Below, in pieces: positions 1 to 40,677 of a stretch of DNA of 40,677 nucleotides. The position numbers and the translations under genes were made by a program. Within the stretch, counting starts at the first letter, position 1. The number at the start of each line of letters is the position of its first letter. Source of the DNA: Polaromonas sp. (GTDB lineage Bacteria; Pseudomonadota; Gammaproteobacteria; Burkholderiales; Burkholderiaceae_C); NCBI GenBank assembly GCA_046593295.1, contig JBKJOH010000338.1, positions 1 through 40,677 of the forward strand. Direction: 5' to 3'. A model generated the notes under the pieces. The model was not told where the DNA came from. It saw only the letters and a list, made by a program, of their open reading frames with translations, and did no database searches.

Positions 1-217
1 GTTGTTTGAGCTGTTCAACAAACACAGGCGCAAACAGCAGGCCTGAAGCGACTCATATCAAGGCAGAGTCGTGCGTGAAAAAACCATGCGCGCCGGGGGT
101 GCCTCCGGTGGCTTGGCGGGGGCCTGCAGGAAAGAAAAACAGCAGAACTCGCTAACTCAAGTCAGCTTCAGGCCCATACCTGAATTGGAAAATACTACCC
201 TCTTTCATGTCAACCGA

Positions 218-1639
218 TCAACTCCCCGCCACCTTCATCCTGTTCACCAAAATCGATCCCACCGTTTTCGCCCCGTAGTTGTACGCATCTGCTCCCACGG
301 CCTGTATGCCCATGAGCATATCTTTCAGGTTACCGGCAATCGTGATTTCTTCGACCGGGAAGGCGATTTGCCCTTTCTCGACCCAGAAGCCCGCCGCGCC
401 GGGTGAATAGTCGCCCGTCACGTAGTTCACGCCCTGGCCCATCAGTTCGGTCACAAACAGGCCTGTGCCCAGCTTCTTCAGCATGGCATCGAGGTCGTCG
501 CCCGCTTGCGTCTGGCGGCTGTTCATTACCAGATTGTGCGAGCCGCCAGCGTTGCCGGTGGTGCGCATACCGAGCTTGCGAGCTGAATAGGTGCTTAAAA
601 AATAGCCGCGCACAATGCCGGCATCAACAACCGTACGCGCACGGGTCTTCACACCTTCATCATCAAACGGCACACTGCCCTTGCCCTTGGCGAGGTGCGG
701 GTCTTCAATGATGTCGATATGGCTGGGGAAAGCCGGCTTGCCCATGCTGTTGAGCAAAAACGTACTCTTTCGGTAGATCGCACCGCCGCTGACGGCCTGC
801 ACAAACCCGCCTAGCAAGCCCGCTGCCAGGGGTGACTCAAACAGCACCGGGCACTCGCAGGTTTTGACCTTGCGGCTTTTCAGGCGTGACAGTGCGCGCT
901 CTGCGGCATAGCGGCCAACCACGGCCGGGCTGGCCAGCTCGCTGGCATCGCGCATCGAGCTGTACCAGGCATCGCGCTGCATGTCGCCGTTTTTGCCGGG
1001 CGATGAAGCAATCGGCGCAACTGAAATACTGTGCCGCGAACTCGCGTAACCACCCCTAAAACCCCGCGTGTGGGCGCTGAAAAAATGGCTCTGCTGGGCC
1101 GACACGCCAGCGCCTTCGCTGTTGGTGATGCGTTTTGACGTGGACAGTGCCGCAGCTTCACATTCCAGCGCTATTTTTGCCGCTTCTTCGCTGGTAATCG
1201 ACCAGGGGTGGAATAAATCCAGCTCGGGGTGAATGCGTGCAATGTCGCGGTCGGCAGGCAGGCCGGATGATTTGTCTTCTGCCGTAAAGCGGGCAATGTC
1301 GTATGCCGCCTTGACGGTTTGTTTGATGGCAGCATCAGAAAAATCGCTGGTGGCTGCATTGCCGCGCTTTTGGCCGACGTAGACCGTAATACCCAATGAT
1401 TTGTCGCGGTTGCGTTCGACGTTTTCAAGTTCGCCCTTGCGCACGCTGACCGACAGGCCGCAGCCCTCGGAGGCCTCGGCAGCGGCATCGGTTGCACCCA
1501 ATTTTTTGGCATGGCTGAGTGCGCTGTCCACCAGGTGTTCAAAAAAATCGCGGTGGTAACTGAAGCCTTTTTCGGGCTGGGTTGATGGTCGGGCTGCGGA
1601 TGGCTGGCGCGAAACGGCTTGGGGGGTCTTTGGTGTCAT
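218..1639 (-). CDS. pmbA: Metalloprotease PmbA (TldE)
   Basis: TldD/PmbA motifs (VERNRDKSLGITVY, FDDEGV, TGNAGG, GQGVNYVTGDYS, FPVEEITIAGNL). Start moved from the ORF-track 1777 to ATG 1639 (MTPKTPQ). Confidence 0.95.
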   Translation of the reverse strand: MTPKTPQAVSRQPSAARPSTQPEKGFSYHRDFFEHLVDSALSHAKKLGATDAAAEASEGCGLSVSVRKGELENVERNRDKSLGITVYVGQKRGNAATSDFSDAAIKQTVKAAYDIARFTAEDKSSGLPADRDIARIHPELDLFHPWSITSEEAAKIALECEAAALSTSKRITNSEGAGVSAQQSHFFSAHTRGFRGGYASSRHSISVAPIASSPGKNGDMQRDAWYSSMRDASELASPAVVGRYAAERALSRLKSRKVKTCECPVLFESPLAAGLLGGFVQAVSGGAIYRKSTFLLNSMGKPAFPSHIDIIEDPHLAKGKGSVPFDDEGVKTRARTVVDAGIVRGYFLSTYSARKLGMRTTGNAGGSHNLVMNSRQTQAGDDLDAMLKKLGTGLFVTELMGQGVNYVTGDYSPGAAGFWVEKGQIAFPVEEITIAGNLKDMLMGIQAVGADAYNYGAKTVGSILVNRMKVAGS

Positions 1640-1811
1640 ATGGGTAGCTATGATACTGACTGTTATGGGCGCTTCTAGAAATTCAGATTTTCGGGATGAA
1701 GTGCAAGGCGCACGGAGCGCAGCAACCGCAATGTACTTCAGGTACATGAGGATTGCGAGCACCGCGCAACGCCGCAATTCGCCCGAAAAATGAATTTATA
1801 GAAGTGCCCTT

Positions 1812-2432
1812 ATGAACACCAAGACTTCCAAGGCCAACAAGCCAGTAATCAAAGGCTACTGGTCCAACGGCCGCTTCGTCAAACCGGAAGAAATCGCGCT
1901 TGAAGAAGTCGGCCCGCCCAGCAAAACCCAGCTTAAGGCCGAAGCCGACGAAAAGCAGGCGCTTGGCGAGGCGCTGCTGACCCTGCGCGCCGACCTGATG
2001 GCGCGGCTTGATTTGCCCGACAAACTGTTAGACGCGATTGCCGAAGCGAAAAAAATCACCAACTTTGAAGGCAAGCGCAGGCAGATGCAGTTCATCGGCA
2101 AGCTGATGCGCCCGCTGGATGCAGAGCCGATACGCGAAGCCATCAACGAGCAGCTCAATGGTTCGGCGCAGCTCACGCTGGCCCTGCACCTGGCCGAGCA
2201 GTGGCGCGACAAGCTGGTGCTGGATGACGAAGCGATGGGCGCATGGCTGACCGAATTCCCCGCCACTGACTCGCAACAATTACGCGCGCTGATTCGCCAG
2301 GCCCGCAAAGACTCAAAGCCTGAAAAACCCGTCAGCTTTGGTGAGGCCCCGCGCCACGCCAAGTCGTACCGCGAGATTTTTCAGCTGGTCAAGGCGACCA
2401 TGAAGAGCAAGGCTGAAGGTGGCGACGTATGA
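1812..2432 (+). CDS. yjgA: Ribosome biogenesis factor YjgA/DarP (DUF615)
   Basis: PSKTQLK, EGKRRQMQFIGKLMR, QQLRALIRQARK and YREIFQ motifs. Divergent from pmbA, the usual arrangement. Confidence 0.93.
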   Translation: MNTKTSKANKPVIKGYWSNGRFVKPEEIALEEVGPPSKTQLKAEADEKQALGEALLTLRADLMARLDLPDKLLDAIAEAKKITNFEGKRRQMQFIGKLMRPLDAEPIREAINEQLNGSAQLTLALHLAEQWRDKLVLDDEAMGAWLTEFPATDSQQLRALIRQARKDSKPEKPVSFGEAPRHAKSYREIFQLVKATMKSKAEGGDV

Positions 2433-3025
2433 CTGTTCCGTATGACCCGGTAAAAATCGGCATCGTCTCGGTCAGCGACCGCGCATCGAGTGGCGTGTAC
2501 GTTGACAAAGGCCTGCCCGCCTTAAAAGAATGGCTGACCCGCGCGCTGCTCAACCCCATCACGTTTGACGAGCGCCTAATCCCCGACGAGCAGGCAGGCA
2601 TCAGCCAAGCGTTGATAGCACTGGTTGATGCAGGCTGCTCGCTGGTGCTGACCACAGGCGGCACCGGCCCTGCACTGCGCGACGTGACGCCCGAGGCCAC
2701 GCTGGCTGTGGCGCACAAGCAGATGCCCGGCTTTGGCGAGCAGATGCGGCAGATCAGTTTGCGCTTTGTGCCGACGGCCATACTGTCGCGCCAATGCGCC
2801 GTGGTTCGTGACAAAAGTCTCATCATCAACCTTCCCGGCCAACCTAAATCTATCGCTGAAACGCTGGAGGGGTTAAAAAGTGACAGTGGTGAGCAAATCG
2901 TGCCTGGCATATTTGCCGCCGTGCCCTATTGCATTGACCTGATAGGTGGGCCTTATTTGGAAACTGACAGCCAGGTGTGCAAGGCGTTCAGGCCCAAGTC
3001 AGCACTGCGCATACCAGCCCCTTAG
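2429..3025 (+). CDS. mog: Molybdopterin adenylyltransferase Mog
   Basis: VSDRAS, TTGGTGPALRDVTPEAT, NLPGQPKSI, AVPYCIDLIGGPY. ATGA overlap with yjgA. Confidence 0.96.
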   Translation: MTVPYDPVKIGIVSVSDRASSGVYVDKGLPALKEWLTRALLNPITFDERLIPDEQAGISQALIALVDAGCSLVLTTGGTGPALRDVTPEATLAVAHKQMPGFGEQMRQISLRFVPTAILSRQCAVVRDKSLIINLPGQPKSIAETLEGLKSDSGEQIVPGIFAAVPYCIDLIGGPYLETDSQVCKAFRPKSALRIPAP

Positions 3026-3039
3026 AAAGAACCCTTGCG

Positions 3040-4524
3040 ATGTTCCATACCGCTACTAAAAATAAACAAAAAACGGCCACAACCGTTGTTTTACGAGCGC
3101 TAGCAGCTTCTCTTTTTATAGCATCAGCAACTCTGGCGCAGTCTCAAACGCAGGCGCGCCCCGAAGAGCCCAGCCTGCCCTACACCATCAAGCCGTCTGA
3201 CAAACTCATCAGGCTCAGTCGCGAGATGCTGGTCAGCCCACAGGCCTGGGCTGAAGTGGCCAAGTACAACCAGTTGAAAGACCCTAACCTGATCTTCCCC
3301 GGCCAGAAGCTGAACATTCCGCTGCGCTACCTCAAATCAAAGCCTTCGACAGGCAAAATCATCAGTGCAGATGGCGATGTCACGCTGGGCGGCAACCCGA
3401 CGCAGCCGGATGCCGCGATTGCCGATGGCAGTCAGCTTAAAACCGGCATCAACAGCTCTGCCATCATCGAGCTGGGCGATGGCAGCCGCATCAAGATCCT
3501 GCCCAACAGCCTGGCCCAAGTCGTCACCAACCGCGACTACGCCATGCGCGATTCATCGGCCAGCGGGTCAACCAACTGGTTTTCAGGCTTGATGCGCTTG
3601 AGTGCGGGCGCACTGGAAGCTCTGGCCTCTAAAACCGCAAACCGTGCAACCCCGCTGAAAATTGAAACACCCACCTCGGTAGTCGGCGTGCGCGGTACCG
3701 AGTTTCGCGTCGCCTTTGACGACCCGGCGATCAACCCATCTAACGCAGCCCGCACTGAAGTCATTGAAGGCAAGGTCAGGGCCGACAACCCGGCCCAGCA
3801 AAGCGGCGCAGATTTACCCATGGGTACGGGTGCAGTGGTCAAGCCGACCGAGAAAGACATCAAGGTCGTCATTCTGCTGCCTGCTCCCGACCTGACGAAC
3901 ACGCCAGCCGAAGTACTCAAGCCCCTGGGTGCCTGGCCCATGCCCATGCTTGCTGGCGCATCGGCTTACCGGGTGCAGGTGTCCAGTGACGAGAAGTTTG
4001 ACAAGATCGTGCGCAACCTCAAGGTCGAATCTGGCAACGCCGACCTAGCGGATCTGGCCAATGGCAACTGGTTTGCCCGCGTGCGCGGCATTGATGGTGT
4101 CGGACTGGAAGGGTTCGATGCCGTCAAGCTGATCCTCGTTAAAGACGGCCAGTGGCGCGTCAGCTACTCCAGCATGAACGTCTCTGGCGGCCAGACCGTA
4201 CTCAGCTGGATAGGCCAGCAGTCTAACGGCCAGCCCTTTGTGGGCAGCGGCTATACCGCCGTGGTGGCGCGTGACCAAGCTTTGAAAGATATGGTCACCA
4301 CTGCCACCAAAGAAGTCACCGGAAGCGGCAACAAGCTGGCCCTGGGCGACCTGAAACCCGGCGTGTACTTCATCCGCCTGCGCGGCAAGCCCGCACAAAG
4401 CAGCGCTACAGCCACTGCAAGCGCTTCAAACGTCATGGACAGTGAAATCTACCGTTTTGAAATTCCCAGCAACTGGGGTCGCAGTGTTTTTGACCTGACG
4501 TCATCGCTACAGGCTGTGAAATAG
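3040..4524 (+). CDS. Secreted LysM + FecR-domain protein with C-terminal beta-sandwich (FN3-like) regions
   Basis: Signal-peptide-like N-terminus from ATG 3040. LysM motif YTIKPSD...YNQLKDPNLIFPGQKLNIP and FecR motif IETPTSVVGVRGTEFRV. Confidence 0.8.
   Translation: MFHTATKNKQKTATTVVLRALAASLFIASATLAQSQTQARPEEPSLPYTIKPSDKLIRLSREMLVSPQAWAEVAKYNQLKDPNLIFPGQKLNIPLRYLKSKPSTGKIISADGDVTLGGNPTQPDAAIADGSQLKTGINSSAIIELGDGSRIKILPNSLAQVVTNRDYAMRDSSASGSTNWFSGLMRLSAGALEALASKTANRATPLKIETPTSVVGVRGTEFRVAFDDPAINPSNAARTEVIEGKVRADNPAQQSGADLPMGTGAVVKPTEKDIKVVILLPAPDLTNTPAEVLKPLGAWPMPMLAGASAYRVQVSSDEKFDKIVRNLKVESGNADLADLANGNWFARVRGIDGVGLEGFDAVKLILVKDGQWRVSYSSMNVSGGQTVLSWIGQQSNGQPFVGSGYTAVVARDQALKDMVTTATKEVTGSGNKLALGDLKPGVYFIRLRGKPAQSSATATASASNVMDSEIYRFEIPSNWGRSVFDLTSSLQAVK
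3069..3123 (-). repeat. ~55 bp REP/MITE-like repeat, copy 1 (diverged), inside the LysM-FecR CDS
   Basis: Reverse complement TGCTATAAAAAGAGAAGCTGCTAGCGCTCGTAAAACAACGGTTGTGGCC aligns without gaps to the trmJ copy, 33/49 by hand count. Confidence 0.7.
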
Positions 4525-4550
4525 GCACAAAATTTCCGATTTTGACAGCA

Positions 4551-4605
4551 AAAAGTGGCCGCAGGCCTTTAAATACGGGCGTGACAAGCTACTAAATAAA
4601 TAGCA
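4551..4605 (-). repeat. ~55 bp REP/MITE-like repeat, copy 2, intergenic between convergent genes
   Basis: Reverse complement TGCTATTTATTTAGTAGCTTGTCACGCCCGTATTTAAAGGCCTGCGGCCACTTTT matches the mutS copy at 45/55 without gaps. Confidence 0.9.
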
Positions 4606-4620
4606 TCTACGGCAACCACA

Positions 4621-5400
4621 TCACTTGCCAACCAGTTGGTTAAGCTTGTCGGCTTCAAAGGTTTCTTCGCGCGCTGCATCCATCGGCACACAGTCCCTGC
4701 GCGGACTGGCCGCTGTGCTTGACAGCGTCTCAATCGCCTGCCATAGCAGCGCAATCTGGTGCTCTTGCGACGAGGCGTTGTCGATCAGCCCCTTCATGGC
4801 CTGGCCAATGGGGTCGTCGTCCAGCGTGATGCCGTAGGCAGAAAACTTGGTTTCAGGTGCTGTAACATCGGCGCTTTCGCCCGCTTTGGACAGGATGATG
4901 CGTGCCGGAATGCCCACCGCCGTGGCTCCGGCAGGCACGGGCTTAATCACCACTGCGTTGCTGCCTATCTTGGCCCCGTCACCCACCACAAAGCCGCCCA
5001 GCACTTTGGCCCCGGCGCTGACCACCACGTCGCGGCCCAGCGTGGGGTGGCGTTTTTCGCCCTTGTAGAGCGACGTGCCGCCCAGCGTCACGCCCTGGTA
5101 AATCGTGCAGCCGTCGCCAATTTCGGCAGTCTCGCCCACCACCACGCCCATCGCATGGTCAAAAAACACCCGCTCGCCAATTTTTGCACCAGGGTGGATC
5201 TCGATACCCGTCAGCCCACGTGCGATGTGCGAAATAAAGCGCCCCAGCCACTTGAAGCCGTGCGTCCAGCAGGCGTGTGCCCAGCGGTGCAACACCAGCG
5301 CGTGCAGGCCGGGGTAGCAGGTCAGCACTTCCCAGGCCGTACGGGCGGCAGGGTCACGGTCAAGAATGCACTGGATGTCGGAGCGGAGTCTGGAGAACAT
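4621..5400 (-). CDS. cysE: Serine O-acetyltransferase
   Basis: RDPAAR...[34 protein letters not shown] and hexapeptide repeats. Confidence 0.96.
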
Positions 5401-5596
5401 ACGCAGAGTCTACCGGGACACCCGACTTGGCGCTTAGAGCGTCAACAATGTTCGCTGTGACTGGCAATCCACGCCTGATTTGAGTAAAAACTCACCAATC
5501 CATTAAATAGTTCAACACGCCAATCGTTTGTCGGGCAAACTACATTGATAGATGTGATGCGAAGCGTCGCCAACAAACCCAAACGCGAGAGTATTT

Positions 5597-6196
5597 ATGG
5601 ACACCCTTGCAAGCGGATCAGACCAGTGGACCCACACACAGGTAGCGGAGCTGCTGATTTCGCACACCGCCCTGACCGAACTGAGCCTGGACGATGCCCG
5701 CAAGATTGCCCAGCGTATGCACAGCGTGTCGATCAAGAAAGGCGTGGTACTGGTGCAAGAGGGCACATCCGCCAACAACTACATGCTGCTCATACTGCGC
5801 GGTGAAGGCGTGGTTGAGAACGAGTCCCTGAAAAAATCGGACTCCCTGATTCTGTGTGTCGTCGGGGCTGGCCACATCATTGGCGAGATGGGGCTGCTTG
5901 ATGACGAGCCGCGCTCGGCCACCTGCACCGCGTTTACCGACATGGATGTTGCCGTGCTGGACCGCACAGCGCTGACGCAGTTGATAGCGCAAGAGCCCGC
6001 CCTCGGTTGCAAATTTCTGGCGGCACTTTTGCAACGCACATCCAGCCGTTTGCGCATCACCAATAAAAAACTCCGGGCGCTGACGCAAATCAACCGGACG
6101 CTGGAGCATGAAATAAGCGCCGTTAACCCCGCCCGGGCTGCACCCATAGCCACACCAAAGGCCGCTAGAGAGACCGACAACCCGCTGATGTTCTGA
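5597..6196 (+). CDS. Cyclic nucleotide-binding domain protein (Crp-like N-domain, no obvious HTH)
   Basis: GAGHIIGEMGLLDDEPRSATCTA phosphate-binding cassette followed by a C-helix. Confidence 0.85.
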   Translation: MDTLASGSDQWTHTQVAELLISHTALTELSLDDARKIAQRMHSVSIKKGVVLVQEGTSANNYMLLILRGEGVVENESLKKSDSLILCVVGAGHIIGEMGLLDDEPRSATCTAFTDMDVAVLDRTALTQLIAQEPALGCKFLAALLQRTSSRLRITNKKLRALTQINRTLEHEISAVNPARAAPIATPKAARETDNPLMF

Positions 6197-6219
6197 TACG
6201 GAGGAGCCCGCCCAGGTTC

Positions 6220-7056
6220 TCAGTTGCCCTGCCTGCCTGCCGTCGCTGCGGCTTTTTGCAGCATCGCCTTGGCCACCCCGCGCAGGATGTGGATTTCTTC
6301 AGGGCTGAGTTGTGCGCGGTTAAACAGCTGGTTGAGCCGGGGCATGAGTTTTTTCGGTGCGGCGGGATCGAGAAAGCCGATGCCAGTCAACGCTTCTTCC
6401 CAGTGCCTGAGCATGCCCGCCACCGCCGCCGCATCGGCCAGTTGCGGCCCGTCGGTCGCGCTCTGAACTGCAAAGCCGCCAAGGGCTTCACGCCAGTCAT
6501 AAGCAATCAGTTGCACCGCAGCCCCCAGGTTGAGCGAGCCAAACTTCGGGTCAGTCGGAATGCTCAAACACACATGGCAGCGGTACACGTCTTCGTTTTG
6601 CATACCAAAGCGCTCAGAGCCGAACAAAAAGGCCACGCCAGACGGCCTTACGGCATCAAAAGTGCCGTTTTTTTGTGCAGAATCAGGCTGTAACCCAATA
6701 AATACGGGCGCAAGCAGCTCCTGATTTAATAGCAAATTCTTGTCGTGACCGAGCAACTGCGCAAAATGCGCGCGCGGCGCCAGCGTTGGCGGGCCAAAGT
6801 CCCGCGGTGTCATGGCGGTGGCGCAGAGGTGCGTCATGCCGTCGAGCGCTTCATCGAGCGTTTCGACAATCCGCGCATTGGCCAGCACATCCAGCGCACC
6901 GCTGGCGCGCTGAATCGTTTCTTCGCGCCGCAGCACATTGGCCCAGCGCGGCTTGACCAGCACCATGTCGTCAAAGCCCATGACCTTCATGGCGCGCGCC
7001 GCCGCGCCTACGTTGCCAGCGTGGCTGGTGTGGATGAGGATGAAGCGCGTTTTCAT
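6220..7056 (-). CDS. trmJ: tRNA (cytidine/uridine-2'-O)-methyltransferase, TrmJ family (SPOUT)
   Basis: SHAGNVGAAARAMKVMGF, FLFGSERFG, SLNLGAAVQL. Lies between cysE and suhB. Confidence 0.92.
   Translation of the reverse strand: MKTRFILIHTSHAGNVGAAARAMKVMGFDDMVLVKPRWANVLRREETIQRASGALDVLANARIVETLDEALDGMTHLCATAMTPRDFGPPTLAPRAHFAQLLGHDKNLLLNQELLAPVFIGLQPDSAQKNGTFDAVRPSGVAFLFGSERFGMQNEDVYRCHVCLSIPTDPKFGSLNLGAAVQLIAYDWREALGGFAVQSATDGPQLADAAAVAGMLRHWEEALTGIGFLDPAAPKKLMPRLNQLFNRAQLSPEEIHILRGVAKAMLQKAAATAGRQGN
6686..6736 (-). repeat. REP/MITE-like repeat, copy 3, in-frame inside trmJ
   Basis: TTTGCTATTAAATCAGGAGCTGCTTGCGCCCGTATTTATTGGGTTACAGCC, 44/51 identical to the mutS copy. Encodes LLLNQELLAPVFIGLQP. 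Confidence 0.9.
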
Positions 7057-7176
7057 GAGGGCTGTGTCAGGTCCAGAGATGAGCCGTTAAAATAACGCTA
7101 TTGTCGCTGTCCCGGTTACCGGGTTGCAGTCCGGCGCACCCCCAGTGCGCGCCCCACACGCTCTTCTTCAAAATTT

Positions 7177-8178
7177 ATGTCCAGCAATCTCCACCCCATG
7201 CTCAACGTGGCCATCAAGGCTGCGCGCGCCGCTGGCGCCATCATCAACCGCGCTGCGCTTGATATTGAATCGGTTCGCATCTCGACCAAACAGACCAATG
7301 ACTTCGTCACTGAAGTTGATCAGGCTGCCGAGGCCGTCATCATCGAAACACTACTCACCGCCTACCCCGACCACGGCATTTTGGCCGAAGAATCGGGCAG
7401 CGAGCATGGCGCAAAAGATTCAGACTTCATCTGGATCATCGACCCGCTGGACGGCACCACCAACTTCATCCATGGCTTTCCGGTTTACTGCGTCAGCATT
7501 GCCCTTAGCGTTAAAGGCAAGGTCGAGCAAGCCGTGGTGTACGACCCCACCCGCAACGATATTTTTTGCGCCACCAAAGGCCGTGGTGCCTACATGAATG
7601 ACCGCCGCATCCGCGTGGCCAAGCGCACCCGTCTGCAAGAATGCCTGCTGTCAACCGGCTTCCCCTACCGCCCCGGCGACAAACTCAAAATGCACCTGAG
7701 CATGTTGGGCGACATCATTCCCCAATGCGCTGGTGTGCGCCGCCCCGGTGCCGCAGCGCTGGATCTGGCCTACGTGGCCGCCGGTTTTAGCGATGGCTTT
7801 TTTGAACTCAGCCTCAAACCCTGGGATGTGGCCGCAGGCTCGCTACTCGTGACTGAAGCGGGCGGCCTGGTGGGTAACTTCACCGGCGAGTCAGAGTTTT
7901 TGTATGAAGGCGAATGTGTTGCCGGCAACCCCCGCATCTACGGCCAGATGGTGACCACGCTGGGCAAATACAGCAAGTTTGCGGGCACTGTGAAAGCCCG
8001 AACCCAAAGCACCCAAAGCACCCCAAAAGGCGCATTGGCACAAGCTAATGCAGCCGCTGATCGTGACGATGGCGAGGCCAACGACCAAGCCGTTGTTGTG
8101 GCCGCGTTTGAAAAAGCCAGCACCACGCTAACCGCCAAGCCCAAGCGCATCAAACCCGCCAGCACTGGCAACACATAA
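7177..8178 (+). CDS. suhB: Inositol monophosphatase family protein SuhB
   Basis: [24 protein letters not shown]. Low-complexity C-terminal tail. Confidence 0.95.
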
Positions 8179-8199
8179 AAACCTGACCAAGGTGCGGCA

Positions 8200-8221
8200 G
8201 AAGCGACTTTGCAGTCGCTTC
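8200..8221 (+). terminator. Hairpin downstream of suhB (possible terminator)
   Basis: GAAGCGACT-TTGC-AGTCGCTTC, a perfect 9 bp stem. The U-tract is weak. Confidence 0.45.
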
Positions 8222-8273
8222 GCTTAAAGCATCTCCCCGCGGCACGCACGTTGACCTAGAGTTTCAATGTCTT

Positions 8274-8297
8274 GTATTCCATACATGTATAGAATAC
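8274..8297 (+). promoter_or_regulatory. Palindromic operator overlapping the -10 box of the HTH gene
   Basis: GTATTCCATACATGTATAGAATAC, a 24 bp palindrome with one mismatched pair. Contains TAGAAT (8290-8295), 7 nt before ATG 8303. Confidence 0.7.
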
Positions 8298-8302
8298 TGG
8301 TC

Positions 8303-8812
8303 ATGTCACCATCACTTCATAATATCGCCAAAGACCTTCGCACCCTACGGATTTCCAAAGGCATGACGCAGCAAGCGCTGGCCGACGCTGCGGGTATCAG
8401 CCGCACCACGCTGGTTCAAATCGAAAAAGGTAAAGACGCTCAAATGTCCAGCATAGCCATGGCCGGACAGGTGCTCGGCGTAACGGTCGGCGTTTTGCAA
8501 GAGTCCCCAGAGATTACAAGGCGCAGGCAAGCGCGCGCTGACAACCAAACCAAGCTGGCCGCGTCACGCGAGAAGCATTTGAAGCTCGCCGTCAAGTTCG
8601 CACTGGGTGGCCCTGAGGCGATAGCGCTTAAGAAAGACGCGCTACGCATGGTCAAGCTCTGGCAAGACAAGCAGCTGTGCAGCCCCGTTTACATAGAGCG
8701 TTGGCTGAAGATTTTGAACGCCAAGCCGCTGCAGGTGGCGCAAAGCTTGACAAAGATGGACGATGAATGGGGCCCAGCGATGCGCCAAAACACGCCTTTC
8801 ACCACATCATGA
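8303..8812 (+). CDS. XRE-family HTH protein with C-terminal RQNTPF-motif domain (putative antitoxin)
   Basis: LRTLRISKGMTQQALADAAGISRTTLVQIEKG HTH. ATGA overlap with the next gene. Confidence 0.8.
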   Translation: MSPSLHNIAKDLRTLRISKGMTQQALADAAGISRTTLVQIEKGKDAQMSSIAMAGQVLGVTVGVLQESPEITRRRQARADNQTKLAASREKHLKLAVKFALGGPEAIALKKDALRMVKLWQDKQLCSPVYIERWLKILNAKPLQVAQSLTKMDDEWGPAMRQNTPFTTS

Positions 8813-9360
8813 ACATCGAAGACATAGACCGCGTGTTGAGTGCGATCCGTGACACCAGCGGACTTGACGAGTTTGTAGTGATCGGCAGCTTGTCGGCACT
8901 GGGTATTACCGGTGGCAACCTTCCAGCGCGCATGACATGGTCGATGGAGGTGGATGCCTACCCGGAGCGTGACCCCCACAGAGCGCCTGAGTTTTCTGAA
9001 CAATTCGGCGAAGGTAGCGCCTTTCACCAGGCGCATGGCTACTACTTTGATGCAGTCAGCCCAGACCTGCCCACGCTGCCCGAAGGCTGGGAGCAGCGCC
9101 TAATTAAGCAAGTGCTTGCCTCGGGCGTAAAGGTTAAATACCTCGACCCCAACGATTGCGCGGTATCGAAGTACGCACGCTCCGAGCCCAAAGACAGGGA
9201 GTGGATCAGGGCAGGCATCGAAGCCGGCATTTTGTCTTTGCCCACCATCGAATACCGAATGCGCGAAACACTTTTCATTGACGATAGCGAACATCGCAAA
9301 GCCAAGGCATCTTTAAAAGAAGATACGGCGTGGTTCAAATCCCTGCGCCATCGCAGATAA
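8809..9360 (+). CDS. DUF6036-like nucleotidyltransferase (putative toxin)
   Basis: VVIGSLSAL, SMEVD, GEGSAFHQAHGYY, LPEGWEQRL and SKYARSEPKD fit a Pol-beta-fold NTase pattern. Start placed at ATG 8809. Confidence 0.75.
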   Translation: MNIEDIDRVLSAIRDTSGLDEFVVIGSLSALGITGGNLPARMTWSMEVDAYPERDPHRAPEFSEQFGEGSAFHQAHGYYFDAVSPDLPTLPEGWEQRLIKQVLASGVKVKYLDPNDCAVSKYARSEPKDREWIRAGIEAGILSLPTIEYRMRETLFIDDSEHRKAKASLKEDTAWFKSLRHRR

Positions 9361-9579
9361 ACGCATACTCAAAATCAGCTGTTGATGCTATTGCCTCAGT
9401 GGCAGCCAAGGTAAAGCCGCACGCTGGATTTGATAACAGCATTGACCACGTCGTTGCCAGTGCAGAGCTTGATTTGATCCAGCAAATCAGCCGTTGTCTT
9501 GGCCGAAAGCAGCAGGTCACCCGTCACCCAACTGTTGCCCATGACAAGCGAAAACAGATGCTCCCCGCATTGGGCAAGG

Positions 9580-9777
9580 CTGGCCTACGTCTCACGCGGG
9601 GCCATGCTCAAGGTGCGTGGCAAGCTCATGCAGGCTGGCAAGACCGACAAGACGATGTTTGGCGCAATTATGATCGCACTGTCGGTGTTGATATTGACCG
9701 GAGCCGACAAGCCTATGGAGGCATGGTTGGTGGAGCACTCGCCCGCTTGGCTCACGCAACTGACAACCCGGTTTTAA
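9580..9777 (+). pseudogene. 3' remnant of a CcdA-family cytochrome c biogenesis membrane protein
   Basis: LILTGADKPMEAWLVEHSPAWLTQLTTRF* resembles the C-terminus of this family as I recall it. No matching 5' part is visible upstream. Confidence 0.6.
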
Positions 9778-9818
9778 TACGCGCTGCCCCTCAATTTGAA
9801 CCGCCACAAGGAACTAGC

Positions 9819-10547
9819 ATGAACATCAAAGCCATCGCCTTCGACACCGGAGGGACGGTTCTCGACTGGCACTCGGGCGTAAGAGACGTATTTGCGGCCA
9901 TCGGAGCAAAGCATGGCGTGACAAGGGATTGGGCGTCGATTACGAATCAATATCGGCACCTGGCGATGAAGGGCATTGTTGGGCAATCGCAGCCCGACTT
10001 CAACATGGACGACGTTCACTACAGCGTTTTGGATGAGGTGCTCGAGTCCAACGATCTTTCGGTTTTTTCAGAGAACGACCGCAAGTCGATTGCTCAAGCG
10101 TGGCACCAGCTCGCGACGTGGAGCGACTTCGCCCGCCCTCTGCGTGATATCCGAGAGCTGGTTCCGGTGGTTTCCTTCACCATGCTGCCGTTGTCGCTGG
10201 TTGTGGATGTGTCCCGGCTCAACGGCATTTCCTGGGACGCTGTGATCTCCTGCGAAGCCATTGGCTACTACAAACCTGATCCCCGTGCATACCTGCAGGC
10301 CTCGAAATGGCTGGCGCTCGCCCCCGAGGACATTCTGATGGTGGCCTGCCATAACTTTGACCTCAATGCCGCACGGGCATGCGGCTTTAAGACAGCATTT
10401 GTCAGACGCCCCAGAGAGTGGGGCCATGAGCCTCCCCCGGAGCCGATACCCCACCCCGATTGCGACTTTGTCTTCGATGGATTCGACGAGCTGGCAAGGG
10501 CCGTTCGGTCGATTGCAGCCCCAGTTGCAAAAAATCCAGCCATATAG
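9819..10547 (+). CDS. Haloacid dehalogenase type II-like HAD hydrolase
   Basis: IAFDTGGTVLDW, YKPDPRAY, LMVACHNFDL. RBS AAGGA lies before ATG 9819, so the ORF-track extension to 9330 is probably spurious. Confidence 0.9.
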   Translation: MNIKAIAFDTGGTVLDWHSGVRDVFAAIGAKHGVTRDWASITNQYRHLAMKGIVGQSQPDFNMDDVHYSVLDEVLESNDLSVFSENDRKSIAQAWHQLATWSDFARPLRDIRELVPVVSFTMLPLSLVVDVSRLNGISWDAVISCEAIGYYKPDPRAYLQASKWLALAPEDILMVACHNFDLNAARACGFKTAFVRRPREWGHEPPPEPIPHPDCDFVFDGFDELARAVRSIAAPVAKNPAI

Positions 10548-10665
10548 TTGACCTTCACACAAAGGTGCCTTGATGACACCCACGACATAGATGCCTCGTC
10601 AAAAGGTTCGCTGCCTCGATGTCGAGTTGATCGGAGGCGCTTGGCCGTCTTGATAGACTCACTCA

Positions 10666-10737
10666 ATGACTGAAGAGCCCAAGCAGCACACCCCCATGAT
10701 GCAGCACTACCTGCGCATGACTTTACAAGGCGTATGA
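10666..10737 (+). pseudogene. mutS: Orphan 5' end of mutS at the left junction (MTEEPKQHTPMMQHYLRMTLQGV*)
   Basis: Hand translation gives the MutS N-terminal motif HTPMM..Y. Preceded by TGATAGACT (extended -10-like) 6 nt before the ATG. Not in the ORF track. Confidence 0.85.
10687..10701 (+). repeat. Left att core
   Basis: CACACCCCCATGATG, 14/15 identical to 34401-34415. Confidence 0.85.
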
Positions 10738-10769
10738 ATGCTGGAGATATGCCTGTAAGTCATGCGCCG

Positions 10770-10788
10770 AGTCCCCCTTTGGTCCCCA
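10770..10788 (+). promoter_or_regulatory. Putative integrase arm-type sites, left arm
   Basis: AGTCCCC and GGTCCCCA spaced 11 bp apart, matching the pair at 34232-34250. Confidence 0.6.
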
Positions 10789-10804
10789 ACGATCGTGTGG
10801 ACAA

Positions 10805-11389
10805 ATGACGGCACTTGACGGCGCCACAGCCCACGACAAAGCGGCCCTCGCAGCCTACCCACCACTGCTAGCCCACATCCTGTCTGGCAAGGAATTCGGA
10901 CCTCTGCTTGGCAGCGCCGACAGGGCAAAACATCAGGCTGAGTGGCGTGACTTGATCCGCGACTTGGCAGGACTGCCGCCCTCGTCAGAACAGCTCGCAG
11001 AACGCTTCCACACGCAGTGGCACGTCTGCCATCACTTCCTGCGCGAGCTCGTGGATAACGACGACCTGCTGATCGACATGCTCTGGGTCTGGCTGCCTCG
11101 ATACGTTGGGCCAGACTTGGTGCTCTATCGCGGCGAGAACATCGACCGCTTTGAGGCCCGGCGCATCGGCACGGCATGGACCGACAAGCAAGGGACTGCC
11201 GAGATGTTCGCCCGGGGCCTCAATGCCGTCGGCAAGGGCGGCGTGGTGCTGCGCGTTACAGCCCCCTCCACCGCGATCATTGCAGGGCCATCAAAGCACT
11301 CGCTCTACCTGGGTGAATCCGAGTTCACCATCGACACGGGTAGGCTCGCGGGGATCGAAGCCATCGCGCGCTTCGGTCGCATTTGCTGA
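10805..11389 (+). CDS. Hypothetical protein with ADP-ribosyltransferase-like motifs
   Basis: LYRGE...GTAWT...AEMFA...GESEF follows the R-S-E ART motif order. Confidence 0.55.
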   Translation: MTALDGATAHDKAALAAYPPLLAHILSGKEFGPLLGSADRAKHQAEWRDLIRDLAGLPPSSEQLAERFHTQWHVCHHFLRELVDNDDLLIDMLWVWLPRYVGPDLVLYRGENIDRFEARRIGTAWTDKQGTAEMFARGLNAVGKGGVVLRVTAPSTAIIAGPSKHSLYLGESEFTIDTGRLAGIEAIARFGRIC

Positions 11390-11555
11390 TGGATTGCCAT
11401 GTCGCGCTCAACTTGGGCAAGGGCAAACTGTCGCTGACCGTGCGGCGCTCTTGACCGAACTTCCAAGCCGACGCACCCGCCTGTCATTGCTCGACTTGGA
11501 CCTATTGACTTGCTCGGTCCCATCGAGCGAAATGCCTTTGAACAGGGAGGCACCC

Positions 11556-11825
11556 GTGGGACAGATTCGATTGTCATTTCGCAGTCTTGGGCCAAAGCTA
11601 GCCGCGGCCGCTCTCTTCGCCTTTTTAATTTACTTCCTTGAATCATCAATGATCAAGTCAGGAGCATCAGCTATCAACGCAAATGCCAACGAGCTCGCGG
11701 CCATTAGCCGAGACTGCAACGATTTGGCCGCGCGGAACTCCCGAGATTTGAACGACAAGAATCAGCTTGGAGCCCAGTGCATCAGGGACCGCATGGCAAG
11801 CTTGGGCAAAAAAACTTCTCCCTAA
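11556..11825 (+). CDS. Small single-pass membrane or secreted hypothetical protein
   Basis: GTG 11556 with RBS GGGAGG 5 nt upstream, hydrophobic LAAAALFAFLIYFL, two cysteines downstream. Confidence 0.5.
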   Translation: MGQIRLSFRSLGPKLAAAALFAFLIYFLESSMIKSGASAINANANELAAISRDCNDLAARNSRDLNDKNQLGAQCIRDRMASLGKKTSP

Positions 11826-11987
11826 TCTGTCGTCAACTCCCACTCAGCACGCGAAACGATACGAAGCCCACAACAGTAGCCACGTTGGAGAGCCTGAGAA
11901 GATGACACCGACACATAAAATCAGTAAGTTACTTTGGGCTGAACGGATTCCGAGCTGCGCTTGGACAAAACAACTAAAAGGATATTC

Positions 11988-12512
11988 ATGAGCGCGACTT
12001 CCAACCTAGTATTGATCGCGGCGATCGTCGGAGTTGCCGCCGTTGGATTGCTGGTGCTCAAAGCCAAGCTGGCGTCATCGGGCGCAGGGTCGGAGACCGC
12101 AAAAAATCGGTTCAAAGCCAAGCCACTGCTGACCCCCAACGAACTCGAATTCCTCGGGCGCCTTGACGCCGCAGTTCCCGAGCTTCGGATTTGCCCTCAG
12201 GTGGCCATGGGGTCGATCCTCGATCCCGATGTGCCAAGAAGCAATGGCAAGGCCTACATGCGGCTGCGCGGCATGTTCGCTCAGAAATTCGTGGACTTCG
12301 TCGCGCAGGATCGCAAGACAGGCGCTGTGGTCGCCATCATCGAGCTCGATGACCGAACGCACAAGGCCGACAAGGACGCCAAGCGCGACGCGATGCTGGC
12401 CAGCGCGGGATACAAGACGGTTCGCTGGCAGTCCAAAGCAAAACCGGACGCCGCAGCGATCCGCGCAGAGCTCATGCCGGCATCGCAAACTGTGCAAACC
12501 AACAAACCGTGA
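11988..12512 (+). CDS. DUF2726 domain protein with N-terminal membrane anchor
   Basis: LLTPNELEF, PQVAM, VDFV, IELDDRTH, RDAMLASAGY. RBS AAGGA before ATG 11988. Confidence 0.85.
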   Translation: MSATSNLVLIAAIVGVAAVGLLVLKAKLASSGAGSETAKNRFKAKPLLTPNELEFLGRLDAAVPELRICPQVAMGSILDPDVPRSNGKAYMRLRGMFAQKFVDFVAQDRKTGAVVAIIELDDRTHKADKDAKRDAMLASAGYKTVRWQSKAKPDAAAIRAELMPASQTVQTNKP

Positions 12513-12591
12513 CTAGGCGTCAGAAGACGATCAAGCTCCCCGCCTCGGCGTCTGCACGCTGCATCTCATTGATTTGAGCCTCGTAGCCCCA

Positions 12592-13467
12592 TCAATCGGA
12601 TGAATCGTCCCTCTTAGCCTTCGCCTTCATCGGCAATGAGCCTTGCTGGCTGCCAATGGATTTTTCGGCCAACCGTCTTTGGGTGTCCGCACGGATCGCG
12701 TGCTCGTGCTTTTCCATGTGAGCGATGAGAGCAAAGGCATGGGCATTGGCCTCCTTCGCGGCGAGAGCTTTGAGCATGCGGTATGGCGTGTCACCCATGG
12801 AAACATGGAATGGATCAGCTCCTGCCTGCACGAGGTAAACGAAACTGGTGCCCTCCTCATCGTTCCATGTCTCGCTGTCTCTACACAGGTAAGACAGCGC
12901 GGTCTCCCCGCGGTAGTTTGTTGCGGTTGGGTCAGCTCCGTGCTCAAGGAGCCAGCGCACGCCCCTCGGATCGGAATATGGCTTTCGTTTGGTCGCTGCC
13001 AGAAGGTGAAGGGCAGTCATACCGCCCACATGCCTGCGATTGATGTCAGCCCCTCCCCAAACCAGGAAGCGGATCAACCCGAAATCGAGCTGCTCGAAGT
13101 GCCTGGTCCGTCCATCAAAGCTTACAGCCTCGGCCAGCAACGGCATGTCTAGAAAATTTATGCTCAACAGTTTGAGCGCGATAGCCGCCCCGAAAACTTG
13201 TTCTTGCATGTGAGCACAGGCCACCTTTTCAAGTTCGGCAGGCTTGTCCCTGAGCTTTGCAAGCTGCTCAACGTATTCCTGAGCCCAGCCCGTCTTCAAG
13301 GCCATCGCGACGGCATACTCGCAAGCCAAGCCCCACGTTTCGTCATCGTCGAAGATTTCGCTCTTGTTCGCTTCGGTCAAAAACATCTGGGACGAAAGAA
13401 TTTCATCGTCGCTCAGGCTAATGCGGAAGGCTTCTATCTGCTTCATCATCATTGTTGGATTCTTCAT
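12592..13467 (-). CDS. Ankyrin-repeat protein
   Basis: GADINRRHVGGMTALHL, GADPTATNYRGETALSY, GADPFHVSMGDTPY. Confidence 0.8.
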   Translation of the reverse strand: MKNPTMMMKQIEAFRISLSDDEILSSQMFLTEANKSEIFDDDETWGLACEYAVAMALKTGWAQEYVEQLAKLRDKPAELEKVACAHMQEQVFGAAIALKLLSINFLDMPLLAEAVSFDGRTRHFEQLDFGLIRFLVWGGADINRRHVGGMTALHLLAATKRKPYSDPRGVRWLLEHGADPTATNYRGETALSYLCRDSETWNDEEGTSFVYLVQAGADPFHVSMGDTPYRMLKALAAKEANAHAFALIAHMEKHEHAIRADTQRRLAEKSIGSQQGSLPMKAKAKRDDSSD

Positions 13468-13475
13468 GAAAACCG

Positions 13476-15443
13476 TTAGCCCAACAGTTGATTGAATGCC
13501 ATGAAAATCTGCTCAAACCGGTCCAGAGTTGCATTGACGGCAGGCGTGTCGGCATCTAAAAGTGACGGATTTTCCAAAAGCCAACGAGATGCTCCGAAGT
13601 GATCGAACTCCGCAACAGACGCAGGCATCATTTTGAACAACGCCTCCGCCTTCTTGACGATACGCGGTGTGGGAGCCGCAGCCATCAATGCCTCCTTGAC
13701 CACCACACTGGCAACAGGCGGCTTGTATGCCCCATTGAGCATCTCGACGAACAGGTCGGCCTCGAAGAGATCTTCGACATCCGCTTCACTCTGCGCAGTG
13801 AAATCCGCGCAGGTATAGAAGTGCCCAGCTTTCAAAATCTCGGCCTTCTTCAAATTTTCGATCTTAGTCTTGTCACCGTTCGCAATGTCTGAGAGCACCG
13901 CCATATTGATACGATTGCCGCCAAAAAGCCTCACGAATGGCGCGAGCTTATCGATGCCACCCGATGGGCATAACGTCCATTTCGGATCAATGCCTACTCG
14001 GCCTCGCTTAGTCAGCGCTTGGGAGACGACTTTCAAGTAAAGAATGTCCGACGGTCCTTCGACAAGCCATGTGTTCGCGCCGATAAAAAGCGACTGTGTT
14101 ACTTCATAGCCTAGCGCACCTTGGAGAGGGAAAAGCGTGTCGTCGCTAACCTCAAGAACGTCCGAACGCACCTTCGTTCCTTTAACCTCTGTGCGCTTGC
14201 CAGACTTCTCAATAATTACGTCCTCCACGATGCGGACATCGGCGAGCCGATCCATGGGCACCATAAATGGCGAATGCGTGGTGAAGATCACTTGGTGGTC
14301 AGGCAGCAGCCGCTCGACGATATAGCGCAGCAAATCGCCTTGCGCCTTTCCATGCAAGGTTAGGCCAGGCTCATCCAGCAAAATGATCGCGTTGGTATTT
14401 CCGGGCGTCTTCTTTAGCTGCTTGAACTGAGCAAGAAACGAGAAGAACCATACAAAGCCCGCGCTGCGCTCCGACAACGGAAGCGTAGCCTTGTGATTGG
14501 TGTTCTTGATCCGGATGTCGGCCACCATGCCGGTATTGAAAGGGACGGGATCTTTCGGCTTGGCGTTATCGATCTCGATGACAACTTCTAATGCATTGTT
14601 CTGGCTCCAGAACTGGAAGATTTCCTCAGTTATTTCGTTGCTAGCCGCCTCGCATTTGGCCTTGAGCTCCTCGCGTCGGTCCACGTTCTTCAAGTCTTCA
14701 AGAGTGGTTCCCGCGTATTCGAGGAAGTCGAGAAAGATTTTGTCCCCAACCGAAACCGCGTTTTGCTGTTTATCGAGCTGCAATTTCTCAATCGAGACCA
14801 TGCCCGACATGCGCTCGAAGTGCGACGTGAAAAAGAACTTGGGTTGCCTTGCAGATAGGATGTCGAGCACTGCCTTGACGAAGCTCGAATCCCTGCACGT
14901 TTTGATATCCTGCAAGAGGAGTTCCTGCTTTGGCGTTCGCGCGGTCAGCCCCGAAAGGGCCTTGTCAGCAGCAGGCCCATCGCTCACGCCGTGAAGGACA
15001 TTGCGTTCGGTTGCGTCGAGGGCATGCTTACTCAGCATATTTTCCAGAACTTTTGCGCTATCGATTTCAATTTCCGAGATGCGGCAGTCGTCGTCATACC
15101 TAAATCCAAAGTGGGTCTGGAAGGTATCGCCTTTGAGAACCCCTGGGCCAAAGCGCTTTTCAACAGCATCTTTGTCCGGACCTTCAAGTCGCCACCACGT
15201 CCGAATAACCTCTGCTGACCCGCTAGGGTGTCGGTCGTCGAATCGTGTCGAAAAACGCCTTGGGTAATCGATGACTTCGTCAAATTCGAACGGCTGGGAT
15301 GGCTTGAGGCCGCGTATAGCACTGAGGAGCGCTGTCTTGCCGGCTTCGTTCTTGCCAACCAGGCAAGTGAGGCCGTCAATCTCAAATTCTTCGCTGTCTT
15401 CCACGGACCGATAGTTCTGGACGCGGACTTTTGTGAGCTTCAT
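13476..15443 (-). CDS. OLD-family ATP-dependent nuclease (ABC ATPase + TOPRIM)
   Basis: Walker A GKNEAGKT, ERSAG signature, ILLDEPGLTLH, TTHSPF, TOPRIM LVEGPSD and DVEDLF. RBS GGAGG. Confidence 0.88.
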   Translation of the reverse strand: MKLTKVRVQNYRSVEDSEEFEIDGLTCLVGKNEAGKTALLSAIRGLKPSQPFEFDEVIDYPRRFSTRFDDRHPSGSAEVIRTWWRLEGPDKDAVEKRFGPGVLKGDTFQTHFGFRYDDDCRISEIEIDSAKVLENMLSKHALDATERNVLHGVSDGPAADKALSGLTARTPKQELLLQDIKTCRDSSFVKAVLDILSARQPKFFFTSHFERMSGMVSIEKLQLDKQQNAVSVGDKIFLDFLEYAGTTLEDLKNVDRREELKAKCEAASNEITEEIFQFWSQNNALEVVIEIDNAKPKDPVPFNTGMVADIRIKNTNHKATLPLSERSAGFVWFFSFLAQFKQLKKTPGNTNAIILLDEPGLTLHGKAQGDLLRYIVERLLPDHQVIFTTHSPFMVPMDRLADVRIVEDVIIEKSGKRTEVKGTKVRSDVLEVSDDTLFPLQGALGYEVTQSLFIGANTWLVEGPSDILYLKVVSQALTKRGRVGIDPKWTLCPSGGIDKLAPFVRLFGGNRINMAVLSDIANGDKTKIENLKKAEILKAGHFYTCADFTAQSEADVEDLFEADLFVEMLNGAYKPPVASVVVKEALMAAAPTPRIVKKAEALFKMMPASVAEFDHFGASRWLLENPSLLDADTPAVNATLDRFEQIFMAFNQLLG

Positions 15444-15502
15444 GACAACCTCCTCTTATTGATGTGCTTTTGATTCAAAAACTAATATCACTGCGAACTT
15501 TT

Positions 15503-15856
15503 TCAGAACTCGTCCACAGTGCTGCGTTTTGGCGGGGGGACATGTTCATTGAACGCCCAGCCCTCGTCAGTCATCTCGCCGAAGACATGCAGTTCCTCAG
15601 CATCTTCGACATTCATATCCTTGCACCCGTTGTAGATGCTGTAATCCAGCTCGTAAGTCACCGCAATCTGTGAACCAGAGATATCGACATCGGTTATTCG
15701 GACCGAGTAGACATAAGCTCGCTGGTCGATATGCGATACGTCGTGGTCGAGCGCGTCCGAAAAATTGCTCTCCTGGTCGTTGATAAGCGACTGCAGGAGC
15801 TCTTCCATCTCCCGCGCAGTCGGCAGAGCCGGAACAATAATCTTGCTCATGCCCAC
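15503..15856 (-). CDS. Small acidic hypothetical protein
   Basis: 117 aa ORF starting 3 nt after the DUF499 stop. 24 D/E against 7 K/R by hand count. Confidence 0.7.
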   Translation of the reverse strand: MGMSKIIVPALPTAREMEELLQSLINDQESNFSDALDHDVSHIDQRAYVYSVRITDVDISGSQIAVTYELDYSIYNGCKDMNVEDAEELHVFGEMTDEGWAFNEHVPPPKRSTVDEF

Positions 15857-15859
15857 ATC

Positions 15860-18757
15860 TCAGTCTTCGAACGATCGGTTCTTGAACTTCAACTGATCGC
15901 AGTTCTCGCGCACAGCGCGCTGGATGCCATCGTCAAATCCACTTGGCAGCTCAGCCTCGATCTCGATGGCAATGCGCAGCTTCACACCGGGCTTGTTGAG
16001 AAGCATGAGAACTTCCTCGGCCACGTCGGAAAACTGCACCTTGGCCTGATTCGGGTTTAGCTCCACGGAGCCAAAGAACATCGTTTTCTTGGTGGCGCCG
16101 CTACTCGTGCCGAGGCCCGATCCAGCGCGCGTCGCCCCCCCGCTTGTGGAGCCCGTGGAGCCGCCGGCCGCGCCAGTTGAAGTGGTCGAAGTCCCGCCTG
16201 TGGTTTCGCCCTTAGAGCCGCCACCCGCGCTGGCTCCGCCCGCTTCCTTATTCTTGGTCTGAGCCTCTCTCTCTGCTGCCTCCGCCGAAAGCTCGGCGGC
16301 GAACGCTACCGAAACCTTGGGCTCAATCAGTAGAAGCGAGTCGTCAAGGATGGGGGTAGTGCTCTGCGCGAAGTTGAAACCTTGAAAACGGCCCTCTTCG
16401 CGGCCATAGGCAATGCCAAAGAAGTCGCGAGAAGAGACGCCAGCCGCGATGGTGGCCCGCAGCGTGTCGGCATCGCGCAGCCTCGGCAGGTAGAGGTAGC
16501 AGCACGTCTTTTGCCACGTCTCCAACGCGCTGACAGCAGTCGCGTCCTCTTTCCAAAACCACGTTTGCAGCATCTTGGCCAAGTGGATCGGAGCCCACTC
16601 GGTGATCAGCAGCTCGTGCTCTTTGAGCACCTTCTCTATTTCCTCGGTCCGGTTCACCGCGGCCGGATTGATCTGGAAATGGTCCCACTGAATCTCGCCG
16701 ATGCCCTTGCCGGGCTTTGCCTCTTGCAAGGGGGCTAATAGCCACTTGAAGGTCTCACGCACCATGCGTCCCAATGCTTCGTTGGCTTGGTCTAGGCTGG
16801 CCGACGCTTGCTTTGTCTGGTGCCCATCGAGGTTGAGCCGACCCTCCTTCACGTCATCGACGATAGACTTCCATGCAAGCGATGAAGTCACTTGGTCTTT
16901 GAGGCGCGAGATGCTGTCGGTGTCGGGAGCCAAGAAGATCAAACGGTTTTGCTTCTGGCGAGGCTGGTCTCCCCGCCCTTTCAAGATCGCCGTGGCCGCC
17001 TCTATCGCGGGCGACTGCGCGCCCTTGCTGAACGTCGCCTCAGGCGGCAACACCACGAGACGAAGTTGCCAGTCATCCGGCACATCAGACGATGGCGTAA
17101 AAACATGCACACCACCGAAAGTGCCGTTGGCAAACCGCAGCTTTTCCTTGATGAAGGGATACACGTCTTCGCGCAGATCAAAGCGGCGCTTGCGGTCCTC
17201 CATCTCACGTCGTAGGTTGGGACGGGTGTCGAACCAGAAGCGGTTGTTGGCGCTGTTGAGGTATTGCAGTCGGTCCACCAAGGCCCGCACGCCATCCTTG
17301 TAGTGCCCAATCACTTGGCCTGGCTGAACGCATCCCAAGAGAACGCGTTCCAGCTCAATGCCCCGGTGATGCTTGGCCCCTCCAACGGCTCCTGCGTCGG
17401 GGGCAGAGCCCAAGAACACGGCCCGCGCAATACGGCGGCACGCATGAATCGAACCAAACAGCGGACGCGCGTTATCGAGTTCGGTGGTCGCAGCTCGATC
17501 GCCGTCGATATCGCGTTCTAGCACTGGGTCCCATCCCTGCGGCAAGTAATAAATCGCCTCGTTGCGAGTGTCGGAATCGAACAGGGGCAGGCTGCCCGGC
17601 TGAATCATCAAATCGTTGTTGCCCGTCGTCCAAAGGCGATGGATCACTTTGGCCATGAGCTTCAAGACGCCGCGCGTGCGCTGGAAGTTGTCCAGCGACG
17701 ACCAGTCCTCATATAGCCGGTCGAAAACTTCGGGGTGGATTGGGTAAGCGTGCTTCAATCGATCCAAGTAGCCGCTTCCCTGCGCCTCGGGGGGCAGGTC
17801 GCCCGCGTTCGCCGCGTAGAAGTCGGCATACGCTCGGCAAACTTCCTCGGCTGCGAGCCGGTCCGTGACATCGGCAAACAGCCGCCTGCGGACGATCTCG
17901 AAAGCTTCTTCGGTGGCTACTGGCTTCCACAACGCCTGCACCCGCCCGAAGTAGTGCTCCAAGGCCCGCAGAGCCTTCACGCCTTGCTGGCTTCCAGCTT
18001 CCCTGTCCGAGAACGGCAGCGAGGCCAGCAGGATCGCGTTGGGCACGGCCTTCAAGGCTTCGGTGAGCGACTGGATGAAGGAGAGCTGTGTGTCGTAGGT
18101 GCCGCCCGACAAGGTCTTACCCTCTTCGAACTGCGAGACGTAGCGGACCAGCTCGTCCATCAAGATGATGCAAGGCGCACTGCCACCGATGATGTCGGCC
18201 AGCACGCTCTTGCCGGGAGCCGTGCCATCGCGGTCGGCCTCCATCAGCTTGGCGAAAGCGGCCTCGCCGCCCAACTGCCAAGCCAACTCTCCCCAAATAG
18301 TCTTGACGGTCGTCTTGCCGTGCACACGGGGCTTGCTTGCGAGGTCCAACAGGTCCACACCATCGAGCACCGCCACGCGGGCTTTGGGAAGCTCGGTGAT
18401 GCCCGCAGAATCCAATATTGGCGGGATGCCCTGCATCTTACTTGCAGGCGTCACTCCCTTGGCAAGGTGATAGACGGCAAGCAGTGTGTGGGTCTTGCCG
18501 CCACCAAAGGCTGTTTGCAACTGCACGACAGGATCACCGCCCTTGCCCGCGAGCCTTTTGACGACGGAGTCGAGCAGTAGGCGCATGCCCTCGGTGATGA
18601 AGGTTCGCTGGAAGAACAAGGCCGCATCTTGATATTCAGGCGTCGCGATGCCCTGATGCACCTTGGAGATGTCAGCAGCGAACTCGGCTTGCTGGAAGGT
18701 GCCCTTCAAGACATCTTCGTGCGGCACGGCGATTTCACGCCAAGGTTTTAGACTCAT
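15860..18757 (-). CDS. DUF499 AAA+ ATPase
   Basis: [54 protein letters not shown]-rich linker before the C-terminal domain. Confidence 0.92.
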
Positions 18758-18769
18758 TTTTACGCTCCC

Positions 18770-21628
18770 TTAAAGATCGAAATTCGCTTGCGAACCCAGG
18801 TGCCCCTTCTCGTGAGAGGCGGCTTCGATCCCAGTCCAAGACGTGATCAACTCGTTGTAGGCTCGTGCGTCATCTGCCCATCCCTTGCGTTCGCAAAGGG
18901 TGTAGAGCCGATAGGCCAAATTTCTGATGGGGTCAGCCCTTTGTGGCATTCCCGCGAGTAGTGCTCCGGCCGCTGACTCGCCCGCGTCTCGCAGAGCTCG
19001 AACCAGTTGATGCAAGGCCTCCCATACAGGCGTGTTGTTGTCGTTCTCCGGCAGCCACTCGATCGGATATTCCGCTGGCTTGAGCAAACGCACCTTCCCA
19101 GCCGTGGCCTCCACAACGCCCGCATTCTTCACATGATCGACTGAAGTTCCCTTCGCTCGCGTGAGAACGTCGGCTTTTCCAAACTCTCCGGCAGCCCAAC
19201 CCTGTTCATCGAACCAGCTTAAACAGAATTGGGTGTCCGCATCGAACTCGTCAGCACCCTCGGTTAGCATGCGGTTGATAAGTGTTAGAGCTGTGTGAAC
19301 AGTCATAGGGCTGCCGTCAGCTTCCAGCACGGCGGAATATCTAGAGAAGATTGCCATGCCCGGCCCAATAACGGCCTGGGCCAAGTCCACAGGTGCCACA
19401 GGCGAAATTCCTTCTGCTCCACCAATCATCAACTCCACGGATTCAGCGAGATCGCTTTTCAACTCACGGAGAAAGTCGCGTCGCGAAACGCTTGGGGCAT
19501 TCGAATCGCGTTTACTGCAAACGAGAACAATACTTGATGCCAAAGCATTAGCTCCAAGGCCCCGCATTCGGAACTCCTGCTCGCTTCGCAATGGCCAGGT
19601 TCCCGTAATTGCAAAGCCAGCTCTTATGACCGCCTCTAGGAAAGTTTCCCAGCCAGTGTTTCCCGTCCCTAAGTCTGTTGTCTCGGACTGCTTGAACGCG
19701 TAATAAATAGTAGTCGGATAAGACACATGTGCCTGCTCCGCCAAGCGGCGCATGGCTTGTGTCATACCTTCGAGGAAAAACTTCTCTGCCGCCTCCTTTC
19801 CTCCATGCCTAGCTGGTGTGGCAACTAGCTCGTCCTCTTTTGGGACCGCCACAGTGGCGAAGAGGTCTGGGAAGATGCTCCGCATTGGCTGTCGAAGCCA
19901 GACATAAAAGAAATCCGACAAGTCGGCGTATCCAATGTTGTCGTAATACGGCGGATCGGTTGAAACCACCTTTCCCTGAGTAATTGAGTTATCTGAAGCA
20001 TTCGCTTGTGTGGCTGAACCAGAACTCACATTCCATGGAAGGGTATCGACGCAGTCCGCAATATATTGCACTGCCGGAAGATACCCGCCAACCGTTTCCA
20101 TGAAGATGTTCGCCTCCGGAAAATCCCACGTCATAGATACGGTTTGCTTGCCAAAAAGGTTCATCACTTTTTGGTTGCCTGGGACCCACCTTGTGCACGT
20201 ATTGGAAAAGTCGGAACAGCGATCCAGAGCAAATGCCAAGTAAGTCGCAACAGCTTCCCCGTAAGCACGTGCGCCTGCGCCGCCATCAGCCAATGCATCT
20301 CCCTCGACCCACCCAGCAGCTAGTGCGTCATCTTTAATCTTTATCCGCACGGCCCCAATCAACTCACTAAGAGTGCCCAATCCAACAATTTGCCTAGGAG
20401 TAAAAAGGTCGGCCCAAGTCGAAATTCCATAGTTCCCGACTCGAAAACCAAGCGCCTGCTGAAAGAATGGAATTTCCGGTCGCCATTTAGGTATTGCTGA
20501 TTTGGCTATCCGCTCATGTTCGTCTGATGGCGACAGGTAAACCCTTCGCCGCCCACCTTCAGCAACGATTGCCAAAAGCCTCGTTCCCATCCGACCAGCC
20601 TTGCCCTCGTCCCTGATGTAATCGGCAGGTATTGGCACCCCAGACACTAGACACAAAAAATTCGCACCACGCGCGCCGGCCTTTGTTCCGTCAGATGCGC
20701 CTTTTGGCGCTTTGCCATCCCGAATCTCAAACCGGTATGTATCTCCGTGAACTATGGGATGGACATACGCTTCCTTCCCATCCTTGTTCGAAACGATGTA
20801 GCTCGAAACCAGAGGAACATCAACGTGTGAGAACGCAGGATTAGGACTCTTGACCGTTCTTGCCCATAACCAAGCGATCACAGGTGACTTACCACCACCA
20901 TATTGCGCCGGCATATCAATTTCTGGGTAAAGACGTCCAGTATTCTTGATAGCTTCACCTAATAGCCATCGACCGTAACGCCGAATGTCTTCTGTGAGTC
21001 CTTGATTTCCTGCGTATTGAGTTGTGCGCCCCGCTGGTGCGCCTTTCGGAACCGGGCCAACAGGTTCTTTGCCTGAAAACTTTGGCGGAATTTCAAGCAT
21101 CGCCTTGTTGATCAATACGGCGACAGGATTCAAATCTGACGAATGACTGGAGAGTCCCAGTCTTTGTGCTTCAAGAGGCAAAGCACCACCACCGCCAAAC
21201 GGATCATGGAATTCAGGAACACATTCTGGATTAAAAAGGGTATTGGCTTGTGGATGCGCTTTGTTAAGTTCACAAGTCTCTACCCAGCTCTTTCGAATTT
21301 CCTCGCGGGCTTCAATCAGAAACTTCTGGTTATTCGTATTTTCCCATTTAACAAGGTCTCGGATTAGCTGGAATAGCCGTTCACGTTCGATCTTTGCTTT
21401 TTCTTTGTTCACGCCTCGCCCAAGCGATCTCTCATAACCAGGATCGTTGACCATTTGGGCAAACAGAATCGCTCTCGCTGCGGCCAGAGGGCGCCGAGCC
21501 CACCACAAATGAATACCACGGGGATGGGGCCCAATGCCAGGCATCTTTTCGTATGCGCAAGCTTCATTAATGTCATCCAGTGGCAGAGCGACTTCGATGA
21601 GCTTCTTTGGTGTTTTTATAGGGGTCAT
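18770..21628 (-). CDS. DUF1156 adenine-specific DNA methyltransferase
   Basis: [27 protein letters not shown]-binding DPFGGGG, catalytic TDPPYYDN. Confidence 0.92.
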
Positions 21629-24600
21629 ATTAATTCCGCCCTGTCTAGCAAGGATGCGAGGTCTAAATTTATACTGGTCACTGCCCAGTCAGGCTCTTGC
21701 GTGAAGGGGTTGCGAACGTAATGGGGGCCTTCATGGTCGTCGCCGTCGACGATCACGATGGCCAAGATAAATTTGTCGGCTTGGTTGAGCCCATACAGAA
21801 TTTCGTTGCGAGTGACGGTGATGGTCGATTGGCCTTTCGAGCGCCCCTTGACCTCGATGTGGCGGGCTTGCGGAAGCTTGCCTTCATCGACGGGAACAAT
21901 CGCCGTCAAGTCCCACCCGCACTTTTCAGCAGACACGTCGATGACCTGGTGCCCCTTAGCCTCTTCGGCTTTGCGAACGGCAGCCATGGCGACACGCTCG
22001 ACACGCGCGCGGGCTTGGGCATCGGCAGACCACGTTGGGCCTTCGGCTTCGCCTCTTTTCATCGCGATCAGACCTGCGGGTATCACCAGTGCGCCGCCGA
22101 CCACCACCGGCATGCCAGACACCACATGCCGCATGCCTTGCAGGCTTTTTGTGCGCGTTTCGAGGCGGACGGTCAGCTCGTCAATGGTGCGCCTAACGTT
22201 TTCCAACGGCAGGCGGACATCCTTGCCCGCAGACAGATCGGTCTTGAGCTTGTCGTAACGGTCTGACCAGTAGTCGATCTCCTTGACCAGCCGCTCGTGA
22301 ATCGCTGCGAGGTTCTTGTCGATCTGGTGTTCGCGCCTCTGGCGGACTTCCTCAAAGTGCTCGGGCACCAGCTTGTCAGACGAGTGCCCCAAGGCAGCTT
22401 CTTCCAAGTCCTTCTTGATCCAGTCGGCATCTATCTCTGCGGCCACCACCGCGCGCTGATCGGGCTCTATGGGATTGAGGTCCAAGTGCGGCGCCCAGCC
22501 TGCATTGCTGATTTTGCCGTGCCGGTCGATAGTCACGAACTGCAAGCGGCGCGATACAACCAAGCCCGATTCACCGCCCTCCTTGACGGAGTGGTCAATC
22601 AGGAACAGAAGCTTCGGATCGATGCCCTCGTCATTGGGGTCTACCAAGACGGCGCCTTGCTTTAACTTGCCGCGGTGCTGCTCGGTCATCAAATCCACCA
22701 CCGACTGCATCAGGGGATGGGCTGGGTGGATCAGGCTCGCGACGGCCTCGTTGGGCTTGTCATCGACGCGGACCTTGTTCTTCTCAAAACAGACACGTTC
22801 GTATTTCGTCACCACAGGATTCATGCTGCGCCGGTCACGGCCAGAAATCTGGCGGTCGCGCTCGCGAATCGTGGCAGGCACAAAGCTGATCTCGTAGCGG
22901 CCCGAGCCACGCGGGCGCAGGTCGCCACCGAGTCTCTCGAAGGCCTGGGCAAAGAAGGACCGAATGAAATAGGGTTGCAGCTTGCGGGCTTCTGCCTTCT
23001 CCATCTCCTCCTTGAGCGCGAAGAGACGGCGCTCGTCCATAACCTCTTCGGCCAAGGCGTTGCGGCTGATGATCTCGCGCAACTTTTCCGTTTCCATGGC
23101 CGTGCCGACGACTTCGCGCAAGTGTTCTTTGCGCGCAGGGTCCTCTCCGTAGCGGATCGCCTCGATCAGCAAGTCGCGCAAGCTAATGCCATCGAAAACC
23201 TCGCCCAAGATGTCGAACACGCGTCCACCCAACGCCTTGCGCTCGATCTCGATCTTGTCGAAAAGCTTTTGGAACACGTCGCCTTCGCGGGTCTCCGCGG
23301 CAACCATGTTCCACAGGTGGCAAACCTGCGTCTGACCAATGCGGTGAATGCGGCCGAAGCGCTGCTCCAAGCGGTTCGGATTCCACGGCAAGTCGTAGTT
23401 CACCATCAAGTGGGCGTTCTGCAAATTCACGCCTTCGCCCGCCGCATCGGTGGCCAGCAATACGCGGGTGTCCTTGTCGTTGCGGAACAGCTCCTGAACC
23501 TTGCGACGGTCTTCGCGGTGCACGCCGCCATGGATCATCACCACAGCCTCGAACTTGCCCATCAGCCCACGAATGCGGTCAGCCAAATAGTTGAGCGTGT
23601 CGCGGTGCTCGGTGAAAATAATCAGCTTGCGCTGCAAACCATCGGGTCCGCGCATCTCCGGCGTGTTCTGCAAGAGCTCGCGCAGCTCTTCCCACTTTCG
23701 GTCCTGCCCCGAATGGACCAGGGTTTTGGCCTGCTCTTCGAGGTGCCCAAGGGTAAAGACCTCGGCTTCGAGCTCGGCGATGGTCTGGGCCGCCGTGGCC
23801 TGATCGACCACCTCTTCCTCGAACTCCTCGTAGTCCTCAGGGGCCATGTCATCGGCTGAGTCCCAAATGTCCTCGGACGCTTTACTGGCATAGGTTTCCG
23901 CCATGGACATGCCGCCGCCACGCTGCTTGACCTTTTCTTCCTCGATGCGACGCTTCAACTTTTCGCGGCGACGCTTCAAGGATTGATAGATCGCCTCGGG
24001 GCTTGAGGCCAATCGGCGCTGCAATGCCGTCAAGGCGAAGCCGACCGTGCCCTTGCGCTTGCCATCGAGTTTGTCGGCCCGATTCATCTCTTCTTTGACG
24101 TAGGTCGTCACGTCGTTGTAGAGCTGCGCCTCGGCCTCCGACAGCTTGTAGTTTGCGGTGTAGGCCCTGCGCTCAGGAAAGAGGCGAGTGCCGTCAAACT
24201 TCAACAGGTCTTCCTTGACCATGCGCCGCATGAGGTCCGTGACATCGACCTTGTGCGCGCCGTCGCGGAATTTTCCGTAGAAGCGGTCCGAGTCCAGCAG
24301 CGACATGAAAAGCTGAAAGTCTTCTTCCTTGCCGTTGTGCGGCGTAGCCGTCATCAGCAGGAAGTGGCGCGTGACCGAGCCTAAGAGCTGGCCCAGCTTA
24401 AAACGCTTGGTCTCATTGATCTTGGTGCCATACCAAGTGGCGGAAAGCTTGTGGGCCTCGTCAACGACGATCAAGTCCCAGTGCGAATTGCGAATCTTTT
24501 CTTGAAGCTCTTCGCTGCGTGAAAGCTGATCGAGCCGTGCCACGAGCAAGTCGTGGTCGTCAAACGCGTTTCCGTTGCGGCTTTGGTCCATGAGGTCGCG

Positions 24601-25146
24601 GCTGAACAGCGAGAAGGACAGCCCGAACTTCTCGAACATTTCATCCTGCCACTGCTCCACCAGGCTCCCTGGCGACACGATCAAAATACGCTGAGCGTCC
24701 GCTCGCATGAGCAGCTCGCGAATCAGCAGGCCCGCCATGATGGTCTTGCCTGCTCCTGGATCGTCGGCCAGCACATATCGAAGTGGCTGCCGTGGCAGCA
24801 TGGACTCATAGACAGCGGTGATCTGATGCGGAAGCGGCTCCACGTTGGACGTGTGGACCGCCATCATTGGGTCGAACAGGTGCGCGAGGTTGATCCGATA
24901 TGCCTCGGCAGCGAGCTTGAAGTCCGCGCCGTCTGCGTCAAAGCTCCAAGGACGCCCAACCGACGCAATGCTCAGTTCGGATTCGTTCGAGCGGAAGAGC
25001 ACCCGCTCGCCTAGGCGGCCGTCGTCAGCCTTGTAGACGACGGTGACAGCGTTATCACCCAACGGGTCGGCGCTTACCACTCGGACGACTCGTCCCTCCT
25101 CAATGCCAGAGACCAACGCTCCTTTGGCGATGGATTCGAGTTTCAT
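21625..25146 (-). CDS. SNF2-family helicase with C-terminal DUF3883 nuclease-like domain
   Basis: [40 protein letters not shown]-terminal GWDL...IEVKG...TRNE. Confidence 0.92.
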
Positions 25147-26069
25147 TTTTTGTCCCCTGATTTATTGCTTCCGGACGCGTAGGTGGTCGCGGCAATGTCG
25201 GCCTCAAAGCCTGGTGCCAAAGCGGCACTTTCGACGCCATAGAGCGCCTGAGGGTTGCGCAGCCAAAGGTGATGTGAGGATGGATCAAGTTTGTGATGCA
25301 GGCTTGAATCGACTGACCAGCGCCGAAGAACGTAACCCGCAAGAGCCGCACGCGCTTTGACCTTCAAGACGCCCTCGGTCAATCCGTAATCCGCCTCGAC
25401 CGCCTTGGGCTGTTTGATGCCAGGGTGAGCCACCAGCTCCATGTCCACCATCCGCGCCCACTGCTCATCGGCAGGCAGCAGCTCGGTTTCGGACACGTCT
25501 CCCTCGATCTCATGAGCCTTCGCGATGCGAGTCAAAACAAAGTCGCTGAAACGGCTCCGTTCTCGGTCAAAAGATCGCACATGCCAACGCAGGCCGTTAT
25601 CTGCTAACGCAACAGGCACGATCTCGCGCTTCTTTGGACCTGACGACAGCGACAGATAACTCACGCGAACAGCCTTCTTCGCACACATGGACCGAGTGAG
25701 GGTGCCGAGCACTTCCATGTCGGGCTGCACGAACTGGCCAGGACCTTCGCACGGTGCCGCTTGCTTCAAACCAAGATCTAGGCCATCGCCAAAACCTTGC
25801 AAGAGCCACGCGAGAACGCGCTCAGAATGAAATTCATTGACAGGCCTGAAAGATGCGCTCGGCCGGTAACAACGTGAAGCTTGGTCATAGTCAAGATTGT
25901 CCGGCGCGACTTCTCTATACAGACTCAGGTCGCGGGATGCTGCTGCTGGCTTGATGCCAAACCTTGCCTCGATGTCGCCCCTGCGGAGCTCACCTGTGAA
26001 GAACGCGCGCAGCTCCAAAAACGCGAGTCGCTCGCGCTGGTTCTGCGAAACATCCAGTGTCTTGACCAA
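25143..26069 (-). CDS. WYL-domain transcriptional regulator (BrxR/CapW-like)
   Basis: wHTH ([15 protein letters not shown]) and WYL (YLSLSSG...RWHVRSFDR...FSDFVLTRI). Start uncertain: TTG 26069 follows an AAGGGG RBS, while the ORF track gives 26108. Confidence 0.88.
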
Positions 26070-26260
26070 GAGCCCCTTTCTCGGGCCTCTCGCCCGTCGG
26101 CGAAGCAAGGAATGCGCCGATCAGAAAGAGAATACCACACTCATCATTTTGATTCGGGCTTTTTTGGCCGAGGTTCAGCCCAATTTCTCAGCTAGAACAC
26201 CAAAAAATCTCGCGGGTCGAAACTTGACTTATCGGGACCAAAGTGCCTCATAAAAAATGT

Positions 26261-27268
26261 TTATCGCGGCCCAACTTTACGTTTTGCAGCAACCTTAATT
26301 GCAGGTTCATTGGCAGGTGGTGTATCTACTGAAACCTTATGTGAATCAAATTTTGGGGCAGCCACATGATCCAAATAGTCACAAGTTCTCTGAGCCGCTG
26401 CTGCTGCCTTGAAAATCGCACTCTTGTCGTCCTTCAATGCCTGCATCCATGAAGCCAAATACGCCGAATGCTGCTGGATGTGATCTTCACCGAGCTTGAC
26501 CCCATTGAGGCCGGAACACATCATCGCTGCGCTCCATTCTGCGACCAACTCCTCCATCGCACGTTCGCGCAAAGTCAACTGAGACATACCAAACCGCGCT
26601 AGCCTCTTGGGTGCGCCGACTGAATGGGCAATTTCATGAAGCAAGGTTCCGTAATAATTTGCCTCTGTGTCCTTCGCATCCACGCCTTTGAACGATGACA
26701 TTGGTGGCATGCGGATCAGGTCAAGGCGCGGCAAGAAGCATGGCTCGAACGGCCCCTCGGCAATTTTCAATCCGGATTCCTTCATCGCAGTAACGATGGT
26801 GCCAACAGCAGCGACCGGCGCGACATCTGGCTTGTCGTTAACGATGGCTGGCAGTCCTGGCGGCTGCAACTGAGATGCATGGAAAACCGCATAGGTTTTC
26901 ATGACCAGATATTTCCCGTCCTCTTCTGCAACCACCTCGCCATCCGTCGCCTTGTCCGCCTGACGCCGGTTCACTTCGACCATACGGATGATGCGCGCGG
27001 CAGCATGCTCACCTTTGCGAATGAACAAGCCCATTTCATTGGCCTGAGCCCCGGTGATGAATCTGTTGTCGCTTGCATAGTCGGCGTTCTCGAACATTGC
27101 CATTCCCAAAATCAGGCTGTTGATGCCTGAATAAGGCTTCTCCGTTTTCGCATTTTTTGGGCGCGACGAAGTGGATGACCATGCCTTTCGCCATGGCACG
27201 GTGCCAGCCTCCATGTAGGCCAGCACGCGGTTCGTAATATCTTGTCGCACATCTGGTTTTGCGTCCAT
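26261..27268 (-). CDS. ardC: ArdC-family ssDNA-binding antirestriction protein (DUF1738 + zincin-like domain)
   Basis: PWRKAW, YSGIN, IRKGE, YYGTLLHEIAH, EELVAE, AYLASW...LKDDK. Confidence 0.88.
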   Translation of the reverse strand: MDAKPDVRQDITNRVLAYMEAGTVPWRKAWSSTSSRPKNAKTEKPYSGINSLILGMAMFENADYASDNRFITGAQANEMGLFIRKGEHAAARIIRMVEVNRRQADKATDGEVVAEEDGKYLVMKTYAVFHASQLQPPGLPAIVNDKPDVAPVAAVGTIVTAMKESGLKIAEGPFEPCFLPRLDLIRMPPMSSFKGVDAKDTEANYYGTLLHEIAHSVGAPKRLARFGMSQLTLRERAMEELVAEWSAAMMCSGLNGVKLGEDHIQQHSAYLASWMQALKDDKSAIFKAAAAAQRTCDYLDHVAAPKFDSHKVSVDTPPANEPAIKVAAKRKVGPR

Positions 27269-27349
27269 GGTGGCCCCCATATAAATTGCATAAGGCCACC
27301 CTCTCAAAGCGAATGGGCAGTGTCGAGGCCGAATGTCCGATGGAGCCGC

Positions 27350-28303
27350 TCAGAGCGCCACACCACGTCTGCGTCTGGCCGTCTGTTCCGCGCGCAGTAT
27401 GGCAACCCTTCTGGCACCGCCATCGCGCAATTCACGGTCAACGGCACGCGGGGTCGGTTCGATGGAAAAGTCCGCCTCCACCGCCTGCACTGCCTGCTCA
27501 AACTTCTCGGGGCTGTGCGCGGCAGCAACCCAACGGCGAAACATGGCGCCACTTTCGGGCTGGTCAATCCAGCCGAATTCAGATCGGCTCGTGCGCAACC
27601 GCTCCTTGATCACTTCGACCGTCAGGATATTGGCTGTTGCTGCGCCGGGTTCATGGGCGCTGGTTTCCACAAGAGGTTTCAAAAAGTCGTCCGCGACCGA
27701 GTCGCGGGCGGCAGCGGTCCCATGGACCGCTGCGAGATTACTGATGTCAGTATGAAAATCGTATTGATCTCCTTTGGAGATCGTCATTACTGATAGAGAG
27801 GGTGGCGATGGCTCATAAGTCCGCGTGGCTATTGGGTTTCCAAAGGAATCGGATGTCACGTCGTTTGGCAACTTCAAAGGCCCACTGTTCTCTTCTGCCT
27901 TGGCTACTTGCCGTAATTTAAGGGCGGTCTTCTTGCAGATGGGCGACATCGGCAAAGCGAAGCGCAAGCCCTTGGTGGGGTGGTTTTCAATTTCACTCAC
28001 AAGGCCCGCATCGTGCAGCTTCATGAGCACGCGGCAAGCCTCCTTGGCATTCATGGTGTCTGCCGCTCGGCCTTGCGTGGTCGGCACCGTGATCAGGTCT
28101 GCCAGAAACTGGAATGTGATCACGCGCCTACCAAAATGCTTCACTTCGCCGGTCTTGAACGATGCCAGCCATTTCAGTTCGGGATACAAGACGCGCTCGC
28201 GCAGGCCCAAAGTTCGCAAAATATCCCGCTCGTCGCGGTCCATGCTCATGTAGGCCTCTTTCGCGGCGGGTGTTGCTGCGGGCTTAGGGTGGGTTGGCTT
28301 CAT
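27350..28303 (-). CDS. Hypothetical protein of the mobilization operon, possibly DNA-binding or replication-related
   Basis: 317 aa ORF directly after the relaxase with RBS AAGGAG. The N-terminal half looks winged-helix-like; no family recognised. Confidence 0.55.
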   Translation of the reverse strand: MKPTHPKPAATPAAKEAYMSMDRDERDILRTLGLRERVLYPELKWLASFKTGEVKHFGRRVITFQFLADLITVPTTQGRAADTMNAKEACRVLMKLHDAGLVSEIENHPTKGLRFALPMSPICKKTALKLRQVAKAEENSGPLKLPNDVTSDSFGNPIATRTYEPSPPSLSVMTISKGDQYDFHTDISNLAAVHGTAAARDSVADDFLKPLVETSAHEPGAATANILTVEVIKERLRTSRSEFGWIDQPESGAMFRRWVAAAHSPEKFEQAVQAVEADFSIEPTPRAVDRELRDGGARRVAILRAEQTARRRRGVAL

Positions 28304-28330
28304 ATGTCTCCTTTCTGGTCGTTGGGTGGT

Positions 28331-29635
28331 TCAAGGGTGTTTAGGTGCCTTGGGGCGGCTCGGGTCGTTGTCGTTCGATCCGGAGCCATCCGGTCCCTGC
28401 TGGCGTCTAAGCGCAAGCTTTGTCGCCAAATTGGTATTGAGTTGGAGAGGCGGCGCAGCGGGCACTAGGGGTGCTGGCTGTGCAGGCTCGGGTTCGAGGA
28501 TGGGCTGATGCGGAAATGGCGGTTCGGCGGGCGGAATTAACGCCATCGGAATCGCCACGGTGCCCATGGCGCCCGCACTCTCCGCAATGATCTGTTCCAG
28601 CATCGTGCGCTGCCCGGCATCGCGGGGATGCACCGGCATACCCTGCGCGATGGCTTCACGCATCGCCATCAGAATGAAGTCATGCGGGCCACTGAACACG
28701 ATGCTGGTCCAGCCGCGCGAGCACGCAAGGGCCACCATGGCTTTGGCGGCGCGCGCGTGGTTCATTTCGTAGGCAGTGAGCCGGTCGCCGTCGTCGTTGA
28801 TGCGCTCTGGGCGTTTCAGATAAATCACGCTGCCGCGCTGGTGGTGATAAATGTGGCTGACGTCGGGGTCCAGCAAATGCCTGACCATTGCGTCATAGCC
28901 GGGTGTTCGAAGGGCGCGCTTTATCTCGCGTCGCTGCTTCTCATTCGGGTTGTCGCCTGCCCATGCCGTCATGATGGTTGCACCATGTGCGAGGGCATAG
29001 GCATGAGTTGCCAGGTGGGTGCCAGTGTTCAACGGCTCCGGTATGAGCGCCTCTAAGGACTGATCCTCGGTTTTTTGGTTGGTTTGCATTCCTTTCTCCT
29101 TGGGATGGGTGGGTATTGACTGCTCGATGGACTGAACAACGTCCGGTGGTTCTGGCTTTCGATCATTCCTGGGTTGGCGCTTTTTCTTGACGAGGTTGAC
29201 GCGGCGTAATCCGAATTGCTCCTCGATGCGGGCAAGGCTTCGCTCTGCTTTGAAGCGGTCATTGCTATCGGGCACCGTCTTGCCATCCGGCCCGATGCGC
29301 AGGCACGCGATGTGGATATGGTCATGGCCCGTGTCGTTGTGCCTGAAAATCACATGGGGACACGACTGGTAGCCGAGGTCTTTCAGAAAGATGTCTGCGA
29401 TACGGTTCCACGCTTCCTCGTCAAGCGGCGGGTCTTCGGGCGCCGCCGACAGCATCAGGTGGGCCACCGCCCGCGACAGGGAGGGACGTAGTTTTCTGAA
29501 CTGTCCGAACTCTTTGGATAGCTGGCGCGGCGTGCGGCCTGCGAGGTTGCCGCCGATGATGACGCGGTGATCGTCATCCATGTTGTAGGATAGAAGGCCC
29601 TCAATGCCGTGGCCCTTGATAATCTTGGAAATCAT
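28331..29635 (-). CDS. MOBP-type relaxase with C-terminal LPD7-like domain
   Basis: N-terminal tyrosine (LLSYN), HLMLS, RHNDTGHDHIHI HUH motif. C-terminal DDGDRL...SRGWTSIVFSG. Confidence 0.88.
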   Translation of the reverse strand: MISKIIKGHGIEGLLSYNMDDDHRVIIGGNLAGRTPRQLSKEFGQFRKLRPSLSRAVAHLMLSAAPEDPPLDEEAWNRIADIFLKDLGYQSCPHVIFRHNDTGHDHIHIACLRIGPDGKTVPDSNDRFKAERSLARIEEQFGLRRVNLVKKKRQPRNDRKPEPPDVVQSIEQSIPTHPKEKGMQTNQKTEDQSLEALIPEPLNTGTHLATHAYALAHGATIMTAWAGDNPNEKQRREIKRALRTPGYDAMVRHLLDPDVSHIYHHQRGSVIYLKRPERINDDGDRLTAYEMNHARAAKAMVALACSRGWTSIVFSGPHDFILMAMREAIAQGMPVHPRDAGQRTMLEQIIAESAGAMGTVAIPMALIPPAEPPFPHQPILEPEPAQPAPLVPAAPPLQLNTNLATKLALRRQQGPDGSGSNDNDPSRPKAPKHP

Positions 29636-30000
29636 GGTCGCCCCCGGTTCTGAGGGGGTTCATCGCCGGTGGCACCGATAAGCTGTAACCGGAGAATGCG
29701 CACCTGCACCGCAAGTTGATTGATGACATCGACATCAATGCCGTGGGCATTGCCTGCGTTGATGGCGGCTGCAATCTGGTTCAGATTGGAGCCGACACGT
29801 GCCAGCTCAGCATATTGACTTCGACTGATTTCCGATGGCGGCTGTTCGATCTTTTTTGTGAGCGCAACACGCCGCAAGAAAGTAGACATCGGTAAACGCG
29901 CCACACGCGCCTTGATCTCTAACGCCGCACGCTCGTCGTCGGTCAGATAGAGGTCAAATTTCTTTCGTAATTCGGCTGCTGAAAGCAGTCTGTTTCCCAT
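29632..30000 (-). CDS. mobC: Relaxosome accessory protein MobC (ribbon-helix-helix)
   Basis: LYLTDDER...MSTFLR and ELARVGSNLNQIA. RBS GGGAG before ATG 30000; 4 bp overlap with the relaxase. Confidence 0.88.
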   Translation of the reverse strand: MGNRLLSAAELRKKFDLYLTDDERAALEIKARVARLPMSTFLRRVALTKKIEQPPSEISRSQYAELARVGSNLNQIAAAINAGNAHGIDVDVINQLAVQVRILRLQLIGATGDEPPQNRGRP

Positions 30001-30030
30001 TTTGATACTCCCCTGCGGAAGGCAGCAAGC

Positions 30031-30075
30031 GCAACCAAACACACCGGCTCGCCGGGGGGTGGTTGCATGTCTTGC
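30031..30075 (+). other. Putative oriT, nick predicted between 30074 and 30075
   Basis: Inverted repeat GCAACCA...CCGGCTCGCCGG...TGGTTGC followed by ATGTCTTG|C. Same layout as the RP4 oriT (inverted repeat, then CTATCCTG|C). Directly upstream of mobC. Confidence 0.75.
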
Positions 30076-30181
30076 TCCTCCCGGTATCTATGTCTTCTCA
30101 AACCGGAGCCTTGAAGTCAAGAACCTGCCAACAAGAGGACGCGGCGCAGGCTTGCAATTGAATGGAAGACGCCGCGCCAGA

Positions 30182-30219
30182 CAACCAAAAAGCCGGCAAT
30201 ACCGGCTTTCGCTTGGTTG
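30182..30219. repeat. Long imperfect hairpin in the oriT intergenic region
   Basis: CAACCAA-AAAGCCGG-caata-CCGGCTTT-cgc-TTGGTTG. Confidence 0.6.
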
Positions 30220-30390
30220 AGACCTTGCTCGGCACCTTGGTGCGTCGGGTGTATACAAAAACATCCAGGCTGGTGAAAGAAAGATTTTGCACACCGACCG
30301 TCGCCAGCCAATTGACAACCGGTAAGCACTTTCAACCCAACAGAGCAGAAACACTACTCAATGCCGGACTTGCACGGTGATTGCGAATAT

Positions 30391-31002
30391 TCAAAGGCGA
30401 TGATTTGCAATAGCACGTTCGCGTTGGACAGGGCGAGATATGGCAACCTCCAATTCACACTTTTGGTGATTGGCGATGAAGCGATTTGCCAAACTGCGGA
30501 CCAGCTCGGCCATTTTCGGAAGGTAGCGACCCGACTCTGCGTCTTCCAATAAATCAAAAGCTGATTTCATATCTCGCGGCTCCATAAGCTGCTCGATCAC
30601 CTGAACAATGCTTTTATGGATCCTGTCATCCTGCGGAAGAGTTTCCATTGAGAGCATCCCACGAAATATCCAATCGATTGCAACCTCAGGCGCAATCTCG
30701 CCAGCCAGCAACATAAGCTTCAACGCACATTGATCTGCGACTTTGTAGGTGGCGGCAACGATGATGCTACCCTGCTGCATGGCTCCCGTCGGAAAACTGA
30801 TGTCGAACACTTGATCGAAAATTGACTCGCCCGACAGTTCCTCAAAAAGTTCAATCTGACTGATAGCAGCCACGACATCGTCGTTTTTAAAGGCTCGGTC
30901 AATTGATGTCAACGCCATCTCGGATTGAGCTCGTTTGACATTAGATTCAGTCGCTCCGCAACCATTTTTAAATTCGCGTTTTTTCCGTGATGCTTTTCCC
31001 AT
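30391..31002 (-). CDS. Hypothetical protein
   Basis: ORF with RBS AAGGA before MGKASRKKR. No family recognised. Confidence 0.55.
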   Translation of the reverse strand: MGKASRKKREFKNGCGATESNVKRAQSEMALTSIDRAFKNDDVVAAISQIELFEELSGESIFDQVFDISFPTGAMQQGSIIVAATYKVADQCALKLMLLAGEIAPEVAIDWIFRGMLSMETLPQDDRIHKSIVQVIEQLMEPRDMKSAFDLLEDAESGRYLPKMAELVRSLANRFIANHQKCELEVAISRPVQRERAIANHRL

Positions 31003-31113
31003 CTTCATTCCTTCTAATAGGCCAATGCGTGGCCATATGTTGAATTCAATCTGCTTGCACGCCAAACGGAGAATTCCGGCGATGCGACTGGCGCGATACG
31101 CACCGATGCCAAA

Positions 31114-31518
31114 TCAGAGAATGTCGGAACGCTCCTTCAACGCCTTCTTTGCGGCGCTGGGTTTGTTCGTCACCAATTCAAATTGGTTGATCCGCTTGAT
31201 GCCTTCCAACGCCATGCCGCAACGGAAAGAAAAGACCTTCTTGATGACGATGCCATCGCGCAGCACATGGACAGTAGTTCTCCACGAACGATGGGGCAGG
31301 CGCTCCTTGGAAGAGAATTCATATTCGTAGACACGAAACTGCTTCTTGTCGAAGTCAGGATGCTTGAATCTTTCGACAGCCGGGACGCCATCGATCCTCA
31401 ACACAATTTCCTCGTCATCGGCGACGGATTCTGAATAATTGAAACTGCTTGCGCGCGACATGGCGATCTTCGCCAATGGGCCTCGCGCCGCCGGACTCTT
31501 GCCTTTGGTAAATGACAT
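31114..31518 (-). CDS. Hypothetical basic protein
   Basis: RBS AAGGAG before ATG 31518 (MSFTKGK). No family recognised. Confidence 0.5.
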   Translation of the reverse strand: MSFTKGKSPAARGPLAKIAMSRASSFNYSESVADDEEIVLRIDGVPAVERFKHPDFDKKQFRVYEYEFSSKERLPHRSWRTTVHVLRDGIVIKKVFSFRCGMALEGIKRINQFELVTNKPSAAKKALKERSDIL

Positions 31519-31737
31519 CTCATCGCTCCTTTGGATTGAACTTCTGCATTTCGGCAGCACGATTGCTGTCAAAGTGTTGGAAGTATCTGCGCGATGAGAG
31601 TTTGGGTTGTCCTACAGTGAGACGAGTGAAGGCAAACGACGGCATGCGACGGCGCGACTTAAATTAATCGCTGCAAATACCGCCTTCAGTGTTGCTTTCA
31701 CACGTCGCGCGGCGGCACATTGCATATGTTTAGGCGC

Positions 31738-31761
31738 AAAAAAAGCCGCCCAGTGGCGGCT
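31738..31761 (-). terminator. Rho-independent terminator after the int/xis-like genes
   Basis: Minus strand reads AGCCGCC-ACTG-GGCGGCT followed by a T-run. Confidence 0.8.
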
Positions 31762-31786
31762 CCTAACTTCCCGTCCGATCAGCCGT

Positions 31787-32428
31787 TCAAGCGCGGGGCT
31801 TCGCGCCTTGAATTGACGCTTCGAGCGCGGCCGTCGCAACGTCGGTGGAATCGATTCCATTTTGAACGCCCCGCAAGGACTTCGTCAGCACGTCCTGGAC
31901 GGACTCGGCGAAATCCCGATGTCGGGACAGGTCGGTCCAGCGGCGCGACGCGGCCTCGACGGGAGTCATCCACAAAATATCCCAGTGCCCTATACGCTCC
32001 ACCACCGTCCCCAGCAGGTTTTCCTCCACCATGGATTCGACGTTGCCCATCTTGTCGAGGTAAAACGCCTCGTGCTCGGCCACATCGAAGAGGGTGGCGA
32101 ACTTTTGCCCCTTGCGAATCGCCGCCTGAGTGGAATCGGACACTTGATTCCCATCCAACCAAGCGATCAAATGCGCTTTTTTGTAGAGGCACATTTGATT
32201 AGTGCCCGCTGCTTTGACGCCGCCACCTTGGCTATATATCGGGCCTCCGCCTTCCTTGCGAAGCCGCTCCAACTTCGTCACCGATGTGCGCAGGAATATC
32301 GCCGCCTCGCTTGTGGTCAACATGACGCTTGGATCGAGCGCGCTGATTGCCGCGAGCACTTCGGTGACCTTCATCACCATCCCGTTGTAACGCGCGTCGG
32401 CTAATAAGTTCTGGGCCATTCCTGCCAT
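31787..32428 (-). CDS. Excisionase-like HTH protein with a long C-terminal extension
   Basis: MLTTSEAAIFLRTSVTKLERLRKEGGGPIY is an HTH_17/AlpA-like pattern. Follows the integrase; RBS GGAG. Confidence 0.75.
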   Translation of the reverse strand: MAGMAQNLLADARYNGMVMKVTEVLAAISALDPSVMLTTSEAAIFLRTSVTKLERLRKEGGGPIYSQGGGVKAAGTNQMCLYKKAHLIAWLDGNQVSDSTQAAIRKGQKFATLFDVAEHEAFYLDKMGNVESMVEENLLGTVVERIGHWDILWMTPVEAASRRWTDLSRHRDFAESVQDVLTKSLRGVQNGIDSTDVATAALEASIQGAKPRA

Positions 32429-32493
32429 GATTTCTCCATATTTAGTAAATTTTTCATCAGCTTACCCGAGAGCCTTGATCCAGCGGCTTTCGC

Positions 32494-34101
32494 CTAGGCG
32501 GCCTCTTTTCGCGGTCGTCCTGTCCTAGGTTTGGGCGGCCGGCACTGATGCGGCTCGATCGGTGGCATGGGCGGCCAGTCTGCGGGCTTCAACGAGTTGT
32601 AGACGTTGGGCGCCCTCGACAAGATCGACTGCTCGATCTTCATCATCCATTCGCGCAGCAAACTCCATTCGGCCTGCGTGTAGACATCGGTCACCGAGGA
32701 ATGCGCGTGGTTTAAGAACCGGCTCTTGATGCTGTCGGGCACCTCCAACGCGGTCATCACCGCGCCAAAGGAGCGTCGCAAGTCGTGTCGGTTGAGGCGC
32801 TCTACACCGATCTCTTCGCGGAGGTCATCGAGCAAATCGGTCGCGTCCGAATAGTGTCCGCTGTTGGACAGCTTGCTGCGGGCCGGGAAAACGAATCTCC
32901 TGGACTTGTCGCCGAATCCTCTTCGAACGGCCTCGGCTGCCGACGCCGCCTGCCGGCGTTTAAGAAGCTCCAAGGTCATGGGCGTGATGGGCATGCGGTG
33001 GTTGCGCCCGTTCTTGGTCTTGTAGAAGAAGACGTAGGGACCCCAGTCGGGATGATCTTTGAGCACGACGTGGCTCGTGGATCGGCGCCCAATCCCCACA
33101 CCTCCCACCTCCGTCAACAGCTCGCCCCAGACCAACCCCGCGTGCTCGCTTTTCCGGCATCCCCAGAGCAGCATCAGCATGAGGTAGTGGACGCCGGTCA
33201 AGTTGTCGTTCATGTCCTTCTTCGACCAGCAGGCCTCCAAGAAACGCCCGAGGTCCTGAGTGGGGCGCAGCGGATTGCGCTTGCCCTTCTCCTCGCGCTC
33301 GGCGTCGATCATTTCCTTGGAGCGGTAGTGCCCGTTGAGGCTAAGCGTGCGAAATGGATTGCCTTTGAGCGTGGGCTCGCGGTTTTGCGCGTCGGCCCGA
33401 ATCTTCTCGTTCTCGATATACCAATCAATCGCCCGCGAGGGCCAGCGGAAAGCTTGCTCGGTGGCAGTCGGCGTCGCGTCCTTGGTTTTTAAAAACTTCT
33501 CGATGATGTCGGCGTCGGAGACCTCGCGCACTTTGCGGTCCGACCATTTCCATTCCTCATGCCGCTTCATCACCCGGTCGTAGACCTTCAAGGTCTCCAC
33601 CTTGGCAGGCTTGACGGTGCGGGTGGTCAGGTGCGCGCGGTAGGCCAGCATCGCCTGCTTCAACGTGACCTCGGCCGCATTGGCTTCCCTGGCGAGAGCG
33701 TTGGGGTTTTGGCCCGTCTCGATCATGGTCCGAGCCAAATTAGCCGCTTTGGCCCGAGCATCCTGTATCTTGTCGAAGTCCGCGACATTGCCGACTTTGG
33801 AGAGCATGGATTTGCCCATGACCTTGCGGCGCAGGATGAAGGTCTTGTTGCCCGCCACTTTGAGGCCGAAGCCCGGCGGAGCGTCGCGGCTGGTGTCCCA
33901 TAAGATGTAGCTTTCGGGCTTGGGGACCGGTTTTTCCGCGAACGTCAACTTGCCATCGGCGCCGTAGCCCACGGGCGGGCGCTCAAGTTTTCGAAGCTTG
34001 CAGTAGTTGTCGTTGAGCTCGGCGCGCCATGCAGGCGCGCGCTTCGACGCTGCGGTCCCCACGGGGGATTCGGATTCTTGGCTCGATTCGTCAAGCTGCA
34101 T
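32494..34101 (-). CDS. Tyrosine recombinase/integrase with N-terminal arm-binding domain
   Basis: Catalytic set GCRKSE, KTKNG, HDLRR, LNH, DVY. N-terminal LWD...PGFGLKV. Confidence 0.93.
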   Translation of the reverse strand: MQLDESSQESESPVGTAASKRAPAWRAELNDNYCKLRKLERPPVGYGADGKLTFAEKPVPKPESYILWDTSRDAPPGFGLKVAGNKTFILRRKVMGKSMLSKVGNVADFDKIQDARAKAANLARTMIETGQNPNALAREANAAEVTLKQAMLAYRAHLTTRTVKPAKVETLKVYDRVMKRHEEWKWSDRKVREVSDADIIEKFLKTKDATPTATEQAFRWPSRAIDWYIENEKIRADAQNREPTLKGNPFRTLSLNGHYRSKEMIDAEREEKGKRNPLRPTQDLGRFLEACWSKKDMNDNLTGVHYLMLMLLWGCRKSEHAGLVWGELLTEVGGVGIGRRSTSHVVLKDHPDWGPYVFFYKTKNGRNHRMPITPMTLELLKRRQAASAAEAVRRGFGDKSRRFVFPARSKLSNSGHYSDATDLLDDLREEIGVERLNRHDLRRSFGAVMTALEVPDSIKSRFLNHAHSSVTDVYTQAEWSLLREWMMKIEQSILSRAPNVYNSLKPADWPPMPPIEPHQCRPPKPRTGRPRKEAA

Positions 34102-34131
34102 GGCTAGCCTCTCGAAAAAGCATGCGATTTG

Positions 34132-34250
34132 GTGGCAGGGGGAGTTCTGACCTTGCCCAAGCCCTTGTCACGCATCACATTTTTTGTGGCAGGGGGAGTA
34201 AGATAGAGCATATCAGAACATAGAGGAAGGCGGTCCCCACCGGATCCCCG
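34132..34250. promoter_or_regulatory. Right-arm repeats (putative integrase arm or Xis sites)
   Basis: Perfect 14 bp direct repeat GTGGCAGGGGGAGT at 34132-34145 and 34186-34199. GGTCCCCA and GATCCCCG at 34232 and 34243. Confidence 0.65.
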
Positions 34251-34328
34251 TAGACCATGTTGGCAAACGACGGAACTTGAAGGCGAACGAAGGAGCTTTG
34301 ATGCCTTCACAGTGAGATAAGTGATTGA

Positions 34329-36971
34329 ATGAAAACAGAAAAAGAGCAGATTGACGAGAAAGAGATAGAACCCCATGGGGAGGCATCAGGGGCCGTTAAA
34401 CACACGCCCATGATGGCCCAGTACCACGCCATCAAGGCGGAGTACCCTGAGACGCTGGTTTTCTACCGCATGGGCGATTTTTACGAGGTGTTTTATGCCG
34501 ATGCTGAAAAGGCCTCGCGCCTGCTTGGCATCACGCTGACGCGGCGTGGCCAGTCGGCTGGTGAGCCGGTTGTCATGGCGGGTGTGCCTTTTCATTCGCT
34601 TGAAGGCTATCTGGCCAAGCTCATCAAGCTCGGTGAGTCGGTCGCGATTTGTGAGCAGGTTGGCGATGTGGGCGCGAGCAAAGGCCCGGTGGAGCGCAAG
34701 GTGGTGCGCGTCATCACGCCGGGTACGCTGCTTGACCCCGAGCTGCTGGCTGACAAAACAGAATCTATCTTGCTGGCCGTACACCAGGGCGCGCGCAACA
34801 CCTGTGGGCTGGCGTGGTTGAGCGTAACGCAGGGCCAGATTAACCTGGCGCAGTGCGCTAACGATGAGCTGGAAAGCGCTCTAGCACGCATTGCCCCCAG
34901 TGAGCTGATTTACAACGTCGATGTCACCCCTGCTTTTGAGTTGCGTTTGAAGGCGCTGCGCTGCGCGGTCAGCGCCCGCCCAGCCTGGCAGTTTGATGCC
35001 GCACTGGGCGCGCGGCGTTTGCTGGAGCAGCTCAAGGTCGCGTCGCTGGCTTCATGGAATGCTGAGGGTTTGAGCGAGGCGCACGCTGCCGCATCCAGCC
35101 TGCTGGGTTATGCAGAACACACCCAGGGCCGCACCCTGCCGCATGTGCAGGCTCTGGCCGTGGTGCGCTCGGGTGAGTTGATTGAGCTGCCAGTCACCAC
35201 ACGGCGCAATCTGGAGTTGACGCAAACCCTGCGCGGCGAAGATTCACCGACGCTGTTTTCGTTGTTGGATACTTGCGCGACTGGCATGGGCAGCCGCACC
35301 TTGAAAAGCTGGCTGCTCAACCCCAGCCGTGACCGCAGCCAAGCCGCCAGCAGGCTTGAAGCCATCACGTATTTACGCAGTGGCCCACAGCAAACCTTGC
35401 GTGCGCAACTCAAGGGCGCCAGCGATGTAGAGCGCATCACCGCGCGCATCGCGCTGCGCCAGGTGCGGCCACGCGAGCTGCTGGCCTTGCAGTTGACGCT
35501 ACAGCGTTTGCTATTAAATAAGGAGCTTGTCACGCCCGTATCTATTGGGCTACAGCCACTTTTAGCCTCTATTTTTGCCGATTTGAAGCCGCCGGAAGGC
35601 TGCGAATCGCTCATCAGCCGCACCATCCTGCCCGAGCCCGCTGCGCTGGTGCGTGACGGCGGCGTTATCAATCATGGCTGCGATGCAGAGCTTGACGAGC
35701 TGCGCGGCATACAGACCAATTGCGATGCATTTTTGCTGGACCTTGAAGGCCGCGAAAAGCTGCGCACCGGCATCACCAACCTGCGCGTGCAGTTCAACAA
35801 GGTGCATGGCTTTTACATTGAAGTCACGCAGGGCCAAGCCAGCAAGGTACCTGACGACTACCGCCGGCGCCAGACCCTGAAAAACGCCGAGCGCTACATC
35901 ACGCCCGAGCTAAAAAGCTTTGAAGACAAGGCCCTGTCTGCGCAAGAGAGGGCGCTGGCGCGCGAGAAGTTTTTATATGAGCAGTTGCTTGACCAGTTGC
36001 AGGCCTACATTCCCGCGCTCAGTCGCCTGGCACGCGCCCTCGCCGCACTGGATGCGCTGTGTGCGTTGGCCGAGCGCTCGCTCACGCTGAACTGGGCCGC
36101 GCCGGTGTTTGTCAAAGAGCCGTGTATTGACATCACACAAGGCCGACACCCGGTGGTTGAAGCGCGGCTGCTGGAGACGGGTGCAACAGCATTTATCGCC
36201 AACGATTGCAGCATGAGCGCCAAACAGCGCATGCAGGTGATTACCGGCCCGAACATGGGCGGCAAGTCAACCTACATGCGCCAGGTTGCCCTCATCGTGC
36301 TGCTGGCCAGCATGGGCTCATACGTGCCCGCAGCCAGTTGCAGGCTGGGGCCGATTGATGCCATCCACACCCGCATAGGCGCGGCAGATGATGTAGCCAA
36401 CGCGCAATCGACCTTCATGCTGGAGATGCTGGAGGCCGCGCAGATTCTCCACGCCGCTTCACCTACGTCTCTGGTGCTGATGGACGAGATTGGGCGCGGT
36501 ACCTCGACCTTTGATGGCCTGGCACTGGCGGGGGGCATTGCAGCGTACTTGCACAACAAGACGCAAGCCTTGACGCTGTTTGCCACGCATTATTTTGAGT
36601 TGACCGAGTTCCCGGCCAAACACCACGGGGCGATTAACGTCCACGTCAGCGCGGTTGAGGCGGGTAGCGATATCGTGTTTCTGCATCACATAGAGCCCGG
36701 CCCGGCGAGCAAAAGCTACGGCATTGCGGTGGCCAAACTGGCAGGCGTGCCTGCTGCGGTGGTTAACCACGCACGCCACGCTTTAAGCGCGCTAGAAGCC
36801 CAGCAAATTGATGCACGAGCGCAGGTAGATTTGTTTGCCGCCCCGCCTGACGCGGAATCCATAGCACCTAGCGCCGTAGAATCAGCGCTTGCAGGGATTG
36901 ACCCCGATAGCTTGAGTCCGCGCGATGCGCTGGAGACTTTGTATAAGTTAAAGAAGCTGATGAATCGCTGA
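34329..36971 (+). CDS. mutS: DNA mismatch repair protein MutS, with an element-derived 5' end
   Basis: [54 protein letters not shown]. The actual start may be 34329 or 34410. Confidence 0.97.
34401..34415 (+). repeat. Right att core
   Basis: CACACGCCCATGATG (HTPMM codons of mutS). Confidence 0.85.
35507..35563 (+). repeat. REP/MITE-like repeat, copy 4, in-frame inside mutS
   Basis: TTTGCTATTAAATAAGGAGCTTGTCACGCCCGTATCTATTGGGCTACAGCCACTTTT, an AT-rich patch in a GC-rich gene. Encodes [19 protein letters not shown]. Confidence 0.9.
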
Positions 36972-37025
36972 TAGCCCCAGGTCAATGCCCGCGACGCTCA
37001 ATTCCTCATTACCTCGGTCGGACTC

Positions 37026-37439
37026 ATGCCAGATTTTTTTGCTTCTGCCCAACGCCATCTCGCGGATGGGGACCTGCTCGAAACTCATTCGCGAGCGCCT
37101 AATGCGGTCCAGTTGTGGGGGTACGGAGCTGAATGTGTATTGAAGTTCGTCGCCAGCAAGCAAGGACACTTCACCCTCAGCCCTGCCGGGAAGCCAACCA
37201 ACGGTTTTGATTTGCATGTGAATCAACAAAGAAGTGGACAAACTCTGCTGTCGCTCTATAACGCATTGCAAAGCGGTACCGCCGCCTTGTCTGGACCCGC
37301 CTCAGCTTTTGCAGATTGGAAAGTTGATGCCCGCTATGAAGATGGAACGCAGTTAAATCACATCTCCACCTACAAAGCTGATGCACAGGTTTTTCGCGCT
37401 CTGCTGAGTGCCGCACTGAAACAAGGACTTCTGCCATGA
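37026..37439 (+). CDS. Small HEPN-like protein
   Basis: RHLADG, LWGYGAECVLK, an internal His (DLHV) and DWKVDARY follow the HEPN pattern (GY..E..LK...H...W....RY). Confidence 0.65.
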   Translation: MPDFFASAQRHLADGDLLETHSRAPNAVQLWGYGAECVLKFVASKQGHFTLSPAGKPTNGFDLHVNQQRSGQTLLSLYNALQSGTAALSGPASAFADWKVDARYEDGTQLNHISTYKADAQVFRALLSAALKQGLLP

Positions 37440-38779
37440 CTCTACGTTTTGACGCAGTACTGCGCGAGTTAATTGCATGGCTGAAGATCAATCTTCAAGC
37501 GTTGCCACCAGATGGACGCGTCGTCGCGGTGCGAGACATTCGGGGGCAAGTTCGCCTAATTGTCGAAAGCGCAGACCTCGGGACGTGGAACTCAGAGAAA
37601 GAAACGGAAATCTCACAACGACTGGGAGCCTATCGAGCCGCAGGAGATTTTTTGATTCAGGTCGGCACAGAAAATGGGTTTGATGATTTCTTCAATGCCC
37701 CTGAAGCCTTTTCATCTGCTGAACTTCCCGAAAGAATCAAAATTCTTGACCGATTGATCACCGGCAGAGAATGGCTTTATCCCGTTGGCGGAAAAAGCAA
37801 CCACCCCCCGCGGTTTGTGTTTTTTGGCTTAAAGGGTGGCGTAGGTCGCTCAACCGCCCTTTCCATGGTGGCATGGCACCTAGCACAGCAAGGCAAGAAG
37901 GTACTTGTCATCGATTTGGACCTCGAATCTCCAGGCTTGGGCAACATGCTCTTGCCAGTACGTCAAGACCTGCGAGAAGACGGTGATACCGCACTTCCAG
38001 GCTGGCCCGACTATGGCATGACAGATTGGTTTGTTGAAGATGCAGTAGGCCAAGCGAACGAAGCGTTGTTGAACCAAATGATTCAGCCCAGCCCCATCGA
38101 GGGGTCTGGTCAAGGCGAGATCATCGTCGTGCCCGCAGCGGGAGGTCTGTACGATCAAAATTATGTAAGCAAACTGTCACGATCCTATGCCGACCTGCCA
38201 AACGCTCAAGGAAAAATTGAAGTGTTTGGTGATCGACTAACAAGAGCAATTTCTCAAATTGAAAATCACGTGCAGCCCGACGTTGTGCTACTGGACAGTC
38301 GCGCCGGCATCCACCATATTTCTGCCACTGCGCTGACGCGGCTCGATGCCCGCGTCTATCTGTTCGCCTCTGACAGCGAGCAAACGTGGGCCGGCTTCAA
38401 CGCGCTCTTTTCCCACTGGGCGCTGAAAACCGAAACAATCCGGCAAATCCGAGGCTCGCTACGACTCGTTTCTGCGCTCACGCCTTTCGGCTCAGAAAAA
38501 AAGACATTTCGGGATGCCTACGGCGAACACTCTTTTGACACCTTCGTTCGACTTTATGACGACGGGTCAAACCCAGCGTCTGGCGACGATTTATTCAGTT
38601 TTGGGGTATTTGAAGATGACGCACCACATCGTCCTGTGCTAGTTTGGCAAGACAGCGCATACCTTAATTTCAGCCCTTTGACCAAGACCGTTCAGCTTGA
38701 CACCGAGAAGGCCCAGTTGGTCTTCGAAGAACTATTTACCCGCATTGACCGTGACTTGAACAACAAGGAAAGCTCATGA
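37436..38779 (+). CDS. ParA/MinD-like ATPase with variant Walker A (KGGVGRS)
   Basis: FFGLKGGVGRST, VLVIDLDLESPG, VLLDSRAG, plus an extra ~120 aa N-terminal domain. Confidence 0.85.
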   Translation: MTLRFDAVLRELIAWLKINLQALPPDGRVVAVRDIRGQVRLIVESADLGTWNSEKETEISQRLGAYRAAGDFLIQVGTENGFDDFFNAPEAFSSAELPERIKILDRLITGREWLYPVGGKSNHPPRFVFFGLKGGVGRSTALSMVAWHLAQQGKKVLVIDLDLESPGLGNMLLPVRQDLREDGDTALPGWPDYGMTDWFVEDAVGQANEALLNQMIQPSPIEGSGQGEIIVVPAAGGLYDQNYVSKLSRSYADLPNAQGKIEVFGDRLTRAISQIENHVQPDVVLLDSRAGIHHISATALTRLDARVYLFASDSEQTWAGFNALFSHWALKTETIRQIRGSLRLVSALTPFGSEKKTFRDAYGEHSFDTFVRLYDDGSNPASGDDLFSFGVFEDDAPHRPVLVWQDSAYLNFSPLTKTVQLDTEKAQLVFEELFTRIDRDLNNKESS

Positions 38780-40227
38780 ACGCCTCGGAGATCAGAAACC
38801 TTTTTGAGACTGCCGTACCCGAGGCTGCGCATGCTGAAACAGGACTCGAACTGGGGCATATGTACCTTCCCTCAGGGCATATCAAGGCCATAGCGCTGGA
38901 TCGCCCTATCGTTGTGGGAGATCGAGGAGCTGGAAAAAGTTTCTGGCTGAAAAGCCTTGTCGCCCCTGAGAGACGTCGCCTGATCGGTGAAATTTTTGAT
39001 GTGGCAGCACTATTGACTTGCGATGTCGTCACCGGGTTTGACCCGACCACCATCGGCGACTATCCTGATTCCAAAGTGCTAGCAGACCTGATTCAAAGAG
39101 AGATTGAGCCTGCCGACATCTGGTATACCGTGCTGATTCAGGCCTGCATCCCGGCTGCTATTCCAGATGCAACTATTTCATGGTCAGACAAAATTAAGTG
39201 GGTCAACACGCACGCCGAATCAGTCACAAGTAGACTCCGTGAAAAAAACCAAGCGCTCGTCAAGTCGGGCCGTAGCCTGCTAATCGCCTTTGACGGACTT
39301 GATCGGCTAGCTCCCCAGTGGGAAAATACTGTTTCGCTGGTTCGGGGACTCTTGCAAGCGCAGTTACATTTCGGCCAATATTCTCATCTTCGAACCAAAG
39401 CCTTCATTCGGCCCGACTTGTTTTCAGACTCTGAAATTCGCCGTTTCCCGGATGCCTCAAAGTTAATGTCCCTGGCGGTCAAACTCGAATGGCAAGCCAT
39501 CGATCTCTACGGTTTGATGTGGCAATATGCGGCTAATTCCACGAATAACATATTGAGCACCTCATTTCGTAAATTTTCGGAAACTCACGCCGGATTCCAA
39601 TGGCACTCAAACAATGGTCAGATATTCGTACTAGATGAAAAAATTCGACACAATGAATCAAAGCAGGAATTCCTTTTCCATTTGATTGCAGGAAAAACAA
39701 TGGGAGGAAAGCGAAGCGGCAACACCTGGACATGGTTGCCCAACCACCTCAGTGATGCGAATGGCTACACCAGTCCCAGGAGCTTTTTGGTCGCGCTACG
39801 TTCCGCTGCGGAAGATTCGAAAAAAAGAAAGTTCGTTGGCGCAGAGTACGCGCTACATCCGTCTTCGATCAAGGAGGGGGTATCCAAGGCCTCTGAAGTC
39901 AGGCGGAACGAACTTGAGGAGAATCTTCCGTGGATCACTGACATTTTCGAACCTCTAAGAGGTCTCCCTCTTCCGTCAAGAAAGCAAGACGTCGTAGCCC
40001 GCTGGAAGAAAAGCAAGACTCTTGACAAGATTCTCAATGCAAACGGGTCGAATAAAATTCAAGTCCCTCTCCCTGAGCAAGTTGTCGAAGGAGATTCTGG
40101 CTCTATTCTTCTTGCCTTGGCACAACTGGGATTGTGCCGACTGCTTTCTGATGGGCGGGTAGATTTCCCCGATATTGTCCGGGTCGATGCTGGCATGACG
40201 CGCAAAGGCGGTGTACCGGTCCGATAG
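38776..40227 (+). CDS. P-loop ATPase (Sll1717-like)
   Basis: Walker A VVGDRGAGKS, Walker B LIAFDGLD, FIRPD, SPRSFL, C-terminal PDIVR...RKGG. Confidence 0.75.
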   Translation: MNASEIRNLFETAVPEAAHAETGLELGHMYLPSGHIKAIALDRPIVVGDRGAGKSFWLKSLVAPERRRLIGEIFDVAALLTCDVVTGFDPTTIGDYPDSKVLADLIQREIEPADIWYTVLIQACIPAAIPDATISWSDKIKWVNTHAESVTSRLREKNQALVKSGRSLLIAFDGLDRLAPQWENTVSLVRGLLQAQLHFGQYSHLRTKAFIRPDLFSDSEIRRFPDASKLMSLAVKLEWQAIDLYGLMWQYAANSTNNILSTSFRKFSETHAGFQWHSNNGQIFVLDEKIRHNESKQEFLFHLIAGKTMGGKRSGNTWTWLPNHLSDANGYTSPRSFLVALRSAAEDSKKRKFVGAEYALHPSSIKEGVSKASEVRRNELEENLPWITDIFEPLRGLPLPSRKQDVVARWKKSKTLDKILNANGSNKIQVPLPEQVVEGDSGSILLALAQLGLCRLLSDGRVDFPDIVRVDAGMTRKGGVPVR

Positions 40228-40277
40228 TAGCGCCTGCGTCCGCACAAATTCAGCAGGTAAATAACAGAAAAATCGCA

Positions 40278-40677
40278 ATGACTTACTGCGTCGCCATCAA
40301 ACTCAACGCCGGACTGGTTTTTTTATCAGACTCGCGCACCAACGCGGGCCTCGACCACATCAGCACCTTCCGCAAAATGATCGTCTATGAGAAGCCGGGC
40401 GACCGCTTCATGGTGCTGCTGTCGGCCGGCAACCTGTCGATCTCGCAGTCGGTGCGCGAGATTTTGCAGATCGAGCAACTCAAGGACCACGGCAGCGGCG
40501 AACCGATCACGATCTGGAACGCGAAAAGCATGTTCGATGCAGCCCGCGTACTCGGCTCGGCCATTCGCCGCGTGCATGACCGGGACGCGGTCGCACTGCG
40601 CCACGCCGATGTTGATTTCAATGTGTCGCTGATCTTCGGCGGACAAATTCGCGGCGAGAAGATGCGGCTGTTCCAGA
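40278..40677 (+). CDS. Proteasome-type protease Anbu (Ntn hydrolase), truncated by the window end
   Basis: Hand translation MTYCVAIKLNAGLVFLSDSRTNAGLDHISTFRKM...SAGNLSISQ, with the catalytic Thr after Met. Absent from the ORF track because no stop lies in the window. Confidence 0.9.
   Translation, partial: MTYCVAIKLNAGLVFLSDSRTNAGLDHISTFRKMIVYEKPGDRFMVLLSAGNLSISQSVREILQIEQLKDHGSGEPITIWNAKSMFDAARVLGSAIRRVHDRDAVALRHADVDFNVSLIFGGQIRGEKMRLFQ

What the first reader, a model, noticed from the sequence alone, without database searches (positions are those of the whole stretch)
3069..35563. A ~55 bp repeat translated in-frame inside housekeeping genes, giving the same peptide in MutS and TrmJ
Seen: four ungapped copies at 3069-3123, 4551-4605, 6686-6736 and 35507-35563. 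The trmJ and mutS copies are 44/51 identical and read in the same frame (LLLNQELLAPVFIGLQP vs [17 protein letters not shown], 13/17 aa) in unrelated proteins. The intergenic copy has TAG TAG in that frame where the coding copies have CAG GAG and AAG GAG. Known: Rickettsia palindromic elements insert in-frame into genes. Inference: a REP/MITE-like family here donates coding sequence, and only stop-free variants persist in ORFs. Similar repeats seem common in Comamonadaceae as I recall, so the repeat itself may be known; its coding use is the point of interest.
Basis: partly seen in the sequence, partly recalled or inferred. Interest (0 to 1): 0.82.

Follow-up and report, generated by a model that had tools for sequence, protein, structure and literature searches.

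The report
Genome-wide DNA signal overlaying core genes
A 55-85-base DNA motif that occurs about 340 times in this Polaromonas-like genome is mostly written over the existing codons of core genes such as mutS rather than inserted, fades at its sites in lineages that lose the family, and borders toxin-antitoxin cassettes, so it is likely a maintained recognition and recombination signal rather than a jumping repeat that donates peptides.

Summary
The four copies are real. The genome holds 343; 108 lie in frame in genes, across all six frames. The window's 3069 copy is coding too, in a signal peptide. The 'donated coding sequence' reading mostly fails. MutS spans 78 aa at the site in 18 of 19 motif-rich congeners against 79 in 13 of 14 outgroup families. 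LigA, PurK and MltG align without gaps to solved homologues. Only TrmJ gains about 30 aa. The mutS site survives in 19 of 19 motif-rich and 0 of 13 motif-poor congeners, across several nested losses. New here: same-orientation copies flank toxin-antitoxin cassettes (5 of 48 toxins against 4 of 779 controls) and separate gene arrays in relatives; the replication in other genomes was not significant. No RAYT, IntI, ComEC or ComP-like pilin tracks the motif. Most likely it is an uptake-sequence-like double-stranded DNA signal that also anchors recombination; the partner protein is unknown. This scan reported the same motif on eight other genomes; I found no paper describing it.

The parts
35509..35563 (+). 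Motif copy inside mutS, sense frame S2, about residues 394-412; tail tracts run on to about 35590
   Evidence: site shared with 19 of 19 motif-rich congeners
35498..35509 (+). 12-nt lineage-specific gain (+4 aa) between the ancestral left arm (GCTAC at 35498) and the present left arm
   Evidence: alignment with congeners
34329..36971 (+). mutS, intact, 880 aa
6680..6734 (-). Motif copy inside trmJ, sense frame S2, in a loop about 30 aa longer than in solved TrmJ homologues; tail to about 6650
6220..7056 (-). trmJ (tRNA 2'-O-methyltransferase), intact
4551..4605 (-). Intergenic copy between the convergent ends of the LysM-FecR gene and cysE; patchy in relatives (score >15 in 15 of 104 loci, variable offset, same orientation)
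3069..3123 (-). Motif copy read antisense (frame A1) in the predicted signal peptide of the LysM-FecR protein
3040..4524 (+). LysM-FecR gene (start predicted by my gene caller)
8267..34101 (.). Roughly 26-kb integrative island with no motif copy (negative control inside the window)

Best explanation
The repeat is a genome-wide DNA motif that is kept in place at the DNA level and is likely read as double-stranded DNA by a host protein that would favour uptake or recombination of DNA carrying it, in the way uptake sequences work. SHOWN: fixed geometry (palindromic GCTAY-N7-RTAGC core, one-sided extension, A/T tracts about one helical turn apart); overlay on native codons; persistence at orthologous genic sites; loss of those sites in lineages that lose the family; copies in phage contigs; direct copies around accessory cassettes with duplications of variable length. 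INFERRED: a dimeric protein binds the core and bends or wraps the tail; mutations that improve a match are driven to fixation where the protein tolerates them (mostly Ala-x4-Ala helices, loops and signal peptides); incoming DNA recombines at the motif by homology, which leaves direct copies around cassettes and now and then adds in-frame residues at its 5' edge (MutS +4, TrmJ about +30). The protein and the uptake link are untested.
For: Overlay: MutS segment 79 aa in 13 of 14 outgroup families, 78 in 18 of 19 rich congeners; LigA, PurK, MltG gapless and LeuRS +2 against PDB homologues; one G006 site absent in G008 at equal length, 281 vs 281 nt. DNA-level signal: 107 of 108 genic copies beat synonymous resampling of their own peptide at p<0.01. 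Frame use [S0 3, S1 38, S2 10, A0 6, A1 47, A2 4] does not follow which frames are open in intergenic copies (A1 open in 14%; chi-square 217). Concordant loss: mutS site score >0 in 19 of 19 genomes with >=250 core hits, 0 of 13 below, with at least four nested losses or declines on the MutS tree. No strand preference in genes (51 sense, 57 antisense). Core palindrome shows no pairing covariation (pair 6-14 complementary in 0.39, expected 0.50); strongest covariation is AA versus TT within tracts. Absent from the window's island. Cassettes; duplications of 48-459 nt that include the motif. Uptake sequences arise by mutation and homologous recombination, show frame bias and are missing from recently acquired genes (PMC2817400, abstract and passages).
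Against: ComEC and ComP-family pilins are present in motif-poor genomes too, so loss of competence does not explain loss of the motif. The motif is far longer than the 9-10-nt cores of known uptake sequences. Strong preference for convergent intergenic regions (55 of 211 vs 21 of 304 divergent) and the cysE copy at variable offsets look REP-like. G015 has 16 near-uniform copies in 240 kb, all intergenic, and orthologous G015/G018 copies follow each genome's own variant, which copying would also give. A weak hairpin signal exists at positions 26-29/39-42 (z 5.7). The toxin association was noticed in G000 first and did not replicate significantly: 22 of 60 PIN loci near a copy vs 34 of 116 control genes, direct flanking 3 of 60 vs 1 of 116, p=0.12.
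Confidence: 0.45

Rival explanations
1. The motif is the site of a chromosome-organising or topology protein (a sequence-specific dimer that wraps DNA or loads a topoisomerase or SMC). Ordinary selection keeps the sites; cassettes collect there only because dispersed 55-bp homologies recombine.
For: Palindromic core plus phased A/T tracts, longer still in G015/G018; no strand bias; fewer gaps under 1 kb than random, 24 vs 34+-5; competence genes do not track the motif.
Against: Repeated genome-wide loss in nested lineages is odd for a structural function; spacing is random beyond 2 kb; no candidate protein identified.
Confidence: 0.25
2. A site-specific enzyme copies the motif between sites: it inserts copies in intergenic DNA and overwrites partial matches in genes by short-patch gene conversion, and integrates cassettes by crossover in or near the core.
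For: Inverted 5-bp arms around a 7-bp spacer recall tyrosine-recombinase cores (recalled, not tested); extra sequence appears at the 5' edge in MutS of G000 and of G019/G033; 4 of 14 larger indels end 19-70 nt before a motif (p=0.03); about 21 substitutions in 70 nt at one gapless G006/G008 site (hand count); uniform intergenic copies in G015.
Against: Flanking duplications vary from 48 to 459 nt, so there is no fixed crossover; RAYT/TIRYT (35 of 36 congeners) and IntI (11 of 36, including two poor genomes) do not track the motif; ancestral residues persist inside genic copies; G006/G008 orthologous copies keep site-specific features, 8 of 10 shared.
Confidence: 0.2
3. One reading: an RPE/REP/MITE-like element inserts in frame and donates peptides, and only stop-free copies survive.
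For: TrmJ loop +30 aa vs E. coli and +27 vs G015/G018; one more gene +17; stop codons purged in genic copies; convergent-region bias.
Against: No length gain in MutS, LigA, PurK, MltG, LeuRS or in 7 of 9 genes; no terminal inverted repeats or target duplication; few near-identical copies (nearest neighbour 43.5 of 52 vs 41.5 shuffled); inserted DNA would not keep rare codons across species at 80% protein identity, nor lose them only where the family is lost.
Confidence: 0.1

Closest known systems
DNA uptake sequences (Pasteurellaceae USS, Neisseriaceae DUS; PMC2817400)
   Same: Hundreds of dispersed copies, both orientations, a large share in genes with frame bias, overlay without insertion, absence from recently acquired DNA.
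   Different: Known cores are 9-10 nt; this has a 17-nt palindromic core and 55-85 conserved bases at about 0.12 per kb. No uptake role shown; competence genes do not track it.
Rickettsia palindromic elements and intragenic GTAG/CGTC REPs (PMC10969869, PMC3733652)
   Same: Recurrent peptides in unrelated housekeeping proteins, including DNA repair and replication genes.
   Different: Those are insertions that add residues; here most genic copies add none. No flanking RAYT and no conserved stem-loop.
Neisseria dRS3/NIME repeats and minimal mobile elements (PMC3898611)
   Same: About 700 copies of short inverted arms around a variable spacer; used as integration and recombination points; cassettes between conserved genes.
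   Different: dRS3 sits in intergenic arrays and is a target of a phage integrase; this motif is single, one-sided, often coding, and no integrase was found.
Integron attC arrays (recalled)
   Same: Accessory genes and toxin-antitoxin pairs separated by same-orientation repeats.
   Different: No attC consensus, no conserved hairpin, dispersed sites, and IntI does not track the motif.

Membership tests
RPE / coding REP / MITE | In-frame insertion adds residues relative to element-free orthologues | tested here: not met
   MutS -1 to +3, LigA/PurK/MltG 0, LeuRS +2; met only for TrmJ and one other gene
RPE / coding REP / MITE | Stem-loop conserved by compensatory change | tested here: inconclusive
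   None in the core; weak signal at 26-29/39-42, broken in the G015 variant
RPE / coding REP / MITE | Terminal inverted repeats and target-site duplication (MITE) | tested here: not met
   Sharp 5' edge, fading 3' tail, no matching ends in the column profile of 263 copies
REP-RAYT | RAYT gene flanked by the repeat and co-occurring with it | tested here: not met
   G000's three Y1 genes and most of 23 relatives' loci carry GGGTCAGA-type TIRs; a motif core occurs in 2 of 23; Y1 in 35 of 36 congeners, rich and poor
RPE / WPE | Match to the NCBIfam models of these elements | tested here: not met
   0 families at E<=0.01 for the three window peptides
DNA uptake sequence (USS/DUS) | Preferential uptake of DNA that carries the motif | not testable with these tools
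   needs an uptake assay
DNA uptake sequence (USS/DUS) | Arises in place by substitution, not by insertion | tested here: met
   (genic sites; origin of intergenic sites not resolved)
DNA uptake sequence (USS/DUS) | Both orientations, frame bias, absent from acquired DNA | tested here: met
DNA uptake sequence (USS/DUS) | Short 9-10-nt non-palindromic core | tested here: not met
   17-nt palindromic core with long extension
DNA uptake sequence (USS/DUS) | A receptor or competence gene whose state tracks the motif | tested here: inconclusive
   ComEC in 33 of 36 and ComP-family pilin in 33 of 36 congeners, rich and poor alike
Integron attC | attC consensus and an IntI that co-occurs | tested here: not met
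   IntI in 11 of 36 congeners including poor G028 and G031; 1 weak attC-like hit genome-wide with a crude pattern
Rfam RNA family | Match at gathering score | tested here: not met
   0 matches in the window

The most novel reading that the evidence does not exclude
Part of the Comamonadaceae runs an undescribed 'self-DNA' system: a lineage-specific protein reads a 60-100-bp signal, strongly enough to rewrite about 100 core proteins per genome and to be copied by phages, and the same signal is a dispersed landing pad through which toxin-antitoxin and other cassettes build integron-like arrays without an integron.
Probability: 0.3. Interest if true: 0.9.

Novelty: new variant of a known kind. 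Interest (0 to 1): 0.66.

Why it matters
If the motif is a recognition signal, it is several times longer than any uptake sequence described, it has reshaped MutS, LigA, AddAB, tRNA synthetases and signal peptides in an abundant freshwater and glacier lineage, and it has been lost repeatedly in sister species. Those nested rich/poor pairs make the long-standing question of how such motifs arise and what they cost the proteome directly testable. The cassette arrays suggest the same site channels gene acquisition. It also warns that recurrent peptides in unrelated proteins need not be inserted elements.

Tried and rejected
RAYT as mobiliser: flanked by a different repeat and present in poor genomes. 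GIY-YIG: one hit, in a 672-codon frame. IntI, ComEC, ComP-family pilins and their gene clusters: none tracks the motif. An apparent excess of divergent pilins in rich genomes was post hoc and not borne out by gene content. Rfam: nothing. Replication-strand polarity: 128 vs 148 by contig GC skew, none. Population reads: no RNA holder listed; contigs of four runs covered the cassette locus thinly and gave no usable empty-site joint. Close relatives of the C308 toxin: best 59% in metagenomes, none informative in plasmids. The mutS copy found no plasmid match, and the strict G000-type pattern found 0 viral contigs. No donor locus for the extra 51 nt in G019 mutS. A full ML tree did not finish; FastTree was used, without bootstrap. 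Replication of the toxin association was not significant. Literature searches found no description of this motif; the Polaromonas JS666 genome paper, cited for a MITE in PMC10969869, is not held and may describe it.
Full report
Observation. The four copies, the 44 of 51 identity and the two peptides are as described. An HMM from the copies finds 343 hits at E<=0.01 in the 2.8-Mb, 76%-complete genome, with none at E<=1 in the reversed genome. With my own hexamer gene caller, 108 copies lie inside genes, 49 overlap gene ends and 186 are intergenic. The 3069 copy is coding: it spells the predicted signal peptide of the LysM-FecR protein on the opposite strand, as in most orthologues seen. The best TrmJ relatives are mostly titled Polaromonas, so the genus is inferred, not read from the record.

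Anatomy. Copies are nearly all ungapped (263 of 271). There is a core YGCTAY-N7-RTAGCT with an A/T-rich variable spacer, a GC-rich middle, and A or T tracts near positions 9, 33, 53, 64 and 75. The strongest covariation is AA versus TT within tracts. The core's inner pairs are no more complementary than chance; a weak pairing signal lies at 26-29/39-42 (z 5.7 in 351 sites), and the G015 variant breaks it. Orientation in genes is 51 sense to 57 antisense. This points to double-stranded DNA rather than RNA; that step is inference.

Distribution. Forward core counts are >=250 in 22 of 36 congeners, 107-219 in 4, and <=41 in 10; all 24 genomes of other families have <=39. In the family, 66 of 250 genomes have >=90 and 176 have <40. 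On a FastTree of MutS the poor and intermediate genomes fall in at least four places nested among rich ones (SH-like support only, outgroups cut to two). One of these clades includes G031, an unpublished genome; G007 and G028 show the same state without it. Kin are not independent, so the correlations overstate. A looser pattern also hits phage contigs: 43 matches with an A/T-rich spacer in the first 80 of 124 loci, many inside ORFs, a few probably chance.

Insertion or overlay. Between fixed anchors MutS has 79 aa in 13 of 14 outgroup families (77 in one), 78 in 18 of 19 rich congeners, 82 here and 95 in G019; G033, G045 and G058 were dropped for lack of an anchor match. The extra residues here and in G019/G033 sit 5' of the core. 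LigA, PurK and MltG align without gaps through the motif to solved homologues, and LeuRS is 2 longer; these four were my picks from 108. TrmJ is the exception: 42 residues where E. coli has 11, and 56 between anchors against 24-34 in eleven short motif-free congener loci (105 of 110 loci had anchors, some duplicated). In an unselected comparison with G015, G018 and G028 blocks, 7 of 9 genes differ by at most +5 aa and two by +17 and +27. So overlay is the rule and expansion the minority.

Maintenance at the DNA level. The mutS site scores above zero in 19 of 19 rich and 0 of 13 other congeners. Genic copies beat synonymous resampling in 107 of 108 cases, and use frames A1 and S1 far out of proportion to openness; stops are purged. 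Between G006 and G008 (92% identical) 8 of 10 sites are shared, one lies in a replaced gene, and one is absent at equal length. G015 differs: 16 copies in 240 kb, all intergenic and very uniform, and the four orthologous G015/G018 pairs follow their own genome's variant. That fits either a shifted specificity or copying.

Cassettes. In G000, same-orientation pairs enclose Pfam-confirmed toxin-antitoxin pairs. A non-genic copy lies within 900 nt of 19 of 48 toxin genes against 142 of 779 other small genes, and direct flanking occurs in 5 of 48 against 4 of 779, with no inverted case; I saw the pattern before testing it. At the hemL 3' end 17 of 29 congener loci have one same-orientation copy and none shows G000's cassette, while G000 has two copies around it. 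G030 and G009 carry arrays in which four direct copies separate small genes and TA pairs. Flanking duplications are 48-459 nt and include the motif; 5 of 7 G000 pairs are above the 89th percentile of random pair identity. Against this: in nine other genomes 22 of 60 PIN loci (60 of 113 found) lie near a copy versus 34 of 116 control genes, and direct flanking is 3 of 60 versus 1 of 116, not significant. Four of 14 larger indels end just 5' of a copy, a small and noisy sample. A separate GGGTCAGA repeat borders some cassettes and matches the TIR type of PMC3733652 (passages), so that transposase could move some of them.

Partner. RAYT/TIRYT, IntI, ComEC and ComP-family pilins occur in rich and poor genomes alike. 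No whole-proteome comparison was possible.

Comparison. It works like an uptake sequence in how it sits in genes (PMC2817400, abstract and passages) and like dRS3 in serving as a recombination point (PMC3898611, passages). It is not an RPE, REP or MITE by the tests above (PMC10969869 and PMC3733652, passages). Membership among uptake sequences cannot be tested here, and the core length differs. Nine searches found no description; most subscription papers are not held, no supplements were read, and the JS666 genome paper, seen only as a citation for a Polaromonas MITE, may bear on novelty. Eight earlier notes of this scan on other genomes reach the overlay reading; I had reached it (note). They are not independent support, and their short texts do not mention the cassettes.

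Verdict. Best reading: a maintained double-stranded DNA signal tied to uptake or recombination (0.45), partner unknown.

Noticed in passing
window 8267-34101: Integrative island: tyrosine integrase (32494-34101), relaxase and NikA, ArdC, WYL protein, SNF2 helicase with DUF1156 and DUF499 (defence-like), AAA_15 ATPase, ankyrin, DUF2726, HTH plus DUF6036 pair. It carries no motif copy.
   Followed up: partly
G000 genome-wide; L001-L003: A second repeat family with a GGGTCAGA core (238 non-genic pattern matches), often as facing pairs, beside three Y1 transposase genes; a subtype abuts the motif and some TA cassettes at about 25 nt.
   Followed up: partly
L505-L527; G000:C297: A Y1 transposase match occurs in 35 of 36 congeners, mostly single-copy and TIR-flanked; in G000:C297 it lies just before a glutamate-synthase-like ORF (name recalled).
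   Followed up: partly
G000:C261 (L480, L627): Intact integron integrase directly before a uvrA-like gene, with a motif copy 3 nt after its stop and no clear attC nearby.
   Followed up: partly
G000:C190 (L178): Several 200-460-nt repeats of motif plus a lysS-like 3' end, separated by TA cassettes: a repeated integration hotspot.
   Followed up: partly
L718 (G030:C87), L719 (G009:C111): Accessory-gene arrays separated by direct motif copies; the same small acidic-basic protein of 65-77 aa recurs between copies in both genomes.
   Followed up: partly
G000:C302 (L187): Three motif copies within the addA/addB-like genes; dprA, ligA, mutS also carry copies, and recX-like and xth-like genes are bracketed by them. 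Enrichment in DNA-maintenance genes was not tested.
   Followed up: no
table: The ComEC Competence-domain match spans more bases in several rich genomes (about 920-980) than in several poor ones (about 845-855), with overlap; possibly motif-linked expansion.
   Followed up: no
G015, G018 (L548-L559, L573-L577): Lineage with half the usual count, no genic copies seen, very uniform intergenic copies and A/T tracts extending beyond 100 bp.
   Followed up: partly
L357, L374, L385, L403: Phage contigs with a copy in or near terminase-like ORFs (gene names recalled from the sequences, not scanned).
   Followed up: no

What the first reader, a model, noticed from the sequence alone, without database searches (positions are those of the whole stretch)
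10651..34415. Mobile element splits mutS at HTPMM and swaps its promoter and N-terminus: a possible mutator switch
Seen: an orphan MTEEPKQHTPMM start at 10666 with an extended -10-like TGATAGACT, a 14/15 direct repeat 23.7 kb away, and an in-frame replacement start ([29 protein letters not shown]) divergent from the integrase. Precise excision would rebuild [19 protein letters not shown] in frame. Known, from recollection: an excisable mutS element linked to hypermutation was reported in Vibrio with relatives in Betaproteobacteria, so the target is probably not new. Inference: mutS expression here depends on element state.
Basis: partly seen in the sequence, partly recalled or inferred. Interest (0 to 1): 0.75.

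Follow-up and report, generated by a model that had tools for sequence, protein, structure and literature searches.

The report
Defence island re-heads mismatch-repair gene mutS
A 23.7-kb mobile element carrying a known anti-phage gene set sits inside the first codons of the DNA-repair gene mutS and supplies a new start for it, a design described in 2017; its exit is predicted to leave the gene whole, so it is likely not an on/off mutator switch, though it may swap one MutS amino acid.

Summary
In detail: orphan start at 10666, 14/15 repeat 23,714 bp apart, in-frame replacement start facing away from an intact tyrosine integrase. Relatives with the empty site carry a homologue of the orphan start on an intact mutS. 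The element is a mobilizable island (relaxase, MobC, ArdC) with Hma defence cargo. This is the arrangement of Chu et al. 2017 (PMC5296598), whose table includes Comamonadaceae; this scan also noted it before on other DNA. The mutator reading is not supported: all 40 in-register crossovers rebuild an 863-aa MutS, and three non-Vibrio elements in that paper excised without a scar. An expression effect is untested. New detail: the codon after HTPMM differs between the two ends here and in 10 of 23 element pairs, and changes by 2-3 bases in all 11 differing sister pairs, which suggests a mismatch-tolerant crossover that swaps this MutS residue. The orphan promoter looks leaderless; the element's start overlaps an IHF-like site.

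The parts
10651..10659 (+). Extended -10-like motif TGnTAGACT, 6 nt before the orphan ATG; likely a leaderless mutS promoter (inferred)
   Evidence: Same motif 6 nt before the mutS ATG in G136, G139, G141 and 7 nt before it in G068, G074; 12 copies of the 9-mer genome-wide
10666..10737 (+). Orphaned mutS start, MTEEPKQ-HTPMM, running on into element DNA to a stop after 23 codons
   Evidence: 88% over 65 bp to the intact start of G136, 81% over 53 bp to G139; empty-site contig in run X5
10687..10723 (+). Left attachment site (attL-like): HTPMM codons, codon CAG, then the family's element-end signature
   Evidence: Signature found in 8 of 204 genus genomes, 1 of 401 in an order sample, the window itself, 6 metagenome loci
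10771..10823 (+). Left-end motif arrays: GTCCCC pair (10771-10787) and 11-bp-spaced arm-like repeats (10800-10823); likely integrase or excisionase binding sites (inferred)
   Evidence: the GTCCCC pair occurs twice in the window, once at each end, and 7 times genome-wide
10805..15856 (.). Cargo: unknown ORF 10805-11389, DUF2726 11961-12512, ankyrin protein 12592-13467, OLD/AAA ATPase-type protein 13476-15443, ORF 15503-15856
15860..26108 (-). WYL regulator (25143-26108) and HmaA-HmaB-HmaC anti-phage operon
   Evidence: PADLOC HmaA, HmaB, HmaC full-length at E=0; Pfam WYL, SNF2, NOV_C, DUF1156, DUF499
26261..30042 (-). Mobilization module: ArdC (26261-27307), unknown ORF (27350-28303), relaxase (28331-29635), MobC/NikA-like (29632-30042)
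   Evidence: same block in the same order in the mutS elements L111 and L122
31787..32428 (-). HTH_17 protein, likely excisionase
   Evidence: Pfam; follows the integrase in most related loci
32494..34101 (-). Tyrosine integrase, 535 aa, with arm-binding domain and intact R-K-H-R-H-Y residues
   Evidence: 22 of 24 relatives lie head-to-head with mutS
34233..34330 (+). Right-end motif arrays: GTCCCC pair (34233-34249), arm-like repeats (34262-34296), IHF-like site (34318-34330) overlapping the new ATG
   Evidence: IHF-like motif in 20 of 22 integrase-adjacent starts against 3% of 110-bp genome windows (consensus recalled)
34329..34400 (+). Element-supplied mutS start, 24 codons
   Evidence: homologous starts in L103, L104, L124, L125
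34401..34420 (+). Right attachment site (attR-like): HTPMM codons, codon GCC, CA
34329..36971 (+). Intact mutS, 880 aa
   Evidence: TIGR01070 983.7 bits, cut-off 641.7

Best explanation
This is a 23.7-kb integrase-bearing, likely mobilizable defence island inserted in the HTPMM codons of mutS, which keeps the gene intact by supplying a new in-frame start and, by inference, a new promoter. It uses the conserved HTPMM DNA as a dependable landing site in many Betaproteobacteria. Shown: both ends, the orphan start, empty-site relatives, the gene content. Inferred: the integrase and HTH_17 protein excise it as a circle; the relaxase lets a helper conjugative element move it; excision restores a full 863-aa MutS under a leaderless extended -10 promoter; the crossover region tolerates mismatch at the codon after ATGATG, so integration or excision can change that one residue. 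Any effect on mutation rate would be through mutS expression level or that residue, not through a frameshift.
For: Ends: homology to other elements starts at 10683-10689 and ends at the right site. Empty site: G136, G139 and G141 carry a homologue of the orphan start on intact mutS; a 564-bp contig of run X5 runs from the HAD gene through 10590-10701 (about 90% alike) straight into the first 24 bases of the mutS body. Site specificity: 22 of 24 integrase relatives are head-to-head with mutS, the other 2 cut by contig ends; 6 of 6 in a separate family sample of 300. Movement between hosts: left end 85% identical over 1,525 bp to that in G615, whose MutS is about 50% identical; right end 78% over 1,990 bp to L103, MutS about 55%. 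Frame: 40 of 40 in-register crossovers give 863 aa; the longest off-register exact match near the core is 4 bp. Precedent: intact mutS after excision in E. coli 536, B. multivorans CF2, P. putida F1 (PMC5296598).
Against: No circle or empty site was seen in this strain; only assembled contigs were available and near-identical X1 contigs show the integrated ends only. The two ends differ at 3 bases right after the repeat, which in strict tyrosine recombinases would hinder excision. No VirB4-type gene was found in this 76%-complete genome. Promoters are inferred from motifs; the consensus scan found none. The Vibrio att sequences are in a figure I could not see, so I cannot say what caused its 2-bp scar or exclude the same here.
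Confidence: 0.8

Rival explanations
1. Mutator switch: element state sets mutS level or integrity enough to change the mutation rate.
For: The two starts differ in kind: a leaderless-looking extended -10 against a start overlapped by an IHF-like site. A scar-based switch exists in V. splendidus 12B01 (PMC5296598).
Against: No frameshift predicted; no scar in three other hosts; relatives live with many different mutS starts, suhB lying within 400 bp in only 16 of 114, which suggests tolerance; no expression data (one search listed no RNA holder, which is no evidence either way).
Confidence: 0.12
2. The element is locked in: the mismatched codon lies inside a homology-requiring overlap, so it no longer excises and the new start is fixed.
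For: CAG against GCC at the codon after the repeat; many relatives keep element-type starts with no integrase beside them (IHF-like motif in 27 of 114 genus starts; G021 and G162).
Against: 10 of 23 pairs show such a mismatch, 5 of 9 on single contigs, so it is common; integrase, excisionase-like gene and both end arrays are intact; IntDOT recombines mismatched overlaps (PMC2817482, abstract).
Confidence: 0.15
3. The variable codon is just a tolerant surface residue that drifts by point mutation; att mismatches arose from a fixed crossover point and different donor hosts.
For: Eleven other columns change more often on the tree; sister pairs average only 90% identity; selection for a few allowed residues can force multi-base differences; 13 of 23 pairs match.
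Against: All 11 differing sister pairs differ by 2-3 bases although single-base routes exist, against 387 of 796 elsewhere (P about 4e-4). The left end keeps the host-type codon in G203 (G214, 97% identical and empty, has the same upstream DNA and codon) but the right end keeps it in G192 (against G226) and probably here (against X5, G139, G141), which one fixed crossover point does not explain.
Confidence: 0.4

Closest known systems
Mobile elements in the HTPMMQQ motif of mutS (Chu et al. 2017, mBio, PMC5296598; read parts 1-4 of 6, Table S2, text of Figs S2 and S4; figures not visible)
   Same: Same site, orphan host start, new start and upstream region from the element, integrase within 300 bp of mutS. 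Table S2 lists Acidovorax, Comamonas, Delftia and Ottowia with elements of 29-41 kb.
   Different: No frameshift scar predicted, unlike V. splendidus 12B01. The integrase is only 20-24% identical, in the catalytic domain alone, to E. coli mutS-element integrases, which were not found at E<=1e-50 in 301 genomes of this family (no positive control in that set). Relaxase plus Hma cargo. A swap of the codon after HTPMM is not in the parts I read; they say only that the precise location varied.
dusA-associated integrase islands (Farrugia et al. 2015, PMC4482086; passages read); SXT in prfC (recalled)
   Same: Integration in the 5' end of a housekeeping gene with a replacement 5' end and putative promoter; imperfect att repeats.
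   Different: Different target gene; relationship of the integrases not tested.
Hma anti-phage system (PMC11232893, passages read; PMC8565338, search listing only)
   Same: HmaA helicase with NOV_C nuclease, HmaB, HmaC, in order; often beside integrases.
   Different: Headed here by a WYL gene and followed by an OLD/AAA-type gene; activity untested.
IntDOT of CTnDOT (PMC2817482; abstract read)
   Same: Arm-domain tyrosine integrase that recombines sites with mismatched overlap regions; model for the codon swap.
   Different: Mechanistic analogy only; homology not tested, and its targets are not protein codons in the abstract read.

Membership tests
mutS HTPMMQQ elements (Chu 2017) | Integrase within 300 bp of mutS | tested here: met
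   227 bp between the divergent starts
mutS HTPMMQQ elements (Chu 2017) | Orphan upstream start homologous to the mutS start of close relatives | tested here: met
   G136, G139, G141; X5 contig
mutS HTPMMQQ elements (Chu 2017) | Insertion point in the HTPMMQQ motif with repeats at both ends | tested here: met
mutS HTPMMQQ elements (Chu 2017) | Integrase similar (E<=1e-6) to that of V. splendidus 12B01 | tested here: inconclusive
   The Vibrio protein was not held. Stand-ins from E. coli mutS elements gave 20-24% over about 185 aa, E about 1e-4 in a small database
mutS HTPMMQQ elements (Chu 2017) | Excision to a circle | not testable with these tools
   Only contigs available; no attP seen
V. 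splendidus 12B01-type mutator switch | Excision leaves a frameshift in mutS | tested here: not met
   In silico only: 40 of 40 in-register products in frame; off-register match near the core at most 4 bp
Integrative mobilizable element | Integrase, excisionase, relaxase and accessory protein, without a mating-pore system | tested here: met
   Pfam and NCBIfam hits; no secretion-system hit among the element ORFs scanned
Integrative mobilizable element | Origin of transfer and helper-driven transfer | not tested
   Region 30043-30390 looked at, no oriT assigned
Hma | hmaA, hmaB, hmaC co-oriented and full length | tested here: met

The most novel reading that the evidence does not exclude
This integrase clade recombines across a mismatched core centred on one MutS codon, so each visit of an element can rewrite the residue after HTPMM (Q, A, V, R, T or M) and the promoter together; the elements thereby shuffle mutS alleles through Comamonadaceae and tune mismatch-repair fidelity without ever breaking the gene.
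Probability: 0.15. Interest if true: 0.65.

Novelty: new member of a known kind. Interest (0 to 1): 0.33.

Why it matters
It adds a defence-carrying mobilizable member to a site family for which my searches found one paper. It argues that the mutS site is mainly a conserved landing pad and not a general mutator switch. If the codon swap is real, it is a case of site-specific recombination editing a residue of an essential repair protein, and it gives a simple test of Chu et al.'s open question whether scarless elements change mutation rate.

Tried and rejected
Consensus promoter scans: 0 sites at both starts. Arm-like motif by itself: 3 matches against 2.45 expected, not evidence alone; my stricter paired-arm pattern matched neither end. 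Left-end signature in viral contigs: 0; in an order-wide sample: none besides the window, 1 of 401. Excised circle among the 6 metagenome hits: none has this integrase upstream. Phage and plasmid collections hold only integrases under 25% identity, so no free form was found. No RNA holder listed. Laying contigs on the right end was swamped by other organisms' mutS. Of 12 of 151 genus genomes with two or more HTPMM sites, G068, G074, G117 and G125 proved to be longer mutS 5' duplicates or second copies and were left out of the pair table. I first placed the crossover right of the variable codon; the X5 contig and G192 contradicted a fixed side. A centre further right (dyad around GTAC) was considered and not excluded: left ends of G618 and G619 match mutS for 16 and 14 bases past ATGATG. 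A prophage reading was rejected: no phage structural families among the ORFs scanned.
Full report
Observation. An ATG at 10666 opens MTEEPKQHTPMMQHYLRMTLQGV-stop, preceded by TGATAGACT at 10651-10659. A 14/15 copy of the HTPMM codons lies 23,714 bp on, at 34401, inside an intact 880-aa mutS whose first 24 codons start 227 bp from a divergent tyrosine integrase. The repeat count alone is not far from chance; the context makes the case.

Host and empty site. Named loci titled Polaromonas have MutS 81-84% identical to this one, so the host is probably of that group of Comamonadaceae (inference). In the closest genomes the site is empty: G136 reads MTAENKL-HTPMMQQYHAIK and matches window 10647-10711 at 88%; G139 and G141 read [19 protein letters not shown]. 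A contig of run X5, about 90% alike, runs from the HAD gene through the orphan start into the mutS body. X1 contigs are identical to the window, show only the integrated ends, and may not be independent. So the orphan start is the pre-insertion start.

The element. From the right end: integrase with intact catalytic residues, HTH_17 excisionase-like gene, two unknown ORFs, MobC, relaxase, an unknown ORF, ArdC, WYL, HmaA-B-C, a small ORF, an OLD/AAA-type protein, an ankyrin protein, DUF2726 and an unknown ORF. Both ends carry a GTCCCC pair and arm-like repeats. Homology to other elements starts at 10683-10689. Close integrases occur in 7 of 203 other genus genomes and 6 of 300 family genomes; 22 of 24 loci from the species collection and all 6 family hits face mutS (these sets overlap in part). 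Ends 78-85% identical sit in hosts whose MutS is only 50-55% identical, which shows transfer between distant hosts. No VirB4-type gene was found in this 76%-complete genome; mutL is present.

Is it a mutator switch? In V. splendidus 12B01 excision removes 2 bp; in three other tested hosts it left mutS intact, and the authors proposed a promoter switch (PMC5296598). Here all 40 in-register crossover points tested give an 863-aa MutS, and the longest off-register exact match near the core is 4 bp. The swapped residues precede the conserved MutS models and the stretch that aligns with solved E. coli MutS. The two upstream regions do differ in kind. The orphan has TGnTAGACT 6 nt before the ATG, kept at 6 nt in G136, G139, G141 and 7 nt in G068, G074, the spacing expected of a leaderless transcript (textbook knowledge, recalled). 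The element's ATG overlaps an IHF-like site found in 20 of 22 integrase-adjacent starts against 761 of 25,284 genome windows (consensus recalled); its plain role would be in recombination. A difference in mutS level is therefore possible and unmeasured.

The variable codon. The ends differ at the codon after ATGATG (CAG left, GCC right). In 23 left/right pairs gathered by hand, 10 differ and 13 match; on single contigs 5 of 9 differ; 14 pairs are split over contigs and some may join different elements of a tandem array. Nine matches are the commonest codon, CAG; four are rarer ones. In 114 genus mutS starts the position takes 10 codons and 6 residues. On a tree of 112 of them (2 dropped as short) it changes 29 times, rank 12 of 378 columns; the flanking residues show none, but my search patterns demanded most of those, so that contrast is partly built in. 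Among 38 sister pairs 11 differ there, all by 2-3 bases, against 387 of 796 other amino-acid-changing codon differences (P about 4e-4; kin are not independent). The host-type codon stays at the left end in G203 and probably G090 and G156, but at the right end in G192 and probably here. The simplest reading is a mismatch-tolerant overlap, perhaps TG-NNN-CA, resolved either way, as IntDOT allows (PMC2817482, abstract). I put about 0.55 on the swap and much less on a functional effect. Left ends of G618 and G619 match mutS further on, so the crossover may wander.

A revolving door. suhB lies within 400 bp of mutS in only 16 of 114 genus starts. G142 has suhB abutting mutS, and window 8205-8240 resembles that start in decayed form. 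The TGATAGACT-type start also ends an acquired segment in G068 and G074. So the 'host' start here is probably itself an earlier replacement (inference).

Comparison and novelty. The anatomy is that of Chu et al. 2017, whose Table S2 includes four Comamonadaceae genera. Searches for mutS with HTPMM, and for 'within mutS' or 'into mutS' with integrase, returned that paper alone; searches added no second study of these elements; subscription journals are mostly missing from the library. Its sequence figures were not visible to me and may bear on the crossover claims. The integrase is distant from E. coli mutS-element integrases, so two clades may share the site; the Vibrio protein was not available. 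The 5'-replacement design is also known for dusA (PMC4482086). This scan noted the same design on a phage before.

Verdict. Real, well delimited, a new member of a known kind; scarless excision likely; mutator switch unsupported; a codon-swapping crossover is the one lead worth a bench test. Interest 0.33.

Noticed in passing
window 37026-40227: Three-gene candidate defence operon PDC-M28ABC directly after mutS, at lower GC; in G136, G135, G203, G130 and G192 the next conserved gene (40270 on) follows mutS closely, so this is a second insertion, outside the element.
   Followed up: partly
window 8205-10650: HTH plus DUF6036 nucleotidyltransferase pair and a HAD hydrolase between suhB and the orphan start are variably present in close relatives; 8205-8240 looks like a decayed older mutS start.
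   Followed up: partly
window 10805-11389: ORF without Pfam, PADLOC or NCBIfam hit, found just inside the left end in G021, G203 and G615 (65-84% identity); by eye it has R...S...ExE motifs like an ADP-ribosyltransferase (recalled, untested).
   Followed up: no
window 31631-31654: A third arm-like repeat inside the element, just past the excisionase-like gene; internal regulatory site or relic end.
   Followed up: no
L144 (G021:C79): Tandem elements in mutS: three HTPMM sites, two different integrase types or remnants.
   Followed up: partly
L168 (G074) and L166-L167 (G068): An ABC-transporter segment brought a new short mutS start and left a longer mutS 5' copy upstream, decayed in G074; no homologue of this integrase was found in these genomes at E<=1e-60.
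   Followed up: partly
G000:C146:6293-6685: A second mutS 3' fragment, 78% identical, at a contig end; likely a contaminating relative in the bin.
   Followed up: partly
L163 (E. coli 536, NC_008253.1): The integrase of the E. coli 536 mutS element is annotated as a 249-aa truncation lacking the catalytic half, yet Chu et al. report excision in this strain; another recombinase may act in trans.
   Followed up: no

What the first reader, a model, noticed from the sequence alone, without database searches (positions are those of the whole stretch)
37026..40227. Candidate undescribed three-gene conflict system: HEPN-like + KGGVGR ParA-like ATPase + P-loop ATPase
Seen: three genes joined by ATGA overlaps (37436-37439, 38776-38779), visibly AT-richer than mutS and anbu, with no mobility gene or terminal repeats. 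Gene 1 has a HEPN-like pattern. Gene 2 has Arg in place of the Walker A lysine (KGGVGRS), an extra N-terminal domain and no parB partner. Gene 3 has intact Walker A/B motifs and a basic RKGG tail. Known: HEPN domains are often RNase effectors in defence. Inference: an NTP-gated system in which two ATPases control a HEPN effector. I cannot match it to a named system. Gene 1 lacks a clear RxxxxH, so its activity is uncertain.
Basis: partly seen in the sequence, partly recalled or inferred. Interest (0 to 1): 0.8.

Follow-up and report, generated by a model that had tools for sequence, protein, structure and literature searches.

The report
Known candidate defence system PDC-M28/HINPO
These three overlapping genes are a real, widespread cassette already catalogued by computation as the candidate anti-virus system PDC-M28 and, very likely, as HINPO; it is predicted, but untested, to use two ATP-binding proteins to control an RNA-cutting toxin, so this copy is an ordinary new member of an unproven family.

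Summary
In detail: three ATGA-coupled ORFs (137, 447, 483 aa; GC 0.51 against 0.60/0.59 for mutS/anbu) sit where 26 of 28 congeneric loci have mutS directly followed by anbu. The claim 'undescribed' fails. All three proteins hit PADLOC PDC-M28A/B/C (E 7e-21, 4e-121, 4e-137), an untested candidate system. [quoted passage not shown] The order A-B-C is kept in 85 of 95 informative loci from many phyla; 7 of 29 scanned loci lie in or beside BREX, three between pglX and pglZ. Gene 1 has a HEPN fold closest to sacsin and AF0298. It lacks Rx4-6H but keeps invariant E36/K40, H64 and R103-Y104, the pattern of the proposed HEPN-T/AbiV alternative site. I found no experimental test in print. Best model (inferred): the STAND ATPase senses, the ParA-like protein switches, the HEPN cuts RNA. 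This scan noted the same family earlier in another genome (e1-9989426), which gave the HINPO lead. Verdict: new member of a known, unvalidated kind.

The parts
37026..37439 (+). Gene A: PDC-M28A / likely PA-HEPN1; HEPN-fold protein of the HEPN-T/AbiV-like type; predicted RNase effector
   Evidence: PADLOC E 7.2e-21; AlphaFold pLDDT 95.7; best folds sacsin HEPN Z 11.8 and AF0298 Z 11.7; E36, C37, K40, H64, R103, Y104 invariant in 70 of 70
37436..37789 (+). N-terminal domain of gene B (residues 1-118); candidate inactive Pol-beta-type nucleotidyltransferase (iNTase)
   Evidence: Model pLDDT 88.5; top fold match minimal NTase HI0073, Z 4.5, rmsd 3.4, 86 aligned, which is weak; R33 and G37 invariant in 70 of 70
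37436..38779 (+). Gene B: PDC-M28B; ParA/MinD-like (SIMIBI) NTPase with KGGVGRS Walker A and DLDLESPG sensor motif
   Evidence: PADLOC E 4.3e-121; NCBIfam NF047398 186.6 bits, cut-off 90; K133, R138, S139, D160, D162, E164, P166 invariant in 70 of 70
38776..40227 (+). Gene C: PDC-M28C; Sll1717-like, STAND/ORC-CDC6-class P-loop ATPase; predicted sensor
   Evidence: PADLOC E 3.8e-137; NCBIfam NF047389 68.3 bits, under the cut-off of 75; Pfam AAA_16 in 22 of 45 and NACHT in 18 of 45 homologues at E<=0.01; Atlas neighbours of a 70%-identical homologue are ORC-CDC6-like, Sll1717 and nSTAND1 clusters
36972..40277 (.). Whole inserted segment between the mutS stop and the anbu start (about 3.3 kb)
   Evidence: 26 of 28 congeneric mutS loci have anbu within -4 to 82 bp of the mutS stop

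Best explanation
This is a horizontally moving three-gene cassette, matching PDC-M28 and very likely HINPO, that likely defends against phages or other invading DNA: the STAND-type ATPase C is predicted to sense the invader, the ParA-like protein B is predicted to act as a nucleotide switch that would hold the HEPN protein A in check, and released A would cut RNA to stop the cell. Shown here: the genes, their family matches, the conserved order, the HEPN fold, the invariant residues, the insertion into a normally empty mutS-anbu spacer, and BREX embedding of homologues. Inferred: defence function (guilt by embedding, patchy spread, HEPN plus STAND content); RNase activity through E36/K40, H64 and R103 in a dimer, by analogy with HEPN-T/AbiV; the order of signalling C to B to A; any physical contact between the proteins.
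For: All three PADLOC PDC-M28 models hit; PDC systems were defined as untested cassettes embedded in BREX, DISARM or type I RM. Among 29 related loci scanned, 7 have BREX genes within three ORFs, 3 of them (L054, L055, L068) with the triad between pglX and pglZ; one more lies near a DrmD-like helicase. The order is conserved in 85 of 95 loci with room, plus 1 with A downstream. In 401 genomes of the phylum the same 15 carry A, full-length B and C; the extra A hit in G070 and extra C hit in G181 are fragments. It is patchy: 4 of 36 congeners, with changing neighbours. It occurs on plasmids (22 records with C; 2 of 2 inspected carry the triad beside a tyrosine recombinase) and 5 of 5 viral contigs found carry all three. 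B and C share one open frame in 4 of 100 loci. In 4 loci of one genus C is fused to a phosphoesterase plus NACHT module. The invariant polar residues of A fit the alternative HEPN site described in PMC3710099.
Against: No experimental test was found in print. A has no Rx4-6H, and no single histidine closes such a motif across the family (best 31 of 70). The 127 neighbour ORFs of 23 genus/phylum loci are mostly housekeeping genes, and no background control was run, so enrichment near defence genes is not shown. A was not found in 7 of 95 loci with room, though at least one of these carries a stop-interrupted A (G133). The nucleotidyltransferase call for the B N-terminus is weak (Z 4.5). Gene C stays under the NCBIfam and Pfam cut-offs and has no solved relative by sequence. 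The HINPO authors assign the main effector role to ParA.
Confidence: 0.55

Rival explanations
1. It is a defence system, but B is the main effector: C binds invading DNA and nucleates ParA multimers that coat it, the N-terminal domain senses nucleotides, and the HEPN is only a backup (the model of Li, Burroughs and Aravind).
For: Stated in 10.64898/2026.10.19.760177, sections 22 and 41. B lies next to C in 92 of 95 loci with room, more constantly than A. B and C fuse in 4 of 100 loci.
Against: A is kept in 86 of 95 loci together with B and C, with six invariant residues, which is strong selection for a mere backup. The model is itself untested.
Confidence: 0.22
2. It is a selfish toxin-antitoxin-like addiction or stress module: HEPN toxin, B as antitoxin, C as regulator, with no role against phage.
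For: It inserts at many housekeeping sites with no mobility gene of its own and rides plasmids. HEPN plus ParA dyads were proposed as toxin-antitoxin pairs in PMC3710099.
Against: Repeated embedding inside BREX and fusion of C to a NACHT module are typical of immunity; a 480-aa STAND-like partner is not needed for addiction (inference).
Confidence: 0.15
3. It is a non-conflict module: a ParA/MinD-type positioning or partition system with a non-catalytic, RNA- or nucleotide-binding HEPN protein.
For: B is a ParA/MinD relative. A's closest fold is the sacsin HEPN, which lacks the RNase motif in humans.
Against: No ParB; Walker A lysine replaced by arginine in 70 of 70; found in only 15 of 401 phylum genomes and 0 of 14 control genomes; no fixed neighbours.
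Confidence: 0.08

Closest known systems
PDC-M28 (PADLOC-DB 2.0.0 phage defence candidate; Payne et al., bioRxiv 10.1101/2024.01.29.577857)
   Same: Each gene matches its model nearly end to end (A 2-135, B 1-444, C 3-481); three adjacent genes; homologues embedded in BREX.
   Different: Nothing of substance. This copy is a solo insertion between housekeeping genes. PDC-M28 is not named in the paper's main text (0 hits for M28) and the 145 PDCs are stated to be untested; the supplementary tables could not be seen.
[quoted passage not shown]
   Same: HEPN gene upstream, ParA with an extra N-terminal domain in the middle, STAND/ORC-CDC6 gene downstream, occasional B-C fusion, Arg for the Walker A Lys, PG after sensor-1.
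   Different: The paper reports enrichment in multicellular bacteria; the nearest named homologues here are Polaromonas/Burkholderiales, which I recall as unicellular. The iNTase fold is only weakly recovered here. The paper's alignments are in closed supplements, so sequence identity with PA-HEPN1 was not checked.
HEPN-T (AF0298-type, PF05168) and AbiV HEPN families
   Same: Fold (2hsb Z 11.7); Ex3K motif, a conserved His in the insert after helix 2, and a conserved Arg without the motif His; Pfam HEPN_AbiV in 25 and HEPN in 8 of 128 homologues at E<=0.05.
   Different: HEPN-T pairs with minimal nucleotidyltransferases and AbiV with an RNA antitoxin; here the partners are two P-loop NTPases. 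Lactococcal AbiV does carry an Rx4-6H needed for its RNase activity; this protein has none.
MAE_18760 HEPN + ParA/Soj dyad (PMC3710099)
   Same: A HEPN gene coupled to a ParA-like ATPase, proposed as toxin and antitoxin.
   Different: That family keeps Rx4-6H and is described as a dyad; this one lacks the motif and has a third, STAND-like gene.

Membership tests
PDC-M28 | Match to the PDC-M28A, B and C profiles | tested here: met
   E 7.2e-21, 4.3e-121, 3.8e-137, near full length; no other PADLOC family hit at E<=0.1
PDC-M28 | Genes adjacent on one strand | tested here: met
   ATGA overlaps
PDC-M28 | Some members embedded in BREX, DISARM or type I RM | tested here: met
   Between pglX and pglZ in L054, L055, L068 of 29 loci scanned
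PDC-M28 | PADLOC's own system rule file (scores, coverage, gene count) | not testable with these tools
   Only the profile library is offered
HINPO | Upstream HEPN-domain gene | tested here: met
   Top structural matches are HEPN domains, Z 11.8/11.7/10.1/10.0, rmsd 2.6-2.7, 104-115 aligned; weak Pfam HEPN hits in homologues. For a helical bundle these Z values are moderate, but the known-HEPN rows fill the top of the list.
HINPO | ConB2-type ParA: Arg for the second Walker A Lys, PG after sensor-1 DxD | tested here: met
   KGGVGRS and D160-x-D162-x-E-S-P166-G167; R138 70 of 70, P166 70 of 70, G167 68 of 70; definition read
HINPO | N-terminal inactive Pol-beta nucleotidyltransferase domain on ParA | tested here: inconclusive
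   Top match HI0073 minimal NTase Z 4.5, rmsd 3.4, 86 aligned; 8 of 50 rows are nucleotidyltransferase or Pol X/beta-type chains by title, but unrelated alpha/beta folds tie and no Z reaches 5; Foldseek found nothing at E<=0.001
HINPO | Downstream ORC-CDC6/STAND-class NTPase | tested here: met
   Sequence level only: Sll1717 model E 6.9e-19 but under its cut-off; AAA_16 22 of 45, NACHT 18 of 45; Atlas top cluster for homologue P0017 scores 0.98 with ORC-CDC6-like in 13% of members. Not folded.
HINPO | ParA fused to the STAND gene in some members | tested here: met
   Single open frames hold B and C in L049, L107, L118, L128 of 100 loci
HINPO | Sequence identity with the authors' PA-HEPN1 and example loci; enrichment in multicellular bacteria | not testable with these tools
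   bioRxiv supplements are closed and figures are not held
Canonical Rx4-6H HEPN RNases | Conserved Rx4-6H motif | tested here: not met
   None in the window protein; best shared position 31 of 70
HEPN-T/AbiV-like alternative site | Ex3[KR] in helix 2, second His in the insert after helix 2, Arg kept without the motif His | tested here: met
   E36-x3-K40 in helix 24-45, H64 in the following insert, R103 in helix 100-104, all 70 of 70; definition. Distances in space were not measured.
ParABS / MinCDE | Canonical KGGxGK[ST] and a ParB or MinE partner | tested here: not met
   KGGVGRS; neighbours are a HEPN gene and a STAND-like gene; all ParA/MinD NCBIfam models far below cut-off

The most novel reading that the evidence does not exclude
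The cassette is a domesticated MNT-HEPN toxin-antitoxin pair placed under double NTPase control: the HEPN-T-type toxin kept an alternative RNase site, its nucleotidyltransferase antitoxin lost catalysis and became the N-terminal domain of the ParA-like protein, and a STAND sensor flips that ParA to let the toxin go. This would explain the 'enigmatic' iNTase of HINPO as a binding antitoxin and not a nucleotide sensor, and would show that a KGGxGR Walker A works as an immune switch.
Probability: 0.25. Interest if true: 0.5.

Novelty: new member of a known kind. Interest (0 to 1): 0.2.

Why it matters
The family is common (455 matching stretches in one GTDB scan) and untested. This report ties two separate names to one cassette, PDC-M28 and HINPO; the HINPO main text does not mention PDC, PADLOC or DefenseFinder. 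It adds BREX embedding, an empty-site control and a residue-level hypothesis for the HEPN active site, which make a small 3.2-kb cassette ready for a mutant-by-mutant test. The locus itself is an ordinary member, so it carries little surprise.

Tried and rejected
Complex prediction of B with A gave no answer (score 0.01, mark 0.32); it is used neither for nor against binding. A single-protein scan of genome contigs found nothing and the broad alignment was unusable for patterns; a narrower one worked. Sequence searches of the PDB gave no relative for A or C (four chance rows). Foldseek gave no E<=0.001 hit for A or for the B N-terminus. INPHARED phages: no match to C. No RNA holder was listed, which says nothing on expression. 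Promoter and terminator matches are at shuffle level (3 against 2.5; 6 against 4.3). No flanking repeats, no tRNA in the window. Paper searches for PDC-M28, Sll1717, KGGVGR (one unrelated hit), variants plus PA-HEPN1/iNTase (only the HINPO preprint is relevant), and HEPN/ParA/Cdc6 with plating terms found no experimental study; the five papers listed were seen as listings only, and subscription journals are largely not searched. The DndA/SspA hit at L057 was not counted as defence, as it may be an ordinary cysteine desulfurase. P0152 (1028 aa) looked spurious and was left out with other off-length hits (127 of 150 hits aligned in A2). The idea that the triad belongs to the integrase element upstream was set aside, because mutS lies between them and mutS-anbu is the ancestral junction; whether mutS itself moved with a larger island was not tested.
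Full report
Observation. The three ORFs exist as described: A 37026-37439 (137 aa), B 37436-38779 (447 aa), C 38776-40227 (483 aa), on the + strand with ATGA overlaps. GC is 0.51 over the triad against 0.598 for mutS and 0.591 for the anbu fragment; third-position GC is 0.49-0.52 against 0.70 and 0.81. The flanking genes are MutS and Anbu. I pulled the mutS 3' end from 41 genomes of the genus. Of 28 loci examined (the own genome and the unpublished G031 left out, ten weaker or split matches not returned as loci), 26 have anbu within -4 to 82 bp of the mutS stop, one is cut short and one has other DNA. The 3.3-kb segment is therefore an insertion. No repeat pair flanks it. Contigs from four DNA runs of three studies carry nearly identical pieces, one running from gene C to 30 bases into anbu; none listed bridges mutS to gene A, and one study may be the window's source.

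Family identity. PADLOC gives PDC-M28A (E 7.2e-21), PDC-M28B (4.3e-121) and PDC-M28C (3.8e-137), nearly full length, and nothing else. The source paper (10.1101/2024.01.29.577857; passages read; supplements closed) defines PDCs as 145 untested cassettes found embedded in BREX, DISARM or type I RM, and notes that they are less often near other defence systems. NCBIfam names B a KGGVGR-motif ATPase (186.6 bits, cut-off 90) and C a sub-threshold Sll1717-family ATPase (68.3, cut-off 75). I read the abstract, sections 10, 22, 24 and 41 and further passages of that preprint (10.64898/2026.10.19.760177). It describes a ParA with Arg for the Walker A lysine and a PG motif after sensor-1, fused to an inactive Pol-beta nucleotidyltransferase, between a HEPN gene and an ORC-CDC6/STAND gene, sometimes fused to the latter. 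[quoted passage not shown] Equating the two names is my inference from the matching anatomy; the authors' alignments could not be seen.

Conservation. C has at least 273 homologues among the candidates scored, and 455 of 511 pattern-matched GTDB stretches were confirmed, of which the best 80 were kept. Over 100 loci with C (7 genus, 16 phylum, 77 GTDB; three duplicates, one fragment and the window removed), 95 had room upstream: 85 have A and B upstream on the same strand, 1 has A downstream, 6 have B only, 2 A only, 1 neither. These loci are the best scorers and kin are not independent. In an even draw of 401 genomes of the phylum, A was found in 16, C in 16 and full-length B in 15, and the same 15 carry all three; three further genomes have only partial B-like hits. 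In the genus 4 of 36 other genomes have C; 0 of 14 control genomes do. Homologues of C occur in 22 plasmid records; the two inspected carry the triad beside a tyrosine recombinase. All 5 IMG/VR contigs found carry it; INPHARED phages gave no match.

Context. Of 485 neighbour ORFs (up to three on each side), I scanned 127 from 23 genus/phylum loci with Pfam and 119 from 29 GTDB loci with PADLOC; 233 from later loci and six others were not scanned in those calls. The first set is mostly housekeeping (recG, uvrA, gatB, gyrB, mreB and others), different in almost every genome. In the second, 7 of 29 loci have BREX genes alongside, three with the triad between pglX and pglZ, and one more lies near a DrmD-like helicase. 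With no background control this shows repeated embedding, not enrichment. B and C share one frame in 4 of 100 loci. In four loci C carries an added phosphoesterase and NACHT module.

Gene A. The model is confident (pLDDT 95.7). Its best matches are HEPN domains: sacsin Z 11.8, AF0298 Z 11.7, TT1696 Z 10.1, ST0689 Z 10.0, rmsd 2.6-2.7. Pfam misses the window protein but gives weak HEPN_AbiV (25 of 128) and HEPN (8 of 128) hits among homologues. There is no Rx4-6H in this protein and none at a fixed place in the family. E36, C37, K40, H64, R103 and Y104 are present in 70 of 70, R10 in 68, H11 and D14 in 66. PMC3710099 (passages) says that AF0298-type HEPN-T and AbiV keep the Arg, lose the motif His, and have a second His in the insert after helix 2 that could form an alternative site; the Ex3[KR] motif lies in helix 2. 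Gene A fits that by position. RNase activity is an inference: lactococcal AbiV is an RNase but uses an Rx4-6H (10.1101/2024.05.05.592566, passages).

Gene B. KGGVGRS occurs in 87 of 96 B hits and KGG[LM]GRS in 4 more, so the arginine is a family trait, not damage. The signature Lys133, DxD (160/162), E164-S-P-G and R289 are kept, which suggests that nucleotide binding is retained (inference from ParA/MinD motifs). Residues 1-118 fold as a small alpha/beta domain (pLDDT 88.5). The top match is the minimal nucleotidyltransferase HI0073, but at Z 4.5 and tied with unrelated folds, so the iNTase call is compatible and unproven here.

Gene C. Walker A GxRGxGK[ST] and Walker B [FY]DxLD are conserved, as are a central H-L-x-D...SP-x-SF block and the terminal R-x-GG. 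Weak NACHT and AAA_16 hits and the Atlas neighbours of homologue P0017 place it with STAND/ORC-CDC6-class NTPases. It was not folded.

Mechanism. I commit to sensor C, switch B, effector A with confidence 0.55, within about 0.77 for a defence role of any wiring. The rival of the HINPO authors makes ParA multimers the main effector (0.22). A pure addiction module (0.15) and a non-conflict role (0.08) follow. A structure at the HEPN-T end of the superfamily beside a possible dead nucleotidyltransferase raises the bolder idea of a relict MNT-HEPN pair in which the dead enzyme is a binding antitoxin (0.25, a sub-case of the first and third readings).

Verdict. My nine paper searches found no bench test; most subscription journals and bioRxiv supplements are outside them. 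New member of a known, unvalidated kind; interest 0.2.

Noticed in passing
window 15860-25146 (-): Complete Hma system: HmaA helicase, HmaB methylase, HmaC ATPase, each with E=0 in PADLOC, preceded by a WYL gene at 25143-26108 and followed by an OLD/AriA-like ABC ATPase at 13476-15443.
   Followed up: partly
window about 26261-34101 (-): Likely integrative mobilizable element upstream of mutS: tyrosine integrase, HTH_17 gene, NikA/MobC-like gene, relaxase with LPD7, ArdC-like gene. Its ends were not mapped; the Hma block may be its cargo.
   Followed up: partly
G000:C291:9035-9387 (+): A second, 30%-identical gene A homologue in the same genome, directly after a uvrA-like ORF and cut by the contig end. 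L010 has a full triad directly after uvrA, so a second cassette may be unassembled.
   Followed up: partly
L043:9607-14979, L044:4478-9802, L045:9157-13143, L046:7515-12590: In four loci from three genomes of one genus, gene C is extended to 1328-1790 aa by a calcineurin-like phosphoesterase and a NACHT domain. The HINPO section read does not mention this variant.
   Followed up: partly
L014, L016: The triad lies inside the gatA-gatB region: between an amidase gene and gatB in L014, and directly before gatB in L016. The nearest homologues L012/L013 sit beside recG, not at mutS-anbu.
   Followed up: no
L038:8655-12142 (-): Gene B is split: a 301-aa front part, with about 375 extra residues ahead of C in an 861-aa ORF; real or a frameshift was not checked.
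   Followed up: no
L064:9332-12079 (-): A second, divergent 915-aa ParA-STAND fusion lies head-on next to a normal triad.
   Followed up: no
window 8267-10547 (+): HTH gene, DUF6036 nucleotidyltransferase and HAD hydrolase in a row; possibly another toxin-antitoxin-like unit.
   Followed up: no
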